The position numbers were made by a program, and so were the translations under genes. This document shows, piece after piece, positions 1 through 64,000 of a stretch of 64,000 nucleotides of DNA. The notes beneath the pieces are model-generated. The model saw only the letters and a program-made list of their open reading frames with translations, searched no databases and was not told where the DNA came from. This DNA comes from Bacteroidota bacterium (GTDB lineage Bacteria; Bacteroidota; Bacteroidia; 2-12-FULL-35-15), in the NCBI GenBank assembly GCA_040389865.1, contig JAZJZM010000009.1, positions 5,616 to 69,615 on the forward strand, in the 5' to 3' direction. How positions within the stretch are numbered: the first letter of the stretch is position 1; each line of letters begins with the position of its first letter.

Positions 1-654
1 GTAGAACATAATTACACTGCTCCTGATGCTTTTAAAGGTTTTGGTCATCCTTATCGTTTATCACCAAATCACTATTGGAAAGTGGATGGTATTTTACCGG
101 CAACTTTTAAAGCAAAAGCCACACTCAATTATGATGGCAGAATAGTATCTTTTTCTGGTAATAATTGGTTAGATAATAATTTAATTAATACCGTAGAAGA
201 TAGCCTTGTATTGATGTATCGCAAAAATGCATCCGATGATTGGATTGTATTTCCGTTTTACAGTAAAAACATGATCAACAACCCTAATGATAAACGTGGA
301 TTGTTTACCATTGATACCTTAAAGCTGGGAGAATATACCTTTGCCATGAAAGACCATACAATGGGGATCCAAAACAAACCGCTTGCTGATAAAATGCCTG
401 AAATTAAAGTGTTTCCAAATCCAACAAAAGATCTGTTGACCATTGACTTAGGAGCTTCTTCCATAAAAATACCGGACAATTCTATTTTAACCATTACTGA
501 TACTTTTGGAAAAATCACTTACTCAGAAAAACTTGATCCGATGCAAAATACCGTAAACCTTAAAACATCAGCCTACAGCAGTGGCATTTATTTTATCACT
601 ATAAAACTGAACGATGCAGTTATTGCAAAATCTAAATTTGTTGTAGCGCATTGA
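1..654 (+). CDS. C-terminal part of a T9SS type A sorting-domain protein (5' truncated by window edge; possibly an M1 aminopeptidase-type cargo)
   Basis: Frame is open from base 1 (VEHNYTAPDAFK...HYWKVDG). C-terminus has IKVFPNPTKDLLTI...GIYFITI...KFVV, a typical type A CTD. The M1 guess is inference only. Confidence 0.75.
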   Translation, partial: VEHNYTAPDAFKGFGHPYRLSPNHYWKVDGILPATFKAKATLNYDGRIVSFSGNNWLDNNLINTVEDSLVLMYRKNASDDWIVFPFYSKNMINNPNDKRGLFTIDTLKLGEYTFAMKDHTMGIQNKPLADKMPEIKVFPNPTKDLLTIDLGASSIKIPDNSILTITDTFGKITYSEKLDPMQNTVNLKTSAYSSGIYFITIKLNDAVIAKSKFVVAH

Positions 655-732
655 TTTAAAAACAGGAAGGCGCGAGTGTCCCACTCGTGCCGCTTATTTA
701 CAAGCATCCTGCTTGATGTATTAAGAAAAAAC

Positions 733-1263
733 ATGTCGGATAAATATAAAACAGAAGAAGGCAAGTTATATTATGTTACTATTACAGTAGTAGGTTGGAT
801 TGATGTTTTTACACGAAAAGAATATGTTTATGAGTTAATTAAAAACATCCAATATTGTCAGCAAAATAAGGGATTAGAAATATTTGCTTATGTGATAATG
901 AGTAATCACATACACATGGTGGCCAAAGCAGAAACAGGACGATTAAATATATTACTCGGGCATTTCAAAAGTTTTACTTCGAAAGAATTGATCAAACAAA
1001 TTGAGCAAAACCCGCAAGAAAGTAGAAAAGAATGGCTGATGCACATGTTTAAATTTTTCGGCCGAGGAAATAGTCAAAATGAAGAATATCAATTTTGGCA
1101 AAACGGAAATCATCCTATCGAATTGTGGAGCAGCGGAATGATACAGCAAAAAATAAATTATCTTCACAACAATCCTGTAAAGCAAGGTATTGTGGCAAAG
1201 CCGGAAGACTATTTATACAGCAGTGCAAATGAATTTAGTGAAATAAAAGTATTGGAATTATAA
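733..1263 (+). CDS. REP-associated tyrosine transposase (RAYT, Y1/HUH, IS200-like)
   Basis: TITVVGWIDVF, YVIMSNHIHMV (HUH), FWQ and NYLHNNP (catalytic Tyr) motifs. ATG at 733 preferred because the GTG at 676 lies inside the REP. Confidence 0.9.
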   Translation: MSDKYKTEEGKLYYVTITVVGWIDVFTRKEYVYELIKNIQYCQQNKGLEIFAYVIMSNHIHMVAKAETGRLNILLGHFKSFTSKELIKQIEQNPQESRKEWLMHMFKFFGRGNSQNEEYQFWQNGNHPIELWSSGMIQQKINYLHNNPVKQGIVAKPEDYLYSSANEFSEIKVLEL

Positions 1264-1277
1264 TTGAATTTATAAAT

Positions 1278-1385
1278 TGGCAAGATGCCAGCCAATAATT
1301 GGCACGAGTGAAAAACACTTACATCGTTTAAATACAGTGGCAGGATGCCAAATAATAGTAGGCACGGGTGTAAAACACCCGCGCC
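1278..1385 (+). repeat. Two 60-bp-period tandem units, each a TGGCA(A/G)GATGCCA hairpin plus a REP
   Basis: tggcaagatgcca 1278-1290 and tggcaggatgcca 1338-1350; REPs start at 1301 and 1361. Confidence 0.8.
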
Positions 1386-1409
1386 TACATAGATCTAACA
1401 TGATTCTTT

Positions 1410-3248
1410 ATGGGATATAAAAGTACACAGGAATGTATTGATGATCTGGAAAAGCACGGACACCTCATCCGCATAAAAGAAGAGGTAAGTTCCGAATTAG
1501 AAATGGCTGCCATTCATTTGCGGGTATTTGAAAACAATGGCCCTGCCCTGTTATTTGAAAATATCAAAGGTTGTAAATTTAAAGCTGCATCCAATTTATA
1601 TGGTAGTTTAGAACGTAGTAAATTTATTTTCAGAGACACGATCGAAAAAATTAAAACACTTATTGATCTAAAAAATGATCCTTTAGAAGCGCTTAAACAC
1701 CCTTTAAAATATGCCAATGTAGGGCTTACTGCATTTTCAGCTCTACCCAAAAGATCAAGATTTAATAATCATGTTTTACAAAATCAAATTACAGTTTCTC
1801 AATTACCACAAATTAAATGCTGGCCAAATGATGGTGGAGCTTTTGTTACGCTTCCGCTTGTATATACCGAGGATATTGACAAACCGGGTGTGATGAATTC
1901 CAATTTAGGAATGTACAGGATACAATTAAGTGGCAACGATTATATTCCTGATAAAGAAATTGGTTTGCATTATCAGCTGCATCGAGGTATTGGTGTACAT
2001 CAAACAAAATCAAATAAAAAAAACGAAGCAATGAAAGTAAGCATCTTTGTTGGTGGTCCGCCATCGCTTACATTGGGTGCTGTAATGCCTTTACCAGAAG
2101 GAATGAGCGAATTGACCTTTGCGGGAGCATTGGGCAACCGAAGGATCAGGTATACTTACGATGATGGTTTTTGTATTGCATCGGATGCCGATTTTGTTAT
2201 TACAGGTGAAGTATTTCCGAATGAAAATAAACCCGAAGGCCCTTTTGGTGATCATTTAGGATACTATAGCCTAAAGCATAATTTCCCTATGATGCGTGTT
2301 CACAAAGTGTTCCACCGCAACAATGCAATATGGCCATTTACAGTGGTTGGCAGGCCACCACAGGAAGATACCAGTTTTGGCGCTTTGATCCATGAAATAA
2401 CGGGAGCTGCTATTCCAAAAGAAATTCCGGGATTAAAAGATGTACATGCGGTGGATGCTTCGGGAGTGCACCCTCTCCTATTGGCTATTGGTAGCGAGCG
2501 TTACACACCATACAGTAATGAGCGTAAACCACAGGAAATACTAACCATTGCCAATCACATTCTTGGTTCGGGACAATTAAGTTTAGCAAAATATTTATTT
2601 ATTATTGCAGGAGAAGACAATCCAAAACTGACCACACATGATGTAGCAGATTATTTCACACATGTGCTTGAACGTGTTGACTGGACAAGGGATCTGCACT
2701 TTCATACACGCACCACAATTGACACACTTGATTATAGTGGAACCGATCTAAACAGCGGCAGCAAAGTGGTGATCGCTGCTGCAGGAAATAAATTAAGAGA
2801 ACTTGGAACATCATTACCGGAATTAAACTTACCGGATAATTTCCGTAACCCAAGAGTGGTAATGCCCGGTATAATTGCTATTGAAGGGAATAAATACACA
2901 GATGAAAAAATTTCAAAAACTCAAATTGAAACACTCAACCAACTTTCAACTTTGAACTTTGAACTTTTAACTAAATTCCCTTTAATTATTATTTGTGACG
3001 ATAGTGAATTTGTTTCTCAGAACTTAAATAACTTTTTATGGGTTACGTTCACACGAAGCAATCCGGCAAACGATATTCATGGTATTAATAGTTTTGTCGA
3101 AAACAAACATTGGGGCTGCAAAGGTTCATTGATAATTGATGCACGTATCAAGCCGCATCATGCACCTCCATTGATTAAAGATCCTGCAATTGAAAAACGC
3201 GTGGATGCATTAGGAGTTAAAGGAAGATCATTGCATGGGATTATTTGA
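1410..3248 (+). CDS. UbiD-family (prFMN-dependent) decarboxylase
   Basis: NLGMYRIQL, EGPFGDHLGYY and GRPPQED motifs; 612 aa. Confidence 0.9.
   Translation: MGYKSTQECIDDLEKHGHLIRIKEEVSSELEMAAIHLRVFENNGPALLFENIKGCKFKAASNLYGSLERSKFIFRDTIEKIKTLIDLKNDPLEALKHPLKYANVGLTAFSALPKRSRFNNHVLQNQITVSQLPQIKCWPNDGGAFVTLPLVYTEDIDKPGVMNSNLGMYRIQLSGNDYIPDKEIGLHYQLHRGIGVHQTKSNKKNEAMKVSIFVGGPPSLTLGAVMPLPEGMSELTFAGALGNRRIRYTYDDGFCIASDADFVITGEVFPNENKPEGPFGDHLGYYSLKHNFPMMRVHKVFHRNNAIWPFTVVGRPPQEDTSFGALIHEITGAAIPKEIPGLKDVHAVDASGVHPLLLAIGSERYTPYSNERKPQEILTIANHILGSGQLSLAKYLFIIAGEDNPKLTTHDVADYFTHVLERVDWTRDLHFHTRTTIDTLDYSGTDLNSGSKVVIAAAGNKLRELGTSLPELNLPDNFRNPRVVMPGIIAIEGNKYTDEKISKTQIETLNQLSTLNFELLTKFPLIIICDDSEFVSQNLNNFLWVTFTRSNPANDIHGINSFVENKHWGCKGSLIIDARIKPHHAPPLIKDPAIEKRVDALGVKGRSLHGII
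2941..2972 (+). repeat. In-frame heptamer tandem AACTTT(N) x4.5 inside the UbiD CDS
   Basis: aactttc aactttg aactttg aactttt aact, within the stretch translating as QLSTLNFELLT. Confidence 0.8.
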
Positions 3249-3285
3249 TGTTTTTTGTTATAATTTAGTAGCATTGCAAAAAAAT

Positions 3286-3325
3286 TCACCACTAAGGCAC
3301 TAAGAACACTGAGAAACACTAAGGA
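3286..3325 (+). repeat. CACTAAG/CACAGAG-type REP half element
   Basis: caccactaaggcactaagaacactgagaaacactaagg; resembles the elements at 46369 and 46531. Confidence 0.5.
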
Positions 3326-3360
3326 AAATGATAATTAGCTCAAAATTTCGGTGAACCTGT

Positions 3361-3560
3361 TACGTTAGGGATTCCTTCGGCAGGCTCAGGATAAATTCCG
3401 CGTAAATCCCCGCCCGAACGAATTAGTTCATTCGGGCAGGCTTTTCTTTTTAAAAAAGATTGAAGCCCTTCGGTGAAGCCTGTCCTGAGCGTAGTCGAAG
3501 GGCTCAGGATAGACTCCAAGCCCGCCAATTCTTTTTCAAGAATTGGAACGCCCAAATGAA
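3361..3560 (+). mobile_element. MITE-like scaffold (CGTTAGGGATT...GGAACGCCCAAAT) carrying three inserted hairpin repeats
   Basis: Aligns by eye with 14890-15041 and with the reverse complement of 57468-57570; extra segments at about 3374-3397, 3410-3441 and 3466-3517. Confidence 0.75.
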
Positions 3561-3684
3561 AATAATAATCTTCTTCAAAAAATGTGCTTGAAAAACAATC
3601 AAAGTGTACCTTTATTGCATTAATTGATGATAAAAAGATCATCAGGCATATTATTTGAGTATATATTGACATAAAAATAAAATT

Positions 3685-4971
3685 ATGCAAACTATTGACA
3701 GAAAAAAATCACCGGCATTTAACACGGTAGAAAAAATAGAAATCATAAAAGCGAGTGAACAACGCTTACGAAATAATATCCCTGTTTATTCTATTAATGC
3801 AGGTACTCAGGAGCTTATTAAAATTGAATTTTTATTTTCTGCAGGCATGTATCAGCAGACGATTCCTTTACAGGCAACAACAGTAAATACCATGCTGGAA
3901 GAGGGCACATCAAAATTAAATGCCGCTCAAATTGCCGACAGAGTTGATTATTATGGGGCTTTTCTTGAAACCGGTGTTTCACAGGACAGTGCATCGGTAG
4001 TTTTATATACACTCAACAAACATTTAAAATCCACTTTGCCCGTAGTAGAGCAGATCATCAAAGATTCCGTTTTTCCTCAGCATGAGCTGGATACGCATAT
4101 CAGAAATAAAAAGCAAACCTTTTTGGTGAACAACCAAAAGGTCGCCAATGTTGCCCGTAAACGCTTTACTGAACTGCTCTTTGGAGAAAAACATCCGTAT
4201 GGAATAAATGTAAAAGAAACAGATTTTGATGTCATCAATCGTTCACATTTGAATGATTTTTATTCAACTTTTTATCGTTCAAATAATTGTAAAATTATTA
4301 TGGCAGGTAAAGTGGATGATGGTGTGTTGACTTTATTAGATAACCACTTTGGAGGCAACGATTGGAATTCAATTAGTGATCTAAGCACAAAGAGCCTGCC
4401 AATCGTTACATCGGTAGACCATGAACAGTTGATCCTAAAGGAAGATGCCATGCAATCGGCCATTCGCATAGGTAAAGTATTGTTCAATAAAACACATCCT
4501 GACTTTCAATCGCTACAGGTATTAAATACTCTTTTTGGAGGTTATTTCGGCTCCCGTTTAATGTCGAATATCCGTGAAGATAAAGGCTATACCTATGGTA
4601 TTGGTTCCGGTATAGCATCATTGCAAAATTCCGGTTATTTCTTTATCTCTACTGAAGTTGGAGTGGATGTTTGTAAAGATGCAATTAAGGAAATATATTT
4701 TGAAATGAATCGTTTACGTGAAGAGTTGGTCCCTGAAGATGAGCTGCAATTAGTCAAAAATTACCTTTTAGGTATGTTTTTAAGGAGTGTAGATGGTCCT
4801 TTTGCAATGGCAGAGCGATTTAAAGGCATCATGGAATACAATTTAGGCTATGATTATTTTGATAGATACATTGCAACCATTAAGGCGATTTCTGCATCTC
4901 AACTAAGAGATCTGGCAAATACCTATTTCGATAAAAATAGTATGATAGAGTTGGTTGTAGGTAAAAAATAA
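3685..4971 (+). CDS. M16 (insulinase/pitrilysin) family protein, non-catalytic subunit type
   Basis: LFGGYFGSRLMSNIREDKGYTYG motif; no HxxEH in the N-terminal domain. Confidence 0.85.
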   Translation: MQTIDRKKSPAFNTVEKIEIIKASEQRLRNNIPVYSINAGTQELIKIEFLFSAGMYQQTIPLQATTVNTMLEEGTSKLNAAQIADRVDYYGAFLETGVSQDSASVVLYTLNKHLKSTLPVVEQIIKDSVFPQHELDTHIRNKKQTFLVNNQKVANVARKRFTELLFGEKHPYGINVKETDFDVINRSHLNDFYSTFYRSNNCKIIMAGKVDDGVLTLLDNHFGGNDWNSISDLSTKSLPIVTSVDHEQLILKEDAMQSAIRIGKVLFNKTHPDFQSLQVLNTLFGGYFGSRLMSNIREDKGYTYGIGSGIASLQNSGYFFISTEVGVDVCKDAIKEIYFEMNRLREELVPEDELQLVKNYLLGMFLRSVDGPFAMAERFKGIMEYNLGYDYFDRYIATIKAISASQLRDLANTYFDKNSMIELVVGKK

Positions 4972-4974
4972 AGG

Positions 4975-5173
4975 ACCCAACCGGCCTCCCCGAAGGGGAG
5001 GAGGATATTTCGGGAGTGGTAGAATTTAAAATCGATTCGAAAATGCAATCTAATATTAAAAATATAGTTCGTCAAAAGTCCTCCCTTCGGGAGGGTTGGG
5101 TGGGCTTTTTTTTAGTTGCATTTCTCTTTTTCTCCCCTTTTTTTATTCCCTCCCCTTCAGGGGCGCCGGGTGG
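4975..5173. repeat. CCTCCCCTTCGGGGAGG-type REPs: inverted pair (4975-5002 / 5078-5104) plus a third copy (5148-5173)
   Basis: acccaaccggcctccccgaaggggagga; tcctcccttcgggagggttgggtggg; ccctccccttcaggggcgccgggtgg. Confidence 0.75.
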
Positions 5174-8100
5174 CGCTCTTTTCGCGTCCCATTTAATGGG
5201 AGGAGAAATTACCTGGGAATGTCAGGGTAACGGAAAATATATTTTCAAACTAAAATTTTACCGCGATTGCAATGGGATCAATACTCCTACGGTTGTTTCC
5301 TTGTCGGTGTTCAATCATCCTACAGTATCATCAATCACGTTAACATTACTTTCACAAACTGATATTTCACCGGTATGTAATGGTGCCGGCCCTTCCATTT
5401 CATGTACCACTGCCGAAGGACAACCCGGCTGGCCTACAAGCAGCAGCCCTGTTGCCGGTGCAGTGCAGGAATCTGTATTTCAGTCGGCACCAATAACGCT
5501 GAATGGTGTGCCGGCTCCACAGGGTTGGATATTTGCATACTCCGATTGCTGCCGTAATGGCTCTCTTACCAATCTACAAAATGCAAGTTCGTATGGATTT
5601 ACCTTACGGGCGGTAATGTATCCGTTTAACGGACAAAATGCCAACCTATGCTTTGATTCATCACCCACCTTTTTAGAAAGCCCAAGCACAGTAATATGCC
5701 TGGGATCACCTTTTAAATATAACCATAATGCGTATGACCCGGACCTGGATTCACTTTCTTTTAAATGGGCCGAACCTTTGGATGATTTCACAGGTGTTTA
5801 TACACTTGGAACTAATCCTGCTCCTATTCCATTTACTACCGGTTATACCTTCAATAGCCCTTTACCGGGCACCATCCAAAATCCGGCCAACGTTCCGGCA
5901 TTGATCAACCCTTCAAACGGTGAGATCTCATTTACATCAAATACACAAGGATATTTTGTTACAAATGTGAAGGTAGAAGCATGGAAATGCGGCACTTTAG
6001 TAGCTGAAATATACCGGGAAATTCAAGTTGTTTTGTTGCCATGCGCTGTTAATAGTACCCCTGTGGTAACCTACACCTCTTATCAAACCACTGTACCTGC
6101 AGGCACTTTGGTTAATTTCACTTTAAATGGAAGCGATCCGGGGGTACTTGCCGATGGGATAACCCCTCAAACTGTAACAATCAACGCCTCAGGAACACAA
6201 TTTGGAACCGGCTTCACAAACGCCTCTTCAGGTTGTTTAAATCCACCTTGCGCCACATTATCGGCTTCGCTGCCTGTTTCTGCTCCTAACACCATGTCTA
6301 CCGTTTTCAATTGGCAAACCACATGTAACCACATTTCCTATAATGCCAGCTGCAATACGGTATCAAACACCTATACATTTGTGTTCAGAGTAAGAGATGA
6401 TTTTTGTCCTGCACCTGCCGAAAACATTTCAACGGTGGCTATTACAGTTCTTGCAACCCCTATAGCTGCATCACCTCAGCCAAATTGTGTATCGGTTTTA
6501 CCAAATGGTGATGTTACCCTCACCTGGTCAATTCCTGCTGATCCGGATGGTACATTTAACGGATATCTTATTTATAGCTCCAATGCTTTGGGCGGGCCAT
6601 ATACATTGCTCGACAGCGTATTGACATTTAGCCAGACTTCCTATACACATATTGGTGCAAATGCCGGTACCGCTCCTGTTTACTATTATATTCAAACCCG
6701 TTCGGGATGCTTTGGCCTGGTTCAAACAGCAGCGGTTGATACTGTAAGTTCGATGTATCTGAATGTAACAAATCCCGGGAACGGAACTGCATCTTTATTC
6801 TGGAATGGAGTTACTTCACCCAATGTGCCTACATCCAGTGGAATTTATTCAATTTACGAAGAATATCCTGCCGGAAACTGGACATTAACAGGTTCAACAA
6901 CTAATGTAAATTTTATCGATTCTATTTTTGTTTGTAATGGAACCATTAATTACCGGGTTGAAATGGCCGACAATACCGGCTGTACATCCGTATCATCCAT
7001 TGATGGAGGTACCTTTCAAAACATCATTGTCCCGGATGTACCACGTATCGATACCTTGAGTGTTGATGATTCCAACAACGCATTGATGAGCTGGAATGTA
7101 AGCCCATCAGCTGATGCAGCAGCGTATGTAATTTATATATTTAACGGAACAGCCTGGATCCCTATTGATACGGTGCCCGGGATTAATAATACCAATTATA
7201 ATTATTTATTATCGAATGCCGGTTTAGGTTCTGAACAGTATCGCCTTGCAGCCTATGATAGTTGCGGAAATATCAGCCCTTTGGGAATAGTTTACAGTAC
7301 CATGTATTTAACATCAATACCCGAAATTTGTAACCGTAGTGTGGTTTTAAACTGGAACGCCTATTCAACTTTAGGCACCGGCCTTGCTACTTATCGTATT
7401 TATCAGTCGATGACAGGCTTAACAGGCCCATATACAGAAATTGATACAGTACCGGTAGGTACACTCACATATACGGTTTCAGCGCTTGAACCACTCACAA
7501 CCTATTACTATAAGATTGAAGCAGTGGATAGTTCAGGAACAAAAACAGTTTCCTCCAACAGGATAGCTTTTTATTCTGCAACACCTCTTCCTCCTCAATT
7601 TTCTTATCTCCGTAAAGTAAGTGTGCTTGACCCCAATCAGGTGGATGTAACCTGCCATATTGATGTTGCAGCAGCAACGTTGAGTTATAAAGTAATGCGC
7701 TCGTACGATACCGTTTCAGCTAATTATGTATTGATTGGCTCTGTGCCTGCGAGTGCTGTAAGTCCTATTTTATATAGTGATACCAAGGTGCTTACTGATA
7801 ATCGCAGCTATTATTACAAAATAATAAATGTAGATAGCTGCGGATACGATGGGTTGCAAACCAATATAGGAAGAACAATATTGCTCTCGGCAGTAAGCAA
7901 TAGTTTAACACTGGAAAACACGTTAAGCTGGAACGATTATGAAGGCTGGTCGGGCAATGTTATATCCTACAATATTTACAGAGGCATTGATGGCGTGATG
8001 GATCCAACACCAATTATGAATTTACCATTTTCCGGTACAGGAGTAAATAGCTATACTGACGATGTTTCAGCATTATTAAGTGGCGAAGGTGTATTTAATT

Positions 8101-8462
8101 ATTACGTAGAAGCGGTTGAAGGCATGGGAAACATTTATAGTTTCAACGAATTCAGCTTATCTAATATTGCTGAGGCCTACCAGGACCCAATGGTTTTTAT
8201 ACCAAATGCGTTCAGGCCGGAAGGAGCACTAAATACCGTTTTTATACCTGTCACCACTTATGTTGATTTTACAGAATATGAATTCTCGGTTTTTAACCGC
8301 TGGGGATTACAGGTATTTTCTACAAAAGATGTAAACCTGGGTTGGGATGGCAATAATGGAACTAAAAAATGTGAACTGGGTGTTTATGTGTATTTAGTAC
8401 GTTTTAAATCCTCGAAAGGTGAATACATTGATTTTAAAGGTTCTGTTACACTTTTGAGATAA
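5043..8462 (+). CDS. Large secreted Ig/FN3-like repeat protein with T9SS type B (gliding motility-associated) C-terminal domain
   Basis: Signal peptide ending ALFA-SHLMGGEIT; C-terminal FIPNAF...FNRWG...WDG...GVYVYLV. The exact start is uncertain (5016 GTG or 5043 ATG). Confidence 0.85.
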   Translation: MQSNIKNIVRQKSSLREGWVGFFLVAFLFFSPFFIPSPSGAPGGALFASHLMGGEITWECQGNGKYIFKLKFYRDCNGINTPTVVSLSVFNHPTVSSITLTLLSQTDISPVCNGAGPSISCTTAEGQPGWPTSSSPVAGAVQESVFQSAPITLNGVPAPQGWIFAYSDCCRNGSLTNLQNASSYGFTLRAVMYPFNGQNANLCFDSSPTFLESPSTVICLGSPFKYNHNAYDPDLDSLSFKWAEPLDDFTGVYTLGTNPAPIPFTTGYTFNSPLPGTIQNPANVPALINPSNGEISFTSNTQGYFVTNVKVEAWKCGTLVAEIYREIQVVLLPCAVNSTPVVTYTSYQTTVPAGTLVNFTLNGSDPGVLADGITPQTVTINASGTQFGTGFTNASSGCLNPPCATLSASLPVSAPNTMSTVFNWQTTCNHISYNASCNTVSNTYTFVFRVRDDFCPAPAENISTVAITVLATPIAASPQPNCVSVLPNGDVTLTWSIPADPDGTFNGYLIYSSNALGGPYTLLDSVLTFSQTSYTHIGANAGTAPVYYYIQTRSGCFGLVQTAAVDTVSSMYLNVTNPGNGTASLFWNGVTSPNVPTSSGIYSIYEEYPAGNWTLTGSTTNVNFIDSIFVCNGTINYRVEMADNTGCTSVSSIDGGTFQNIIVPDVPRIDTLSVDDSNNALMSWNVSPSADAAAYVIYIFNGTAWIPIDTVPGINNTNYNYLLSNAGLGSEQYRLAAYDSCGNISPLGIVYSTMYLTSIPEICNRSVVLNWNAYSTLGTGLATYRIYQSMTGLTGPYTEIDTVPVGTLTYTVSALEPLTTYYYKIEAVDSSGTKTVSSNRIAFYSATPLPPQFSYLRKVSVLDPNQVDVTCHIDVAAATLSYKVMRSYDTVSANYVLIGSVPASAVSPILYSDTKVLTDNRSYYYKIINVDSCGYDGLQTNIGRTILLSAVSNSLTLENTLSWNDYEGWSGNVISYNIYRGIDGVMDPTPIMNLPFSGTGVNSYTDDVSALLSGEGVFNYYVEAVEGMGNIYSFNEFSLSNIAEAYQDPMVFIPNAFRPEGALNTVFIPVTTYVDFTEYEFSVFNRWGLQVFSTKDVNLGWDGNNGTKKCELGVYVYLVRFKSSKGEYIDFKGSVTLLR

Positions 8463-8724
8463 TATTCCGCACGCCCCCTCTCCCTTTTGGAAACACAAAT
8501 AAGGCTAAACAGCTCAATACCACACAATTAAAATATCCAAAGAAGTCTAAAAGCACCGCCTAAATCTATTCAAACGGAGTTGCTTCTAATTTTTTTTCAT
8601 GAAAATGATGTAAGGTTTTTGTTCTTTTCGTCAACTATCCATTTCTCTTTTTATTATCCGCATTTTACCAATAATGTAGCGTACCTTGCTCTCATTAAAT
8701 TTAAATCTTAACCCTTGATCATTT

Positions 8725-11631
8725 ATGAAAATTAAAAAATTACACCTTGTATTATTTGCTGTTACATTTAGCTTTCAAATTTTGACTTTCAAAAGCCAGG
8801 CGCAGGTTTGTTTTGCCCCTGCAACCAATTTTCAAATAGGTAGTAATCCTAATTCTGGCCTAAGTGCAGATTTTAATGGAGACGGCCATGCCGACTTGGC
8901 AACAGTTCATTCCAATGATAGCACTGTGGCTATATATTTAGGCGATGGATCTGGTAACTTTGGGTCTGCTACTAATTTTTCAGCAGATATGTTTACTAAT
9001 TCGATCACTAGTGCTGATTTTAATGGAGATACCTATGTGGATCTGGCAACGGCAAATTATTTTTCCAACACTATATCGGTTTTGTTGGGCAATGGCGCAG
9101 GGGCCTTTGGCTCTGCAACAAATTTTAATTTAGAAGGTGCTTATTCAATTATCAGTGCAGATTTTAATGGAGATAATAATCCTGATTTGGCAATCACTCA
9201 AAATGATTCAAGCAAAATAGTGATTTTAATTGGCAATGGCGCAGGCAACTTTGGTGCAGCAACAAGCTTTGCGGTAGCAGGACGGCCCAGTTCACTTATT
9301 AGCGCTGATTTTAATGGCGATAATAAAGCCGACTTAGCCACCGCTAATGGCTATAATAACAACGTATCAATATTACTTGGTGACGGCTTAGGAAGCTTTG
9401 GAGTATCTACAAACGTTAGCGTTGGGACTTCACCTCTTTCGGTTACTAATGCAGATTTCAACACCGATGGCAATGTAGATTTAGCTATAGCTAATTGGGA
9501 TTCAGACAATGTATCCATATTGCTGGGCAATGGCTTAGGTAGTTTTGGTACTGCCATTAACTTTAATCTAGACTCAATGCCAAGATCAATTATTAGTGCT
9601 GATTTTAACGGGGATGGTAAAGCCGATCTGGCGAGTGCGAATGAGGGGCCGAACAATGTATCCGTATTATTAGGTGATGGTTTAGGAAGTTTTGGCTCTG
9701 CCTCTTACTTTAATACAGGTTATGGTACATATTCACTTATCAATGCTGATTTTAATGAGGATTTGAAAATCGATTTGATTGCAGTAAATAAATATTCAAA
9801 TAATATATCCATATTATTAAATAGCCTTCCACCAGCTTTAGTAATTACCAGTCCTGCTGCTGTATGTTTCCCTAACACTATAAATATCACTGGAGGCGCT
9901 GTTACCGCAGGAAGTACCGGAGGTGGCACATTAAGCTACTGGACAAACGTTGGAGCAACAAGTCCCTTGCTACTTCCTAATGCAGTTACTTTAGGTACAT
10001 ATTATATAAAAGCTACGAAAATAGGTGGATGCACGGATCTTAAGCCGGTAATAGCAACAGTAAATCCAAAACCCATTTCAAATGCCGGAATTGATCTGAC
10101 AATTTGTTCAGGAAGTACTGACAGTATAGGTATTGAAGGTGTAGCAGGAAATACGTATTCATGGAATTCTTCAATAGGAATATCTGATTCTACAGTTTCT
10201 GCCCCCGATATCACAACTATTAATACCACCAGCACCCCAATTGTAACAACGTATACATTAATCGCAACTACCACATTAACTGGTTGCCAATCGACAGATA
10301 ATATAATAGTAACCGTAAATCCTCAACCTGTATTGGTGATTACAAACCCCGCTGCTGTTTGTTTCCCAGGCACTGTAGATGTAAAGGCAGGAGCTGTAAC
10401 AGCGGGAAGTACAGGAGGCGGTACCTTAAGTTACTGGACAAATCCAGCAGCAACCGATTCATTATCATCACCAAGTACCGTTGGAACAAGTGGTACAAAT
10501 TATATTATGGTTTCAGCTATTGGAGGTTGTAAAGATACAAACGCTATAAATATCACTGTTAACCCTCAGCCTACAGCCACTTTCACAACAGTTGATGAAA
10601 GTTCCAGCTTATATTGTGATGGTTCAATTGTGGCTGATCTAACAGGTGGTACTGGAACAATTCAACCGGAATGGCTTGATAACGCTCAAACTGTTTTAGC
10701 TGCAATTGACTCGATTGGTGCGCTTTGTGCAGGGGATTATACCTTGAATTTAATTGACGCGAATCTTTGTACCAATACGTATACACAAGCTGTTCTGGCA
10801 GGACCACTTCCTCCAAGCCCTCCTATTTGCCTTATAACGGTAGATATCACAAATACTCACAATATAGTTGTTTGGGAAAAAACAAATTTGGATATGACAT
10901 CCATTGATAGCTTTGTGGTTTACCGCGAAGTAACTACTAACAACTACCAGTCAATAGGTACCGTTTCGAAAGATTCCCTTAGCACTTTTGATGACTTTGC
11001 TGCTAACCCGGCAACTACAGGATATCGCTATAAATTAAAAAGTAAAAATACACATGGTGTATTATCTCTTTTCTGTGATTACCACAACACCATTTATCTG
11101 AATAATAATGGTGCTAATTTTAACTGGACTCCTTACCAGGTGCAGAATAACACAACTCCGGTATCCACCTATAATGTATATAGAGATGATAATTCAACAG
11201 GCAACTTTATATTGATTGGCAATACAACAGGTAACCAATTTGGATATACGGATATACAATTTGCGTCTTTCCCTGACGCAAGCTATTATGTGGAAGCAGT
11301 AATGGTAGCAGGTGCTTGCCAACCAACACGAACTGACTTTACGGCTTCTCGTTCCAATGTAAAACACTTTGGAACTGCAGGAGTTCAGGAATTAAACGCT
11401 CTTACTGAAGTTAACATTTACCCGAACCCGGCTGGGAATACACTAAACATAACAGGTATTACCGGTAAAACTACTCTTTTATTATATGATGTGGTTGGTA
11501 AATTAGTATTGGAAAAAGAAGTAGAGAATAACACGATACTAAATACAAGCCATTTGGTGGACGGGATCTATACCCTTTTAACGGAGAGTAAAATGGGCAG
11601 ATCGTTTAATAAAGTGGTGATAAGCAGGTAG
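8725..11631 (+). CDS. FG-GAP/VCBS repeat (7 blades) protein with T9SS type A CTD
   Basis: Seven (S/N)ADFN(G/T/E)D..xDL motifs, two PAAVCFP...GSTGGGTLSYWTN modules, C-terminal IYPNPAGNTLNI...GIYTL...KVVI. Confidence 0.9.
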   Translation: MKIKKLHLVLFAVTFSFQILTFKSQAQVCFAPATNFQIGSNPNSGLSADFNGDGHADLATVHSNDSTVAIYLGDGSGNFGSATNFSADMFTNSITSADFNGDTYVDLATANYFSNTISVLLGNGAGAFGSATNFNLEGAYSIISADFNGDNNPDLAITQNDSSKIVILIGNGAGNFGAATSFAVAGRPSSLISADFNGDNKADLATANGYNNNVSILLGDGLGSFGVSTNVSVGTSPLSVTNADFNTDGNVDLAIANWDSDNVSILLGNGLGSFGTAINFNLDSMPRSIISADFNGDGKADLASANEGPNNVSVLLGDGLGSFGSASYFNTGYGTYSLINADFNEDLKIDLIAVNKYSNNISILLNSLPPALVITSPAAVCFPNTINITGGAVTAGSTGGGTLSYWTNVGATSPLLLPNAVTLGTYYIKATKIGGCTDLKPVIATVNPKPISNAGIDLTICSGSTDSIGIEGVAGNTYSWNSSIGISDSTVSAPDITTINTTSTPIVTTYTLIATTTLTGCQSTDNIIVTVNPQPVLVITNPAAVCFPGTVDVKAGAVTAGSTGGGTLSYWTNPAATDSLSSPSTVGTSGTNYIMVSAIGGCKDTNAINITVNPQPTATFTTVDESSSLYCDGSIVADLTGGTGTIQPEWLDNAQTVLAAIDSIGALCAGDYTLNLIDANLCTNTYTQAVLAGPLPPSPPICLITVDITNTHNIVVWEKTNLDMTSIDSFVVYREVTTNNYQSIGTVSKDSLSTFDDFAANPATTGYRYKLKSKNTHGVLSLFCDYHNTIYLNNNGANFNWTPYQVQNNTTPVSTYNVYRDDNSTGNFILIGNTTGNQFGYTDIQFASFPDASYYVEAVMVAGACQPTRTDFTASRSNVKHFGTAGVQELNALTEVNIYPNPAGNTLNITGITGKTTLLLYDVVGKLVLEKEVENNTILNTSHLVDGIYTLLTESKMGRSFNKVVISR

Positions 11632-11726
11632 TGAAAAATATTGTTCCGGCTTTTAGCTTGTCTTTTTAAAGAATTCTAAACAGATAATTTAGAAAATCTG
11701 AAATTAAAACCATTAATAAATTAAAT

Positions 11727-14105
11727 ATGAAACTTAAAAATCTACCTCTTTTATTATTTACCCTTGCTACTTTTAATTTTCAATTTTTGACTCACAAGAC
11801 TCAGGCTCAGGTGTGTTTTACTTCTGCAACTAATTTCACAACTGGCACCCACCCTACTTCAGTCATTAGTGCCGATTTTAACGGAGATGGTAAAGCCGAT
11901 TTAGCTGTAGCTAGTGAATCAAACAATGTATCTGTATTATTGGGTGATGGTTTAGGCAACTTTGGCACTTTTACCAACTTTGCAGTTGGTAACGCTCCTT
12001 ATTCAATTATTAGTGCTGATTTTAATGGAGATAGTAAAGTAGATTTGGCAACAACTAATCTAGGTTCAAATAATATATCTATTTTGCTTGGCGATGGACT
12101 AGGAAATTTTAGTCCAGCCACTAATTTTGCGGTAGGTACCAGTCCTTATTCGCTTATTAGTGCTGATTTTAACGGAGACAACAAAGCTGATTTGGCAATA
12201 GCTAATTCGGGCTCAAACAATGTATCAGTATTATTGGGTGATGGCTTAGGTAGTTTTGGTGCTGCTACAAACTTTGTGGTAGACAATTATCCTGAATCAA
12301 TTGTTAGTGTCGATTTTAACGGAGATACCAAAGCTGATTTAGCGGTAGTTAACCAAACCTCAAATAATGTATCAATATTATTAGGAAATGGATCAGGTAG
12401 CTTTGGGCCTGCCACCAACTTTTCTGTAGGTTCTACCCCTACTTCAATCATTAGTTCTGATTTTAATGGTGATAGTAAAGCTGATTTAGCTGTTTCTAAT
12501 TATTTAAATGTATCGGTATTGCTGGGCGATGGGACAGGCGGTTTCGGCAGTGTCAGTAATTTTGCTTTGGCTAATAGTCCTAATTCAGTTAATAGCGCTG
12601 ATTATAATGGAGATGGAAAATCGGATTTGGCTATGGTTAGTGCTGGTGGTTCAGGAAACATATCAGTATTGTTGGGTAACGGAACAGGAGGTTTTGGATC
12701 CGCAGCCAACTTTACAGCAGGTTCCGATGCTTGTTCAATCATCAGTGGAAATTTTAACGGAGACAACAAACCCGATTTTGTGGTGGCTAATTATATGCCA
12801 ACAAAGGTATCGATTTTATTAAATAATTCTTTTATAGTCACAGCTCAAGCAACAGCAACAACCGTTTGCGTGGGAGCAACAGTAACACTTACTGGAGGTG
12901 GTGCCACTTCTTATACATGGACTGGGGGAGCTATTGACACTGTTGCATTTACATGCCCTTCATCTACTACTACATATACCGTAACAGGAACAACAGCAGG
13001 ATGTTCTGATACGGTAACAATAACTATTACAGTAAATCCAGCACCTACCGCCACTTTTACAATACATGATGAAAGTTCTACTTTATATTGTGATGGTTCA
13101 ATTGTTGCCGATCTAACAGGTGGGACAGGAACTATTTTACCAGAATGGCTTGATAACACTCAAACTGTTATAGCCAATATTGATTCTATTGGTGCACTTT
13201 GTTCAGGTTCTTATACTTTGAATATAATTGATGCTAACCTTTGTACCAACACTTATACACAAGCTATTCTGGCAGGACCAATTCCCCCAACACCGCCTAT
13301 TTGCCTTATAACGGTAGATATCACAAATACTCATAATATCGTTGTTTGGGAAAAAACAAATCTGGATTTGACAGCTATTGATAGCTTTGTAGTATATCGT
13401 GAAATATCCACCAATATCTACCAACCTATAGGCGCAGTGCCGAAAGATTCTATTAGCACATTTGATGACTTTGCTGCAAACCCCGCAACAACAGGATACC
13501 GTTATAAATTAAAAAGTAAAAACACACATGGTGTAACATCGCTTTTCTGTGAATACCACAATACTATTTACCTCACCAACACAGGCGCTAATTTTAGTTG
13601 GACTCCTTACCAGATAGAAAACAACACCACACCAGTATCAAATTATTATATTTATAGAGATGATAATTCAACAGGCAACTTTATATTGATTGGCAATACA
13701 ACAGGTAACCAATTTGGATATACGGATATACAATTTGCTTCTTTCCCGGATGCAAGTTATTATGTGGAGGCAGTAATGGTAGCAGGAGGTTGCCAACCAA
13801 CACGTACTGATTTTACTGCTTCGCGTTCCAACGTAAAACACTTTGGAACTGCCGGAGTTCAGGAATTAAACACTCATACTGTAGTTAATATTTACCCGAA
13901 CCCAGCTGGTAATACGTTAAACATTACCGGTATCACTGGTAAAACCACTCTTTTATTATATGATGTTGTTGGTAAATTAGTATTGGAAAAAGAAGTAGAG
14001 AATAACACGATACTAAATACAAGCCATTTGGTGGATGGGATCTATACCCTTTTAACAGAAAGTAAAATGGGCAGATCATTTAATAAAGTGGTGATAAGCA
14101 GGTAG
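11727..14105 (+). CDS. FG-GAP/VCBS repeat (7 blades) protein with T9SS type A CTD; tandem paralog of 8725-11631
   Basis: Seven DFNGD-type repeats; C-terminal ~350 aa nearly identical to the upstream paralog. Confidence 0.9.
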   Translation: MKLKNLPLLLFTLATFNFQFLTHKTQAQVCFTSATNFTTGTHPTSVISADFNGDGKADLAVASESNNVSVLLGDGLGNFGTFTNFAVGNAPYSIISADFNGDSKVDLATTNLGSNNISILLGDGLGNFSPATNFAVGTSPYSLISADFNGDNKADLAIANSGSNNVSVLLGDGLGSFGAATNFVVDNYPESIVSVDFNGDTKADLAVVNQTSNNVSILLGNGSGSFGPATNFSVGSTPTSIISSDFNGDSKADLAVSNYLNVSVLLGDGTGGFGSVSNFALANSPNSVNSADYNGDGKSDLAMVSAGGSGNISVLLGNGTGGFGSAANFTAGSDACSIISGNFNGDNKPDFVVANYMPTKVSILLNNSFIVTAQATATTVCVGATVTLTGGGATSYTWTGGAIDTVAFTCPSSTTTYTVTGTTAGCSDTVTITITVNPAPTATFTIHDESSTLYCDGSIVADLTGGTGTILPEWLDNTQTVIANIDSIGALCSGSYTLNIIDANLCTNTYTQAILAGPIPPTPPICLITVDITNTHNIVVWEKTNLDLTAIDSFVVYREISTNIYQPIGAVPKDSISTFDDFAANPATTGYRYKLKSKNTHGVTSLFCEYHNTIYLTNTGANFSWTPYQIENNTTPVSNYYIYRDDNSTGNFILIGNTTGNQFGYTDIQFASFPDASYYVEAVMVAGGCQPTRTDFTASRSNVKHFGTAGVQELNTHTVVNIYPNPAGNTLNITGITGKTTLLLYDVVGKLVLEKEVENNTILNTSHLVDGIYTLLTESKMGRSFNKVVISR

Positions 14106-14135
14106 TGAAAAAATAGATTTTTAAAAAAATTTTAC

Positions 14136-14166
14136 AAAAAAAGTTCGCTAAATGCGAACTTTTTTT
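14136..14166. promoter_or_regulatory. Inverted repeat just upstream of the higB -7 element (candidate TA operator and/or terminator)
   Basis: AAAAAAAGTTCGC-taaat-GCGAACTTTTTTT. Confidence 0.55.
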
Positions 14167-14168
14167 TA

Positions 14169-14176
14169 TACCTTTG
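14169..14176 (+). promoter_or_regulatory. Bacteroidota sigma-A -7 element for higBA
   Basis: TACCTTTG matches TAnnTTTG, 8 nt before the ATG. Confidence 0.6.
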
Positions 14177-14184
14177 TCTTACAA

Positions 14185-14478
14185 ATGAATATAGTTGCAT
14201 TTAGAACATTAAGGGCCTTTTATGAAAGGCATGAAGATTGTGAAACACAACTAAAAACCTGGTATAAAAAGACGGTATCAGCAAACTGGAAATCACCCAA
14301 TGAAATTAAAATAGATTATCCATCCGCCAGTATTATTGAAGATAACAGAGTAGTTTTTAATATAAAAGGCAACGAATATAGATTAATAGTAAAATTTAAT
14401 TACAAATATGGATGGGCATGGATACGGTTTATTGGCACACATGCTGAATATGATAAAATCAATGCAAAAACAATTTAA
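14185..14478 (+). CDS. higB: Type II TA toxin HigB (mRNA interferase)
   Basis: RVVFNIKGNEYRLIV...IRFIGTHAEYDKI is the characteristic HigB signature; toxin precedes antitoxin. Confidence 0.88.
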   Translation: MNIVAFRTLRAFYERHEDCETQLKTWYKKTVSANWKSPNEIKIDYPSASIIEDNRVVFNIKGNEYRLIVKFNYKYGWAWIRFIGTHAEYDKINAKTI

Positions 14479-14489
14479 AAAATAATAAC

Positions 14490-14843
14490 ATGAAATTTGC
14501 TCCTATTAAAAACGAAAAAGACTATCAAAAGGCCTTACAGGAGCTTGAGAAAGTTTTTGATGCTGAGCTAAATTCTCCGGAAGGAGATAAAGGCCAGGTT
14601 CTTGTTCTTTTGATAGAAGATTATGAAAAGAAACATTATCCTATTGGTGCACCTGATCCAATTGAAGCTATAAAGTCAACGATGGAAGAAAAGGGGCTTA
14701 GCAATAAAGATGTTGTTCCTTATTTTGGCAGCAAAAGCCTTGTTTCCCAGGTTTTATCAAAACAAAGAAATCTCTCCTTAAAAATGATCAGAGCATTGCA
14801 TGTAGGCCTAAGATTGCCCTATGAAGTTTTACTTGCGGAATAA
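14490..14843 (+). CDS. higA: Antitoxin HigA (HTH)
   Basis: IKNEKDYQKAL...LIEDYEKKHYPI..PDPIEAIK followed by a C-terminal HTH ending LSLKMIRALH. Confidence 0.88.
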   Translation: MKFAPIKNEKDYQKALQELEKVFDAELNSPEGDKGQVLVLLIEDYEKKHYPIGAPDPIEAIKSTMEEKGLSNKDVVPYFGSKSLVSQVLSKQRNLSLKMIRALHVGLRLPYEVLLAE

Positions 14844-14889
14844 AATATTTGTCTCTTAAAAATGCAGCGATGACTCTTTCATCCTAAAT

Positions 14890-15041
14890 GCTGCGTTAGG
14901 GATTCCTTCGACAAAAGCTCAGGATAAATTCCACGTAAATCCCCGCCCGAACGACTGATGTCTTTCAGTCGGGCAGGCTTTTCTGTTTAGATTGATTGCA
15001 AAGCCCGTCCCTTTCTTTTTCAGAAAGGGAACGCCCCAAAT
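14890..15041 (+). mobile_element. MITE-like scaffold with two inserted hairpin repeats
   Basis: gctgcgttagggatt[ccttcgacaaaagctcaggataaatt]ccacgtaaatcc[ccgcccgaacg...gtcgggcaggc]ttttct...aagcccgtccctttc...gaaagggaacgccccaaat. Confidence 0.75.
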
Positions 15042-15092
15042 AACCTGCCTTTAAATGAATTATTTTGAAGGATTGAAGGATCGTAATCAGTA

Positions 15093-16571
15093 CTATTCCA
15101 GAACAGTAACATGCCCTTTATATTCCACGCTGTTCAGATCCAGCACATAAAAATAGGTTCCACACTCCACTTTTAAACCCGAAGTAGTTCTACCGTCCCA
15201 TTTATTATTGATACTTGAGGACGCAAATACAAGGATTCCCCAGCGATCATAGATATTTACATTGAAGTTGGTTAAATTTTCTCCACTTAAATTTATTTTA
15301 AACACATCGTTAATACCATCTCCATTGGGACTGAATACATTTGGTATTTCAATGGCAGGACAGGCAATAACAGTATTGGTTTGCTGAGCGGAAGGTGTTG
15401 CACACGCTACATTTGATGTAAGAATAACGCTGATGGTTTCTCCATTCATAAATGCGCCTGAAGACGTATAAATTGGAGAATTTGTCCCCACATTAATACT
15501 ATTTCTCTGCCATTGATAAACAGGCAAGGTCCCACCATTGGATGGAGAAGCGGTAAATGTAACGGCAGAACTTATACATAATGCAGTAGTTGCAGCAGTG
15601 GTGATACTTACGCTTGGCACAACAACTGAATTAATAGTGATATTCACCCCATTATCAATACCTGTAGCAGCGGGTGCGGAGCTAATCACTCTAAAAAGAT
15701 AACCTGGTGCTGTTATTGATCCGCAAGGGATGACACATGAAATAGTGCCTGCATTGGATGTACTTACCAATGTACCAATAGTTACAGGGGCTGTAAAATT
15801 ACCTGCTGAATCGGAAAGTTGCACAGTATATGTATTTCCGGCAGTAATAGTTCCGGTACTTGAAAAAGGTATATCTACAGTGTCGCAAGCGCAGTAGGAG
15901 CTTAACGTTAAAGCACCTGTTGTAATTGTTACACAATTAATAACAGTATCAGTCTGAACTACTGATGGAGAAGCACAAGCAGCATTAGACGTTAATATTA
16001 CACTAACAATATCTCCAATATTCAATAAAGCACTTGTGGTGTAAACAGTAGAATCAATCCCCACATTTACTCCATTTATTTGCCATTGATAAATGGGTAC
16101 CGCCCCTCCATTAGTTGGTGTGGCGGTAAATATAACGGTAGTATCTGTACATATAATTCCGGATACATTGGCTGCGATACTTACAGTAGGAACAACAGAG
16201 GCATTAATTACTATGCCTGTACCATTATCAGTACCTGTAAAAGCCGGGGTTGAACTTGTTATTCTAAAGAGATAGCCTGCTCCTGCGGAAGTTCCACAAG
16301 GTAAAATACAAGAAACGGAATCAAAGTTGGATGTACTGACCAACGTACCAATAATTACGGGCGAGGCGAAACTACCTGCAGCATCTGAAAGTTCAGCAGT
16401 ATAGATATTACCTGCAATAAATACTCCAACACTTGTAAATGGTATATTTACTGTTCCGCAAGCACAGAAAGGACTTCCCGATATTGTGCCCGTAGTGATC
16501 TGAGATTGAGCATTAAATGAATAAAATGAGAGAACCAATGCACAAAGCGCAGTGATATTAATTACCCTCAT
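15093..16571 (-). CDS. Secreted protein with duplicated Ig-like module pair and T9SS type B CTD
   Basis: IEIPNVFSPNGDGINDVF...YDRWG...KWDG...GTYFYVL; two ITTG...FCAC/YCAC modules; start set at MRVINIT. Confidence 0.85.
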   Translation of the reverse strand: MRVINITALCALVLSFYSFNAQSQITTGTISGSPFCACGTVNIPFTSVGVFIAGNIYTAELSDAAGSFASPVIIGTLVSTSNFDSVSCILPCGTSAGAGYLFRITSSTPAFTGTDNGTGIVINASVVPTVSIAANVSGIICTDTTVIFTATPTNGGAVPIYQWQINGVNVGIDSTVYTTSALLNIGDIVSVILTSNAACASPSVVQTDTVINCVTITTGALTLSSYCACDTVDIPFSSTGTITAGNTYTVQLSDSAGNFTAPVTIGTLVSTSNAGTISCVIPCGSITAPGYLFRVISSAPAATGIDNGVNITINSVVVPSVSITTAATTALCISSAVTFTASPSNGGTLPVYQWQRNSINVGTNSPIYTSSGAFMNGETISVILTSNVACATPSAQQTNTVIACPAIEIPNVFSPNGDGINDVFKINLSGENLTNFNVNIYDRWGILVFASSSINNKWDGRTTSGLKVECGTYFYVLDLNSVEYKGHVTVLE

Positions 16572-16596
16572 TTTAATAAAAGAATAACACATTCAA

Positions 16597-16672
16597 TCTG
16601 ATAATTTGAAAATTTGTTAATGTGAAATTGCACTGATCAGAAAATAAAATAATTGGTCATCACATTTTCAAA
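16597..16672. repeat. Degenerate octamer (TTTGAAAA/TTTTCAAA) inverted-arm spacer
   Basis: aatttgaaaatttgttaatgtgaaatt ... cacattttcaaa. Confidence 0.45.
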
Positions 16673-16735
16673 AGCCTTGATCCATTGATTTTAGCTTGCT
16701 AATAATACATTCATGTGGCAAAGCAAATTTTTTAA

Positions 16736-18139
16736 TTAGGCTTTTAAAAATCCTAATATTTTTTCAACACTATCTTTAGCATCACCATAAAGCATTTCTG
16801 CATTTGGTTTGTAGAATAAAGGATTTTCTACACCTGCATAACCAACCGACATAGAACGTTTCATTATAATAACTTTCTCCGCTTTCCAAGCTTCAATAAC
16901 CGGCATTCCATAAATAGGACTTGACGGATCGTCCTGCGCTCCCGGATTAACAACATCGTTGGCTCCGATCACCATTACCACATCTGTTTCAGGCAGGTCT
17001 TCGTTTATCTCGTCCATTTCTAATACAATATCGTAAGGTACGTTTGCTTCTGCTAATAGCACATTCATGTGGCCCGGTAAACGACCGGCAACAGGATGAA
17101 TAGCGAATCGCACTTTTTTACCTGCTTTTTGTAATGTTTTTACCATTTCATAAATTGGATACTGTGCTTTTGCAACAGCCATTCCGTAACCCGGTACAAT
17201 AACAACAGATTTTGCTTCTTTTAACAGATCAGCTACTTCTTCATGATTTAATGCCGTTACTTCCCCTTCAATAGCGGTTGCTTCACCAGATGATTTAACG
17301 GTGCCAAAACCTCCGAGGATAACAGAGAAGAAAGAACGGTTCATTGCTTCACACATAATGATGGAAAGAATTGCACCCGAACTACCAACCAATGCACCAG
17401 TTACAATTAATAGATCGTTCCCTAACATAAAACCAGCAGCAGATGCAGCCCAACCCGAATATGAGTTTAACATAGAAACTACTACCGGCATATCAGCACC
17501 ACCAATTGCCATCACTAACATTACACCAACAAAACCTGCAATAGCTGTCATAATGTATAAATACATCATTCCATCAATACCTTCAGCTCCTGCAAATAAC
17601 ACCCCCAATACAATAGAGGAAAGTACCATTATTATATTAACAGCATGTCGTCCTGTATACAATAAAGGCTTGCTCATGATCTTGCCTTCTAATTTACCCC
17701 AGGCAACAATAGAACCAGTAAACGTAATTGCACCAATGAACACACCAATAAATACTTCCACTAAATGGATAGTATGTTCTGTACCGCTTAATGTATGTGT
17801 TGCAGGATCAAGGTATGAACCAAAACCAACAAGTACCGCTGCTAAGCCAACAAAACTGTGTAAGATGGCAACCAGCTGCGGCATGGAAGTCATTTCAACT
17901 TTACGTGCCAATAGTGTTCCAATAATTGCGGCTACTGAAATAGCACCAATAATATAAATATGGCCTTCAACATTTTTACCCAAAACCGTTGCAAGTACAG
18001 CAATAGCCATACCTACAATACCATAAAACACACCACGCTTTGCCGACTCCTGCGAGGATAAACCTCCCAAGCTTAAAATGAACAGAATACTTGCAAATAA
18101 ATAGGCTGCTGTTTGAATTTCTTTTTCTATAAAGATCAT
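16736..18139 (-). CDS. pntB: NAD(P)+ transhydrogenase subunit beta
   Basis: [47 protein letters not shown] motifs. Confidence 0.97.
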
Positions 18140-18200
18140 ATTTCCTGATTTAACTCCTTTATTATTTTTATTATCTGGTGTTGTTGAAGCTAAAGCTTTC

Positions 18201-19742
18201 TTATTTTTTAAACATTTTCAACATACGGTGTGTAACCACAAATCCTCCAACAATATTGATGCTGGCAACCAAAATAGCAACTGATGCTAAAACGGTCATT
18301 ACTAAAGAACTTGATAGATCACCCTTAGTTTGTAACAGGCCTCCAACGATGATGATACCGCTAATAGCATTGGTAATGGCCATTAATGGAGTGTGAAGTG
18401 AATGTGATACATTCCAGATCACTTGCCAGCCAATGAATACGGCTAATACAAACACCGTAAAATGTTGCATAAATTCGCCAGGAGCAAATTGTCCCATTGC
18501 TAATAAAAGCGCGCCAATTACACCCAATTTAATAACCATGGATCTGGCTTCCTTTTTATTTTTCCGTTCCGATACAATTTTGGGATCTTCCACTACAACC
18601 TCCGCTGCTTTAGTCTTTGCCGGACTAACAGGAAGTGGTGCTGGTGGCCAATTGATTTTACCATTATACGTTACCATTGCTCTTGACACAACAGCATCTT
18701 CCATATCAATTTTCCATTTGTCCGCTTTACCCATATCATCTAATAAATGACACAAGTTATTTCCATATAACTGTGAAGCCTGAGTAGGAAGTTGATTTAA
18801 TTTACCAACCATAGTAACTCCATTGTCGGTTGTATAAACTTCTCCATTTCTGGTAAGATCACAGTTACCACCACTTGATGCCGCTAAGTCAACAATAACC
18901 GAACCGGGCTTCATGGCAGCAACATGGTAATCCATCCACAATTTAGGAGCGGGTCTACCAGGAATTTGTGCGGTGGTAATAACGATATCAACTTCTTTCG
19001 CTTGTTCTAAAAATAATTTCATCTCTGCTTCGATGAATTCTTTACTCATTTCTTTTGAGTATCCTGATGATGTAGCACCATCTTCATTAATTTCAACAGT
19101 TAAGAATTGCGCACCCATCGATTCGATCTGTTCTGCAACTTCTTTTCGTGTATCAAATGCTCTTACAATTGCACCTAATGAATTGGCAGCACCAATGGCA
19201 GCAAGGCCAGCTACTCCAGCTCCAATGACAAGCACTTTGGCCGGTTCCACTTTTCCCGCTGCTGTAATTTGTCCGTTAAGAAATCTTCCAAAATAAAACG
19301 AACCTTCTATAACAGATCTATATCCTGCAATGTTTGCCATTGATGACAAAACATCCATTTTTTGCGCTCTGGAAATACGAGGGATCGCATCCATTGCAAT
19401 TGCATTTACTTTTTTATCGGCTAATTTTTGAAGTAGGGGTTGATTTTGTGCAGGCCATAGGTAACTAAGCATTACCAAGCCTTCTCTCATCATGTCAATT
19501 TCTTCCATTGCAGGCTCTTTTACCTTTAGTACAATGTCGGATTTACCATATATATCGGCAGCTGTAGCAACTATTTTAGCTCCTGCTTCTTCAAAATCTT
19601 TATCAGAAAAATTTGCTTTTAATCCGGCATTATGCTGAATATAAACTTCAAATCCTTGTTTCTGAAGTCGTTTAACGGTTTTGGGAGTTGCCGCGACCCT
19701 TAATTCGTTTGGGAAAATTTCCGATGGAATTCCTACCTTCAT
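18201..19742 (-). CDS. pntA: NAD(P)+ transhydrogenase subunit alpha (single chain)
   Basis: [39 protein letters not shown] motifs; 513 aa including the membrane segment. Confidence 0.97.
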
Positions 19743-19745
19743 AAT

Positions 19746-19852
19746 TTAGTGATTTAGAGATTGGGTGATTTAGAGAATTCGTCATTTAATAAAATTTAGT
19801 CCTTTGAAAATTTTTCAAAATCTCCATTTTTTCAATTCTCCAATTCTCTATT
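19746..19852. repeat. Octamer inverted-arm spacer (TTAGAGAT / AATTCTCC)
   Basis: ttagtgat ttagagat tgggtgat ttagagaa ... aatctcc ... caattctc caattctc. Confidence 0.65.
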
Positions 19853-19946
19853 TTTCTACGCCCCGAAAGTAGTAAAATATTAGTTTACCAACAAAAATAT
19901 AAGAAATTTGGATTTATAAAGGAGTAAAACAACTCCTTAAGTGTTG

Positions 19947-19954
19947 TATTTTTG
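19947..19954 (+). promoter_or_regulatory. Bacteroidota -7 element
   Basis: TATTTTTG, 18 nt before the ATG at 19973. Confidence 0.5.
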
Positions 19955-19972
19955 TGCAAAAAATTAAAAAAA

Positions 19973-20647
19973 ATGAATAAATTTATTGCCGGCATCCTAC
20001 TAATAATAAGCATTGATTCTTGTCAAATAAAAACGATGGCACAACAAACTATCCGCTATGTTGCATTAGGCGATTCCTATACCATCTGCACGGGTGCGCA
20101 GGAAGAAGAATCCTGGCCGGTATTGCTTACTAAACATTTAAAAGAAAAAAATGTTGACATTGAACTAATCGCTAATCCTTCCGTAAACGGGATGACCACT
20201 CAGGCGGTTATTGAGTACGAATTACCGGTACTCGATAAATCAAAACCCACATTTGTAACCTTACTTATTGGCACAAACGATTGGGTGGTAGGCGCTGACT
20301 CGGTTTCATTTCAAAAAAGACTTGTTTACATTATAGAACACGTACAAAAGCAATTACCTGATAAAAACAAATTGATCCTGATAACACTTCCTGATTTTAG
20401 TGTAACGCCTTCGGGCAAAAACTACGGTCGTGGACGTGATATTTCAAAAGGAATTGCTGAATTCAATAAAATAATTATTTCAGAAGCCAAGAAACGAAAT
20501 TTAAAAACGGTTGATCTTTTTGAGGTCTCAAAAAAAATGGGAACAGAACCTGATCTGGTTTCGACAGATGGCTTACACCCTTCGGCAAAAGGATATGCAA
20601 CATGGGAATCACTTATTTTTCCGGTGGCCTATGAGTTATTGAAATAA
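19973..20647 (+). CDS. SGNH/GDSL hydrolase
   Basis: GDSY (block I), IGTND (block III), DGLHP (block V). Confidence 0.9.
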   Translation: MNKFIAGILLIISIDSCQIKTMAQQTIRYVALGDSYTICTGAQEEESWPVLLTKHLKEKNVDIELIANPSVNGMTTQAVIEYELPVLDKSKPTFVTLLIGTNDWVVGADSVSFQKRLVYIIEHVQKQLPDKNKLILITLPDFSVTPSGKNYGRGRDISKGIAEFNKIIISEAKKRNLKTVDLFEVSKKMGTEPDLVSTDGLHPSAKGYATWESLIFPVAYELLK

Positions 20648-20849
20648 GTTAAAAGTTTTTAAGTCAAAAGTCAAAAAGGTATAGTTGAAAGTCAAAAGAG
20701 TGAAATCAAAAATTAAAGAAGAAAAAGGTAAGTCAAAATTCAAAAGATGGAGAACAAATTACGGCTTTTGGCTTTATCATTTTAACTTTCCTTTTTGACT
20801 TTTTTCTCTTTTAACTTTTTTCTTCTTTTGACTTAAAAACTTTTGACTT
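20646..20849. repeat. Heptamer (AAGTCAA/TTGACTT) inverted-arm spacer with 25-bp terminal inverted repeats
   Basis: 20646-20670 pairs with 20825-20849 at 24/25 positions; the remaining position is T:G. Confidence 0.85.
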
Positions 20850-20856
20850 AAATTGA

Positions 20857-20864
20857 TATCTTTG
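20857..20864 (+). promoter_or_regulatory. Bacteroidota -7 element
   Basis: TATCTTTG, 18 nt before the ATG at 20883; TTTG tetramers lie upstream within the repeat arm. Confidence 0.6.
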
Positions 20865-20882
20865 CAGCCAAATTCCACATAA

Positions 20883-22676
20883 ATGGCACGTAAAGTCAAA
20901 GAAACAGACGATCTCCCTAAAGTAAAATTAACTAAATCATCCTTAAAAAAAGCATTACGTATTTTTCAATATGCCGGAGAGCATAACTGGAAACTATACA
21001 TTGGCTTGTTTTTTCTAATATTGACAGGTGGGACGGCTTTGGTTTTCCCCTGGATGTTAGGTGATCTGATAAAAAGTGTAGAGTTAAAAAATTTCTCCAA
21101 CATCAATGATATTGGACTTTACCTTATTCTGGTCCTTATACTCCAATCGGTTTTTTCGTATTTCAGAATTTATCTTTTTGTGAATTATACCGAAAATACC
21201 TTAGCCACATTGCGCCAGGCTTTATATGCTCAAATGATACGATTACCGATGTCGTTTTACGCAGAACAAAGGGTGGGAGATCTTAACAGTCGTATTTCTT
21301 CAGACATTTCACAATTATCCGATACGTTAACCACTACTATCGCTGAATTTCTAAGACAATTCATGTTAATAATCGGAGGTATTATTTTATTGCTGTTCAT
21401 CTCCCCTAAATTAACGCTTTTAATGTTGGCAATTGTGCCTGTAGTAGCTGTTGCTGCTGTTATTTTTGGCCGGTTTATCCGAAAAGTTTCGAGAGAAGTT
21501 CAGGATAAGATCGCGGAGTCGAATACAATTGTACAGGAAACATTGCAAGGAATTACTAATGTAAAGGCCTTCGCAAATGAATATTTTGAGAATTTAAGAT
21601 ACAAAAAAAGCACTGAATCAATTGTTGTAACAGCAATTCAGGGTGGAAAATACCGTGGAGCTTTTGCTTCATTTATCATCTTTTGTTTGTTTGGAGCGAT
21701 AGTAGCCGTTATTTGGTACGGAGTTTATCTTGCTTCAATGGATCAATTATTTATTGGTGATCTGATCAAATTTATTCTGTATTCAGTATACGTAGGTGCT
21801 TCATTTGGTGGTATTGCAGAACTTTATTCTCAAATTCAAAAAGCGGTAGGTGCAACTGAACGTGTATTCGAAATACTGGATGAACACCCCGAAGACCTTG
21901 ATATCACTACCGCTCAAACAAACATTACCCGTATAGAAGGGAATGTAGAGTTTAGAGATGTTGCATTTACATACCCTTCGCGCAAAGAAATTCAGGTATT
22001 AAAAAACATTAATCTTACAGCAAAAAAAGGTGAAACAATTGCCGTTGTCGGACCAAGTGGTTCGGGGAAATCCACTTTAATAGGGCTATTGCTGCGTTTT
22101 TACGATCCGGAGAAAGGAACACTTCTGATCGATGGAAAAGATGCAAAAAGCTATTCCTTAACAGAATTGAGAAACAATATGGCGATGGTGCCACAGGATG
22201 TAATATTATTTGGAGGTAGCATTAGAGAAAACATCGCTTATGGCAAGCCAACTGCAACTATCGCTGAAATTGCTGAGGCTGCGCGTAAAGCAAACGCATT
22301 GGAATTTATTGATACATTTCCTGAAAAATTTGAAACCCTTGTTGGCGAGCGCGGTATCAAACTTTCTGGAGGACAGCGCCAACGTATTGCTATTGCACGT
22401 GCTGTATTAAAAGATCCAAGTATTTTAATATTAGATGAAGCCACAAGTTCACTGGATTCGGAATCGGAACGGGTGGTACAGGAAGCCCTTGATAAACTTA
22501 TGGTTGGTCGTACTTCATTTGTAATTGCTCACCGATTATCTACCATCCGTAAAGCGGATAAAATCATTGTAATTGATAAAGGAAATGTTCGGGAAACCGG
22601 AACTCATGAGGAGCTGATCCTTCAGGAAAATGGCCTTTACCGCAGCTTAAGTAAGTTACAAATGGAATTAGCGTAA
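20883..22676 (+). CDS. ABC transporter fused permease/ATPase (MsbA-like exporter)
   Basis: N-terminal TM helices; Walker A GPSGSGKS, signature LSGGQ, Walker B ILILDEAT. Confidence 0.92.
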   Translation: MARKVKETDDLPKVKLTKSSLKKALRIFQYAGEHNWKLYIGLFFLILTGGTALVFPWMLGDLIKSVELKNFSNINDIGLYLILVLILQSVFSYFRIYLFVNYTENTLATLRQALYAQMIRLPMSFYAEQRVGDLNSRISSDISQLSDTLTTTIAEFLRQFMLIIGGIILLLFISPKLTLLMLAIVPVVAVAAVIFGRFIRKVSREVQDKIAESNTIVQETLQGITNVKAFANEYFENLRYKKSTESIVVTAIQGGKYRGAFASFIIFCLFGAIVAVIWYGVYLASMDQLFIGDLIKFILYSVYVGASFGGIAELYSQIQKAVGATERVFEILDEHPEDLDITTAQTNITRIEGNVEFRDVAFTYPSRKEIQVLKNINLTAKKGETIAVVGPSGSGKSTLIGLLLRFYDPEKGTLLIDGKDAKSYSLTELRNNMAMVPQDVILFGGSIRENIAYGKPTATIAEIAEAARKANALEFIDTFPEKFETLVGERGIKLSGGQRQRIAIARAVLKDPSILILDEATSSLDSESERVVQEALDKLMVGRTSFVIAHRLSTIRKADKIIVIDKGNVRETGTHEELILQENGLYRSLSKLQMELA

Positions 22677-22835
22677 CAATTAATTTTGCAATTAACCAAT
22701 TGAGCAGTAGGCAATAAAAAAGCAATTATACAATTTTGCAGTAGGCAATAAACCAATTTAACAGTAGGCAATTTTAAAATTAATTGAACAATTATTTAAC
22801 TAATAAATTGCTACTGACAAATTGTTAAATTGATA
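22676..22835. repeat. Repeat spacer with three GCAGTAGGCAAT-type units and a complementary ATTGCTACTG arm
   Basis: gcagtaggcaat twice and acagtaggcaat once, interspersed with gcaatta-like units; right arm aaattgctactgacaaattg. Confidence 0.65.
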
Positions 22836-22870
22836 TTCTTAACTTTACATACTATTTATTTACTTATTAT

Positions 22871-25087
22871 ATGGAAGAACAAGTTGTAATTGATTTAGAA
22901 GCTGAAAAAAAAGAAATACTAAAACGCTACCGCGGATTATTACGTGCCTGTCGCAGAACTATTGAAAAAGGGGATAAACTTCTTATCCGTAAAGCCTTTG
23001 ATATTGCGTTAGAAGCGCATAAACACATGCGCAGAAAATCGGGTGAGCCTTATATTTATCACCCAATTGCTGTTGCCCATATTTGTGCCGAAGAAATTGG
23101 CTTAGGAACCACATCAGTAGTATGTGCTTTATTGCATGATGTTGTGGAAGACACTGACCTTACATTGGATGATATCCGTGTATCGTTTGGTGAAAAAGAA
23201 GCTAAGATCATTGATGGTCTGACCAAAATATCAGGCGTTTTTGATCAAGGTTCCTCCTTACAGGCCGAAAATTTCAGAAAAATGTTGCTCACATTATCTG
23301 ATGATGTACGTGTAATACTTATTAAGCTTGCCGACCGTCTTCATAACATGCGTACGTTGGATAGCATGAAGCGCGACAAACAATTAAAAATTGCTTCGGA
23401 AACGCTTTATTTATATGCTCCTTTAGCGCACCGTTTGGGATTAAATGCGATCAAAAGTGAATTAGAGGATCTGGGATTAAAATATACCGAGCCTGATAGT
23501 TATAATGAAATTCAGCAGCATTTAAAAGAGGCTGAACCGGAGAGAAAAAAATTCATTTCAAAATTCATTATTCCAATTAAAGAAATATTGGAAGAACAAG
23601 GAATGAAATTTACTATAATCGGAAGGCCTAAGTCCATCTATTCGATCAATAATAAGATAAAAACAAAAGGGGTTACCTTTGAAAATATTTTCGATTTATT
23701 TGCGATCCGAATAATCATTGATACACCTTCTGAAAACGAAAAAGCTGACTGCTGGCGTGTTTACTCCATTGTAACTGATTTTTACCATCCAAGCCCCGAG
23801 CGTTTGCGTGATTGGATATCTACCCCTAAAGCAAATGGTTACGAAAGCTTACATGCCACTGTAATGGGGCCTGAAGGCAAATGGGTGGAAGTACAAATTC
23901 GTACTGTAAGGATGGACGAATTAGCTGAAAAAGGCTATGCTGCACATTGGAAGTATAAAGACAGCGGTAATGAAAGCCAACTGGATGATTGGATCAGAAA
24001 GATCCGTGAGATCCTGGAAAGTCCTGAAGAAAATGCAATGGAGTTTTTGGATGATTTCAAACTCAATTTGTTTGCAGAAGAAATTTTCGCGTTCACACCC
24101 AAAGGAGAAATAAAAACACTCCCAATAAATTCGACTGCACTTGATTTTGCATTTGATATTCATACCAAAATAGGTGAAAAATGTATTGGTGCAAAAGTGA
24201 ACCACAAATTAGTTCCATTAAGCTATAAGCTAAAGAGTGGCGACCAGGTGGAAGTATTGACCTCCAGCAAACAAACGCCTAAGGAAGATTGGTTGGGTTA
24301 TGTGGTAACAGCACGTGCCAAATCAAAAATAAAAAATGCATTAAAAGAAGAAAGACGAAAAGTAGCGGAAGATGGCAAGGAAATGCTGGAACGTAAATTC
24401 AATCATTTAAAAATTGATTTTAATCCCTCAAACATAAATGATCTTGCCAATTACTTTAAACTACCAAGCAGTCAGGAGTTGTTTTATCGAATAGCCGTTG
24501 GTAATATTGAACTGAAACATTTAAAAGATTTCAGCCAGGAGCATGGTAAGATCACACATAAATCCGGAAGCATAAAAAAGGAAGAAACAACCAAATCGTT
24601 GGAACAGATGGTTACTACAGCTCGTGGTAAATCTGATATGCTGGTGATCGGTGAAAATCTTCAAAAATTTGATTACAAACTTTCACCTTGCTGTAACCCT
24701 ATTCCGGGGGATGATGTATTTGGCTTTATTACTATCAGTGAGGGGATAAAAATCCACAGGGTAAATTGCCCTAATGCGATACAATTACTATCAAACTACG
24801 CGTACAGGGTAGTTAAAGCTAAATGGACAACTCCTGAATTAATTGCATTCCTTGCAGGAATGAAAATTACAGGTATTGACGAAGTGGGCTTGGTAAATAA
24901 CATCACCAAAATCATTTCAAATGAGCACAATGTGAATATGCGTTCCATCAGCTTTGATAGTAACGATGGCACTTTTGAAGGAACAGTGATGGTATATGTA
25001 CATGATACAACTCATCTCACCGAATTAATGAAAAAACTCAAAACTGTAAATGGTGTGCTTACGGTTACAAGGATGGATGGGCAATAA
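22871..25087 (+). CDS. rel: Bifunctional (p)ppGpp synthetase/hydrolase (long RSH)
   Basis: RKSGEPY and LLHDVVED (HD domain), KANGYESLH, EVQIRT, TGS domain, CC motif and C-terminal ACT domain. Confidence 0.95.
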   Translation: MEEQVVIDLEAEKKEILKRYRGLLRACRRTIEKGDKLLIRKAFDIALEAHKHMRRKSGEPYIYHPIAVAHICAEEIGLGTTSVVCALLHDVVEDTDLTLDDIRVSFGEKEAKIIDGLTKISGVFDQGSSLQAENFRKMLLTLSDDVRVILIKLADRLHNMRTLDSMKRDKQLKIASETLYLYAPLAHRLGLNAIKSELEDLGLKYTEPDSYNEIQQHLKEAEPERKKFISKFIIPIKEILEEQGMKFTIIGRPKSIYSINNKIKTKGVTFENIFDLFAIRIIIDTPSENEKADCWRVYSIVTDFYHPSPERLRDWISTPKANGYESLHATVMGPEGKWVEVQIRTVRMDELAEKGYAAHWKYKDSGNESQLDDWIRKIREILESPEENAMEFLDDFKLNLFAEEIFAFTPKGEIKTLPINSTALDFAFDIHTKIGEKCIGAKVNHKLVPLSYKLKSGDQVEVLTSSKQTPKEDWLGYVVTARAKSKIKNALKEERRKVAEDGKEMLERKFNHLKIDFNPSNINDLANYFKLPSSQELFYRIAVGNIELKHLKDFSQEHGKITHKSGSIKKEETTKSLEQMVTTARGKSDMLVIGENLQKFDYKLSPCCNPIPGDDVFGFITISEGIKIHRVNCPNAIQLLSNYAYRVVKAKWTTPELIAFLAGMKITGIDEVGLVNNITKIISNEHNVNMRSISFDSNDGTFEGTVMVYVHDTTHLTELMKKLKTVNGVLTVTRMDGQ

Positions 25088-25220
25088 TTTAAGTTTTAAA
25101 GTTGGAAAGTTTAAAGTTAGAAAGTTCAAATTTGTTGACATAAAATTTTTAGCTTACAATTTATTATAAACGTATAATAACCGGCAAATTTTAAACTTTA
25201 AACTTTCTAACTTTGAACTG
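25088..25220. repeat. AAAGTT/AACTTT 7-8 nt alternating inverted-arm spacer
   Basis: aaagtt gg aaagtt t aaagtt ag aaagtt c ... aacttt a aacttt ct aacttt g aact. Confidence 0.8.
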
Positions 25221-25260
25221 TTTTTTTCGTATTTTTATACCTTAAATATATTGCAATACT

Positions 25261-25779
25261 ATGTCAATTGTTGATACAAGGGAAACCGTAAAACAAATTT
25301 TTGAGGAATACCTTGTTAAACATGGTCATCGTAAAACACCCGAGCGTTTTGCGATATTAAGTGAAATATACTCACAAGGTGGCCACTTTGATATTGAATC
25401 GCTTTATATTCAAATGAAAAACAAGAAGTATCGCGTTAGTCGTGCTACACTTTATAACACCATAGAATTGCTTCTTAATTGCAGTTTAGTGACCAAACAT
25501 CAGTTTGGAAAAAATTTAGCACAATTTGAAAAATCATACGAGTTCAAACAGCATGATCATTTAATTTGTCAGGATTGCGAAAAAGTGTTTGAATTTTGTG
25601 ATCCGCGATTGCAACAAATACAGGAAACAGCTGGTGATATCTTAGGTTTTAAGATCGATCATCACTCACTTAATTTATTTGGCAAATGTGGTAAGCTCGC
25701 GAAAAATGGAACATGTGAGAATAAAAAATCAAACGACAAAAAACTTTCGTCTCAACCCTTAACCTCAGGAGAGGAATAG
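25261..25779 (+). CDS. Fur-family transcriptional regulator
   Basis: [28 protein letters not shown] and a C-terminal Cys motif. Confidence 0.9.
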
Positions 25780-25856
25780 GTTTGAGAAAAATAAATTCAA
25801 TTTTGAAAAATGCAGATTTGAAAATATTTTTTTTAATTTTCAAATTAACAAATTAA
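25778..25856. repeat. Octamer (TTTGAAAA) spacer
   Basis: tttgagaaaa...ttttgaaaaatgcagatttgaaaat...ttttcaaattaacaaattaac. Confidence 0.45.
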
Positions 25857-25859
25857 CTT

Positions 25860-26207
25860 ATGGTATTCGAATACAAATCAAACAAGCTAAAAAACGTCAA
25901 CCAGTATCTTCTTTTTGGTGAACTCATCGATAGAAATCAGGCTAAGGACTTGCTGACAGAAATTGAGGCTACTATTGCTAAAGGAGAAAACAAAATTCTG
26001 CTTAATCTTCAGGAGTTAAAATATATCAATAGCAGTGGGTTAAATGTATTTATTAATATTCTTACCAAAGCCCGCAAAGATTCCGGAGAGGTGGCTATTT
26101 GCTGCGTAAATAAAAAAATTACTGAACTATTGGTAATTACCAAGCTTGACAGCATTTTTAATGTTAGTGAAAATGAAGAAAGAGCTATTGAAGTTTTGAA
26201 TAAATAA
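25860..26207 (+). CDS. STAS domain protein (anti-sigma factor antagonist)
   Basis: LNLQELKYINSSGL (STAS phospho-Ser motif) and LLVITKLDSIF. Confidence 0.9.
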   Translation: MVFEYKSNKLKNVNQYLLFGELIDRNQAKDLLTEIEATIAKGENKILLNLQELKYINSSGLNVFINILTKARKDSGEVAICCVNKKITELLVITKLDSIFNVSENEERAIEVLNK

Positions 26208-26214
26208 AAAAGAT

Positions 26215-26353
26215 AGTTTTAAAGTTCAAAGTTTGAATGTTTAAAGTTTGAAAATGAATTTAAGAAATCGAATATTCAATTCAACTTATTTGCAACCTAC
26301 TTTAGATAAAATCCAAACGAACTAACAAACTTTAAACTTTACAACTTTAAACT
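26215..26353. repeat. AAAGTTT/AAACTTT heptamer inverted-arm spacer
   Basis: aaagttcaaagtttgaatgtttaaagtttg ... aaactttaaactttacaactttaaact. Confidence 0.75.
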
Positions 26354-26363
26354 AATTTGTAAC

Positions 26364-27659
26364 ATGAAAGTAGATGTATTATTAGGTCTTCAGTGGGGAG
26401 ACGAGGGGAAAGGAAAAATTGTAGATGTATTAACACCGAAATATGATATTATCGGGCGTTTTCAGGGTGGACCAAATGCCGGACATACCCTCGAGTTCAA
26501 TGGTATAAAGCACGTGCTGCATACTATACCTTCCGGTATTTTTCACGACAAAAAAATAAACGTTGTTGGTAACGGTGTAGTGATCGATCCCGTGATCTTC
26601 AAAAAAGAAATAGATGCCTTGGTAAAACTGAATGTTGATGTAAAATCAAAATTAGTGATCTCCAAACGTGCTCATTTAATTTTACCGACACACCGCCTTC
26701 TGGATGCTGCTTCTGAAGCAAGCAAAGGCAAAGAGAAGATTGGATCTACCCTTAAAGGTATTGGACCAACCTATATGGATAAAACAGGTCGTAACGGTTT
26801 GCGTGTTGGTGATATCGATAGCCCTGATTTTAAAAATAAATACAATGCCTTGGTTGAAAAACACAAGCAATTATTAAATTTCTACAATTACCAATACAAC
26901 CTTACAGAGTTGGAGCCAGCTTTTTTTGAGGGTATTGAAGTTTTAAAAAGTTTAAAACGAGTTGAGAGTGAGCATTATATTGATGAAGCATTAAAAAATA
27001 ACAAAGCGATATTGGCTGAAGGTGCTCAAGGTTCCTTATTAGATATTGATTTTGGTTCATATCCATTTGTAACATCATCAAACACTATATGTGCAGGTGC
27101 TTGTACAGGTTTAGGAATTGCTCCTAATAAAATTGGAAATGTAATTGGTATTTTTAAAGCATACTGCACACGTGTTGGCAGTGGGCCGTTCCCAACCGAG
27201 CTAAATGATGAAGTAGGTGAGCAAATAAGAAAAACAGGTAATGAATTTGGTTCTACCACCGGTCGTCCGAGACGCACAGGATGGTTAGATCTACCTGCAC
27301 TTAAATATGCTATTATGATCAATGGCGTTACTGAATTGATGATGATGAAAGCGGATATATTAAGTGGTTTTGAAACTATAAAAGTATGTACCCATTATAA
27401 TTATCAAGGCGAAAAAATTAATTACCTGCCTTATGATTATTCTCCCGAATTACTTTCACCTGTTTACAAAGAATTAAAAGGATGGAATCAGGATCTGACA
27501 GGACTTAACAGCCCTGACCAAATGCCTGAAGAATTAAATGAATACATTTCATTTATTGAGCGTGAAGCCGGTGTGCCAATTTCAATTGTTTCTGTTGGCC
27601 CTGACCGCACTCAAACATTGATGCGCAAAAAAAACAGTCCTACTCCAGCCCTACCATAG
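26364..27659 (+). CDS. purA: Adenylosuccinate synthetase
   Basis: GLQWGDEGKGK, QGGPNAGHT, EGAQG, EFGSTTGRPRRTGW motifs. Confidence 0.98.
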   Translation: MKVDVLLGLQWGDEGKGKIVDVLTPKYDIIGRFQGGPNAGHTLEFNGIKHVLHTIPSGIFHDKKINVVGNGVVIDPVIFKKEIDALVKLNVDVKSKLVISKRAHLILPTHRLLDAASEASKGKEKIGSTLKGIGPTYMDKTGRNGLRVGDIDSPDFKNKYNALVEKHKQLLNFYNYQYNLTELEPAFFEGIEVLKSLKRVESEHYIDEALKNNKAILAEGAQGSLLDIDFGSYPFVTSSNTICAGACTGLGIAPNKIGNVIGIFKAYCTRVGSGPFPTELNDEVGEQIRKTGNEFGSTTGRPRRTGWLDLPALKYAIMINGVTELMMMKADILSGFETIKVCTHYNYQGEKINYLPYDYSPELLSPVYKELKGWNQDLTGLNSPDQMPEELNEYISFIEREAGVPISIVSVGPDRTQTLMRKKNSPTPALP

Positions 27660-27822
27660 ACACCTCTCCCTTAATCCCTCTCCACAGGAGAGGGGCTAAA
27701 CGTAAAAAAGAAAAGGTTATATGATGAGGCTAATTTATAAAGTTAATTGCAAGCAACTCTCCTTCCCCCGCCCCTCCCGTGGAGAGAGGATTAAGGAGAG
27801 CGCTATTCTTTGGAGAGGGTTA
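27636..27822. repeat. Cluster of CCCCTCTCC..GGAGAGGGG-type REPs between purA and ostA-like gene
   Basis: cctctcccttaatccctctccacaggagaggggct; ctccttcccccgcccctcccgtggagagaggattaaggagag; tggagagggtta. Confidence 0.7.
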
Positions 27823-29442
27823 ATGAAAGGTATTTTATTTTTTTTACTTTTCATTCCTCTATACTCCTATTCTCAAAAACAAGTAGAAATTCTTAATGCC
27901 GGTTCTTTAAAAGTTGCAAGTAATATAGCAGCCGGTGCAAAGCGCTTGATAGGTGATGTGCAATTTAAACATGAGAACACACTCATGTATTGCGACAGTG
28001 CGTATTTCTATTCGGATAATTCATTGGATGCTTTCGGACATGTACGTATCCAGGAAAACGATGGTATTAACTTGTATGGTGATCTATTGAAATACAGTGG
28101 TAATACAAAAATAGCGGTATTGACAAGAAATGTAATTATTAGCAAAGGTGATATGCAACTCACTACCGATGTATTGAATTATGATATTGCAACAGGGATT
28201 GGATATTATACAACCCCTGCCCGGATCGTTAATAAAGACAATATTCTTACAAGTGACCGTGGTTCATTTCATTCAAAAACCAACGATTTTAATTTCAAAA
28301 AAAATGTAGTGCTTACCAATCCACAATTTGTAATTAATTGTGATACGATGCGCTATAATACATTATCAAAAGTTACTTATTTCCTGGGGCCCACCACCAT
28401 CAAGGGGAAAGAGAACCTGATCTATTGCGAGGACGGATGGTATGATACCAATAACGATCTGTCCCGTTTTAATAAAAATGCATACATCATCAGTAAAGAG
28501 CAAAAAATGATGGGGGATAGTATTTACTATGACCGCAAGCAAGGAATTGGCAGGGCATTTAGTAATATTCAGATCATTGACACTGCACAAAACCTTACTA
28601 TTAAAGGCGATTATGCCATCCATTATGAACTGAATGATTTTTCGTTTGTTACCGGGAAAGCTTTGCTAACGCAGATGTATGAAAAAGACACCCTGTATTT
28701 ACATGCAGATACCTTGAAAGTAACAAGCACTAATTCTAACAAATCACGTATTCAACCAAAGGCCACAATTAAAGAAACGAAAGGCAAGGGCAAGGACTCA
28801 AAAAATAAAAAACAAAAAACAAAAGAGAGCGAACAGCCCGAAATTAAAGAAACGGTGAGTTCGAATGATTCAATTTCAAATGGTAAACAATTATTTGCAT
28901 ATCATAAAGTGAAATTTTTCAAAAATGATCTTCAAGGAAAATGTGATTCATTATCTTATACCACAATGGATTCGACAATGAAATTATATGGGAGACCTAT
29001 AATTTGGTCGGAAGAAAATCAATTGACTGCGGACAGCATGAAAATACAAACAGGAAATAAATCCATTCAATCAATTGAATTAAAAAGCAGTGGGTTTATT
29101 GTGTCCAAAGAGGATAGCATACATTACAATCAAATACGAGGCAAATACATGAAGGGGTATTTCAAGAAAAATGATCTATATCTTATTAAGGTGGAGGGCA
29201 ATGGACAAACTATTTATTATGCAAAAGAAAAAGAAAGGATAAAAGCAGTGAATCGAGCTGACTGCACTAACTTAAATATTTATATGAAGGATAAAAAAAT
29301 GCATCACATTACCTTTATTACAAAGCCGGAAGCAACTCTTTACCCTCTTGAACAAATAGATGTAAAAGAATTGAAGCTAAAAGATTTTAACTGGAGAGGT
29401 TCCGAAAAGCCACTTAAAGTGGAGGATATCTTTACCTGGTAA
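27823..29442 (+). CDS. OstA-like / LptA-LptD_N domain protein
   Basis: Signal peptide MKGILFFLLFIPLYSYS; MYCDSAYFY..N and beta-jellyroll-type repeats. The 34 upstream in-frame codons are REP-derived, so the start is moved to 27823. Confidence 0.8.
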   Translation: MKGILFFLLFIPLYSYSQKQVEILNAGSLKVASNIAAGAKRLIGDVQFKHENTLMYCDSAYFYSDNSLDAFGHVRIQENDGINLYGDLLKYSGNTKIAVLTRNVIISKGDMQLTTDVLNYDIATGIGYYTTPARIVNKDNILTSDRGSFHSKTNDFNFKKNVVLTNPQFVINCDTMRYNTLSKVTYFLGPTTIKGKENLIYCEDGWYDTNNDLSRFNKNAYIISKEQKMMGDSIYYDRKQGIGRAFSNIQIIDTAQNLTIKGDYAIHYELNDFSFVTGKALLTQMYEKDTLYLHADTLKVTSTNSNKSRIQPKATIKETKGKGKDSKNKKQKTKESEQPEIKETVSSNDSISNGKQLFAYHKVKFFKNDLQGKCDSLSYTTMDSTMKLYGRPIIWSEENQLTADSMKIQTGNKSIQSIELKSSGFIVSKEDSIHYNQIRGKYMKGYFKKNDLYLIKVEGNGQTIYYAKEKERIKAVNRADCTNLNIYMKDKKMHHITFITKPEATLYPLEQIDVKELKLKDFNWRGSEKPLKVEDIFTW

Positions 29443-29522
29443 TTTTTAATTATGTTGAATGTAAATATTGAATTTTGGATGTTGAATGGTGGATGTTGGA
29501 TGTTGGATGTTGAATTATCATT
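29443..29522. repeat. GGATGTT heptamer tandem between convergent genes
   Basis: ggatgttgaat ggtggatgtt ggatgtt ggatgtt gaat. Confidence 0.75.
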
Positions 29523-29545
29523 TTGATCTATCATTTAAAACAAAT

Positions 29546-30655
29546 TTATGATAAAGCATTATCCCAATCCTTCCAAACAACTTCGTACCCGCTACTTGTA
29601 ATTAATGCAGCGATCTCTTCTGCACTTCTTTCATCGGATATTTCAAACTGCTCCAATGATCCTGTATCTACAGAATATCCACCGGGATTGGTTTTTGAAC
29701 CGGCACTCATACTTGTAACACCCAAAGGAATAATATTATTTCTAAATTTTTCCGACTCTCTGGTTGAAATAGAAAGTTCAACCTCTTCATTCAATAAACG
29801 ATATGCACAAATTAGTTGTAACAATTCTTTATCAGTTACAATAACATTGGGCTCAATGATCCCTTCAGCGGGGCGCATACGAGGGAAAGAGATTGAATAT
29901 TTCGTTTGCCAATATCTTTTTTGCAAATAATCTAAATGCAATGCACAATAAAATGAATCTACACGCCAATCTTCCAAACCTAATAATATTCCTAACCCAA
30001 TTTTATGGATCCCTGCTTCTCCAATTCTATCAGGTGTTTCCAGACGATAATCAAAATTTGATTTTTTCCCTTTAGGATGGTACGTTTTATAAACATCCTT
30101 ATGGTATGTTTCCTGGTAAACTAAAACAGAATAAACTCCTGCTTCATGCAATTGCTTGTATTCATCAGTTTCCAATGGCTGAACTTCAATGGAAATATTG
30201 GCAAATTGTGATTTAATTATTTCAATCGCTTTAAGAAAAAAATCTACGTGTACAATTTGATTGGCCTCACCTGTTACTAATAAAATATGGTTAAAGCCAT
30301 GTTTTTTTATTTCTTCAACTTCCTGAATAATTTCTTTTTCGGAAAGTGTTTTACGTTTTACTTTATTATCAAAACTAAAACCGCAATAGGTACAAATATT
30401 GTTACACTCATTACTCAGATACATTGGGGCATACATTTGTATCGTTTTGCCGAAACGCTTTTTAGTTAATTGGTTGCTTAACTGTGCCATTTGTTCCAAA
30501 TAAGGAACAGCGGCAGGTGAAATCAGCGCTTTAAAATCTTCAAGTGTCCTTCGGTCAGATGCAAGAGCTTTTTCTACATCCTGCGAAGTTTTATCGTAGA
30601 TCGTTTTTTTTACTTCTTCCCAATTTTGTGAATTATATAACTCTTTAAAACTCAT
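29546..30655 (-). CDS. thiH: 2-iminoacetate synthase (radical SAM tyrosine lyase)
   Basis: YLSNECNNICTYCGF (CxxxCxxC) and SAGSKTNPGGY; lies in the thi operon. Confidence 0.95.
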   Translation of the reverse strand: MSFKELYNSQNWEEVKKTIYDKTSQDVEKALASDRRTLEDFKALISPAAVPYLEQMAQLSNQLTKKRFGKTIQMYAPMYLSNECNNICTYCGFSFDNKVKRKTLSEKEIIQEVEEIKKHGFNHILLVTGEANQIVHVDFFLKAIEIIKSQFANISIEVQPLETDEYKQLHEAGVYSVLVYQETYHKDVYKTYHPKGKKSNFDYRLETPDRIGEAGIHKIGLGILLGLEDWRVDSFYCALHLDYLQKRYWQTKYSISFPRMRPAEGIIEPNVIVTDKELLQLICAYRLLNEEVELSISTRESEKFRNNIIPLGVTSMSAGSKTNPGGYSVDTGSLEQFEISDERSAEEIAALITSSGYEVVWKDWDNALS

Positions 30656-30710
30656 TTTTTGAAAATTAGTAATTATTCAATTTTTATTAAAAAAATTTAA
30701 TAGTTGCATA

Positions 30711-30816
30711 CCCTGACAGGGTTTCGAACCCTGTTAGGTTTTTGTCTCCTGCTTGTTAATATAATTTGTATAGTTCATGTTAACCTCTAACAGGGGTTTG
30801 AAACCCTGTCAGAGGG
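30711..30816. repeat. Inverted doublet of CCTGACAGGGTTT..AACCCTGT-type REPs
   Basis: ccctgacagggtttcgaaccctgttagg (30711-30738) and cctctaacaggggtttgaaaccctgtcagaggg (30784-30816). Confidence 0.75.
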
Positions 30817-30851
30817 ATACGTTAAAACCACGATTAAAATTTCAACAATCG

Positions 30852-31619
30852 TTAATCCAAAAATGCAGTAAGCGGGCTGCTTGCTTCCGCCCTGTTTCTG
30901 ATTGTTCCTAATTTTGCTTCATACGCCAACCTACCTGCTTCTACCGCCATTTTAAAAGCTCTCGCCATTTCAACAGGGTTTCCAGCAACTGCAATTGCGG
31001 TATTTACCAATACTGCATCAGCACCCAATTCCATTGCTTTTGCAGCATCAGATGGGGCACCAATTCCTGCATCGATAATAACCGGAACTCTGCTTTGCTC
31101 AATAATAATCTCTAAAAAATCAATTGTTTTTAATCCTTTGTTACTTCCTATAGGGGAACCAAGTGGCATTACAGCGGCTGTTCCTACATCTTCTAATCGT
31201 TTGCACAATACAGGATCGGCATGAATATAGGGCAATACAATAAAACCAAGTTTGGCAAGTTCTTCAGTTGCTTTTAATGTTTCTATTGCATCGGGCATTA
31301 AATATCTAGGGTCGGGATGAATTTCTAATTTCAACCAATTAGTTTCTAAAGCTTCACGTGATAATTGCGCTGCAAATACAGCTTCTTTAGCATTACGCGC
31401 ACCGGAAGTATTAGGTAACAAATTTATGTGCGTATGTTGCAGATGCGTTAACAAAAGGTCTGTATCGGTTTCAAAATCCACACGTTTCAAAGCAACAGTT
31501 ACCAATTCTGAACATGAAGCAAGAACTGCTTCTTCCATTAGTTTTGCAGATCCGAATTTCCCGGTCCCTAAAAAAAGACGTGATTGAAATTCTTTATTAG
31601 CAATTATTAATTTTTTCAT
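30852..31619 (-). CDS. thiG: Thiazole synthase
   Basis: [36 protein letters not shown]; start set at MKKLII. Confidence 0.97.
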
Positions 31620-32238
31620 GTAGCAACAAATTAAAGTTTTGTAATAATTTTTTTTTATTTGAATGGCTTGTGATCGTTCCCGAAACAGCAATTCCGTAAA
31701 CTCCGGTATTTAAAATTGGTGCAACATCATCAATTGATATTCCGCCAATAGCATAGATAGGAATGTGAGCTTTATTTTTTAAAACCTCATTCATTATATT
31801 TTTATACCCATCCAAACCAAGCACAGGGCTTAAATTCGTTTTTGTGGAAGTAAATCGAAAAGGGCCTAAACCAATGTAATCACACCTTTCATCAATACGA
31901 GTTAATACATCGCTTAATGTATTAGCAGTGCCTCCAATTATTTTATTGACACCTAAAATAGCTCGTGCTTGTATCACGGACATATCCTGTAATCCTAGAT
32001 GAACACCATCAGCGTCAATTTTTTTAGCTAATTCAACGTTGTCATTTATGATAAAAGTCGCGTTGAATTTTTCGCAACTATTTTTTACTTGTTGAGCAAC
32101 AGAAGAAAATTCTTTTTCACCCGCATTTTTAAATCGCAATTGAATCCACTCGCATCCGGCATCCAGCGTGCTTTGAATATTTTCCAATTGCTCTTTAGCT
32201 GTAAAACCCTGCGATATGTATTGTAATTTACTATACAT
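31597..32238 (-). CDS. thiE: Thiamine-phosphate synthase
   Basis: [37 protein letters not shown]. Confidence 0.92.
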
Positions 32239-32983
32239 GATGAATACCTAATAATGACGGACTGCTTGATAAAAATTGTTCCACATACTTTTTTGCATTT
32301 TTGCAAGAAGTGATCAAATCGTTTCCTAAGGCAAGATTAGCAGCAATTGCAGATGATAATACACAACCGGAACCATGTTTTGGAAATATGTTTTGTTCCG
32401 TTGGAACTATTTTTTCAATTTTATTTTTCATGAATAAATAATCAACTCCCGGTTCTTCTTTGTTGTGACCACCTTTCAGCAGCACATTACAATACTTAGA
32501 TAATTCTTCTGCCGCATCCATTGGATTGTCAATACCTGTCAGGAATTTTATTTCATCGGTATTGGGTGTGATCAGGAAACAATTATTCAGAACAGAAAAT
32601 AATTTTTCTTTTTCAAAATTTTTATGAAACTCAAAACCCGCACTTGCTTTTATAATTGGATCCCATACGAATTGGACCTTGGATGTTGGATATTGGCAAT
32701 TGGAGATTACGTTTTCCAATGTTACCAAGTCCTTGATCAATCCGATTTTGATAACCCTAAAATCAAATTTTCTTTTTAAGACTAAAACTTGTTTTAATAT
32801 CTCCTCTGTTTCAATCCATGTTAAACTATCAAATTCTGTATCGTTCTGGAAAGTGAGTGCGCTTATAGCACCCATTCCACATACCTTATTAGCTTCAAAT
32901 GTTTTTATGTCGGCAAGAATACCGGCTCCTCCACTTGGATCAAATCCGGCAATGCTCAATACATAAGTTCTTTCTTCAGCCAT
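32231..32983 (-). CDS. thiD: Hydroxymethylpyrimidine/phosphomethylpyrimidine kinase
   Basis: LSIAGFDPSGGAGILADIK, LITPN, LLKGGH, HGSGCVLSSA. Confidence 0.93.
   Translation of the reverse strand: MAEERTYVLSIAGFDPSGGAGILADIKTFEANKVCGMGAISALTFQNDTEFDSLTWIETEEILKQVLVLKRKFDFRVIKIGLIKDLVTLENVISNCQYPTSKVQFVWDPIIKASAGFEFHKNFEKEKLFSVLNNCFLITPNTDEIKFLTGIDNPMDAAEELSKYCNVLLKGGHNKEEPGVDYLFMKNKIEKIVPTEQNIFPKHGSGCVLSSAIAANLALGNDLITSCKNAKKYVEQFLSSSPSLLGIHHV
32669..32703 (-). repeat. In-frame CCAAnnn heptamer tandem x5 inside the thiD CDS
   Basis: Coding strand ccaattg ccaatat ccaacat ccaaggt ccaattc, translating as SNCQYPTSKVQF. Confidence 0.75.
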
Positions 32984-33564
32984 TGTTCTTTTATTCTTTT
33001 AAATTTTTCTACGGAGTTTTCACTTTGCCAAATTGCTCCAAGCAATGCTATTCCAGAAAAACCTAATTCTTTTACTTTCTCAATTTTATCTTCATCGATT
33101 CCTCCAAGTGCAATAACGAGGCCATTTCCGGTTCCTTGGTTCAAGATTTTTCTATTCATCAAATACGTTTTCAATTCAGAAAAATCAAATTTGCTTTTAT
33201 ATCCTTCTTTGGAAATACTGTCAAACACAGGACTTAAAAAACCGTAATCAAACTTCTTATCGAACTTTTCAACTTCATCCAGAGAGTGAAAGGAAACACT
33301 CAATGTTCCGTTTGAACCCTCATTCTTAAAATCAACAGGAACATGAATTCCTTTTAAATCATATTCTTTTACAAGAGAATAATGAGAGTGAAGAACAATT
33401 TTACTGAAATATTTTTCAGAAATTCGTTCAATAAATGTTCTCATTTCATTTTCAGAAAATTCTTTTTTCCTGATATGAAAAACTTCTAATCCCTCATCAA
33501 ACAATTGTTGGATGATTCTTTGTTCATCAGCAATAACAGTTGGATTAGAAATAACAATTACCAT
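32956..33564 (-). CDS. ThiE/TenI-family paralog (thiamine-phosphate synthase-like)
   Basis: FHIRK, IVLHSH, SVSFHS, FLSPVFDSISKEGY, ALGGI; second TMP-TENI fold gene in the operon. Confidence 0.8.
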   Translation of the reverse strand: MVIVISNPTVIADEQRIIQQLFDEGLEVFHIRKKEFSENEMRTFIERISEKYFSKIVLHSHYSLVKEYDLKGIHVPVDFKNEGSNGTLSVSFHSLDEVEKFDKKFDYGFLSPVFDSISKEGYKSKFDFSELKTYLMNRKILNQGTGNGLVIALGGIDEDKIEKVKELGFSGIALLGAIWQSENSVEKFKRIKEQWLKKELMY

Positions 33565-33643
33565 TTTAAATATTACGTTTAGATTGACATTTTTTTATCA
33601 TTTTTAAAGTAGACCAGACAGGTTTTGAACTGTAATCCCGCCT

Positions 33644-33707
33644 CTTTCTACCTCACCCCTTAATCCCCTCTCCAATTGGAGAGGGGATTAAGGGGTGAGG
33701 TAGAAAG
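33644..33707. repeat. Perfect 64-bp palindrome with no loop (head-to-head REP doublet)
   Basis: Checked base by base: 33644-33675 is the exact reverse complement of 33676-33707. Confidence 0.9.
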
Positions 33708-33732
33708 GGAAACGCCCAAATTAAGACCCAAA

Positions 33733-35625
<1,893 letters not shown>

Positions 35626-35649
35626 TTAGAATATTTTTTTAACTATTTG

Positions 35650-35703
35650 TTATCCGCCTTGAGTAGCTTTAATGATTAACAATCATCGTTTTTTTTTAAA
35701 TTG
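35650..35703 (-). pseudogene. thiS: Degenerate duplicate of the thiS 3' end
   Basis: Reads ...LLIIKATQGG*; 25 of the last 27 nt match thiS 36604-36630 and both differences are synonymous; a 1-nt deletion lies further upstream. Confidence 0.8.
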
Positions 35704-35717
35704 AACCTTCGTTATAA

Positions 35718-36572
35718 TTAATGTTTAGAGTTTTTTCCTATGTTTAGTTTCCTTTTTTCCTTTTCAGGAATTTGTTTGAAATTTTCATTAGAAACAACTT
35801 TTTTTCCTGATTTCCTCTCTAGGTCTTGCCTGGCTTTTCCAGCAACTTTTCCTCCTGCTATTGCAGCTTTCCTGTTAGCAACGAAGCCTTGTACATTTTT
35901 ATTTTTTGCAATTTCTGTTGTTGATGCTTCACCAAGCATTGTGAAAATTAACTCCAAGTCCGTCATGTGATCACGAAGATTTTCTTTTGGTTGTGTAAGA
36001 CCTTTCAATTTTTTATAATCACTTGGCACAATTCCAAATGTGGCTTTACTTATTTCCGCTGTAAGGATCGAATATTCCATTCCTTCTTTTACACCTCGTT
36101 TTTTCCATTCGCTTGTAAGTTCATCTCTTACAGCTATTCCTCTGACCCGTTTTTCAATCCACTCATCGCTATATCCTTTTGCTTTGTATAGTTCTCTTGT
36201 TCGTTGTGCAGCTAATTCCGGATTTTCAATTTCATCTAATCTGTCGGAGCCAACTTGTGCTAACCAAAGTTTAAAAGGTTCTGCTTTGGGTGATGATATT
36301 GATTGAATAATTCTTAAAAGTCCTTTTGTATCGGCTGCTTGTACCTTTCGCCTTTTACCATCTGCCGCTTCCATTTCAACTAGGGTACAAATTGTACCCC
36401 AGTTGCTTTTAAGCAACTCATCTCGACTCAACATTCTTTTTATATATTGCTTAACGTCCGCACTGTCTGTAAGCCCCAGAACAATGTCTTGAACGGAAAA
36501 GTACCATTTCTGCTCTTTCTCATTCCATATAGAACGTATTTGTTTACTTTCGAATAATTTAATGTTGCTCAT
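35718..36572 (-). CDS. Bro-N domain (phage antirepressor-like) protein
   Basis: IRSIWNEKEQKWYFSVQDIV, LRIIQSI.SPKAEPFKLWLA, GYSDEWI, NLRDHMTDLELIFTMLGE motifs. Confidence 0.85.
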   Translation of the reverse strand: MSNIKLFESKQIRSIWNEKEQKWYFSVQDIVLGLTDSADVKQYIKRMLSRDELLKSNWGTICTLVEMEAADGKRRKVQAADTKGLLRIIQSISSPKAEPFKLWLAQVGSDRLDEIENPELAAQRTRELYKAKGYSDEWIEKRVRGIAVRDELTSEWKKRGVKEGMEYSILTAEISKATFGIVPSDYKKLKGLTQPKENLRDHMTDLELIFTMLGEASTTEIAKNKNVQGFVANRKAAIAGGKVAGKARQDLERKSGKKVVSNENFKQIPEKEKRKLNIGKNSKH

Positions 36573-36603
36573 ACCACAAATTTTACAATAAATTTATCTC
36601 ATC

Positions 36604-36807
36604 TTATCCACCTTGTGTAGCTTTAATGATGAGCACTTCATCATTTTGTTTTAAAATTTGAATTTGCCAATTGATTTTCGGAATTACGGAATTATTCAAG
36701 GCAACGGCAATGCCCTTTTGTTTTTCAGGAATAACCTCGTCAAGCAATTGCTGAACGCTACATTGTTCCGGAAAAACTTTAATTATATTGTTGAGTTTAA
36801 TTTCCAT
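36604..36807 (-). CDS. thiS: Sulfur carrier protein ThiS
   Basis: 67 aa; GIAVALNNSVIPK; C-terminal ATQGG; directly after the TPP riboswitch. Confidence 0.95.
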   Translation of the reverse strand: MEIKLNNIIKVFPEQCSVQQLLDEVIPEKQKGIAVALNNSVIPKINWQIQILKQNDEVLIIKATQGG

Positions 36808-36856
36808 TCCTATACTATTTTGAAACTTCAGGAATGCTCTATGGAGAGAGTATCTT

Positions 36857-36930
36857 CTTTTTCCTACGGCAGCATTAACTGCATCAGGTATGAGGGTATT
36901 ATCTCAGCCGGTATTGTGGCACCCCTAAAG
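36857..36930 (-). ncRNA. TPP riboswitch
   Basis: Minus strand AGGGGTGC...GGCTGAGATAATACCCTCATACCTGATGCAGTTAATGCTGCCGTAGGAA matches the THI-box core; lies upstream of thiS. Confidence 0.95.
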
Positions 36931-36936
36931 TTTTTA

Positions 36937-36944
36937 CAAATTTA
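36937..36944 (-). promoter_or_regulatory. Bacteroidota -7 element for the thi leader
   Basis: TAAATTTG on the minus strand, immediately upstream of the riboswitch. Confidence 0.6.
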
Positions 36945-37068
36945 AACTATTTTTGGCAATTAACCTATAACATGGTAGGATGCCTGTTAAATATAGCGGA
37001 TCGAGATGTACCGCCTAACAAATTATTGTTTTATTTTGACACCTTACACTCAACTGGGCAGGTTTTCC

Positions 37069-37245
37069 CTATTCAGATTTTTCTAATTCTATCAGGTTAG
37101 TATTACACGATTGGGAACCAAAACTGTTATAGTCACCACTACAACAAGTTGCAATTCCATTTTTTATATCCAGAATTATCAGAATGCCAACAGCCTTGTC
37201 TTTGGATTTGTCCTTGAAACGAACTCTATCTCCTTTTTTAAACAT
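37069..37245 (-). CDS. Small hypothetical protein (58 aa; not in the ORF track)
   Basis: Hand translation: MFKKGDRVRFKDKSKDKAVGILIILDIKNGIATCCSGDYNSFGSQSCNTNLIELEKSE*; ATG is 10 nt after the upstream stop. Confidence 0.55.
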   Translation of the reverse strand: MFKKGDRVRFKDKSKDKAVGILIILDIKNGIATCCSGDYNSFGSQSCNTNLIELEKSE

Positions 37246-37254
37246 AGTATATTT

Positions 37255-37728
37255 TTATTCTGCTATTTTATTAAATATGTATTTCTTATTTTCTTCTTTG
37301 CTCACTAATTCAACAAAGTCAAATGAGTCACTAAACTTTCTAATAGTTAATTGCTTGTTTTTTAGTGTTAAAATAGAATCGTTTTCTATGCGATATTCAA
37401 ACTCTTCTGTTTGATTCTTTTCGTTCATTAATGCGCCAAGCCAACCAAAGTCGGCTCGCCAAACACCTTTACCATTGCCATAAAAATTTATTTCTGCACT
37501 AATAGATACTGAAGCTAAGCCAACAATACCATTCGCAATTTTTTCGGATGTCTTTTCAGATTTAGGTTTCGTTACTTCTGCAACTATTTCAGAAATATCA
37601 AGTTTATATTTCCCTTTTAATTTGTCGCTGTCGAATGTTGTGCCATTTTCATTTTGCAGTCCAGTTCTACTATTACAAGCTAAAAGCAAAAGCATTGATA
37701 GGTAAAAGATTGATTTATTCATAGTCAT
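37255..37728 (-). CDS. Hypothetical lipoprotein
   Basis: Lipobox LLLLAC after a short n-region; no family recognised. Confidence 0.7.
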   Translation of the reverse strand: MTMNKSIFYLSMLLLLACNSRTGLQNENGTTFDSDKLKGKYKLDISEIVAEVTKPKSEKTSEKIANGIVGLASVSISAEINFYGNGKGVWRADFGWLGALMNEKNQTEEFEYRIENDSILTLKNKQLTIRKFSDSFDFVELVSKEENKKYIFNKIAE

Positions 37729-37737
37729 TTCATTTAA

Positions 37738-37768
37738 AAATAAGGGTTGCTGGGTGCAACCCTTATTT
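37738..37768. terminator. 13-bp perfect hairpin between the PH-domain and lipoprotein genes
   Basis: AAATAAGGGTTGC-tgggt-GCAACCCTTATTT with T runs on both strands. Confidence 0.55.
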
Positions 37769-37779
37769 AGTTTTAAATT

Positions 37780-38181
37780 TTAATTGCTCAGTTCTTGGAA
37801 TTTCTTTCTGAACTCTAAAGGATTCACGATTTTTGGGAATACTTCTTTTGTTCCGCCTGAACCTGTAATTTTTAAGGTACCATAGCCAAGAATACGACCT
37901 AAAAGTCCTTGGTCAACATTTACGCTCTCAATTTTGCTTAAATTCATTTCAAGTGTCTTACTACTAAGAAAACCTGTCTTTACAATTAATCTTTTATTTG
38001 TAATAGCAAATTCAGAAGTTTTCATTGCAATTAAAGGTGCTATAAAAAGTGTCAGTACTGAACCTACATTGCAAAAAGTAATCCAGTGTAAAGTTGATTC
38101 ATGTTCAACTCTTTCGTCTTTAATTAAATTTTGGTTTACGTAATTTCCCATTGATATAAGTTTAAAAAAATTCCTACTCAT
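37780..38181 (-). CDS. Bacterial PH domain (bPH_2) membrane protein
   Basis: EFAITNKRLIVKTG...LSKIESVNVDQGLLGRILGYGTL; alternative start at 38151. Confidence 0.85.
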   Translation of the reverse strand: MSRNFFKLISMGNYVNQNLIKDERVEHESTLHWITFCNVGSVLTLFIAPLIAMKTSEFAITNKRLIVKTGFLSSKTLEMNLSKIESVNVDQGLLGRILGYGTLKITGSGGTKEVFPKIVNPLEFRKKFQELSN

Positions 38182-38415
38182 ATGGCTTTTCGGAGTCGCC
38201 CCGTTTTTAGAGTGCTTTCTGGACTACACTTTTGTATTTTGATATTAAAATAATTTCAAACAAAAAAGTACTATTCAATTAATTATTACTTGGTTCTCTT
38301 ATGTTTGCTGCTTCCTTATACAATTTTCGGAAAGTGTAAATATATAAAATATCTACTTATAAATTCCTATTTATATATAGGTGTTTATAAGTTCTGTAAT
38401 TCTTCAATTTGTATT

Positions 38416-38655
38416 ATGACAAAAGAGGAAGAAAAACTACTTAGACAAATGGGTAAAAGAGTAAGAGAACTTAGAATAAATGCGGGGTTTAGTAGTCAAG
38501 AGGCTTTTGCTTATGAGGCTAATATCCCAAGAGCGCAATATGGAAGGTATGAGGCAGGAACAAACATTACTATTTTAAGCCTAAATAAGATTATTAAATT
38601 TCATAAAATATCATTAGAAGAGTTTTTTAGGCAGGGTTTTGAGAAGAGAAAATAA
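38416..38655 (+). CDS. XRE-family HTH transcriptional regulator
   Basis: MGKRVRELRINAGFSSQEAFAYEANIPRAQYGRYEAGTNIT..L; start set at MTKEEE. Confidence 0.88.
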   Translation: MTKEEEKLLRQMGKRVRELRINAGFSSQEAFAYEANIPRAQYGRYEAGTNITILSLNKIIKFHKISLEEFFRQGFEKRK

Positions 38656-38700
38656 GTTTCCCAATGAATAAGGCCATTATTTACGATTTGTAATATTAAA

Positions 38701-38739
38701 AAACAAATGCCCATCCCACAATAAACAGGATAGGCAATT
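38701..38739 (-). terminator. Intrinsic terminator after the YdeI-family gene (homologous to the metK terminator)
   Basis: aaacaaatgcccatcccacaataaacaggataggcaatt. Confidence 0.6.
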
Positions 38740-38756
38740 ACTTATCCTTCGTCATA

Positions 38757-39314
38757 CTACCTCAACCGCTTATGTGCCGCACTTTCAGCGATTACCTTAT
38801 CTAACCGCGTAAGCTGAGTTGTTTCTTGTTTAGCGGCTAGTATCCAATGAATAATGAGCTTTTGATAGGATGGAGCCTGTGTTATAAAAAAATCCCAAGC
38901 CTTTTTATTTGCTTTAAACTTTTTCTCAAAGTCAGATGGAAGTTTTTGTGCTTCCTTTTCGTAAGAATAAATTTTAGAATTATGTTCCTTTCTCAATTTA
39001 AAGCTTGCAAGTCCTTCCGGTTGCATTAATCCTTGCTTTGTAAGCTCTTCAATTTTTTTGATATTTATTGCACTCCAAATACTTGTGGCTTTTCTTGGGG
39101 TAAAGCGAATGGAATAGCTGTCTTTGTCAATTGATCTTCGAACACCGTCTATCCAGCCAAAACAAAGAGCCTCGTCAACGGATTCCGACCAGGTCATGCT
39201 TGGTTTACCACTATTCACTTTATAAAAACCAACTAATAATTCTTTTTCTTTTTTATGGTTTTTCTCTAACCATTTTCTAAAGTCGGATTGTTTTGCAAAA
39301 AATGTTGGTGCCAT
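38757..39314 (-). CDS. YdeI/OmpD-associated family protein
   Basis: TWSESVDEALCFGWIDG, RFTPRK.TSIWSAIN, KQETTQLTRL. Confidence 0.9.
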   Translation of the reverse strand: MAPTFFAKQSDFRKWLEKNHKKEKELLVGFYKVNSGKPSMTWSESVDEALCFGWIDGVRRSIDKDSYSIRFTPRKATSIWSAINIKKIEELTKQGLMQPEGLASFKLRKEHNSKIYSYEKEAQKLPSDFEKKFKANKKAWDFFITQAPSYQKLIIHWILAAKQETTQLTRLDKVIAESAAHKRLR

Positions 39315-39315
39315 T

Positions 39316-39765
39316 TTAATTTCCTTCTACCAGTTTTTTAATTTCAACCAAAATAGGATTCCAACCTTCTCCATTGTTTGATGCTCCCTTGTATCGCCTT
39401 TCTCCATCAGCCACTTTAGAGTAATCCCCTTGTGTAACGGTTAAACTGGTTTGTCCATTTTCGGATGAAAGAGAATAGGTTACTGTTAAATAATTCTCCA
39501 CTTTATCTTCTATTGTGGAGTGGGGATCAAAGGTTGTATAAACCAATTTTACTGATGGTTCAATGCTTATTATATGTCCTTTAACGAAGATCATTTCCTT
39601 TCCCTCGTAGGTGCCCTTCCAAAGTAGCACGCTTCCAACTTTCCAGTCAGAAATTGTTTCGCATCCATACATATAGAGCTTGGTCTTTTCAGGGTTTGTT
39701 AAGGCATCCCATACTTTAGAAGCAGGAGCGTTAATTGTAATTGTGTTTGTAATTGTCGGTTCCAT
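39316..39765 (-). CDS. SRPBCC (AHSA1-like) domain protein
   Basis: TITINAPASKVWDALTNPE...SDWKVGS; start set at MEPTIT. Confidence 0.88.
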   Translation of the reverse strand: MEPTITNTITINAPASKVWDALTNPEKTKLYMYGCETISDWKVGSVLLWKGTYEGKEMIFVKGHIISIEPSVKLVYTTFDPHSTIEDKVENYLTVTYSLSSENGQTSLTVTQGDYSKVADGERRYKGASNNGEGWNPILVEIKKLVEGN

Positions 39766-39851
39766 AAATGTTGTATAAAAGATCATTAAAAATTGAATTC
39801 CAAAATTTTCTTTTCAAATTTAAACTTTTTCTACTAGCCTAATTTAAAATT

Positions 39852-39893
39852 AAAACAAAAATGCCCATCCTGCAATAAGCAGGACAGGCATTT
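39852..39893 (-). terminator. Intrinsic terminator of metK
   Basis: Minus strand ATGCCTGTCCTGC-ttatt-GCAGGATGGGCAT followed by TTTTGTTTT. Confidence 0.7.
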
Positions 39894-39913
39894 CAATTTT
39901 TGAATTAAAAAAA

Positions 39914-41167
39914 TTATTTCAGTTTAAAAGCAGCTTTTACTTTAGCAACATAATCTAATTTCTCCCAAGTAAATAATTCAACTTTCATTTTCTTTTCTTT
40001 ACCATCCGGTGTTCTGAATGTTTTAGTTACTACCTCATTTTTACGTCCCATGTGCCCGTAAGCAGCAGTTTCGCTATAAATAGGGTTACGTAATTTTAAA
40101 CGCTGTTCGATAAAGTATGGACGCATGTCAAAAACACTTTCTACCAATTTTGAAATCTGACCATCATTCAATTTAACTTTAGCAGTGCCATACGTATTTA
40201 CATAAATACCCATTGGTTTTGCAACACCGATCGCATAAGATACCTGTACCAAAACTTCAGAACAAACACCTGCTGCAACTAAATTTTTAGCAATATGACG
40301 TGTAGCATAAGCCGCGGAACGATCTACTTTTGAAGGATCTTTACCGGAGAATGCACCACCACCGTGAGCACCTTTACCACCATAAGTATCTACAATAATT
40401 TTACGGCCTGTAAGACCAGAATCCCCATGAGGACCACCAATCACAAATTTACCGGTAGGGTTAATATGGTATTTGATCTTGTCGTTAAACAAATGAGCGA
40501 ATTTTTTGTATTTTGCTTTTACACGAGGAATTAAAATAGAAATAATATCAGATTTAATCTTAGCCAACATTTTTGCTTCTGAATCAAAATCATCATGTTG
40601 TGTTGAAACTACAATAGCATCAATACGTACAGGAACATTATTATCATCGTACTCTAATGTTACCTGCGATTTTGCATCCGGACGCAAATATTTAATTTGT
40701 TTGTCTTCTCTGCGCAATGCAGCTAATTCAATTAATACTTTGTGGGCAAGATCCAATGCTAATGGCATATAATCTTCAGTTTCGTTGGTTGCATAACCAA
40801 ACATCATCCCCTGGTCACCCGCACCTTGCTCTTCTTTTTTCTTTTTATCAACTCCCTGATTAATATCAGCAGATTGTTCGTGAATAGCGGAAAGTACACC
40901 ACATGAATTTGCTTCGAACATATATTCACTTTTTGTGTAACCAATTTTTTTGATCACATCACGAGCAATGGTTTGTACATCCAAATATGCTTTTGATTTT
41001 ACTTCACCTGCAAGTATTACTTGTCCGGTAGTTACTAATGTTTCGCAAGCAACTTTTGATTCAGGATCAAAAGCTAAAAAGTTATCGATTAAAGCGTCAG
41101 AGATCTGATCAGCTATTTTGTCTGGATGTCCTTCTGACACCGATTCGGATGTAAATAAGTATGGCAT
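39914..41167 (-). CDS. metK: S-adenosylmethionine synthetase
   Basis: [43 protein letters not shown]. Confidence 0.98.
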
Positions 41168-41324
41168 TGTATGTTTAGTTTTTAAATTTTATGGGCGCTA
41201 AAATACAATTAATTAATCAATATGAAATTTTTTGTTTCTATTAGAAACAAACATTTATAAACACCTGTAAAATCTATTGTTATTAACAATTAAATTTGAT
41301 TATATTTCCAACAAAATTCAAACA

Positions 41325-42683
41325 ATGCTCTACTCCTTTCTGAAAATAGTAATGCAAATTACGGTACGTGTATTTTTTCGTTCCATCACCATCCGTAACA
41401 AAGAATTGATCCCTGATAAAGGCCCCTTAATGGTATTGGTAAACCATCCAAGCACTTTTATGGATCCTATTGTAGTAGCAACCATGCTCAATAGAAAAGT
41501 GTTTTTTTTAGGAAAAGGGGAATTATTTAAAAATAAGATCGCTGCATGGCTTTTACCAAAATTCAATGTGATTCCCATCTACCGCCAAAAAGATGACCCT
41601 TCATTGATGAATAAAAACAAAGACGTATTTATTAAGTGCTTTGAACATTTAGAAAATGGTGGCGCCCTATTAATGTTTCCGGAAGGTACAAGCATCACTG
41701 AACGTAAACTGCGACAAATAAAAACAGGGGCTGCACGAATTGCTTTGGGAGCCGAAGCACAAAACAATTTTGAACTTGGAGTGCATATTGTTACCATTGG
41801 ATTGAACTATGCCAACCCTCATAAATTCAATCGAGACCTATTCATCAACATTGACAAACCTATTAAAGTAGCTGATTTTAAAAACGATTATACAAGAGAT
41901 GAATTTCAGGGAGCTGAAAATTTAACAGAAGAAATTCGTAAACGATTAGAAAAATTAATAATTGCCATCGAAGATGATAAAATAGATGAATTAGTAAAAA
42001 ACATCGAAACGCTATATAAATATAAACTTTCGAAAGAACTCGGAATCAGTAAAAAAGATAAGGATGCTGATTTTACGTTGACCAAAAACATTATTGAAAC
42101 TGTAAATTATTACCTTCAAAACCACCCTGAACGCGTTGAAAAGATAAGGGTAAGAGTTCAGGAATATTTAAATAATATAAACAAATTAGGATTAACAGAT
42201 ACTGATATTGTACGAAACCAAAAGAGCAAATCCTTTGTTCGCAATAATTTGAAAGCTTTATTAATACTTGTTTTAGGATTTCCCATTTACATTTATGGAT
42301 TAATAAATAATTTTTTACCTTTTCAAATTCCTGCATCCCTCGCAAAAAAAATAAGCAGTTCTATTGAATTCCGAGGAGCGATCGGTATGGTGGGCGGAAT
42401 GTTTACTTTCCTGATCTTTTATTCCACACAAATTATTTTAGTATGGAAGTTTACGCACATCCGATGGCTCACAATTGCCTATGGATTAAGTCTTCCCTTG
42501 AGCGGTTTATTTGCTTATTGGTACTTTCATACCGTTAATAAAATTCGGACCAAATGGGTGTTAATGCTATTGTTTTACAAAAAAAGTGTATTCATTTCCA
42601 ACCTTATTACTGAGAGGGAACAGATCATTGCTGAATTTGATAAGATCAAAGATGAATACAGGCAGATGCTTACGAGTAAATAA
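41325..42683 (+). CDS. Lysophospholipid acyltransferase family protein with C-terminal membrane segment
   Basis: NHPSTFMD (HxxxxD) and MFPEG motifs; start set at MLYSFL. Confidence 0.85.
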   Translation: MLYSFLKIVMQITVRVFFRSITIRNKELIPDKGPLMVLVNHPSTFMDPIVVATMLNRKVFFLGKGELFKNKIAAWLLPKFNVIPIYRQKDDPSLMNKNKDVFIKCFEHLENGGALLMFPEGTSITERKLRQIKTGAARIALGAEAQNNFELGVHIVTIGLNYANPHKFNRDLFINIDKPIKVADFKNDYTRDEFQGAENLTEEIRKRLEKLIIAIEDDKIDELVKNIETLYKYKLSKELGISKKDKDADFTLTKNIIETVNYYLQNHPERVEKIRVRVQEYLNNINKLGLTDTDIVRNQKSKSFVRNNLKALLILVLGFPIYIYGLINNFLPFQIPASLAKKISSSIEFRGAIGMVGGMFTFLIFYSTQIILVWKFTHIRWLTIAYGLSLPLSGLFAYWYFHTVNKIRTKWVLMLLFYKKSVFISNLITEREQIIAEFDKIKDEYRQMLTSK

Positions 42684-42700
42684 AGTGTTATTGCTCCCAC

Positions 42701-42809
42701 TGTCATCCCGAACTTTGGTGATCCCGCAGTACTGCGGGATTGCTTTTTATTAGTGATTTTTGCAATTGATTAGCAAGATCCCTCTTGGCAAAAGCCAATC
42801 GGGATGACA
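42701..42809. repeat. TGTCATCCCG...CGGGATGACA REP doublet containing a nested 20-bp palindrome
   Basis: Terminal inverted repeats tgtcatcccga / tcgggatgaca; internal atcccgcagtactgcgggat at 42721-42740. Confidence 0.75.
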
Positions 42810-42905
42810 TTGCTGATAAAACATCTACTTCCTAAACAATCAATAAAGCTCACAATTGAATTATTTTGCAATTAAAATTCCATTACCGAAGCTTGCTTGC
42901 GCACC

Positions 42906-42965
42906 TTTCTCGACTACGCTCGAAATGACTGCACACATAGCTATTTCGAGCTGAGTCGAGAAATT
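42906..42965. repeat. TTCTCGACT..CTCGAAAT REP doublet
   Basis: tttctcgactacgctcgaaatgac ... tatttcgagctgagtcgagaaa. Confidence 0.75.
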
Positions 42966-42999
42966 TTGAGGCCATAAATTATTGTGGAATAAATTTAAA

Positions 43000-43920
43000 C
43001 TACTTTTTTTTCGATTGTCTTTTAATAAATTTGACAAGTAAATAAGCGGTTAAACCGAGAATCAACCACAAAGGCCAAACATAAACAACTCCAACAAGAA
43101 AACTTAAAAAACCACTCCATCCATTCCCAAAAGCACTGCCCATTCTACCGAAGAACCCTGGTCTGTCAGTTGGAGTGTATTCGAATTCCTGGTGAAAATT
43201 CAAATTGATGGTACTATAATTTACCTGATCCGAGAGGAATTTCAATTCTCCTTCTTTGGCTTCAATTTCTTCACGTATCTGACCCAATTTTTGTTCTATT
43301 TCTAATATGTCAGACACCTTAGATGCCTTTTGTAATATATCAAGATAGCGTTTTTCAATTTCTTTCTTTGATTTCAAACGAGATTGAATATCAACAAACT
43401 GGGCTGTTACATCTTCGGCAGTAACATTTTTGGAATTTACATTACTTGCAACAGTTAACAGTTTATTTACCATGGAGTCAAAATCTCTGTTCAACACACG
43501 AATCACCATATAATTAGTGATGCTATAGGTTGTATTCTGCTCATTTTCGCTTCCTATGTATGCATTTCCCGATTTTACAATTTTTTCAATTTCAGTTCTT
43601 GCCTTTTTGTAATCCTCCACTGTGATATTCAGATCGGCTGTTTTTTTTATTTTTTCAGGGATCTTAATTCTCTCAACCGTTGAAATGGCATTGTTAACTG
43701 AACTGCCACCCATACCTTCTTTTTTTGACTCATCTTGAACAATACTTGCCTCATCATTCATTACAACATCAGCTGGTGGCGAAGGTGGCGGTGGAGGGCT
43801 CATTTCACTGCTAACAGCCTGTTCAGATGAAGGCATTAAACCATTGTAGTCACCGGACTTATTATCACTACATGAACTTAACATTACAATTGCGAGAAGA
43901 AGGGAATACATAGTTTTCAT
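43000..43920 (-). CDS. DUF4349 domain lipoprotein
   Basis: Lipobox MLSSC; KIKKTADL, AEDVTAQFVDIQSRL, LSDQVNYSTI; C-terminal TM helix. Confidence 0.85.
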   Translation of the reverse strand: MKTMYSLLLAIVMLSSCSDNKSGDYNGLMPSSEQAVSSEMSPPPPPSPPADVVMNDEASIVQDESKKEGMGGSSVNNAISTVERIKIPEKIKKTADLNITVEDYKKARTEIEKIVKSGNAYIGSENEQNTTYSITNYMVIRVLNRDFDSMVNKLLTVASNVNSKNVTAEDVTAQFVDIQSRLKSKKEIEKRYLDILQKASKVSDILEIEQKLGQIREEIEAKEGELKFLSDQVNYSTINLNFHQEFEYTPTDRPGFFGRMGSAFGNGWSGFLSFLVGVVYVWPLWLILGLTAYLLVKFIKRQSKKK

Positions 43921-44034
43921 TTTTAGAGGTTTTTAATGAATTATCGTAAAATAAAGTATTTTATTTCATAGATGCAATAATTTAAAAATTCCATAAGCGA
44001 ATTCTTCTTAATTTCGTTTTTAAATAAAAACATT

Positions 44035-44478
44035 ATGAGCATTTGGTTTAAACCTTATACAGCTGCCGACATTCAAAGGATGCTGAAAAACAATATGTGT
44101 GAAACCATTGGTATTGAAATTACCGAACTCACACCCGATTCTGTTAAAGGCAAAATGCCCGTGGATCACCGCACAGTGCAGCCTATGAATATATTGCACG
44201 GTGGTGCATCCGTTGCTTTAGCCGAAACACTTGGCAGTATCGGTTCCCATTTAATTGTAGATCCCACTATTTATGCCTGTGTAGGATTGGATATAAATGC
44301 CAATCATTTACGCCCTGCAGTTGGTGGATTTGTTTATGCCGAGGCAAAACCAATTCATATTGGTAAAAAAACACATGTATGGAGTATTGAAATAAAAAAT
44401 GAGCAAGGTAAATTGGTTTGTATAAGCAGGCTTACAATGGCTGTAATTGAAATACCAGTTGGAAAGTTGAAAGTTTAA
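44035..44478 (+). CDS. Hotdog-fold thioesterase (PaaI/MenI-like)
   Basis: QPMNILHGGASVALAETLGS motif. Confidence 0.88.
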   Translation: MSIWFKPYTAADIQRMLKNNMCETIGIEITELTPDSVKGKMPVDHRTVQPMNILHGGASVALAETLGSIGSHLIVDPTIYACVGLDINANHLRPAVGGFVYAEAKPIHIGKKTHVWSIEIKNEQGKLVCISRLTMAVIEIPVGKLKV

Positions 44479-44524
44479 AGTTAAGTACTCAACTTTAAAC
44501 TTTGAACTTTAAACTTTAAACTAA
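44456..44524. repeat. AAAGTT/AACTTT heptamer inverted-arm spacer whose left arm encodes the thioesterase C-terminus
   Basis: ggaaagttgaaagtttaaagtt-aagtactc-aactttaaactttgaactttaaactttaaact. Confidence 0.8.
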
Positions 44525-44536
44525 AAAATAAAAATT

Positions 44537-44794
44537 ATGTGGAAAGAAGAAAATGACCAATTGAAACGCAGCTTTCAGTTTACTAATTTTATTGAAGCAT
44601 TTGGCTTTATGACCAAAGTAGCACTGGTAGCGGAAAAGATGAATCATCATCCAAACTGGAGTAATGTATATAACAAAGTAGATATTACCCTTTGCACCCA
44701 TGATGAAGGCAATACCATTACTGAAAAAGACCGCAAACTTGCGAATGAAATTGATAAAGCTTTTGCAGGAAAAAGTTCTCTTTTCCAACGATAA
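44537..44794 (+). CDS. 4a-hydroxytetrahydrobiopterin dehydratase (pterin-4-alpha-carbinolamine dehydratase)
   Basis: [21 protein letters not shown] motif. Confidence 0.92.
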
Positions 44795-44884
44795 GTAATT
44801 CTTTGGGATTATTCTAAATTAACGCTGCAGAGTTCAAAACTCCATGGGGCTGATCAAGACAAGCGTAAAAATTAATTAAAAAGA

Positions 44885-46354
44885 ATGATCAAAAGATCTT
44901 TAATTCTACTTCTTTTTTTGTCGCAAATTATTTTTTCATATTCACAAAGTATCTCAAAACTGAGTATTGAAATTGAAAAATTAAAAACCGATGAAGCTCT
45001 AAAACATGCTGTTTGGAGCATTTGTGTGATGCCTCTAAAAAAAGACACTATCCTTGCCGAATACAACAGTAATATTAGCCTTATCCCCGCAAGCACCTTA
45101 AAAATCGTAACTACCGGAGCTGCGCTATCCATGCTTGGTGGCGATTTTAAATTCGAAACAAAACTTCAATATGATGGGGTATTTGATACCATAACGGGAA
45201 TACTTAAAGGTAATTTATATATTGTTGGAGGAGGCGACCCCACTCTTGAATCGGAATATTTTAAAGACAAAAAAGACAGCTTAAGTACAACAGATAAATG
45301 GGCAGAATTACTTAAAAAGAAAGGAATAAAAAAGATTGAAGGCGCTATCATCGGTGATGCAGGTATTTTTGATGACAATATACTCCCAGCCCAATGGATA
45401 TGGGCCGATATTGGAAATTATTTTGGTGCAGGTGCCAGTGGATTATCCTACCATGATAATAAATATACCTTGTATTTGAAATCAGGAGCGATAGGAAGTA
45501 AAACGGTGATCACCAAAACAACACCCGAAATTGATGGGTTGCAAATGATAAATAATGTATCATCAGGCGGAAATGACGATAATGCTTTTATTTATGGTGC
45601 CCCTTACTCTTATTACCGGCAGATTCAAGGCACTATTCCTGCTAACAAAAACAATTATGAAGTGGAAGGCTCTATACCCGACCCTGCTTTATTTTGCGCA
45701 CAATCATTAGAAAGCTCATTAAAAAAAATGGGCATAAAAATCACAAAAAAACCAACAACTGTGAGGGTTTTAAAAGAAGCTGATGAATATCTTTTTTCTA
45801 ATAAATATACTTTATACAAACACTATTCTCCAACGCTAAATGAAATTGTATACTGGACAAATTTTAAAAGTAATAATTTATATGCCGAGCACTTGCTTAA
45901 ATACATTGCTTACAAAAAAGATGGAATAGGCAGGGAAAATGAGGGTACGGAGATCATTACCGCATTTTGGAAAAATAAAGGAGTGGATGTTAATGGGTTC
46001 TTTATGAATGACGGCTGCGGACTTTCCCGTTCCAACGTAATTACAACCAAAACCGAAGCTCAAATTTTACGCCTGATGGCAAAAGACAAAAACTTTAAAG
46101 CATATTACAGATCCTTTCCTATTGCCGGAAAAATTGGCCCTTTGGACAATTTCTGTGAAGGTACATCTGCGAAAGATAATTTGTGTGCCAAAAGCGGATA
46201 TATTACAAGAGCACGCGGTTATGCTGGTTATGTAAAAAATAAAAAGGGCGAAATGCTTTGTTTCTCTTTATTGGCAAACAATTATGAATGTACGCCCCCG
46301 GAAATGAAAAAAAAGTTAGAGAAGTTGATGATCGCAATAGCTGAGATGGAGTGA
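44885..46354 (+). CDS. dacB: D-alanyl-D-alanine carboxypeptidase/endopeptidase (PBP4, S13 family)
   Basis: PASTLK (SxxK), SNN (SxN), DGCGLSRSN, AKSG (KTG-like). Confidence 0.92.
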   Translation: MIKRSLILLLFLSQIIFSYSQSISKLSIEIEKLKTDEALKHAVWSICVMPLKKDTILAEYNSNISLIPASTLKIVTTGAALSMLGGDFKFETKLQYDGVFDTITGILKGNLYIVGGGDPTLESEYFKDKKDSLSTTDKWAELLKKKGIKKIEGAIIGDAGIFDDNILPAQWIWADIGNYFGAGASGLSYHDNKYTLYLKSGAIGSKTVITKTTPEIDGLQMINNVSSGGNDDNAFIYGAPYSYYRQIQGTIPANKNNYEVEGSIPDPALFCAQSLESSLKKMGIKITKKPTTVRVLKEADEYLFSNKYTLYKHYSPTLNEIVYWTNFKSNNLYAEHLLKYIAYKKDGIGRENEGTEIITAFWKNKGVDVNGFFMNDGCGLSRSNVITTKTEAQILRLMAKDKNFKAYYRSFPIAGKIGPLDNFCEGTSAKDNLCAKSGYITRARGYAGYVKNKKGEMLCFSLLANNYECTPPEMKKKLEKLMIAIAEME

Positions 46355-46368
46355 GTGTCGTTTGCGGG

Positions 46369-46643
46369 AATTTAACACAGAGGTCACTGAGTGTTATGAG
46401 TTTCACAGAGAAAAAACAGATTTTTCATTAATAGTTATAAAACTCTGTGCACCTCCATTTCCACTGTGTACTCTGTGTTGAACAATATTAGATTGTAATA
46501 GCGGAGCTGTGAGTGAGTGTTGAGTCGAAAAAATTTAACACGGAGATCACAGAGTTTAGAGAGTTGCACAGAGAAATGTCAGATATTTTTTTAGATTTTA
46601 AAACTCTGTGTACCTCCGTTTCCACTGTGTACTCTGTGTTAAA
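46369..46643. repeat. Two tandem CACAGAG...CTCTGTG REP doublets (period about 161 bp)
   Basis: 46369-46482 and 46531-46643 share aatttaacac(a/g)gag...cacagag and aaaactctgtg..cctcc.tttccactgtgtactctgtgtt. Confidence 0.85.
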
Positions 46644-46650
46644 AAAAATT

Positions 46651-47334
46651 TTAAAATTCAAATTTATACCCAATACCCTTAATCGTTTTAATAAAATCTT
46701 CCCCAATCTTTTCACGCAGTTTACGGATATGGACATCAATGGTTCGGTCCCCTACCACTACATCTCCACCCCAAACCAGATCCAAAATAACTTCGCGGGT
46801 AAATACTTTTCCTGGTTTTGAAGCAAGCAAAGCAAGTAATTCAAACTCTTTTTTCGGAAGGTTTATTTCTACACCATTTTTTTCAATAACATAGCGCTCA
46901 CGATCGATCTTAATCCCACCTGTGTCTACCTTATCTGTTTTATTAGATTCAGTGCCTGTACCCCTTCTTAATAAAGCTTTAATACGGCTGATCAGTACCC
47001 GAGGTTTAATCGGTTTATTGATGTAATCATCGGCACCTACGTCAAACCCAGCAATTTGAGAATAATCTTCATTACGTGCCGTTAAAAATGCGATCATCAC
47101 ATTTTTTAATTCAGGTATTTCACGTAAGCCTCTGCACGTTTCAATACCATCCATATCAGGCATCATCACATCTAATATAATTAGATCCGGAGTTACTTTT
47201 TTAGCAACGGTTATGGCTTCTTTACCATTATTAGCTATAAATACACTGTAGCCTTCCTTTTTTAGATTGTAACTAAGAAACTCTAAAATATCTTGCTCAT
47301 CATCTACCAGTAATATTTTTTGTTCGGTACTCAT
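46651..47334 (-). CDS. OmpR/PhoB-family response regulator
   Basis: LLVDDE, IILDVMMP, KP receiver motifs; wHTH RTIDVHIRKLREK..TIKGIGYKF. Confidence 0.93.
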   Translation of the reverse strand: MSTEQKILLVDDEQDILEFLSYNLKKEGYSVFIANNGKEAITVAKKVTPDLIILDVMMPDMDGIETCRGLREIPELKNVMIAFLTARNEDYSQIAGFDVGADDYINKPIKPRVLISRIKALLRRGTGTESNKTDKVDTGGIKIDRERYVIEKNGVEINLPKKEFELLALLASKPGKVFTREVILDLVWGGDVVVGDRTIDVHIRKLREKIGEDFIKTIKGIGYKFEF

Positions 47335-47382
47335 ACTTTTTCAATTAATTTAATGTAAAGTTCCCATTTAGATTTGACTTTA

Positions 47383-47412
47383 GTGTTAAATCTAAATTAA
47401 CTTAACATTAAC
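47383..47412 (-). promoter_or_regulatory. 11-bp-period TTAA(C/A) direct repeats upstream of the response regulator (candidate OmpR/PhoB-type boxes)
   Basis: ttaaa at 47386, ttaac at 47397 and ttaac at 47408. Confidence 0.4.
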
Positions 47413-47466
47413 AAAATAAGATGACAGCTATAAGTATTGAGAAAAGATGCCAAAAAAGCAATCAAT

Positions 47467-48771
47467 TTACAAAAACTCTACCACTTTCTCCAGTTTTATT
47501 CCCCGCGAACCTTTAATTAAAATAGTGGACTCTTTTACAGGATGTTGTTTGAGATAATCTACCACTTCATCGCTATTAGAAAAAGTTTTTGCATTAATTA
47601 ATCTGCCGGCCTCTTTGAAAAAAGGGCCAACCAATATTAAATTGTTTATATTTTTATTTTTCAGCAGGTTTACAATACTATCATGTTCTTTTGCAGTATC
47701 ATCACCTAATTCAAGCATATCGCCCAATATCGCCATTTTATTGGGCTGATCCATTTGCGCAAAATTTTCGATGGCTGCATTCATACTGGATGGGTTTGCA
47801 TTATATGCATCTAACAATAACAAGTTACTTTTTGTTTGCATCACCTGAGAGCGATTATTAGAAGGAACATAATTCTCTAATCCGGTTTTAATTTGTATGT
47901 CCGAAACATCAAAATAATGACCAATACAGGCTGCTGCCAAAATGTTCTCGAAATTATAATTCCCAATTAATTGTGTTGTAATAACAGGTTTTTCCGCAAT
48001 TGGTTGCTTATCATTTTTCGCTTTGCATTTCAATTTTACAAAAGGATTACTTTCAACAAATTGCCCTTCATAATCAACACTTTTCGATGTTCCAAAAGTT
48101 ACTTTATCAATCCCATCCGAAAGTTGCTGAAGCAATTTATTATCCGCGTTCACAAAAAGTTTCGCTCCCTTTTTTTGAATGAAATGGTATAATTCACTTT
48201 TCGCTTTTACAACACCTTCGTATCCGCCAAACCCTTCTAAATGCGCTTTTCCAATATTTGTTATCATTCCAAAATCAGGTTCGGCAATTGCACAAAGCAT
48301 AGCAATTTCTCCAACATGATTTGCGCCCATTTCAACGATAGCGATTTCGTGCTGTTTGGTAATATTCAATAAAGTAAGCGGTACCCCAATATGATTGTTC
48401 AAATTCCCCTTGGTTGCAAGCACATTATATTTTTGGCTCAATACCGCATTTAGGAGTTCTTTCGAAGTTGTTTTCCCGTTTGTGCCGGTAATACTTATGA
48501 TTGGAATTGATAGTTGTTTGCGATGATGATTTGCCAAAGCTTGCAAAGTGGATAACACATCTTCAACCAAAAAATATCGTGCATCTTTTTTGTAAATTTC
48601 TTCATCTATCACCACCAACGAACAACCTGAATTTAAAGCCTGTTCGGCAAATTTATTTGCATTAAAATTATCTCCTTTCAATGCAAAAAAAATAGAGCCT
48701 TGTTTAATGTCCCGTGTATCGGTACAAACAACAGGGTGTTTAAGAAAGTGATTATAAAGTTCCTGAATCAT
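47467..48771 (-). CDS. murF: UDP-N-acetylmuramoyl-tripeptide--D-Ala-D-Ala ligase
   Basis: ITGTNGKTT, NLNNHIGVP, EMGANH, DAYNANP, LGDMLELG, KGSRG. Confidence 0.96.
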   Translation of the reverse strand: MIQELYNHFLKHPVVCTDTRDIKQGSIFFALKGDNFNANKFAEQALNSGCSLVVIDEEIYKKDARYFLVEDVLSTLQALANHHRKQLSIPIISITGTNGKTTSKELLNAVLSQKYNVLATKGNLNNHIGVPLTLLNITKQHEIAIVEMGANHVGEIAMLCAIAEPDFGMITNIGKAHLEGFGGYEGVVKAKSELYHFIQKKGAKLFVNADNKLLQQLSDGIDKVTFGTSKSVDYEGQFVESNPFVKLKCKAKNDKQPIAEKPVITTQLIGNYNFENILAAACIGHYFDVSDIQIKTGLENYVPSNNRSQVMQTKSNLLLLDAYNANPSSMNAAIENFAQMDQPNKMAILGDMLELGDDTAKEHDSIVNLLKNKNINNLILVGPFFKEAGRLINAKTFSNSDEVVDYLKQHPVKESTILIKGSRGIKLEKVVEFL

Positions 48772-48831
48772 ATTAATGTATTATTCAAAAAATAAAAAAT
48801 TATATTAAATAACAAATTTGCTAATGGATAT

Positions 48832-49611
48832 TTATTTTAATTCCGAGGGTATTTCACAAACCGGAATAGGATTCATTTTGTGTTGATTTGCTTTATTCAT
48901 TCTTGTATAAATGTCCAAAACTATTTGTTGACGCTCGGTTAATTTTGTGAAATTTTCAGGTTTATCTAAAAACGCCATTGCCCATTCCAACTCATCATAA
49001 GTAGCACCTATCTGGTCCTCATCGCTCCTACTATCTGCAAATAAGCCATCAGTTGGCTTTGCGGCAATTATAGATCCCACTATACCTAATTCCTTTGACA
49101 GGGTAAACACCTCAGATTTCATTAGATCTGCAATGGGGCTTAGATCAACTCCTCCATCACCATATTTTGTAAAAAAGCCAATCCCAAAATCTTCTACTTT
49201 GTTTCCGGTTCCTACCACAAGCATTTTTTTATTGCATGCAAATGCATACAAAGTTGTCATTCGTAAACGTGCACGGGTATTTGCCATCGTTAACCAATCC
49301 TGTATATCTGTAGGCAACGCTGTACTAATACTTTTAAAAGTTTCGGTTAATTCTACCTCATAGGAAGTTACATTATCGAAATTTTTCTTCAGCCAATCAA
49401 TATGTTCGTGCCCTCTGTCATATTCCGTTTTATGCTGATGTATGGGCATATTCAAACAAATTACAGGCTTCCCTGTTTTAGCGCATAAGGTAGATGTTAA
49501 TGCGGAATCAATGCCACCGGAAATGCCAATAACAAAACCGCTCGTTTTACTTTGCTCACTATAATTGTGAAGCCAATGGACTATATGATCTATAACTTCC
49601 TTGTTTTTCAT
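48832..49611 (-). CDS. nadE: NAD+ synthetase (single-domain, NH3-dependent type)
   Basis: GISGGIDS, ARLRM, GTGNKVE..GFFTKYGDGG, PTDGL; start set at MKNKEV. Confidence 0.95.
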   Translation of the reverse strand: MKNKEVIDHIVHWLHNYSEQSKTSGFVIGISGGIDSALTSTLCAKTGKPVICLNMPIHQHKTEYDRGHEHIDWLKKNFDNVTSYEVELTETFKSISTALPTDIQDWLTMANTRARLRMTTLYAFACNKKMLVVGTGNKVEDFGIGFFTKYGDGGVDLSPIADLMKSEVFTLSKELGIVGSIIAAKPTDGLFADSRSDEDQIGATYDELEWAMAFLDKPENFTKLTERQQIVLDIYTRMNKANQHKMNPIPVCEIPSELK

Positions 49612-49635
49612 CGATGTATCTATCCTGAAAATAAA

Positions 49636-49666
49636 AATCCCGATTTCCAAAACAGAAATCGGGATT
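49636..49666 (-). terminator. Intrinsic terminator after the beta-barrel gene
   Basis: AATCCCGATTTC-7 nt loop-GAAATCGGGATT followed by a T-rich run on the minus strand. Confidence 0.6.
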
Positions 49667-49687
49667 AAATATACTAAATATTATTTT

Positions 49688-50548
49688 TTAAAACAGCACT
49701 CCAACATTAAGAAGTACTGCATTGGACTTAATGCTTTGAGGCATTTTAGATTCAATATATGAGTTAGGGTTAGAACCATAATCCGCATTATTTGCGCGTC
49801 TTCCCAAATAATTTGAATTACTTTTAACAACATTAGTAAAGCCTAAATTGTAACTCAAACCAAATGTTAATGAAGTAGTGCCGGAAAAATTAAGTTCAGA
49901 ACCTACACCAAAATTCAAAGACACAGCATATACGCTAACATCCTTAGTGATATCAATTTTTGATTTATTGTCATTTGTACCTAAAGTATTGGTAGCATCG
50001 TTGATCACTTGTAATTCATCATTTGCACTCGCTTTCCATCTGAAAGAATTGTTCATTCCAATATGACCATAATAGGTTAAGGCTCCAATTTCCTTAGTTT
50101 TCATTTTAATTGATAACGGAATAGTGATGTAGGTAACTTTGTAAGTACGCTTGTTCAATTGATAGTGGGTGTGAGAAGGTGAATTAGCTAGAACTTTATC
50201 ATAGACTACAATTTCATCATCCAGACCCAAATAATAGTAACTAACCGTATTTGCATTAGCATTGTTAGGGCCACCATTATTATATTTCATTTTCCCTCCA
50301 TCCACATCAACCTGAACCCCCGTTTGAATGGAAACAACCTTCGCCAATCTAAATTCTGTAACTAAACCTCCTCCGTATCCAAAAATAGGACCAGCCGCTG
50401 AAATAATTTTACCATCAGGCTTATACCAATTTATAGAAGGTGAAAATTTTAAGCCAAAACGGAAATTTCTAAGTTCATTCTCAGCCTCTTGTCCAAATAG
50501 TAAATTGGACGACAAAGCTATTGCAGTAATTATAAAAATCTTCTTCAT
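49688..50548 (-). CDS. Outer-membrane beta-barrel (porin-family/PorT-like) protein
   Basis: Signal peptide; FRFGLKFSP, YITIPLSIKMKT; C-terminal VGVLF. Confidence 0.75.
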   Translation of the reverse strand: MKKIFIITAIALSSNLLFGQEAENELRNFRFGLKFSPSINWYKPDGKIISAAGPIFGYGGGLVTEFRLAKVVSIQTGVQVDVDGGKMKYNNGGPNNANANTVSYYYLGLDDEIVVYDKVLANSPSHTHYQLNKRTYKVTYITIPLSIKMKTKEIGALTYYGHIGMNNSFRWKASANDELQVINDATNTLGTNDNKSKIDITKDVSVYAVSLNFGVGSELNFSGTTSLTFGLSYNLGFTNVVKSNSNYLGRRANNADYGSNPNSYIESKMPQSIKSNAVLLNVGVLF

Positions 50549-50641
50549 ATTTTTTCTAATTTTGAAGTTTTATTAATAAATTGACCAGAATTATCTTTAC
50601 ATTACAATATTAGGTATATTTTTTATAATTTACATTTTAAT

Positions 50642-51658
50642 ATGAAAAATTCCATTGTTTATTTATTAACCGCATTCGCCCTATTTTTATCATCCTGCAA
50701 TGGCAATCGTTTGAATGTGGATGTTTCAGATATTACTATTCCTAAGGTAAAAATTGACCGGTTGGAACAGGATGTTTTTAATATAGATACTGCCGATATT
50801 AATACTTCCGACAAAAAATTACAAGCCAAATACGGAAATTTTTATTCGAGTTATGTATCACGGATCATTAATAACGGTGGCCGCCACGATTCTTCATATA
50901 TATCCCGTTTGAATCAATTTATTGCCGATCCGGATATGCTTGAAGCTTATAGTGATTGTCAAAAAATGTATCCCAATACCGATTTTTTAGCCGAACAATT
51001 AACAGAAATATTCAAAAGATTCAACTATTATTTTCCAGAAAAAATTGTGCCAAAAACAATTACAATGATGTCGGGGTTTAATTACTCGGTAGTATTGCTG
51101 GACAGCACGCTTGCCATTGGACTGGAAATGTATTTGGGAAGCAATAATAAGTTTTATCAAATGCTTGCCCTGCCGCATTATAAAACCTCGTTTATGAGTA
51201 AGGAAAATATTGCACCGGATGCAACCAGAGCTTGGATGATATCGGAATTCCCTTATCATATGAACAAGAGTGATTTTTTAAGCGAAATAACGTATATGGG
51301 GAAAATATTATACCTTACTGATGCGCTGCTTCCTAATGTTCATGACTCTTTGAAGATACAATACTCCGAACAACAGCTTGATTATTGTTCACAAAATGAA
51401 TTTAATGTATGGAGCTATTTTGCAGCACAAAAATTATTGTACACTACTAACCAAGCCGAAATAATGAAATTTACAAGCGAAGGTCCTTTTACTACAGCCT
51501 TTAGTAAAGAAGCTCCTTCACGAATCGGTTACTGGATTGGATGGCAGATCGTAAGACAATATATGAAAAACAACCCCGAAATATCTTTAGAACAATTGAT
51601 GCAAGAAGTGGATGCACAAAAAATATTAAACAAGGCAAAATACAAACCGAGGAAATAA
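50642..51658 (+). CDS. gldB: Gliding motility lipoprotein GldB
   Basis: Lipobox FLSSC; IGLEMYLG, GKILYL, PSRIGYWIGWQIVRQYM; lies upstream of gldC. Confidence 0.85.
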   Translation: MKNSIVYLLTAFALFLSSCNGNRLNVDVSDITIPKVKIDRLEQDVFNIDTADINTSDKKLQAKYGNFYSSYVSRIINNGGRHDSSYISRLNQFIADPDMLEAYSDCQKMYPNTDFLAEQLTEIFKRFNYYFPEKIVPKTITMMSGFNYSVVLLDSTLAIGLEMYLGSNNKFYQMLALPHYKTSFMSKENIAPDATRAWMISEFPYHMNKSDFLSEITYMGKILYLTDALLPNVHDSLKIQYSEQQLDYCSQNEFNVWSYFAAQKLLYTTNQAEIMKFTSEGPFTTAFSKEAPSRIGYWIGWQIVRQYMKNNPEISLEQLMQEVDAQKILNKAKYKPRK

Positions 51659-51735
51659 TTGACAATGGAAAATTAACAATTGATAATGATACGTCCCAAC
51701 ATCTAATATCTAATAACTAAACATCTAACATCTTT
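51657..51735. repeat. Degenerate heptamer spacer (TTGACAA / AACATCT)
   Basis: ttgacaatggaaaattaacaattgataat ... caacatctaatatctaataactaaacatctaacatc. Confidence 0.55.
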
Positions 51736-51744
51736 CAAGAAAAA

Positions 51745-52077
51745 ATGAAAAAATCTGAAATTAAATTTACCGTAACTCTTGATGAAAATAATTTACCTGA
51801 AAAAATTGATTGGAGTGCATCTGATGCAGGTGAAGAGAGCACCAGCAAAGCGGTAATGATCGCCTTATGGGATGCTAAAGAGAACAATACGTTGCGTATT
51901 GACCTATGGACCAAAGACATGATAATTGATGAAATGAAACAGTTTTATCACCAAAGCCTTCTATCTATGGCCGATACTTTTGAACGTGCAACAGGTGAAG
52001 TAGAAGTATCTAAAGAAATGCGCAGTTTTGCACAACATTTTGGGCAAAAAATGAACCTGATCGCAAAAAACAATTAA
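51745..52077 (+). CDS. gldC: Gliding motility protein GldC
   Basis: SEIKFTVTLDENNLPEKIDWSA, LRIDLWTKDM, MADTFERATG. Confidence 0.92.
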   Translation: MKKSEIKFTVTLDENNLPEKIDWSASDAGEESTSKAVMIALWDAKENNTLRIDLWTKDMIIDEMKQFYHQSLLSMADTFERATGEVEVSKEMRSFAQHFGQKMNLIAKNN

Positions 52078-52166
52078 AAAAAAATAATAGAAGGAAGCAA
52101 ATTTATTTTTAAACTCTGTTAGGTGGGTTATTTAAATTCGTGAATCCATAGAAACACCATTTCTAT

Positions 52167-52267
52167 TGTCATCCCGAGTTTTTTACGAGGGATCTTGTTT
52201 TTAATATTGCATATTCTTATACTAATTAACAAGATCCTTCTCACGTAAAAACGTGAGAAGGATGACA
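52167..52267. repeat. TGTCATCC...GGATGACA REP doublet between convergent gldC and engB
   Basis: tgtcatcccgag...gggatcttgtt / aacaagatccttctcacgtaaaaacgtgagaaggatgaca. Confidence 0.75.
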
Positions 52268-52305
52268 TTTGTGAGAGGCATAATTGCAATAAATTGAACT
52301 GCCTT

Positions 52306-52914
52306 TTACGCATTCTTTTTAAATAATTTATTGGCATCTCCAATAAAATTTAACAATTCTTTTTTCCCTTCCTTTTTTTCAGCTGAGGTATAAAAGCACT
52401 GAGGCAATTCGTCCCAATGTTTGCCCATTTCTTCTTTATAACCTTTTAAATTATCACTTATCTTCTTTTTTGAAAGCTTATCGGTTTTTGTAAAAACCAT
52501 CACAAAAGGAATACCATGCTCACCCAGCCAATCCATAAAATCCAAATCCACTTTTTGCTGAGGAATGCGTGAATCCAGCAGTACCATCACACACATTAAA
52601 TTGGGGCGGGTAAGAATATATTGCTCAATAAATTTATTCCATTTAGTTTTTAAATCCTGTGATACCTTAGCATAGCCATAACCAGGCAAATCCACTAAAT
52701 ACCAATTTGCATTAATTATAAAATGATTGATAAGCTGGGTTTTACCCGGTTTGGATGATGTTTTTGCCATATCCTTCCTATCACATAGCATATTGATAAG
52801 TGATGATTTACCAACATTTGACCGGCCTATAAAAGCATATTCCGGCATGGTTGGCGCAGGGCATTTCGATACATCCGTGTTACTTATAACAAATTGTGCT
52901 GTTTTAATTTCCAT
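52306..52914 (-). CDS. engB: Ribosome biogenesis GTPase YihA/YsxC
   Basis: GRSNVGKSS, KPGKTQ, DLPGYG, TKTDK. Confidence 0.95.
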   Translation of the reverse strand: MEIKTAQFVISNTDVSKCPAPTMPEYAFIGRSNVGKSSLINMLCDRKDMAKTSSKPGKTQLINHFIINANWYLVDLPGYGYAKVSQDLKTKWNKFIEQYILTRPNLMCVMVLLDSRIPQQKVDLDFMDWLGEHGIPFVMVFTKTDKLSKKKISDNLKGYKEEMGKHWDELPQCFYTSAEKKEGKKELLNFIGDANKLFKKNA

Positions 52915-52929
52915 TATTTTAGTTTTAAT

Positions 52930-53058
52930 TTGGAAAGTTTAAAGTCCAAAGTTTCCTTCAAACTTCCTATTTTCCATATTGATTATCATTTTTTTTCATT
53001 CACTTATTTCTATTCGCCATTTTAACTTTTCAACTTTAAACTTTCTAACTTTAAACTG
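52930..53058. repeat. AAAGTT/AACTTT inverted-arm spacer
   Basis: ggaaagtttaaagtccaaagttt ... aacttttcaactttaaactttctaactttaaact. Confidence 0.75.
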
Positions 53059-53071
53059 TCCGAATTAAATT

Positions 53072-54001
53072 TTATAACTTCTTATATGTAGCAACGTGCC
53101 GTTCTTTTTTAGAATCATAAATGTCTGCGATCTTCACCATGATAGCAGTTTCTTCTACCTCTCCAAAATGCGAATTCATAGCAGTTCCGAAAGTTTTCAT
53201 TGTGGCTGACAAATTCATGTACGCGTTTACAAGAGGAGGAATGTGTTCACCAAGGTCACGTACATTTTGATTTAAGATACGGTGACCATCCTTATAATTT
53301 AAACCATCAATGGATCTTAAAAATTCGGAAACATCTGTTTTAATAAGTAACGGTTCAATTGGAACAACTAAATTTTCTTTATCAGGAAAATAATAATTCA
53401 TGAACGCCAGGATCATATCGCGCGCATGAACATTAAAATGAGTGTACATAGTAACCTTGCCGTAGAAATAATGAATATCAGGATTGTCTACAACTATTGC
53501 TCCTAAACCATCCCATAAATTATCCAATGAAAATAAACCTTTGCGGTTATCAATAGAAGGCTGATATTTAGGTTGAACAAATGAACGTCCCAATTCAATC
53601 ACATAAGGTAAATAATCACTTACAAATTTATCAGAAAATTTAAATAGCTCTGTTGTGGCAAGCTGAACAATCCCATCAATACCTACCGGAGCATCTTTAC
53701 ATTTAATAAAACGATAACCGCTAACAATTTCCTTTTCTTCGGGACTCCAAACGATCAATTGTTTGTAAGGCGCATCTGCAGTGTCATATTCATCAATATC
53801 AATACTTTTACCTGTACCACCGCCAGAAGCACGAAAAGTAAGTTCACGCAAACGACCGATCTCAACCATTATATTGGGTGAATCATGATGTGTGATAATG
53901 TAAATTTCATTATCCCCGTTATTTGTAACACGTATAAATTTATCAGGGGTAAGTTCTGCTTCTAATATATCTTTGGAAATCGGTTCTATTACTGCTTGCA
54001 T
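53072..54001 (-). CDS. OlsB/GlsB-like GNAT N-acyltransferase (often annotated hemolysin)
   Basis: EIGRLRELTFR..GGGTG, ELGRSFVQP.YQ, IPPLVNAY; paired with a PlsC-type acyltransferase. Confidence 0.8.
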   Translation of the reverse strand: MQAVIEPISKDILEAELTPDKFIRVTNNGDNEIYIITHHDSPNIMVEIGRLRELTFRASGGGTGKSIDIDEYDTADAPYKQLIVWSPEEKEIVSGYRFIKCKDAPVGIDGIVQLATTELFKFSDKFVSDYLPYVIELGRSFVQPKYQPSIDNRKGLFSLDNLWDGLGAIVVDNPDIHYFYGKVTMYTHFNVHARDMILAFMNYYFPDKENLVVPIEPLLIKTDVSEFLRSIDGLNYKDGHRILNQNVRDLGEHIPPLVNAYMNLSATMKTFGTAMNSHFGEVEETAIMVKIADIYDSKKERHVATYKKL

Positions 54002-54009
54002 TTTTTTTT

Positions 54010-54085
54010 GTTTAAAGTTTGAAAGTTATTTAGTTTAAAGTTGAGTTCTGTATTACACACTTTCAAATTTCAACTTTGAACTTTC
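54010..54085. repeat. AAAGTT/AACTTT inverted-arm spacer; one arm encodes the acyltransferase C-terminus
   Basis: gtttaaagtttgaaagttatttagtttaaagttg ... ttcaaatttcaactttgaactttc. Confidence 0.7.
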
Positions 54086-54963
54086 TTTGTTGGCAACATT
54101 TTTGATCTATCGCCCGATTTTAAAGCATAAACATGACGCTTTACTTTTTCTGCCCAATATTCATCACGATGATCGGGAGTAAATGTTTGCCATGATATGG
54201 GTTCACCAAATATAAAGGTAAGTGTTTTGTTATTTTGTTTATACATTTCATCCACCAGATAAAACATTTCTACATTCGCTTTAATGCCAATCTTTTTTCG
54301 CCAGTACGCCAAGTTATAAAAAAAGCGGGAATTACGGCCTTCAATATAAACAGGAACTATATTTTTTTTGTTCTGTACTGCTTTGGAAATAAAACTTTTT
54401 CTCCAAACCAGGTCTTCTATTACCTTTCCTTTTTGCCTTCGGGATACCAAACCTGCCGGAAATATTAACAAACAATTAGATGATGAATAAACTTTATCAA
54501 TAGTTTCTATATAATCACCGGAATTACGTCCGTGTTTATTAACAGGAATAAATAATTCTCCGAAATTTTTAATGGCCATTAATAGATCATTCACTAAAAA
54601 ACGAATGTCTTTTCGATGAGCACCAACTGCTTTCATAAAAGCAATTCCATCCAAAGCACCAAGTGGATGATTGGCTGCTAAAATTACGCCACCATCCTTT
54701 GGAATATTTTCCTCACCTTTCACTTTTACATTTACACCAAATTCCTTTATTGCACAATCCACAAAATCAAGTTCATAATACTGGCTAAAACGATTGTTAG
54801 CATCATTTAATTCATCCTCATGAAGTACACGTTTTATGTATTTCAGAATAAAAGCAGGTAAAAATTTTAATAATTTTGGATTTTTAACAGCTATTGCCTT
54901 TTCAACGTCAATAAGCTTTACAGGGGTAACAGGCAATACTGATTCGGATAGTGGATGACTCAT
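54070..54963 (-). CDS. OlsA/GlsA-like 1-acyl-sn-glycerol-3-phosphate acyltransferase family protein
   Basis: ANHPLGALDG (HxxxxD) and IFPAGLVSR motifs. Confidence 0.85.
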   Translation of the reverse strand: MSHPLSESVLPVTPVKLIDVEKAIAVKNPKLLKFLPAFILKYIKRVLHEDELNDANNRFSQYYELDFVDCAIKEFGVNVKVKGEENIPKDGGVILAANHPLGALDGIAFMKAVGAHRKDIRFLVNDLLMAIKNFGELFIPVNKHGRNSGDYIETIDKVYSSSNCLLIFPAGLVSRRQKGKVIEDLVWRKSFISKAVQNKKNIVPVYIEGRNSRFFYNLAYWRKKIGIKANVEMFYLVDEMYKQNNKTLTFIFGEPISWQTFTPDHRDEYWAEKVKRHVYALKSGDRSKMLPTKKVQS

Positions 54964-54989
54964 AAAGTAATACTGCGAATAAAAATAAC

Positions 54990-55925
54990 TTATTTTTTTA
55001 AATTGATAATTTCAAATAACAATCCTTCTTTCAACGAATAAGTTGACAAACGCATTTTGGGAATTGAAAATGATTTAAGAATGAAATGAACCAGGATACT
55101 TGAGATCACGATCATATCCACTCTCATCGCAACAAGCCCTTTCATTTGCAAACGTTCTGCAAGGGTTGATTTCACAATTGTTTTATGAACCGCAGCACAA
55201 TCATCTAAATTAAAACTGAATTCTGTTTTACCATCAAAAATATGAGGTGAGTAAAACCGGTGTGCTACCATTTCTGCAATTGAATCGAATGAGCCGGAAG
55301 AACCAATTAATTCAGTTATCGGAAATTCTTTAACAGCATTAAAAAGCGGTTGTAACTCCTGATTTAAATAATCAACCAAAGCTTGCTTCTCTTTATCGGT
55401 GATGGGATCGGAAGGATTAAACATTTCGAGCAAACGGGCTACGCCTAATAAAAAACTTTGCTTCCAAAATATCTGATGTTTATTCGCAATGATAAATTCA
55501 GTACTACCTCCACCAATATCAATGATCAAAGAGGTTTCATCGCTCATCTTCACTGCATCACGTACGCCATAATAAATGGTTTCCGCCTCTTTATCACCCG
55601 AAATAACCTGCACATCAATGTTGCATTCTTCATTTGCTTTGGCAACAAATTCAGGTCCGTTTGAAGCACCCCTGATAGCCGATGTAGCAATAGCATATAC
55701 CTTTCCTACATTATATTTTTCGATAGTTTGTTTGTGAACTTTAAGCGCATCAATACCGCGATTAAAAGGAAGCGGTGCAATGAAACCTTTATTAATTCCA
55801 CCTTCACCCAGCTTCACAGAAATTTTAGTTTGAAAGATAAGTTCATAGGTCTTATCAGAACTTACTTCAACAATGAGAAGATTAAATGTATTGGTTCCTA
55901 GATCAATGACTGCAATGCGATTCAT
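54990..55925 (-). CDS. ppx: Ppx/GppA phosphatase (short form)
   Basis: IDLGTNTF, ATSAIR, EAETIYYG, DIGGGSTE, LKEG; no C-terminal HD domain. Confidence 0.88.
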   Translation of the reverse strand: MNRIAVIDLGTNTFNLLIVEVSSDKTYELIFQTKISVKLGEGGINKGFIAPLPFNRGIDALKVHKQTIEKYNVGKVYAIATSAIRGASNGPEFVAKANEECNIDVQVISGDKEAETIYYGVRDAVKMSDETSLIIDIGGGSTEFIIANKHQIFWKQSFLLGVARLLEMFNPSDPITDKEKQALVDYLNQELQPLFNAVKEFPITELIGSSGSFDSIAEMVAHRFYSPHIFDGKTEFSFNLDDCAAVHKTIVKSTLAERLQMKGLVAMRVDMIVISSILVHFILKSFSIPKMRLSTYSLKEGLLFEIINLKK

Positions 55926-55932
55926 CTATACT

Positions 55933-56058
55933 AATTAGAGATTTGTTGATTTAGAGATTTGCTAATTTACTGATTTATTTAATTCTACAACTCTCCATTT
56001 CTCTATTTCGCGAATTTCTTAATTCTCCAACTCTGTAAATCTCCACTTCTCCAATTAA
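55933..56058. repeat. Octamer inverted-arm spacer (TTAGAGAT / ATTTCTCT-AATTCTCC)
   Basis: ttagagatttgttgatttagagatttg ... ctctccatttctct...aattctcc...aatctccacttctcc. Confidence 0.7.
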
Positions 56059-57396
56059 TTATCCTTTATAAAAAAGCCATTTACCCAACTCTTTCCAGGT
56101 AACCTTTTTGCCATACATTAATATGCCGGTACGATAGATACGAGCGGCAAGCCAGGTAGTAAAAATAAAACCAAGTACCAGTAAACCCATTGAAAGCGCC
56201 AACTCCCAGGCAGGAACTCCAAAAGGCATTCTCACCATCATGATCACAGGTGAGGTTAATGGTATTATTGAAAACCAAAAGGCCATAGGGCTTTCCGGGT
56301 CTTGAATCACATTTTGAGCGATAATAAATGAGAAAATAAGAGGTATCGTTATCGGCAACATAAATTGCTGGGTATCAGCTTCACTATCCACAGCAGAGCC
56401 CACTGCAGCAAATAGTGCACTATACAAAAGATAACCGGCCAAAAAATAAAATAAGAAACATAAAAATATAGTTACCATATCAACGGACTTAAAATCATTC
56501 CAAACTTCTGTAACAACATTAGGCCGGTCCATTTTTTTCATTTCAGAATACTTTAGATCAGCGCCTACTTTTATTATTTGCTCCTTTTGCTGCACCTGCT
56601 TTACGTCAATATTTTTCAAAATGGTAACTGAAGCAACACTGTATAATGTCATTGTTAAAATCACCCATAATAAAAACTGTGTTAAACCAACCAATGCAAC
56701 TCCAAGTATCTTACCCATCATCAGCTGAAATGGTTTTACTGAAGAAAGTATCACTTCCACAATACGGCTTGTTTTCTCCTCCATTACACCTCGCATTACC
56801 TGCACACCGTAAAGAAAAATGAACATATAGATCAATACGCCCCCTCCTATCCCGATTGCCATAAACAATCCGGTATTTGTTTTTTTGCTCTTACCCGTTT
56901 CTTCTAATTTTTCAGTGATAACGGTGAACCTGGAATTTACTTCCGCATCTTTTATTGTATTCAGATCTACCTTGTTTTTGGCCAAAATAACATTGTACAT
57001 CATTTTACTGATCGTAGAACCGATATATTCTTCAGTAGCAATACCCAATTGTTTTTTATAAAATAATTTTATTGCTTTTCCGCCTTCTAAAATATTATCG
57101 GGTATAAATAATATTGCATCATAGCTAGACTCATAAAAGCCTTCCTGTGCCTTTTCAAAGCTTATATCAGGATAATCAAAATCAATAAATTCTTTTTGTG
57201 GAATCAGATCTTTAAATAAATAACTCTCATCGATCACCTGAATCTCCTGCTTTTCTGTTTTTTGTGTTGCCATCCAGATAGGCACGATCATCAATCCGGC
57301 CATCAAAACAGGGCCAAGAATAGTCATAATGATGAATGATTTTTTCTTAACCCTTGTTAAGTATTCACGTTTTATTATGAGAGAGATTTTATTCAT
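56059..57396 (-). CDS. ABC-2 type permease (NatB-like)
   Basis: IIKREYLTRVKKKSF, VMEEKTSRIVEVILSSV.PFQLMMGKILG, PLTSPVIMMVR. Confidence 0.9.
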   Translation of the reverse strand: MNKISLIIKREYLTRVKKKSFIIMTILGPVLMAGLMIVPIWMATQKTEKQEIQVIDESYLFKDLIPQKEFIDFDYPDISFEKAQEGFYESSYDAILFIPDNILEGGKAIKLFYKKQLGIATEEYIGSTISKMMYNVILAKNKVDLNTIKDAEVNSRFTVITEKLEETGKSKKTNTGLFMAIGIGGGVLIYMFIFLYGVQVMRGVMEEKTSRIVEVILSSVKPFQLMMGKILGVALVGLTQFLLWVILTMTLYSVASVTILKNIDVKQVQQKEQIIKVGADLKYSEMKKMDRPNVVTEVWNDFKSVDMVTIFLCFLFYFLAGYLLYSALFAAVGSAVDSEADTQQFMLPITIPLIFSFIIAQNVIQDPESPMAFWFSIIPLTSPVIMMVRMPFGVPAWELALSMGLLVLGFIFTTWLAARIYRTGILMYGKKVTWKELGKWLFYKG

Positions 57397-57467
57397 TAAC
57401 TGAAGTTTCGGGATTATTTTCTGATATAATTGATCTATTACTTTCTTCGGAGAAGAAGTATTATTTT

Positions 57468-57570
57468 ATTCATTTGGGCGTTCCCTTTCTTAAATAAGAA
57501 AGGGCCGGGCTTTTCACTTCAATCTTTTCTTAAACAAGAAAAGGATTTACGTTTCAATCCCTAACGCAGC
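57468..57570 (-). mobile_element. Empty ~103-bp MITE-like scaffold
   Basis: Minus strand gctgcgttagggattgaaacgtaaatcc...aagattgaagtgaaaagcccggccctttc...gaaagggaacgcccaaatgaa. Confidence 0.75.
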
Positions 57571-57608
57571 TTTAACCTTAAAAACGTGAACTTAGCTTCA
57601 TACAAACT

Positions 57609-58538
57609 TTAGCCGGGTATTGCTACCTCTTCGTTTACCTTAGCAATAAAAATATCATTCATACTTGGAATAATTTCTTTAAAGGAATAAATTTCAGCAA
57701 CCGGCATCACGGCATGTAATAATTCATTCGATTTTGTTCCTGTGGCCAATTGAACATGAGCTTTACAATATTCTCCTTCAGTAACGTGGTCTACAAGTTT
57801 ACCATGTGTCCATAACGAATTGGTAAAACCCATCATATTTCCTGAAAATTCTATCTCATAAATATTGGTTCTAAATTGTTTACGAATTTCCTTTACAGAA
57901 CCATCCAGAATTTTTTTCGATTTATTTATAAGGGCAATATTATCACACAGCTCCTCTACTGATCCCATGTTATGCGTTGAAAATAAAATGGTAGAACCTT
58001 GCTTTTTTAAATGTAAAATTTCGTTTTTTATCAGGTTGGCGTTAATAGGATCAAAACCGCTAAAAGGCTCATCTAATATCAACAATTTGGGTTCGTGCAT
58101 AACAGTTACAATGAACTGAACTTTTTGCTGCATCCCTTTCGAAAGTTCTTCTATTTTTTTATGCCACCAGGCATCTATCTCAAATTTCTCAAACCAATAT
58201 TTTAATTTTATTTTGGCATCACTCTTCGTCATCCCCTTTAATTGTGCCAAATACAGAGCCTGCTCGCCTACCTCCATTTTTTTATAGAGTCCGCGTTCTT
58301 CGGGTAAATAACCGATCTGTTCAATATGTTTTGGAGATAATTTTTCGCCTTCAAAAAAAAGCTCTCCACTATCAGGACCAGTGATTTGGTTGATAATACG
58401 AATAAGAGAAGTTTTGCCGGCACCGTTGGGTCCCAATAAACCGAAAATACTTTGTTGAGGAATTTCTAATGTTACATCATTCAGGGCAGTATGGCTTGAA
58501 TAACGTTTTACAATATTTTGTGCGGAAAGAATATTCAT
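57609..58538 (-). CDS. ABC transporter ATP-binding protein (NatA-like, C-terminal DUF4162-type extension)
   Basis: GPNGAGKT, LSKGMQQ, LILDEP, FSTH. Confidence 0.92.
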   Translation of the reverse strand: MNILSAQNIVKRYSSHTALNDVTLEIPQQSIFGLLGPNGAGKTSLIRIINQITGPDSGELFFEGEKLSPKHIEQIGYLPEERGLYKKMEVGEQALYLAQLKGMTKSDAKIKLKYWFEKFEIDAWWHKKIEELSKGMQQKVQFIVTVMHEPKLLILDEPFSGFDPINANLIKNEILHLKKQGSTILFSTHNMGSVEELCDNIALINKSKKILDGSVKEIRKQFRTNIYEIEFSGNMMGFTNSLWTHGKLVDHVTEGEYCKAHVQLATGTKSNELLHAVMPVAEIYSFKEIIPSMNDIFIAKVNEEVAIPG

Positions 58539-58667
58539 TGGCTATTAGTCATTTGTCATTGGGGAGTGGTCATTGCTCATTGGTCATTAGTGATCAGTTA
58601 TTAATATTAGTGTAAACTACACCCACAGCCTAATAACAAATGACTAATGCCCAGTGACTATGTGATG
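58538..58667. repeat. STRR-like heptamer inverted-arm spacer (TT(G/T/A)GTCA)
   Basis: Nine in-phase heptamers 58538-58600 (ttggcta ttagtca tttgtca ttgggga gtggtca ttgctca ttggtca ttagtga tcagtta); complementary arm ctaataacaaatgactaatgcccagtgact. Confidence 0.85.
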
Positions 58668-59825
58668 TTATTCAAAATATTGTTTCATCCTTTCAAAAAA
58701 ACCACGGTCTTTTTTGGTTGGATTTGGTTTAAAGTTTTCCGCATCCCGCAATCCCTCTAAGATCACTTTTTCATCCTTGCTTAAATGTTGTGGGGTCCAT
58801 ACGTTAATATTTACCAAAATATCACCACGGGAATAACTATTAATATCAGGTAAACCTTTAGCCTTAAGGCGAAGTACTTTACCACTTTGAGTGCCAGCAT
58901 CTACCTTTATTTTAGCCTTTCCATCAATAGTTGGCACTTCAATATGTGTACCCATGGCTGCATCAACAAAACTTATAAAATGGTCGTAAAATAAATTCAA
59001 ACCATCACGTTTCAAAAGCTCATGCTCCACCTCTTCGATCACAATAATTAAATCCCCGGCAACACCGCCACGCGCACCCATATTACCTTTTCCACTTACC
59101 GAAAGCTGCATTCCATCAGCAACACCTGCAGGTATATTAATATTGATCACATCTTCATCACGAACAATTCCATCACCATGACAAACAACACATTTATCAG
59201 TAATGCTTTGGCCTTCGCCACCACAAGTAGGACATGTGCTTGTAGTTTGCATTGCACCAAGTATGGTATTGGTTATACGTGATACCTGTCCCGTTCCTCT
59301 ACAGGTAGAACAGGTATTAAATGCCGAACCATCTTTTGCACCACTTCCGCTACATGGTTTACAAGCTACGTACTTATTTACTTTAATTTTTTTCTCTACT
59401 CCGTTCGCAATTTCTTCAAGTGTCATTTTCACTTTCACTCTCAAATTGGATCCGCGATTTACTCGCTTTCCTCCGCGGCCACTGCTACCACCACCAAAAT
59501 GACCACCAAAAACATCTCCAAACTGACTGAATATGTCATCCATATTCATGCCGCCAAAACCACCGGAACCTCCTCTACCGCCTCCAAATCCACCATTACC
59601 GCCCATTCCGGCATGTCCGAATTGATCGTAACGTTGTTTTTTTTCAGCATTGCTTAATATCTCATAAGCTTCTGCGGCTTCTTTAAATCTTTCCTCTGCA
59701 GCTTTATCACCCGGGTTTTTATCGGGATGAAATTTGATCGCCATTTTGCGATATGCTTTTTTTATCTCATCCCCACTTGAATTCTTTTGAACTTCTAATA
59801 TTTCGTAATAATCTCTTTTCGACAT
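58668..59825 (-). CDS. dnaJ: Chaperone DnaJ
   Basis: J domain with HPD, G/F-rich region, four CxxCxGxG repeats. Confidence 0.98.
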
Positions 59826-59837
59826 TTTTTTATTTTA

Positions 59838-59978
59838 ATGATTTGGAGAAGTAATGATTTGGAGATTTGTAATTATAATTTAAAAATCTTTAATCTCCCA
59901 AACTCTATAATTCTTTAATTCTCTATCTCTTCAACTCTCTATTTCTCTATTTCTCTAATTCTCTATTTCTCTAATTTT
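59838..59978. repeat. Octamer inverted-arm spacer (GATTTGGA / ATTTCTCT)
   Basis: aatgatttggagaagtaatgatttggagattt ... (atttctct/aattctct) repeated. Confidence 0.75.
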
Positions 59979-59980
59979 TT

Positions 59981-60520
59981 TTAGCTACCGATAACAACTT
60001 TCGCAAAACGAATTACCTTCCCGTTCAACATATAGCCTTTCTCCAGCTCTTCAATAACCTTACCTTTCAAATCATCGGAAGGCGCAGGTGCATTAGTGAT
60101 CGCTTCATGTAAATCCGTATTAAAAAGTTCACCGATGGTTTTCATTTCTTCAAGACCTTTTTGTGAAAGTGTACTTTTAAATTTATTGTAAATCAAATTT
60201 ACACCATCGGAAATTACTTTTGCGTCCGTTAAATCAGAATTTGATTTTATAGCACGATCAAAATCATCCACTATGGGTAACATAATTTTAAAAGCGTTTT
60301 CACTTGCTGATTGAATCAATTCAATTTTTTCCTTAGCAGTACGTTTTCTGAAGTTATCAAACTCAGAATACAAGCGAAGGTATTTATCATTCAATTCATC
60401 TATTTTAGATTGCAATTCAATAATTTTATCCTCATTTATCAGTTGAACAGCCGCCTCTGTATGTTGCTCTTCTTGTGGTTGATTTTGATCATCCACTTTT
60501 TCGGTCTCTTGTTTATTCAT
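59981..60520 (-). CDS. grpE: Nucleotide exchange factor GrpE
   Basis: YLRLYSEFDNFRKRT, LPIVDDFDRA, HEAI, KGYML..KVIRFAKV; start set at MNKQE (60565 also possible). Confidence 0.96.
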   Translation of the reverse strand: MNKQETEKVDDQNQPQEEQHTEAAVQLINEDKIIELQSKIDELNDKYLRLYSEFDNFRKRTAKEKIELIQSASENAFKIMLPIVDDFDRAIKSNSDLTDAKVISDGVNLIYNKFKSTLSQKGLEEMKTIGELFNTDLHEAITNAPAPSDDLKGKVIEELEKGYMLNGKVIRFAKVVIGS

Positions 60521-60712
60521 TTTTTTAAATATATTTTTTATTTTTTTTATACTACTTTCTCCCATTGTAAGAGTTGTGATTTCATTCGTTTAAATACCAT
60601 ATTCTTTTGTATTAAAAGAGAATGATTTTAATTGTTCTATGGCATAGTCAAATTATTTGCCATCTAAGAAAAACAAGACAAATTGACATAAATACAGCTA
60701 AAATAAAATATA

Positions 60713-60744
60713 AAAAGACAGAACTCTTGTGAATCCTGTCTTTT
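60713..60744 (-). terminator. Hairpin after the TlpA-family gene
   Basis: AAAAGACAG...CTGTCTTTT. Confidence 0.45.
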
Positions 60745-60766
60745 ATACAAAAAATTAGAATCTTAA

Positions 60767-61348
60767 TTAGTTTTTATCTTTGATCAGTTTTTTTAGCTCG
60801 TTTCCCAGGCCTTCTCCACGTAAAGCTCCTCCTTTTGCAATTATTATTCCATTCTCATCAATTAAAAAACCTGCTGGAATACTGTTAACAGCATACAATG
60901 CAGATGCCTTTGAATGCCATCCCGCTAAATCACTTACGTGGGTTTCCCAGATCAAACCATCTTTTGCTATGGCGTTTATCCATGCATCTTTATTGCTATC
61001 CAGAGATACTCCAAATACAGTAAATCCATTTGCTTTTTTACTGAATTTTGTATCCTTATAAGTATTATAAGTAGCTACTACATTGGGGTTTTCATAACGA
61101 CAAGGACCACACCAGGATGCCCAAAAATCGATCAACACTATTTTACCTTTTAATGAAGAAAGTGAAATTTCTTTTCCCTGTGGATTGTTAAATTTCAATT
61201 CAGGTGCTTTATTACCAACTTCAATTCCAACTACCGGACCTGTTTTAGCAGCTTCCTGTATAACATTATTGTTAGTGCCGGTTTTGATAAATCCGAATCC
61301 GGTAACCGATACAGCTGCCAGAATTAGTAAAATGTTTATTTTTTTCAT
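60767..61348 (-). CDS. TlpA-family disulfide reductase (exported)
   Basis: Signal peptide; LIDFWASWCGPC; GVSLD; P.GFLID..G.I. Confidence 0.9.
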   Translation of the reverse strand: MKKINILLILAAVSVTGFGFIKTGTNNNVIQEAAKTGPVVGIEVGNKAPELKFNNPQGKEISLSSLKGKIVLIDFWASWCGPCRYENPNVVATYNTYKDTKFSKKANGFTVFGVSLDSNKDAWINAIAKDGLIWETHVSDLAGWHSKASALYAVNSIPAGFLIDENGIIIAKGGALRGEGLGNELKKLIKDKN

Positions 61349-61447
61349 GAGTACAATATTACAATTATTTTAATTATTCTAAACTCGTTTTTTGAGATTA
61401 TGAGGTCTTAAATTTCAATAAAACCTTCAAAGATCCAAGAATTGAAT

Positions 61448-62752
61448 TTATTTCCTTACAATATCTGCGCCAAGTTTTTGTAAACGGATGTCAATGTTCT
61501 GATAACCGCGATCTATCTGCTCTATATTATGAATGGTGCTTTTCCCTTTCGCTGAAAGAGCAGCTATTAAAAGCGATACTCCGGCACGTATATCCGGAGA
61601 TGTCATAGAAATGCCTTTTAACTGGTGTTCTCGGTTCAAACCAATCACTGTGGCACGATGTGGATCACAAAGGATGATCTGCGCGCCCATGTCGATCAAT
61701 TTATCGACAAAGAACAAACGGCTTTCAAACATTTTTTGATGGATAAGCGCTGTTCCTTTGGCCTGTGTTGCCACAACCAATATAATACTCAACAGATCGG
61801 GTGTAAAACCAGGCCAAATAGCATCAGAAATGGTTAAAATAGATCCATCGATAAAAGTATCAATTTCATAACTTTCCTGGGAAGGAATAAAAATATCATC
61901 TCCTCTGCGTTCTAATTTAATTCCCAAACGCTGAAACACGCTTGGTATCACCCCTAATTCGTCATACGACACATTTTTAATGGTGATCTCCGATTGTGTC
62001 ATAGCTGCAAGCCCAATGAAACTACCAACTTCGATCATATCAGGTAACATACGATGTGCTGTTCCACCAAGGTATTCAACGCCTTCTATGTATAATAAAT
62101 TAGAGCCAATACCAGTTATTTTTGCGCCCATTCTATTCAGCATTTTGCATAATTGCTGCACATATGGCTCACAAGCGGCATTGTAAATGGTTGTTAGCCC
62201 TTTTGCAAGAACGGCTGCCATCACAATATTTGCAGTTCCTGTTACCGATGCTTCATCCAAAAGCATGTAGCAGCCCTTCAAATTAGTAGCTTCTACCTTA
62301 TAAAACTCATTTTCTTCATCATAAATAAATTTTGCTCCCAGGTTTTGAAAGCCGATAAAGTGCGTATCCAACCGTCTTCTACCAATTTTATCACCACCCG
62401 GTTTTGGAATGTATCCTTTACCAAAACGTGAAAGTAAAGGTCCTACTATCATAATGGAACCCCGTAAACTCCCGCCCTTTTTCTTGAATTCAGGGGAATT
62501 AATATAATCTACATTTACATTATTTGCCTGGAACGTATATTCTTCGTGTCCTGTTTTTTCTATGTTTACGCCTAAATCCCTTAACAGATCTATTAATTTG
62601 TTTACATCTACAATATCCGGAATATTACTAATTACCACTTTTTCGGGAGTAAGCAAAACGGCACACAATATTTGCAATGCCTCATTTTTAGCCCCTTGAG
62701 GAGTAATTTCTCCTTTTAATCTTTTTCCGCCAACAATTTCGAATACACTCAT
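61448..62752 (-). CDS. murA: UDP-N-acetylglucosamine 1-carboxyvinyltransferase
   Basis: GAKNEAL, PGGDKIGRR (Asp at the Cys/Asp catalytic position), SVTGT, PDIRAG, IDRGY. Confidence 0.96.
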   Translation of the reverse strand: MSVFEIVGGKRLKGEITPQGAKNEALQILCAVLLTPEKVVISNIPDIVDVNKLIDLLRDLGVNIEKTGHEEYTFQANNVNVDYINSPEFKKKGGSLRGSIMIVGPLLSRFGKGYIPKPGGDKIGRRRLDTHFIGFQNLGAKFIYDEENEFYKVEATNLKGCYMLLDEASVTGTANIVMAAVLAKGLTTIYNAACEPYVQQLCKMLNRMGAKITGIGSNLLYIEGVEYLGGTAHRMLPDMIEVGSFIGLAAMTQSEITIKNVSYDELGVIPSVFQRLGIKLERRGDDIFIPSQESYEIDTFIDGSILTISDAIWPGFTPDLLSIILVVATQAKGTALIHQKMFESRLFFVDKLIDMGAQIILCDPHRATVIGLNREHQLKGISMTSPDIRAGVSLLIAALSAKGKSTIHNIEQIDRGYQNIDIRLQKLGADIVRK

Positions 62753-63005
62753 TTTAATATCTTTTTAATTGAAATATGAAAGAATTTTAACCAATACGAA
62801 TTACGAATTAAAAGGCGGCAATCCTGATACCGGAAAATATATTTTACGAACAGTTTAATTAACAAAAAATGAATTTTAAGGCGTAGGCATCGTCAGATAA
62901 TTTAGTTGAATAAATTGACTATTTTTACAAACAAGTTATAAAAAAACCAATTTTATTTTTAAAGTTTTTAAAAAACTTTAATTTTAAACAAAAACATAAA
63001 ATTTT

Positions 63006-63794
63006 ATGCAAGAGAGACATACAGATAAAGACATGTATTTTAAAGAACAAGAATACACAACTCAAAAATATGTTATTCCTTTTATCAGCGATTTTGTTAC
63101 TTTAAATAAAGATTTTCATGTTCTTGAAATTGGATGTGGTGAAGCAGGAAATCTTAAACCATTTCTCGATATTGGCTGTCCATCAATGGGGGTGGATCTG
63201 AACGCGGACAAGGTTGAATATGCAAGAGAATATTTTTCGGACCATCCGAATAATCATTTACTTAAATTAGTAGTAAAAGACATTTACGATATGGTAGATG
63301 AGTTAAAGGATGGATTTGATCTGATCATCCTGAGAGATGTTATCGAACACATTCATAATCAGGAAAAATTTTTAGCTTGCTTAAAATCATTATTGAAACC
63401 AAATGGTAAAATATTTTTCGGTTTTCCACCATGGCAAAACCCATTTGGTGGGCATCAGCAGATTTGTAATAGTAAATTTTTATCAAAAACTCCTTATTTC
63501 CACCTGCTTCCAAAACCGCTTTACAAAGGGGTTTTAAAATTATTTGGAGAAAAACCAACTACAATTGATGACCTTTTGGAAATAAAAGATACGGGGATAA
63601 GTATTGAACGATTTGAAAGGATCTTAAAAGCAGAAAATTGGAAAATTGATAGAAAAACATTCTTCTTTATTAATCCAAATTACGAAGTGAAATTTAAACT
63701 AAAACCAAGGGAATCCTACGGTTTTATTACAAAAATCCCAATACTTCGAAATTATTTCACAACCGCCTGCTATTATTTAATTTCCAAAAAATAA
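63006..63794 (+). CDS. Class I SAM-dependent methyltransferase
   Basis: VLEIGCGEAG motif I; FDLIILRDVIEH; LKPNG. Confidence 0.88.
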   Translation: MQERHTDKDMYFKEQEYTTQKYVIPFISDFVTLNKDFHVLEIGCGEAGNLKPFLDIGCPSMGVDLNADKVEYAREYFSDHPNNHLLKLVVKDIYDMVDELKDGFDLIILRDVIEHIHNQEKFLACLKSLLKPNGKIFFGFPPWQNPFGGHQQICNSKFLSKTPYFHLLPKPLYKGVLKLFGEKPTTIDDLLEIKDTGISIERFERILKAENWKIDRKTFFFINPNYEVKFKLKPRESYGFITKIPILRNYFTTACYYLISKK

Positions 63795-63937
63795 GAAGCA
63801 AGCTCTTTGTCAATAAGTGCTATTTTGTTATTGTGTTAAATTGTAATTAACATTAATTACGAAAAAGCTAAGGTACCATTCTCGATTCTTCTCGAAACAA
63901 TGTTGTTTAAGTTAAGGAAAAAACATCAGCCCACAGT

Positions 63938-63988
63938 CTTCGACAAGCTCTGACTGACCGCGCGCTGGTCATATTGAGCCTGTCGAAA
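63938..63988. repeat. CTTCGACAAGCTC-type REP doublet
   Basis: cttcgacaagctctgactgacc-gcgcgct-ggtcatattgagcctgtcgaaat; related to the inserts in the MITE copies. Confidence 0.7.
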
Positions 63989-64000
63989 TATGTGCGATAG

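Follow-up and report, generated by a model that had tools for sequence, protein, structure and literature searches.

A 64,000-nt stretch of DNA from a Bacteroidota bacterium (the window) carries several copies of a roughly 100-nt repeat scaffold that, judged by sequence, is the known Bacteroidota element Flavo-1, and in some copies unpaired positions of the fold hold optional cassettes that have probably spread from scaffold to scaffold by templated copying. In related genomes the cassettes are present or absent at the same chromosomal position, with the rest of the copy and the flanks unchanged.

We established the identity of the scaffold by comparison with the Rfam model of the Flavo-1 RNA motif (RF01705; Weinberg et al. 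2010, PMC2864571). Copy C matched the full model at 56.6 bits (57575-57499), and L251 and L113, the bare orthologues of copies A and B, scored 55.1 and 53.5 bits, all exceeding the gathering score of 42 bits. Copies A and B themselves gave no RF01705 match even at E ≤ 10; they are missed because of their cassettes, and the model detected all bare orthologues but no filled one. Rfam has listed Flavo-1 since 2010 as an sRNA of unknown function, with sRNA as its type label, and a review counts it as one of Rfam's most abundant sRNA families. The Rfam family and the repeat described here share the host phylum and a whole-model match at 53-57 bits, but the 76-position Rfam model spans the long hairpin only. 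The full unit of ~100 nt adds a second, short 3′ hairpin to this long interrupted hairpin, as well as a closing helix of 5 bp (GCGTT/AACGC, or GCGUU/AACGC as RNA), and copy C folds into a Y shape. Thus, the real Flavo-1 unit is larger than its Rfam model.

The original prediction had described three copies in the window, one bare and two with inserts at fixed positions. Copies A, B and C were all confirmed at their positions, and the scaffold recurs as proposed, although it comprises more than a single hairpin, and a fourth, degenerate copy (D) is also present (Table 1). The inserts follow GGGATT and GTAAATCC and, in copy A, also GATTGAAGC, the last of these containing the inner segment GCCTGTCCTGAGCGTAGTCGAAG. 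CCGCCCGAACG has 2 matches versus 0.12 expected, far above chance, and the 23-mer inner segment 1 match versus 0.00 expected. The inner segment is an inverted arm of a wider repeat family that includes F1, and it can pair with the 3′ half of the surrounding F1 or with the F1 at site 1. The arrangement of copy D, with F3 in the loop of the 3′ hairpin, is also found in L030, L047, L055, L056, L059, L082, L086, L087 and L099.

Table 1 Flavo-1 copies, cassettes and associated features in the window.
Feature	Position	Strand	Basis or remark
Copy A, sites 1, 2 and 3 filled, site 3 nested	3361-3560	+	nhmmer; orthologue L251
F1 at site 1 of copy A, CCTTCGGCAGGCTCAGGATAAATTCC	3374-3399	+	slot empty (GCAG) in L249
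F2 hairpin at site 2 of copy A	3410-3441	+	z-score -4.4
Composite cassette at site 3 of copy A, F1 (CCTTCG...GCTCAGGATAGACTCC) split by inverted arm	3467-3517	+	
Inner segment of copy A, GCCTGTCCTGAGCGTAGTCGAAG	3478-3500	+	reverse complement of F1-like unit CCTTCGACTACGCTCAGGACAGGC
Copy B, F1 at site 1 and F2 at site 2, apical region partly degraded	14890-15041	+	nhmmer
F1 at site 1 of copy B, CCTTCGACAAAAGCTCAGGATAAATTCC	14905-14932	+	in place of the 5′-strand internal-loop GNA
F2 hairpin at site 2 of copy B, CCGCCCGAACG...CGGGCAGGC	14943-14978	+	z-score -2.7
Copy C, bare Flavo-1, all slots empty; begins GCTGCGTTAGGG, finishes AACGCCCAAATGAA	57469-57570	-	RF01705 match; nhmmer E = 3e-28; Y fold
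Copy D, degenerate Flavo-1	~33576-33723	+	weak nhmmer matches on both sides of the palindrome
3′ hairpin of copy D, CTCTTTCT...AGAAAGGG AAACGCCC	within 33576-33723	+	F3 palindrome in loop
F3 cassette of copy D (52 nt), ACCTCACCCCTTAATCCCCTCTCCAA/TTGGAGAGGGGATTAAGGGGTGAGGT	33650-33701	.	100% complementary; fold z-score -14.7
Perfect 64-nt palindrome enclosing F3 of copy D	33644-33707		
Two free partial F3-family repeats, outside any scaffold	~27655-27700 and ~27765-27815 (span 27655-27815)	.	
RAYT-like Y1 (HUH) transposase gene	733-1263	+	Pfam Y1_Tnp 8.9e-6; HIH motif, C-terminal YLYSS
REP hairpins of the RAYT-like gene, GGCGCGAGTGtcccCACTCGTGCC (669-692) and GGCACGAGTG.../GGCACGGGTGtaaaaCACCCGCGCC (1301-1385)	669-1385	.	

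The cassettes belong to the families F1, F2 and F3. F1 is a 27-nt sequence of the form CCTTCGNC-N2-4-GCTCAGGATAAAYTCC; in the central internal loop it takes the place of a GNA triplet, on the 5′ strand at site 1 and on the 3′ strand at site 3. The three loop nucleotides are swapped out instead of being added to, and every empty slot contains the canonical GNA with the base pair beside it intact. F2, a GC-rich hairpin of 32-36 nt, occupies a bulge just ahead of the apical stem (site 2), and F3, a ~50-nt palindrome, lies in the 3′ hairpin loop (site 4). Copies with a CCGC..GCGG mini-hairpin in their apical loop have the ‘long’ apical form. Both F2 and F3 occur singly inside the scaffold and not as inverted doublets. 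Of the two inserts in copy B that had been read as hairpins, the second (F2) is one, whilst F1 is not palindromic and showed no fold on its own (z-scores +0.2 to +0.35). The third insert of copy A, with its inner segment, is present as described but represents no separate family, belonging to the F1 family like the insert at site 1. The inserts do sit at fixed positions, but the notion of distinct REP families each with its own target site does not hold as proposed: sites 1 and 3 share F1, and F2 did not occur anywhere but at site 2 of the scaffold. Cassette positions are unpaired columns without exception. Each of the eight possible presence/absence patterns at sites 1-3 occurs, so that the inserts vary independently, which supports the original interpretation, and five of the eight F2-carrying copies also contain another cassette.

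Two of the families also exist outside the scaffold, in further support of that interpretation: free copies of F3 were found, and F1 is very common in metagenomes, where 119 of 121 matches lie outside Flavo-1 and F1 sits in the corresponding loop position of an unrelated hairpin repeat. The sequence beside F1 differs among site 1, site 3 and this metagenome host. Within the scaffold, F1 was forward in 27/27 occurrences, and its sequences group by site rather than by genome, forming site-specific lineages common to several species; an identical F1 28-mer sits at site 1 of non-orthologous loci in three MAGs.

The fold is maintained across the family. In 81 bare copies, 97.5% of cells were paired compared to 90.1% in shuffles (0/500 reached the observed value), and pairing fell to 43-58% when the partners were slid. 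Compensatory changes were seen in 11 of the 26 pairs of the Flavo-1 hairpin, and 195 compensatory cells were counted versus 61 expected; one pair is GC in 51 copies and AU in 30, and is broken in none. Many unpaired nucleotides of the scaffold are invariant. The apical stem showed no excess of G.U pairs (14 G.T versus 9 A.C).

Comparison of orthologous copies revealed that, between flanks 85-96% identical, they differ by exactly these cassettes. Among 27 orthologous pairs, five were discordant at site 1, three at site 2 and five at site 3, and in none were both copies filled at sites 1-3. The cassette is the only difference between L079 and L038 (flanks 95.7% identical). Rare features survive a switch: L052 and L091 keep the same rare apical hairpin, and L062 and L046 the same rare 3′ hairpin, as do copy A and L251. 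L251 is a bare Flavo-1 with the 3′ hairpin and downstream flank of copy A, and L113 is likewise bare at the orthologous position of copy B. At locus A, the series extends from no element (L253 and L254) through the bare L251, and then L249 (UbiD 98% identical) with site 1 empty, to the three cassettes of the window. Because copies A and B both have bare, canonical Flavo-1 orthologues, inserts have been gained or lost in resident copies, in keeping with the original interpretation, and are not the leftovers of a composite. Relative to its orthologue, copy A has changed at sites 1, 2 and 3 and carries two apical substitutions, so that neighboring modules switch together. Short and long apical forms were swapped in six orthologous pairs, which cannot reflect simple insertion.

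The same data bear on the reverse scenario, in which the scaffold with all of its inserts is ancestral and shorter copies arose by deletion. Deletion between short repeats is common, and each genome sampled holds both filled and empty forms. Nevertheless, this scenario is contradicted by the bare orthologues of A and B, and we regard it as very improbable. Bare copies greatly predominate (92 of the 123 parsed, with loop cassettes in the other 31, about a quarter; site 1 is empty in 113) and match an Rfam consensus built across Bacteroidota. Random deletion would not restore the GNA triplet and intact flanking pair of empty slots, all eight combinations exist, and at locus A the window lineage alone is filled, its outgroups having either a bare element or none.

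A genome scan identified at least 108 loci, mostly from three MAGs, and many Flavo-1 copies occur in each of several related Bacteroidota MAGs. Because related loci were gathered by an exact-match pattern, the sample is skewed to close relatives and copy-containing loci. The element is intergenic, overlapping an ORF in only 2 of 109 copies among the matches listed, and its orientation relative to neighboring genes is unbiased (31/26/20/19, among the matches listed). An independently transcribed sRNA gene would likewise show no orientation bias. Being high-copy, intergenic and orientation-independent in a clade of uncultured Bacteroidota, Flavo-1 is therefore better described as a REP-/ERIC-like structured DNA repeat than as a gene-linked regulatory RNA. 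Although labeled an sRNA in Rfam, its copy number and random orientation here point to an interspersed DNA repeat, and it behaves as one rather than as an sRNA gene.

Alternatively, Flavo-1 may be a functional structured RNA (an sRNA or UTR element), its cassettes being tolerated or selected loop expansion segments, as in rRNA or RNase P, and their variation functional subtypes. This would agree with the Rfam class, the strong covariation, the many invariant unpaired nucleotides and the confinement of cassettes to unpaired positions, as well as with F1 being identical between species even as compensatory changes accumulate in the stems. We nevertheless consider it unlikely, given that each genome has dozens of copies or more, oriented without bias to their neighboring genes, and that cassette state looks uncorrelated between orthologues, which is hard to square with a locus-specific function. 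In the transcriptome of F. psychrophilum, Flavo-1 matches are sense, antisense or untranscribed (PMC9723704). Together with the random orientation and stems without an excess of G.U over A.C, this points indirectly against a trans-acting sRNA role.

No target-site duplication was detected, the longest substring common to a copy's own flanks averaging 3.68 nt versus 3.75 nt for shuffled partners, and the sole candidate for terminal inverted repeats is the 5-bp closing helix with weak similarity beyond it. No clean scaffold-empty orthologue was present among the sampled loci, a sample skewed to copy-containing loci; at locus A, distant relatives lack the element, with flanks too diverged to set its boundaries, and L250 has a different repeat there. 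We infer that templated exchange between copies is a better fit than repeated insertion of the RAYT type, because the GNA is replaced, target-site duplications are lacking, F1 clusters by site and modules switch together. Each cassette would have entered its slot rarely and then spread between dispersed scaffolds by templated copying, either through gene conversion or through replication template switching at hairpins, and selection for the fold would remove whatever lands in a helix. Such copying would cover the spread of F1 but not its first entry into two Flavo-1 slots and the equivalent slot of the unrelated hairpin repeat. The perfect homology left of site 1, only ~13-17 nt, is short for RecA-mediated conversion and counts against that route. 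The site-specific lineages of F1 across species favor rare acquisition and spread with the scaffold, an alternative that the original prediction had itself offered, with the twist that the spread was into copies already in place.

The enzyme first put forward was of the HUH/RAYT type, which would insert F1, F2 and F3 site-specifically and excise them precisely at single-stranded loops of the extruded hairpin. Several observations suit such a mechanism: the positions are fixed and lie only in loops; cassette states vary independently and are labile between orthologues; both F1 and F3 have copies beyond the scaffold; F1 is forward at every scaffold occurrence and recurs in the matching loop slot of an unrelated repeat in many metagenomes; and a RAYT-like gene is encoded in the window. 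However, this gene has its own REPs (GGCRCGRGTG-N4-5-CACYCGYGCC hairpins), which are unrelated to Flavo-1, F1, F2 and F3, so that the expected flanking of a RAYT gene by the insert families was not observed. These REP hairpins were found only beside the gene, with none elsewhere in about 1.5 Mb of sampled DNA, and no other RAYT gene was present in 1.46 Mb. At the equivalent position the gene is absent from L251-L254, yet cassettes still vary in their clade, as in the relatives (L251, bin067) that lack the gene there. The GNA of the empty state implies replacement, unlike the seamless insertion and excision of IS200/IS605-type elements; F1 forms site-specific lineages instead of draws from one pool and has no hairpin for RAYT recognition; and F2 is restricted to site 2. 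Mixed copy orientation along long contigs is weak evidence against a lagging-strand bias. With no link to the cassettes found, the RAYT-like protein is a candidate only, and repeated enzymatic insertion seems an improbable source of the pattern.

A more speculative reading, to which we give little weight, concerns F1 itself. F1 might be a cosmopolitan 27-nt loop-seeking cassette that replaces GNA loops of three nucleotides, among them the GAA of GCGAAGC-type mini-hairpins, in unrelated hairpin repeats of many bacterial phyla and can nest in itself. If so, it would be a minimal mobile DNA module of an undescribed kind, and the ‘Russian doll’ of copy A its recursive signature.

The templated exchange that we favor could be followed in these genomes, since cassette state changes between flanks that are 85-96% identical, making the family usable for studying exchange among dispersed hairpin repeats. 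Cassette state could also be a fine-scale strain marker. As copies with a cassette at sites 1-3 escape the current model, annotation pipelines will count too few members of the family. Assemblies are also interrupted at such repeats, L001 and L249 both ending inside copy A.

Flavo-1 resembles several known systems. REP/REPIN-RAYT systems and BIME mosaics (Nunvar 2010; Bertels & Rainey 2011, PMC3116915) are likewise built of short extragenic hairpin-forming repeats, and the RAYT gene in the window has its own REP hairpins. Unlike REPINs, Flavo-1 is not an inverted REP doublet, and the REPs of this RAYT differ from Flavo-1 and from all of its cassettes. The ERIC/IRU elements of enterobacteria include longer variants with internal insertions at fixed sites; like Flavo-1, they are intergenic imperfect palindromes of ~100-130 bp, orientation-independent, with extra blocks at specific internal positions in some copies. 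There is no sequence relationship between the two, and Flavo-1 differs from ERIC/IRU in having at least four slots, all combinations, and documented switching at orthologous loci. The BOX elements of Streptococcus pneumoniae are arranged as boxA-boxB(n)-boxC, with modules in series. BOX elements, nested MITEs in general and Flavo-1 are all composite intergenic repeats with interchangeable modules and variable content, but the modules of Flavo-1 are nested in loops within a conserved fold. Terminal inverted repeats and target-site duplications are features of MITEs, whereas Flavo-1 has just the 5-bp closing helix and no duplication. Finally, quasipalindrome template-switch mutagenesis reportedly produces templated replacement at hairpin loops, for which microhomology suffices, and this fits the GNA replacement and the inverted arm in copy A. 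Classical template switching copies the opposite arm of the same hairpin, whereas the donor here would be another dispersed copy.

The scaffold belongs to a known family, Flavo-1 (Rfam RF01705), and is fuller and more variable here than the family model. Its three predicted copies (A, B and C) were recovered at the predicted positions, and a degenerate fourth, D, was found. The insert motifs are confined to A, B and C within the 64-kb window, far over chance. An Rfam scan of the window at gathering thresholds returned copy C as a full-length Flavo-1 RNA (56.6 bits), with no match for A and B, even at E<=10. The Rfam model spans the long hairpin only. Folding of C adds a closing helix and a second short hairpin, giving a Y shape in which the 5-bp closing helix (GCGUU/AACGC) surrounds a long interrupted hairpin and the short second one.

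Features of the window and their coordinates
Feature	Position	Strand	Description
Copy A	3361-3560		blocks related to those of B at both places; third block behind GATTGAAGC, enclosing GCCTGTCCTGAGCGTAGTCGAAG
Copy B	14890-15041		CCTTCGACAAAAGCTCAGGATAAATTCC behind GGGATT; hairpin CCGCCCGAACG...CGGGCAGGC behind GTAAATCC
Copy C	57570-57469	minus	bare (all slots empty); GCTGCGTTAGGGATT-GAAA-CGTAAATCC-TTTTCTTGTTTAAGAAAA-GATTGAAGT-GAA-AAGCCCG-(hairpin)-AACGCCCAAATGAA
F3 palindrome in copy D	33644-33707		perfect, 64 nt, surrounded by the degenerate scaffold copy
Partial free F3 copies	~27655-27815
Extension past AACGCCC, copy A	3554-3590		enters ORF MKIIIFFKKCA
Extension past AACGCCC, copy C	57475-57440	minus	enters ORF MNKIILLLRRK
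RAYT-like gene	733-1263		Pfam Y1_Tnp, HIH motif; single copy, between M1 peptidase gene and ubiD
REP hairpins of RAYT-like gene	669-692 and 1301-1385		GGCRCGRGTG-N4-5-CACYCGYGCC
FG-GAP paralogues	8800-14105		two large genes with type IX secretion sorting domains; FG-GAP repeat unit 147 nt (49 aa)
HigB-type toxin gene and adjoining ORF	14152-14843		Pfam HigB_toxin (3e-33); ORF of 117 aa
TPP riboswitch	36844-36936	minus	66.8 bits, over Rfam gathering score
DUF805 RNA motif	38167-38234	minus	76.6 bits, over Rfam gathering score
Intergenic runs of 7-8-nt tandem units	19738-19883, 55935-56070, 59895-59990; also 25088-25253, 26192-26355, 44458-44536, 52912-53075, 54012-54082		TTCTCTAT / TTAGAGAT and AAGTTTAAAGTT / AACTTTAAACTT types

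A scan of species-representative genomes with CGTTAGGGATT-N2-32-CGTAAATCC matched at least 108 loci, most from three Bacteroidota metagenome-assembled genomes (MAGs); the related loci are those listed for exact patterns, so that the numbers of copies in each genome and the frequencies of cassettes are approximate. The 19 matches to the scaffold pattern in viral contigs all arose by chance in coding DNA, and no scaffold-empty orthologous site was found among the sampled loci. Alignment of 81 distinct bare copies recovered the Y-shaped consensus; compensatory changes occur at 11 of its 26 pairs, and at one pair 51 copies have GC and 30 have AU, with no copy breaking it. Paired cells amounted to 97.5%, compared with 90.1% after shuffling (0 of 500 shuffles reached the observed value) and 43-58% with slid partners, and 195 compensatory cells were observed against 61 expected. 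The fold of Flavo-1 is therefore under selection.

Overlap with an ORF of 100 codons or more is limited to 2 of 109 copies, and the copies show no orientation bias with respect to the genes on their two sides (same/same 31, opposite/opposite 26, divergent 20, convergent 19). The apical stem is nearly all Watson-Crick (14 G.T versus 9 A.C), without the excess of G.U over A.C that would mark selection at the RNA level; the G.U count of the 3' hairpin was discarded because pairing register confounds it. No target-site duplication was found at scaffold copies. Many Flavo-1 matches in the Flavobacterium psychrophilum transcriptome are reported to fall outside transcribed regions, and others are sense or antisense to them (PMC9723704). 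Taken together with copy number, these features make a structured DNA repeat of the REP or ERIC kind a better fit than an sRNA gene, and an RNA role for Flavo-1 is less likely.

The optional inserts, or cassettes, occupy slots that all lie at unpaired positions of the consensus fold: the 5' and 3' strands of the internal loop (sites 1 and 3), a bulge (site 2) and the 3' hairpin loop (site 4). F1 (27 nt, CCTTCGNC-N2-4-GCTCAGGATAAAYTCC) takes the place of a GNA triplet on either strand of one internal loop, with the covarying base pair beside this slot retained. The original prediction described both inserts of copy B as hairpins. This holds for the second, F2, a GC-rich hairpin (z -2.7 and -4.4) that has two forms of its stem and was seen eight times, each at site 2 of a scaffold. 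It is ruled out for the first, as F1 has no structure of its own. F3 is a palindrome, ACCTCACCCC..CCTCTCC-N4-GGAGAGG..GGGGTGAGGT, found in the 3' hairpin loop at nine or more loci and also free-standing. The 'long' apical hairpin differs from the short stem by an added inner CCGC..GCGG mini-hairpin, amounting to a fifth slot. At one orthologous pair (L055:1340-1410 and L086:2010-2080), the F3 palindromes have diverged far beyond their flanks and are both still palindromic (ACCTCAACC/GGTTGAGGT versus TCTCCGCCC/GGGTGGAGA), reflecting either concerted evolution of the arms or replacement by another family member.

Cassette states were parsed in 123 copies. Sites 1-4 are all empty in 92; site 3 alone is filled in 9, site 1 alone in 8 and site 4 alone in 7, and the other 7 are mixed. 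Site 1 is empty in 113 and filled in 10 of 123 exact-anchor copies. All eight combinations of sites 1-3 are present, counting two loci with site 2 only (L034 and L117).

Flank comparison between MAGs identified about 30 orthologous copy pairs with flanks 85-96% identical. Both copies were parsed in 27 of the pairs (the state of L055 was corrected by hand). In these, site 1 was discordant in 5, site 2 in 3 and site 3 in 5, with no pair filled on both sides at any of them; apical type was discordant in 8. In alignment, L079 and L038 differ solely by GCA versus a cassette, and L052 and L091 have a rare apical hairpin in common. L062 and L046 differ at sites 2 and 3 and share a rare 3' hairpin. 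The Rfam model finds all of the bare partners and none of the filled ones.

The polarity of switching can be read at the locus of A, where the window (UbiD identity 100%) has three cassettes and two apical-hairpin substitutions. In L249 (98%) site 1 is empty and the contig stops there. L251 (95%) carries a bare Flavo-1 with the 3' hairpin of A and ~170 nt of near-identical downstream flank, L250 (95%) carries a different palindromic repeat, and the element is absent from L253 and L254 (89%). By parsimony, the cassettes of the window lineage are a recent gain at this locus. Where the window has B, L113, which is syntenic with window 9838-20866, likewise carries a bare Flavo-1; its apical stem is long. 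That a composite ancestor gave rise to the short copies by deletion, a possibility raised with the original prediction, is refuted by the bare or element-free relatives at the locus of A, and the L113 orthologue is bare as well.

Five observations argue for templated copying of cassettes between scaffolds over repeated targeted insertion from a free pool, as originally proposed. First, a triplet is replaced and both states are always canonical. Second, there is neither a target-site duplication nor a common target beside the cassettes. Third, F1 sequences group by site and not by genome: at site 1 the spacer is purine-rich and the tail is AAATTCC in 12 of 13 copies (AAATTCT in L110), whereas at site 3 the spacer is mostly pyrimidine-rich and the tail is AAACTCC in 10 of 14. 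Three MAGs share an identical 28-mer at site 1 of non-orthologous loci, whose sampled orthologues are bare. Fourth, neighbouring modules switch jointly, copy A being altered at sites 1, 2 and 3 and in the apical hairpin, and 5 of 8 F2 copies having another cassette. Fifth, the exchange of short and long apical forms at orthologous loci is replacement, not insertion. Gene conversion or template switching may be the process that copies cassettes from one scaffold to another, and the restriction to loops would reflect selection for the fold. Flavo-1 is best read as a structured interspersed repeat whose loop slots hold cassettes exchanged among copies.

A RAYT-like protein, the enzyme originally suggested, is plausible in principle. 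The RAYT-like gene (Y1, HUH transposase) of the window has its own REPs, unrelated to F1, F2 and F3, in agreement with published work, where every RAYT has flanking REPs of a family of its own (PMC3116915), and so nothing connects it to the cassettes or to Flavo-1. A tblastn search of 1.46 Mb of related and metagenome loci for a second such gene matched the window's own contig alone, and the RAYT-flanking REPs were not found elsewhere in the sample. At the same position the gene is present in the closest relatives (L001, L249 and L250) and absent from L251-L254, a clade in which cassette variation is nevertheless seen.

F1 also occurs outside Flavo-1. A metagenome scan with CTTCGRC-N2-4-GCTCAGGATAAA found at least 120 loci, and 119 of the 121 matches listed lie outside Flavo-1, most of them in a different hairpin repeat, GTCAYYSYGAG-(F1)-GCGAAGRRRTCTC, for which there is no Rfam family. 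The outer stem of this repeat covaries (ATCCT/AGGAT, ATTCT/AGAAT, ATTGC/GCAAT), and in other copies its slot is filled by short fillers such as a GCGAAGC mini-hairpin. F1 is in essence one arm of this family, reverse-complemented, with a TAAACTCC tail added. In copy A the inner segment is an arm of this kind in reversed orientation, pairing either with the 3' half of the enclosing F1 or with the site 1 F1. The nesting is genuine, and in A it takes the form of F1-family within F1-family within Flavo-1. The reading of the nested arm as a recent inverted duplicate of the site 1 cassette in A was rejected, as spacer and tail differ. Literature searches with nucleotide and encoded peptide strings of these repeats returned nothing relevant. 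With a minority probability, F1 would be a mini-element of a new kind that seeks loops. The repeat at A's position in L250 (L250:4343-4623; GTCATCCCGA...GGGATC...GATCCC...TCGGGATGAC) belongs to the same superfamily as the metagenome host of F1; one intergenic site thus has two unrelated repeats as occupants.

Further observations concern the flanks and other parts of the window. Copies A and C share ~25 more bases past AACGCCC, each entering an ORF of 11 codons whose start is the ATG in AAATGAA, and a subset of copies in other genomes have ATGAAAGnTTTTAGACAAATTATTTTTATTT downstream and CTCTTTCA upstream; a longer unit may encompass some Flavo-1 copies. In 56 copies an opposite-strand gene ends just 3' of the element, and in 40 of these the distance between its stop codon and the last C of AACGCCC is divisible by 3 (frames 40:4:12; non-homologous genes, flanks in L021-L128 and window 15037-15095). 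This phase is absent on the 5' side; no gene was found to read into the element, and the flank lacks 3-periodicity. The HigB-type toxin gene and its adjoining ORF sit between a terminator-like hairpin and copy B, and both are absent from the syntenic L113. The FG-GAP paralogues are the source of the largest direct-repeat families of the window. The tandem-unit runs, some of which form inverted pairs tens of kilobases apart, are a further interspersed repeat class.

Short-read assemblies of close relatives stop inside copy A, 144 nt (L001) and 117 nt (L249) past ubiD; Flavo-1 repeats fragment assemblies. Among mosaic intergenic repeats, which include ERIC with internal blocks, BIME, BOX and REPIN clusters, Flavo-1 with its cassettes is a variant of the same kind.

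Follow-up and report, generated by a model that had tools for sequence, protein, structure and literature searches.

Intergenic spacers of a 64-kb stretch of DNA, here called the window, from the AT-rich (~36% GC) genome of an uncultured member of the Bacteroidota represent a genuine variant of the heptanucleotide-repeat phenomenon, which is known but poorly understood, and the variant occurs across the phylum. They consist of degenerate arrays of 7- to 8-nt units placed with a single polarity between housekeeping genes. Their precedents are the heptanucleotide long simple sequence repeats (LSSR), the short tandemly repeated repetitive sequences (STRR) of cyanobacteria, the TAACTGA repeats, and the GGGAATC pairs of Xanthomonas. 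We tentatively favor the view that the spacers are the Bacteroidota form of heptanucleotide LSSR, slippage-born, dispensable, often in a foldback configuration, and given their polarity by a selective filter.

Tandem arrays in the window

A preliminary description of the window had listed about 15 intergenic spacers as 7/8-mer tandems. Analysis with TRF recovered 7-, 8-, or 14- to 16-nt arrays in 14 of these 15 (Table 1). The exception is the spacer at 22676, which has a period of 23/34 nt with GCAGTAGGCAAT as its base motif. At 20646, TRF called the right arm together with a 16-nt AAGTCAA run at the left, and the evidence for the rest of the purine-rich left arm comes from the inverted-repeat scan and the fold. 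Altogether, the window contains 24 arrays of period 7, 8, or 14 to 16, compared with 2.5 ± 1.4 (maximum, 6) after shuffling with local composition preserved, and the proposed sharing of one architecture by unrelated units is therefore real and nonrandom. At least six unrelated unit families occur in this single window, with AAAGTTT being reused in five to six intergenic regions (IGRs) and TTAGAGAT in three.

Arms lie 4 to 14 nt past a stop codon, or overlap it, and 2 to 40 nt ahead of a start codon, which in the 58538 array lies inside the repeats. As had been described, the flanking genes are mostly codirectional (13 of 15 spacers) and no protein is encoded (ORFs in 0 of 15). The genes beside the spacers are pntAB, relA/spoT, fur, STAS, purA, lptD-like, gldB/gldC, engB, acyltransferase, ppx, ABC transporter, dnaJ, and grpE genes.

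Table 1. Repeat arrays and arms of the window spacers. G-type and C-type arms are G-rich and C-rich on the plus strand unless mRNA sense is stated; z is the RNAfold score against dinucleotide shuffles.
Location	Element	Coordinates	Units	Remarks
pntB→CHU_C gene (both minus strand)	single 8-mer array	16595..16627	AATTTGAA	mRNA sense: G-poor, end 3 nt ahead of start codon; hairpin not significant
pntA(-)/GDSL lipase(+), divergent	G-type 8-mer arm	19744..19788	TTTAGAGA/TGATTTAG	pntA start 2 nt away
pntA/GDSL lipase	C-type arm	19810..19848	TCTCCAAT	~70% complementary to 19744..19788
pntA/GDSL lipase	whole fold			z about -1, not significant
GDSL lipase→ABC transporter	purine/G-rich arm	20648..20735	AAGTCAA type	begins at stop codon; z = -4.9
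GDSL lipase→ABC transporter	pyrimidine/C-rich arm	20787..20861	TTTGACTT type	ends 21 nt ahead of start
ABC→relA	23/34-nt-period array	22688..22835	GCAGTAGGCAAT/AACAATT motifs	no plain 7-8-mer array; short complementary tail AATTGCTACTG; motif family also fills IGRs in relatives L165 (several) and L082 (one)
relA→fur	G arm	25095..25134	alternating 7/8-mers AAAGTTT/AAAGTTAG	8 nt past stop; z = -3.4
relA→fur	C arm	25186..25219	AAACTTT	then T7 and, next to fur, a stretch conserved in L045
fur→STAS	G-type array	25793..25824	ATTTGAAA	
fur→STAS	C-type array	25841..25857	CAAATTAA x2	ends 2 nt ahead of start; weak hairpin, z = -1.8
STAS→purA	G arm	26215..26253	AGTTTGAA/AAAGTTT	8 nt past stop
STAS→purA	C arm	26326..26353	AAACTTT	10 nt ahead of start
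lptD-like(+)/radical-SAM(-), convergent	lone G-type array	29452..29515	ATGTTGA/GGATGTT, ~9 copies	G20/C0; 10 nt past stop of plus-strand gene; without partner arm
thioesterase→pterin dehydratase	G arm	44457..44486	AAAGTTG/AAAGTTT	overlaps last codons and stop; z = -4.6
thioesterase→pterin dehydratase	C arm	44487..44522	AACTTTA	92% complementary, loopless; 14 nt ahead of start
gldB→gldC	lone C-type array	51698..51733	AACATCT x5	G0/C8; 11 nt ahead of start; structure below shuffles, z = +2
GNAT→engB (minus strand genes)	G-type arm	52921..52950		mRNA G-poor; engB start 6 nt on; z = -4.4
GNAT→engB	C-type arm	53020..53061		mRNA G-type; 10 nt past GNAT stop
acyltransferase→GNAT	G-type arm	54010..54042	GTTTAAA	
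acyltransferase→GNAT	C-type arm	54059..54085	ACTTTCA	overlaps acyltransferase stop; hairpin homologous in L162
ABC-2 permease→ppx	G-type arm	55931..55976	TTAGAGAT, 8/16-mer	z = -2.9
ABC-2 permease→ppx	C-type arm	55985..56050	TCTCCA/TCTCTA	shorter homologous spacer in L162 and L177
dnaJ→ABC ATPase	G-type arm	58531..58611	TCATTGG/TTAGTCA	ABC start codon inside; z = -4.2
dnaJ→ABC ATPase	C-type arm	58623..58661	CCAATGA/TGACTAA complement	homologous in L164, L175
grpE→dnaJ	G-type arm	59838..59880	GATTTGGAGA	z = -2.7
grpE→dnaJ	C-type arm	59893..59976	TCTCTAAT, ~9 copies	G0/C18; mRNA sense, 4 nt past grpE stop; orthologous IGR with at least 6 other unit families in 7 relatives

The same architecture, with different units, was found among ~165 loci of Sphingobacteriia, Cytophagia, and Flavobacteriia, a sample made up of loci around two marker genes, contigs of close relatives, and IVS-gene contigs rather than whole genomes, with gene starts set crudely as the longest ORF. 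This generality across Bacteroidota argues for the common generating and selecting process that had been suggested. We give practically no credence to the reading of the arrays as chance low-complexity sequence of AT-rich IGRs or as metagenome assembly artifacts. The base composition of the genome and the short, degenerate nature of several arrays (16597, 25778, and 42961) would agree with it, but it is refuted by the tenfold excess over composition-preserving shuffles, by the sharp peak of periods at 7 and 8 (71 arrays of period 7, 31 of period 8, 13 of period 14, and at most 9 of any other in the IGRs of the ~165 loci), by the identical sequence of the independent Logan contig L001, and by the finding of this architecture in the genomes of Pedobacter, Sphingobacterium, and Mucilaginibacter isolates.

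Polarity and pairing of the arms

Thirteen of the 15 window spacers, weak ones counted, are two-armed, and every one of them has the G-rich arm at the left and the C-rich arm at the right on the plus strand, as first described. The one-armed spacers are those at 29443 (a G arm, after a stop) and 51657 (a C arm, 11 nt ahead of a start). The accompanying statement that no clear case of the opposite polarity was seen holds for the two-armed spacers; a weak 15-mer of 2.4 copies, at 42961 to 42996, is the sole array to break the rule. The concern that polarity might prove random beyond the window was not borne out in the ~165-locus sample, where two-array IGRs have the G→C order 18:1. At the nonwindow loci, arrays after stops are G-type versus C-type in a ratio of 31 to 13 (background, 99:112) and those before starts are C-type versus G-type in a ratio of 29 to 5 (background, 179:99), an end preference that departs from the background with a Fisher P value of 9e-7. 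The observed order (21 of 22 cases) agrees with the fraction of 0.89 expected from two independent end preferences. The G-first order is strand symmetric, and in terms of mRNA the rule is C-poor, G/U/A-rich sequence by the stop and G-poor, A/C/U-rich sequence by the start. At L165, GGCAATT/GGCAGTT units past the stop grade in direct orientation into AACAATT/AACAGTT units ahead of the start, a gradient that reads as G lost by position inside a single array family.

Whereas the G-type-then-C-type order is true of nearly all of the spacers, complementary arms are true of about half. For eight of the 15 (20646, 25088, 26215, 44456, 52930, 55933, 58538, and 59838), RNAfold gives a z-score of -2.7 or below for one or both strands, and for these the arm complementarity noted earlier stands; no significant pairing was detected at 16597, 19746, 22676 (plus strand), 25778, 29443, 51657, and 54010. 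Complementary IGRs reach z-scores of -3 to -10, while noncomplementary ones do not fold above shuffles, with extremes that are worse (+1.3 and +3.2). The polarity is not set by pairing, given that array pairs lacking complementarity are also ordered G→C (8:0). Scoring for canonical terminators and comparison with Rfam families gave no hit in any spacer.

The foldback spacers might instead be selected intercistronic stem-loops working on polycistronic mRNA, a possibility that we consider somewhat unlikely. They could be RNase III sites like those of rRNA intervening sequences, 3'-end stabilizers like the REP elements of Escherichia coli, or translational couplers, in which the post-stop and pre-start regions are paired at the foot of the stem and a terminating ribosome releases the G-poor leader. 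The arms do adjoin both stop and start, with the stem base linking the two; the eight spacers named above and many in relatives fold far above shuffles (z to -10); and the spacers lie within likely operons, such as grpE-dnaJ, the acyltransferase pair, and fur-STAS, whose two genes overlap in relatives. Arrays also turn up repeatedly at the same IGRs, with differing units, and in L045 a canonical terminator replaces the relA-fur arms, where the window C arm precedes T7. However, the two strands fold alike, and a count of mismatches, suggested as a check of folding on the mRNA strand, gave no wobble excess on that strand (G:T, 31; A:C, 41; P = 0.29). Half of the window spacers and several in relatives are unfolded with polarity kept, close relatives manage without the spacers, and loops of 60 to 140 nt and AT-only stems differ from known processing stems or terminators. 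Compensatory change was seen in just 2 of 22 pairs from three homologous hairpins, a count confounded by register shifts.

The statement that four-helix-bundle/IVS-type genes are often flanked by such repeats applies at one locus, L166, where heptamer arms in G-first order, (GGGTGTG)n ... (CACACCC)n, enclose a gene of this type (PF05635) as their loop, with an arm duplex of -60.6 versus -39 ± 4 kcal/mol; as a general statement it is weakened, with a clean arm pair in only one of five IVS-gene contexts. A tRNA gene stands on either side of the L166 gene and stem, an arrangement that fits RNase III excision under the stem-loop explanation.

Turnover of arrays and placement of unit families among close relatives

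Compared with L164, window genes are 91 to 95% and plain IGRs 90 to 96% identical at the nucleotide level, yet the two have unrelated spacers at grpE-dnaJ (52%). Seven of eight genomes have arrays in this IGR, drawn from at least six unit families, and three of six have them in the relA-fur IGR. The proposed search of relatives for empty orthologous sites was productive: in L045 and L003 the fur and STAS reading frames share 4 nt, the dnaJ-ABC IGR is just 4 nt in L176 and L177, the STAS-purA IGR is 44 to 51 nt and array-free in L045 and L085, and the GNAT-engB ortholog in L177 is 18 nt, AAAGTTTAAACTAAAATA. Homologous spacers differ in copy number (window versus L162, L164, and L175). Because orthologous IGRs of close relatives have different units or nothing, these comparisons show the arrays to be dispensable and to turn over very fast. 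Recurrence at the same IGRs, as at grpE-dnaJ and relA-fur, could reflect positive selection for a function.

Unit families also differ in place between close relatives. The TTTGAAAAT/CAAATTAT family, which the window has at fur-STAS and 16597, lies at grpE-dnaJ in L164. The GCAGTAGGCAAT motif occupies the 22676 spacer of the window, the STAS-purA IGR of L082, and four or more IGRs of L165, which likewise reuses GGCAATN in at least four. Such differences in place would be expected if the spacers were nonautonomous mobile DNA, either foldback/MITE-like or ORF-less cassette remains (e.g., of four-helix-bundle IVS-protein genes), with terminal inverted repeats of tandem subrepeats moved by a trans-acting recombinase or transposase that favors gene boundaries. 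Each genome indeed has favorite units reused in several IGRs, one spacer is wholly replaced at ~5 to 9% gene divergence, empty orthologous sites exist, the L166 pair has an ORF in its loop, and the Foldback elements of Drosophila have a similar architecture. We nevertheless regard this origin as unlikely. Spacers with the same unit match only in their arms, their loops having no mutual similarity, and no target site duplications were seen at the junctions inspected, which argues that they are not ORF-less copies of one repeat-flanked mobile unit, as had been entertained. Furthermore, arm lengths and registers vary freely, direct-orientation, noncomplementary arrays behave likewise, clean arm pairs are rare in the IVS-gene contexts, and the scanned window genes, like those called on the contigs retrieved, revealed no transposase.

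Proposed origin and selective filter

On the slippage-and-filter explanation that we prefer, 7- and 8-nt tandem arrays would arise and lengthen in intergenic DNA through replication slippage, an origin that has been put forward for the heptamer LSSR (Mrazek 2007, cited in PMC4679880). The existence of perfect, young arrays, (GTTAATA)13 and (GGTAATA)7, speaks for this. Many would then be copied in inverted form, via template switching or palindrome-forming errors, to yield foldback spacers. Inverted copying fits the unit variants mirrored between arms at relA-fur in L083 and in the 7/8 alternation at 25088. The reuse of units in several IGRs of one genome and the presence of the same families at different IGRs of close relatives indicate that slippage alone is insufficient and that a transfer or conversion step is needed; unit families may thus also move or convert among neighboring IGRs within a genome.

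The polarity would come from a selective filter and not from the generating step, probably through selection on the signals for translation and termination, which would leave the arrays with a single polarity. A G-poor array by the start would offer few AUG/GUG/UUG codons and little self-structure and would suit the Shine-Dalgarno-independent initiation of Bacteroidota, and a long C-rich, G-poor untranslated stretch straight after a stop would be deleterious, e.g., by letting Rho load. Opposite-polarity arrays and foldbacks would therefore be lost. Ordinary IGR sequence does not show this preference for C-poor sequence past the stop (99:112), and the Rho half of the filter stays conjecture. 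The 70 to 75 convergent GGGAATC pairs of Xanthomonas share the convergent G-first pairing of the window spacers (PMC4692102), and the same polarity in this Shine-Dalgarno-using genus means that the argument from Bacteroidota initiation cannot explain everything. Where the arms are complementary, the transcript would gain a long AT-rich intercistronic stem linking the stop and start regions, a structure that probably influences how the mRNA is processed, how stable it is, or how its translation is coupled; we regard any such effect as a tolerated or at times exploited consequence of the arrays and not their cause.

The G-poor A/C/U arrays before starts recall the omega leader of tobacco mosaic virus (TMV), an unstructured leader with ACAAUUAC repeats. 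Earlier work proposed that TAACTGA repeats 5' of start codons are sites for single-strand-binding proteins, and the 7- to 8-nt units could similarly be bound by a protein with affinity for single-stranded RNA or DNA (e.g., ribosomal protein S1, a CsrA-like regulator, or a protein with a cold-shock domain), with the arrays serving as translational enhancers or regulators. The period agrees with the reported footprint of cold-shock-domain proteins (reviewed in PMC4679880), and the TAACTGA arrays of Beggiatoaceae and Flexibacter litoralis are in forward orientation just 5' of starts (PMC4679880). Here, G-poor A/C/U arrays such as CAAATTAT and AACAATTT are found directly 5' of starts; nonhairpin spacers are structured no more than shuffles and some less. 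We find this role very unlikely. The unrelated unit families within one window, differing at the same gene in close relatives, speak against sequence-specific recognition, the genes flanking the arrays have no common function, and arrays are missing in relatives.

Tandem-Repeat Arrays in Intergenic Spacers

Analysis with Tandem Repeats Finder (TRF) confirmed short tandem repeats at nearly all of the 15 intergenic regions (IGRs) singled out in the preliminary description: arrays with a period of 7, 8, or 14 to 16 nt were called at 14 of the 15 positions, and the window as a whole yielded 24 arrays versus 2.5 ± 1.4 in shuffles that kept the composition in 100-nt blocks. Chance or artifact has a negligible probability as their source, and an identical 13-kb contig (L001) is present in Logan sample SRR26324623. 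In spacer 20646, TRF flags the right arm and, on the left, an AAGTCAA run of 16 nt; otherwise the left arm, which is purine rich, is apparent from the inverted-repeat scan and the fold. The outlier is 22676, with a 23/34-nt period built on the motif GCAGTAGGCAAT. The window units are AAAGTTT, TTAGAGAT, AAGTCAA, TTGGTCA, GGATGTT, and ATTTGAAA. Across about 165 loci, the periods of IGR arrays are dominated by 7 nt (71 arrays), 8 nt (31), and 14 nt (13), with every other period represented by at most 9 arrays. IGRs account for 14% of the sequence, and their array density is about ninefold higher.

The window, with a GC content of about 36%, comes from an uncultured Bacteroidota bacterium whose nearest genomes are MAGs labeled Bacteroidota or Bacteroidia (RelA 86 to 90% identical), followed by Pedobacter, Mucilaginibacter, and Sphingobacterium. 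The spacers are flanked by ordinary housekeeping genes, namely, those for pntA/pntB, a GDSL lipase, an ABC exporter, relA/spoT, fur, a STAS protein, purA, an LptD-like protein, a thioesterase, a pterin dehydratase, gldB/gldC, engB, two lipid acyltransferases, ppx, an ABC-2 transporter pair, dnaJ, and grpE. An array of the AAAGTTT/AAACTTT family also lies in frame within a UbiD-like decarboxylase ORF, where it encodes ...LNQLSTLNFELLT..., and this coding region appears to tolerate it; the array straight after the stop codon of the same ORF has a period unlike that of the 7/8-mer system.

Coordinates of repeats and other features in the window and in fetched contigs (minus strand in parentheses where reported)
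Sequence	Coordinates	Feature
Window	2940-2972	(CAACTTT)n, 4.7 copies, within UbiD-like ORF (1410-3248)
Window	3262-3330	10-nt tandem array (CACTAAGAAA-like)
Window	about 4967-5173	G+C-rich palindromic repeat family
Window	11852-12490	147/294-nt coding tandem repeat (FG-GAP/VCBS-like) within 792-aa ORF
Window	14152-14843	HigB-like toxin gene (PF09907), then 117-aa ORF without a Pfam match
Window	27664-27800	G+C-rich palindromic repeat family
Window	33644-33707	G+C-rich palindromic repeat family; perfect 32+32-nt palindrome
Window	36844-36936 (-), 38167-38234 (-)	TPP riboswitch and DUF805 RNA motif, in the order reported
Window	42961-42996	Weak 2.4-copy 15-mer array
Window	46443-46643	40-nt element (CTCTGTG...ACTCTGTGTT), three copies
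Window	57499-57575 (-)	Flavo-1 RNA, ABC ATPase/ABC-2 permease IGR
Window	60744-60713	Canonical terminator after ahpC
L177	11843-11860	GNAT-engB IGR, 18 nt, AAAGTTTAAACTAAAATA
L176	13995-14039	GNAT-engB IGR, 45 nt
L083	5307-5530	G+C-rich palindromic repeat family
L002	4690-5030, 15187-15990	Tandem array of ~23- to 24-nt unit (GAGTTCATTTAGAACGTAAGT), many copies, and ~200-nt IGR repeat with internal hairpins
L002	16680-16790	G+C-rich palindromic repeat family
L024	18179-18335, 20436-20568	One-sided heptamer arrays, up to 157 nt, G0/C65 on the plus strand

Polarity Relative to Stop and Start Codons

The proposed order of a G-rich array (G arm) followed by a C-rich array (C arm) held in the window and beyond it. 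Two arms are found in 13 of the 15 spacers, and all 13 run from G rich to C rich on the plus strand; of the remaining two, 29443 has a G arm only, 10 nt after a stop codon, and 51657 has a C arm only, 11 nt before a start codon. The sole window array that breaks the G/C rule is the weak 15-mer listed in the table. As a G-first foldback reads G first on either strand, the observation reduces to one statement in the mRNA sense that applies to genes of any orientation: the array adjoining a stop codon is C poor, and the array adjoining a start codon is G poor.

We examined this polarity in 80 relA loci (one genome per species), 80 metagenome purA loci, and contigs from close relatives, a sample of ±10-kb segments around the two marker genes and a dozen contigs, in which gene starts are those of the longest ORF and some of the relatives lack independence from the window. 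In the nonwindow loci, G-type and C-type arrays after stop codons number 31 and 13, versus 99 and 112 for array-free IGR flanks, while C-type and G-type arrays before start codons number 29 and 5, versus 179 and 99 for such flanks (arrays against background, p = 0.001 and p = 0.006; position by type, Fisher p = 9e-7). Background composition was hence rejected as the cause of the polarity, being too weak to account for the arrays. IGRs with two opposite-type arrays show the G→C order in 18 cases and the C→G order in 1, and the overall observed G→C order (21 of 22) agrees with the fraction of 0.89 predicted from two independent end preferences.

The order is equally strict (8:0) in array pairs that are not complementary. 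In contig L165, the GGCAATT/GGCAGTT units that follow the stop codon give way gradually to AACAATT/AACAGTT units ahead of the start codon, i.e., the same units in direct orientation with the G replaced, and these graded IGRs fold no better than shuffles, one of them worse (z = +1.3 and +3.2). Thus, the polarity is real, widespread, and independent of stem formation. Among repeats of other kinds, the only C-first arrangement seen in the window is a 40-nt element, not a 7- to 8-mer tandem, whose three copies alternate as C-type, G-type, and C-type in a 296-nt convergent IGR after an S13 peptidase gene. Separately, contig L024 (Pedobacter alpinus) has very long arrays that are G-type in the mRNA sense, without a complementary partner, between minus-strand genes resembling the SusC/SusD type, as judged from their sequence.

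Folding of the Spacers and Tests for RNA Elements

The related claim that the arms are complementary stood for about half of the spacers, whereas the G-type-then-C-type succession is nearly universal. Compared with dinucleotide shuffles, 20646, 25088, 26215, 44456, 52930, 55933, 58538, and 59838 fold significantly (z ≤ -2.7 on at least one strand), and the remaining seven of the 15 do not. Arms start 4 to 14 nt after the stop codon and end 2 to 40 nt before the start codon, a geometry that fits a stem joining stop and start, and several spacers lie within likely operons. This is what would be expected of intercistronic stems selected for processing, stability, or translational coupling between neighboring genes, and the long stems, together with the four-helix-bundle (IVS) protein gene found inside a stem in contig L166 (see below), would at the sequence level be consistent with RNase III-processed, IVS-like stems. 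Against such an RNA element, the suggestion that folding might track the mRNA strand found no support in the mismatch counts, which in the mRNA sense of 29 co-directional hairpin IGRs comprise 31 of the G:U type and 41 of the A:C type and show no sense-strand preference; both strands also fold about equally well. Further, no Rfam 15 family matches within any listed spacer at the gathering score, the three window matches all lying elsewhere, and a consensus scan for intrinsic (Rho-independent) terminators, whose stem is short and G+C rich, whose loop is small, and which have a U tract, calls none inside any spacer while calling canonical ones elsewhere in the window. On balance, we consider selected stems somewhat unlikely.

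Only spacer 25088 has a T7 run after its C arm. Among three homologous dnaJ-ABC hairpins, 2 of 22 pairs are compensatory, a count from few sequences that is confounded by register shifts. Three-frame stop codons in both array types exceed those in mononucleotide shuffles (35 versus 21.4 and 22 versus 10), although periodicity itself inflates this measure. Inspection of the G arms by eye for Bacteroidetes-type promoter motifs (TAnnTTTG) gave nothing convincing. The Rfam matches that scored above the gathering threshold are Flavo-1 RNA, a TPP riboswitch, and a DUF805 RNA motif; of these, Flavo-1 is kept in the related contig L163 and absent in L162 and L175, where the corresponding IGR is 6 to 7 nt long.

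Turnover at Orthologous Sites

A search of relatives for empty orthologous sites, as the preliminary description had proposed, recovered them at fur-STAS, STAS-purA, dnaJ-ABC, and GNAT-engB. The fur and STAS genes overlap by 4 nt in contigs L045 and L003, where the window has an 80-nt repeat spacer; the dnaJ-ABC IGR is 4 nt in L176 and L177; and STAS-purA spans 44 to 51 nt in L045 and L085 versus 156 nt in the window. In L176 and L177, the short GNAT-engB IGR consists of one G unit and one C unit forming the palindrome AGTTTAAACT, and the last 10 nt of the L177 version match the 157-nt window spacer. It may be either the seed or a deletion scar of the AAAGTTT foldback in that spacer. Canonical terminator sequence replaces the relA-fur arms of the window in L045, and no array is present in the relA-fur IGR of L045, L086, or L088. 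The relA-fur unit is AAAGTTT in the window and AGTTATR in L082 and L083, with unit variants mirrored between the arms in the latter.

Spacer turnover is very fast. Compared with contig L164, the genes are 91 to 95% identical at the nucleotide level and plain IGRs 90 to 96%, but the grpE-dnaJ spacer is unrelated (52%). Arrays occupy this IGR in seven of eight genomes, all in the G→C order and drawn from at least six unit families. Homologous spacers that differ by unit copy number are found at dnaJ-ABC (window, L164, and L175) and at acyltransferase-GNAT and ABC2-ppx (window and L162).

Repeat units in the grpE-dnaJ IGR of the window and seven fetched contigs
Sequence	Units
Window	TTAGAGAA
L164	GTGCTAAT/TTTGAAAAT + CAAATTAT
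L162	GGTAATA x7
L163	GTTAATA x13
L165	GGCAATN + AACAATT
L176	GTGCTGAT + ATCAGCAC
L177	GTTAAGA + CAATTCAA
L175	No arrays

Other repeat types also occur in IGRs. A G+C-rich palindromic family (…CCCCTCTCC-TTTGGAGAGGGG-ATTAAGGGG-AGAGG…), which looks REP-like, fills window IGRs and stands in place of heptamer spacers at orthologous IGRs in relatives (dnaJ-ABC in L162 and L163 and grpE-dnaJ in L175). In L002, from the closest genome-collection relative, the remaining repeats in the table are other hypervariable intergenic types of the same clade.

Unit Reuse and Relationship to Mobile Elements

Each genome reuses favorite units in neighboring IGRs: AAAGTTT recurs in five or six and TTAGAGAT in three IGRs of the window, and in L165 GGCAATN recurs in at least four and GGGTAATT in two, while close relatives have the same unit families at different IGRs. 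A candidate palindromic seed for the AAAGTTT family, GTTTAAAC, is not enriched in clade IGRs (0 in 28 kb), and therefore shared seeds do not explain the reuse of that unit. That the arrays serve for protein binding is a reading that we rate as quite improbable.

Foldback transposons, which are eukaryotic, have long inverted arms of degenerate tandem subrepeats around a variable loop that sometimes contains an ORF, and copies of a MITE have internal sequence in common along with target-site duplications. The spacers resemble the former in their inverted arms of degenerate subrepeats around a variable loop, which would be compatible with foldback or MITE-like mobile DNA or with cassette remnants. 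In blastn among the 15 spacers, however, arms matched and loops never did, those of same-unit spacers being unrelated, and on this ground we rejected MITE copies or another common mobile element and, with them, the earlier proposal of a repeat-flanked mobile unit as common source. No target-site duplications were seen at three junctions aligned to empty sites, although divergence of the IGRs makes for poor alignments. We regard mobile DNA or its remnants as improbable.

REP/BIME elements and REPINs of Proteobacteria are likewise intergenic, hairpin forming, often located between co-directional genes, organized in genome-specific families, and different between close species at orthologous sites, and REP elements can stabilize upstream mRNA (PMC3116915, in part). 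They are, however, conserved imperfect palindromes of ~20 to 40 nt mobilized by RAYTs, whereas the window spacers are 7- to 8-nt tandems of many families. We rejected a REP/REPIN identity on finding no conserved palindromic unit of that size; of the genes scanned in the window, none was noted as RAYT-like.

The statement that genes for four-helix-bundle proteins (IVS genes, PF05635) are often repeat flanked proved partly correct. The window has no PF05635 gene, and the ~2.4 Mb of fetched loci have only one. In five contexts of one PF05635 subfamily, the gene always follows tRNA-Ser(GCU) and/or precedes tRNA-Pro(UGG), with tRNA-Pro only in L173 and an intervening tRNA-Arg in L171. A clean arm pair is found in one of the five: in L166, the gene lies between two tRNA genes with (GGGTGTG)n upstream and (CACACCC)n downstream (arm duplex energy, -60.6 versus -39 ± 4 kcal/mol), so that a G-first heptamer stem encloses an ORF in its loop. 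One-sided arrays occur in two others, G-type upstream in L070 and C-type downstream in L173. The L166 case does not show that the window spacers derive from IVS-gene cassettes. Like the L166 locus, 23S rRNA IVSs have a stem of flanking inverted sequence around a loop that may carry an ORF, but they sit in rRNA, whereas the window spacers lie between protein-coding genes and lack a PF05635 gene. The conserved-address subfamily (L166, L170, L171, L070, and L173) comes from Saprospiraceae, Ohtaekwangia, Bacteroidales, and other Bacteroidota, and in several loci its site is just downstream of dnaA.

Comparison with Known Heptanucleotide Repeats

Tandem heptanucleotides in noncoding DNA were reportedly described as cyanobacterial STRRs by Mazel et al. 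in 1990 and have mostly been used as fingerprinting targets. One STRR unit, TTGGTCA, is that of the window's dnaJ-ABC spacer, although STRRs belong to another phylum.

Long simple sequence repeats (LSSRs), with tandem units of 5 to 11 nt, are mostly intergenic, phylogenetically scattered, and variable in length, with heptanucleotides the commonest in prokaryotes and an origin by slippage proposed (Mrazek et al. 2007, as summarized in PMC4679880 and PMC4692102). The window arrays match them in their short head-to-tail units above chance, predominant period of 7, mainly intergenic location, and variation in copy number and sequence between close relatives. The LSSR passages of these two articles mention no stop/start G/C polarity, foldback pairing, or unit replacement between close relatives, and Bacteroidota are not among the top LSSR genomes named there; "no detailed literature" is said to explain heptanucleotide repeats (PMC4692102).

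Similar in arrangement are the Xanthomonas GGGAATC arrays, of which 70 to 75 pairs occur "in convergent orientation," leading with the G-rich strand whichever strand is read, near the end of the upstream ORF (mean, 28 nt) and with length and sequence varying between close species (Rehm et al. 2015, PMC4692102). All window two-arm spacers share this arrangement of opposite-strand arrays, convergent and G first. However, the intergenic Xanthomonas and Nostoc (GGGGA(T/C)T) arrays each use one GC-rich unit that contains GGG tracts and has been studied for its G-quadruplex formation, and their polarity is not framed by start and stop codons (PMC4692102), whereas the window arrays are AT rich, of many families, and mostly without GGG, none having a regular run of at least three G's. 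Intergenic TAACTGA arrays of Beggiatoaceae, Cyanobacteria, and five Bacteroidetes lie in forward orientation just before start codons, apart from one Flexibacter litoralis set that directly follows a stop codon and is reversed; in relatives the IGRs are shorter and free of repeats, and IGRs of Gramella, Aequorivita, and Elizabethkingia hold other heptamers too (MacGregor 2015, PMC4679880). These resemble the window arrays as intergenic heptamers with an orientation tied to the downstream start codon, but that study concerns one unit, mostly in direct repeats of two to six copies with one inverted pair only, and gives no general polarity rule or foldback architecture (PMC4679880). Neither TAACTGA nor its complement is among the TRF consensuses of the window. 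In the literature, of which our coverage was incomplete, we found no description of a general stop/start polarity rule for such arrays, of Bacteroidota foldbacks that are AT rich and multifamily, or of units being replaced at fixed IGRs.

A Tentative Model and Its Implications

Our best reading, which we put forward tentatively, is that the arrays would arise by slippage, many would be copied in inverted orientation, some further step would carry or convert units from one IGR to others nearby, and selection on the transcript would weed out, at each gene end, arrays whose composition is wrong there. Ahead of a start codon, an array poor in G would offer few start codons and little self-structure, which we infer would suit Shine-Dalgarno-independent initiation. 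A C-poor array after a stop codon may avoid Rho loading, a conjecture because ordinary IGRs show no such bias. The stems would then be a by-product that may be co-opted. This reading leaves unaccounted the same unit in several IGRs of a genome, the same families at different IGRs in relatives, and the same polarity in the Shine-Dalgarno-using Xanthomonas. A very doubtful but far-reaching alternative is a dedicated gene-boundary system that installs, swaps, and homogenizes repeat cassettes as programmable intercistronic processing or coupling modules, in Bacteroidota and perhaps in Cyanobacteria, Beggiatoaceae, and Xanthomonas. The G-first polarity would then be the footprint of the mechanism, e.g., of a break with G-strand synthesis proceeding from each of its two 3' ends, and not the result of a selective filter. 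A recombinase or an activity linked to reverse transcriptase might form such a system, perhaps in connection with the Avd-like four-helix-bundle (IVS) proteins, which are abundant.

Knowledge of bacterial heptanucleotide repeats goes back to 1990, and by the summarized accounts they were shown to be the commonest LSSR in 2007. To these are added three regularities: a polarity rule tied to stops and starts, with or without arm complementarity, in at least three Bacteroidota classes; wholesale unit replacement at fixed IGRs between genomes only 5 to 9% diverged; and genome-specific units reused in neighboring IGRs. If, as in our preferred reading, the polarity is a selective filter, the arrays would read out the mRNA content permitted next to stop and start codons in bacteria whose initiation does not involve Shine-Dalgarno pairing; should the stems be used, they would be a new class of intercistronic regulator in core operons, such as grpE-dnaJ and relA-fur-purA. 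In practice, such spacers cause breaks in assemblies and inflated IGR lengths and can be mistaken for small ORFs or for repeats of a CRISPR-like kind, and they provide hypervariable markers for strain typing.

Other Features of the Window

The HigB-like gene and the 117-aa ORF that follows it probably constitute a toxin-antitoxin pair. The 792-aa ORF with the FG-GAP/VCBS-like coding repeat lies beside an apparently related 968-aa ORF.
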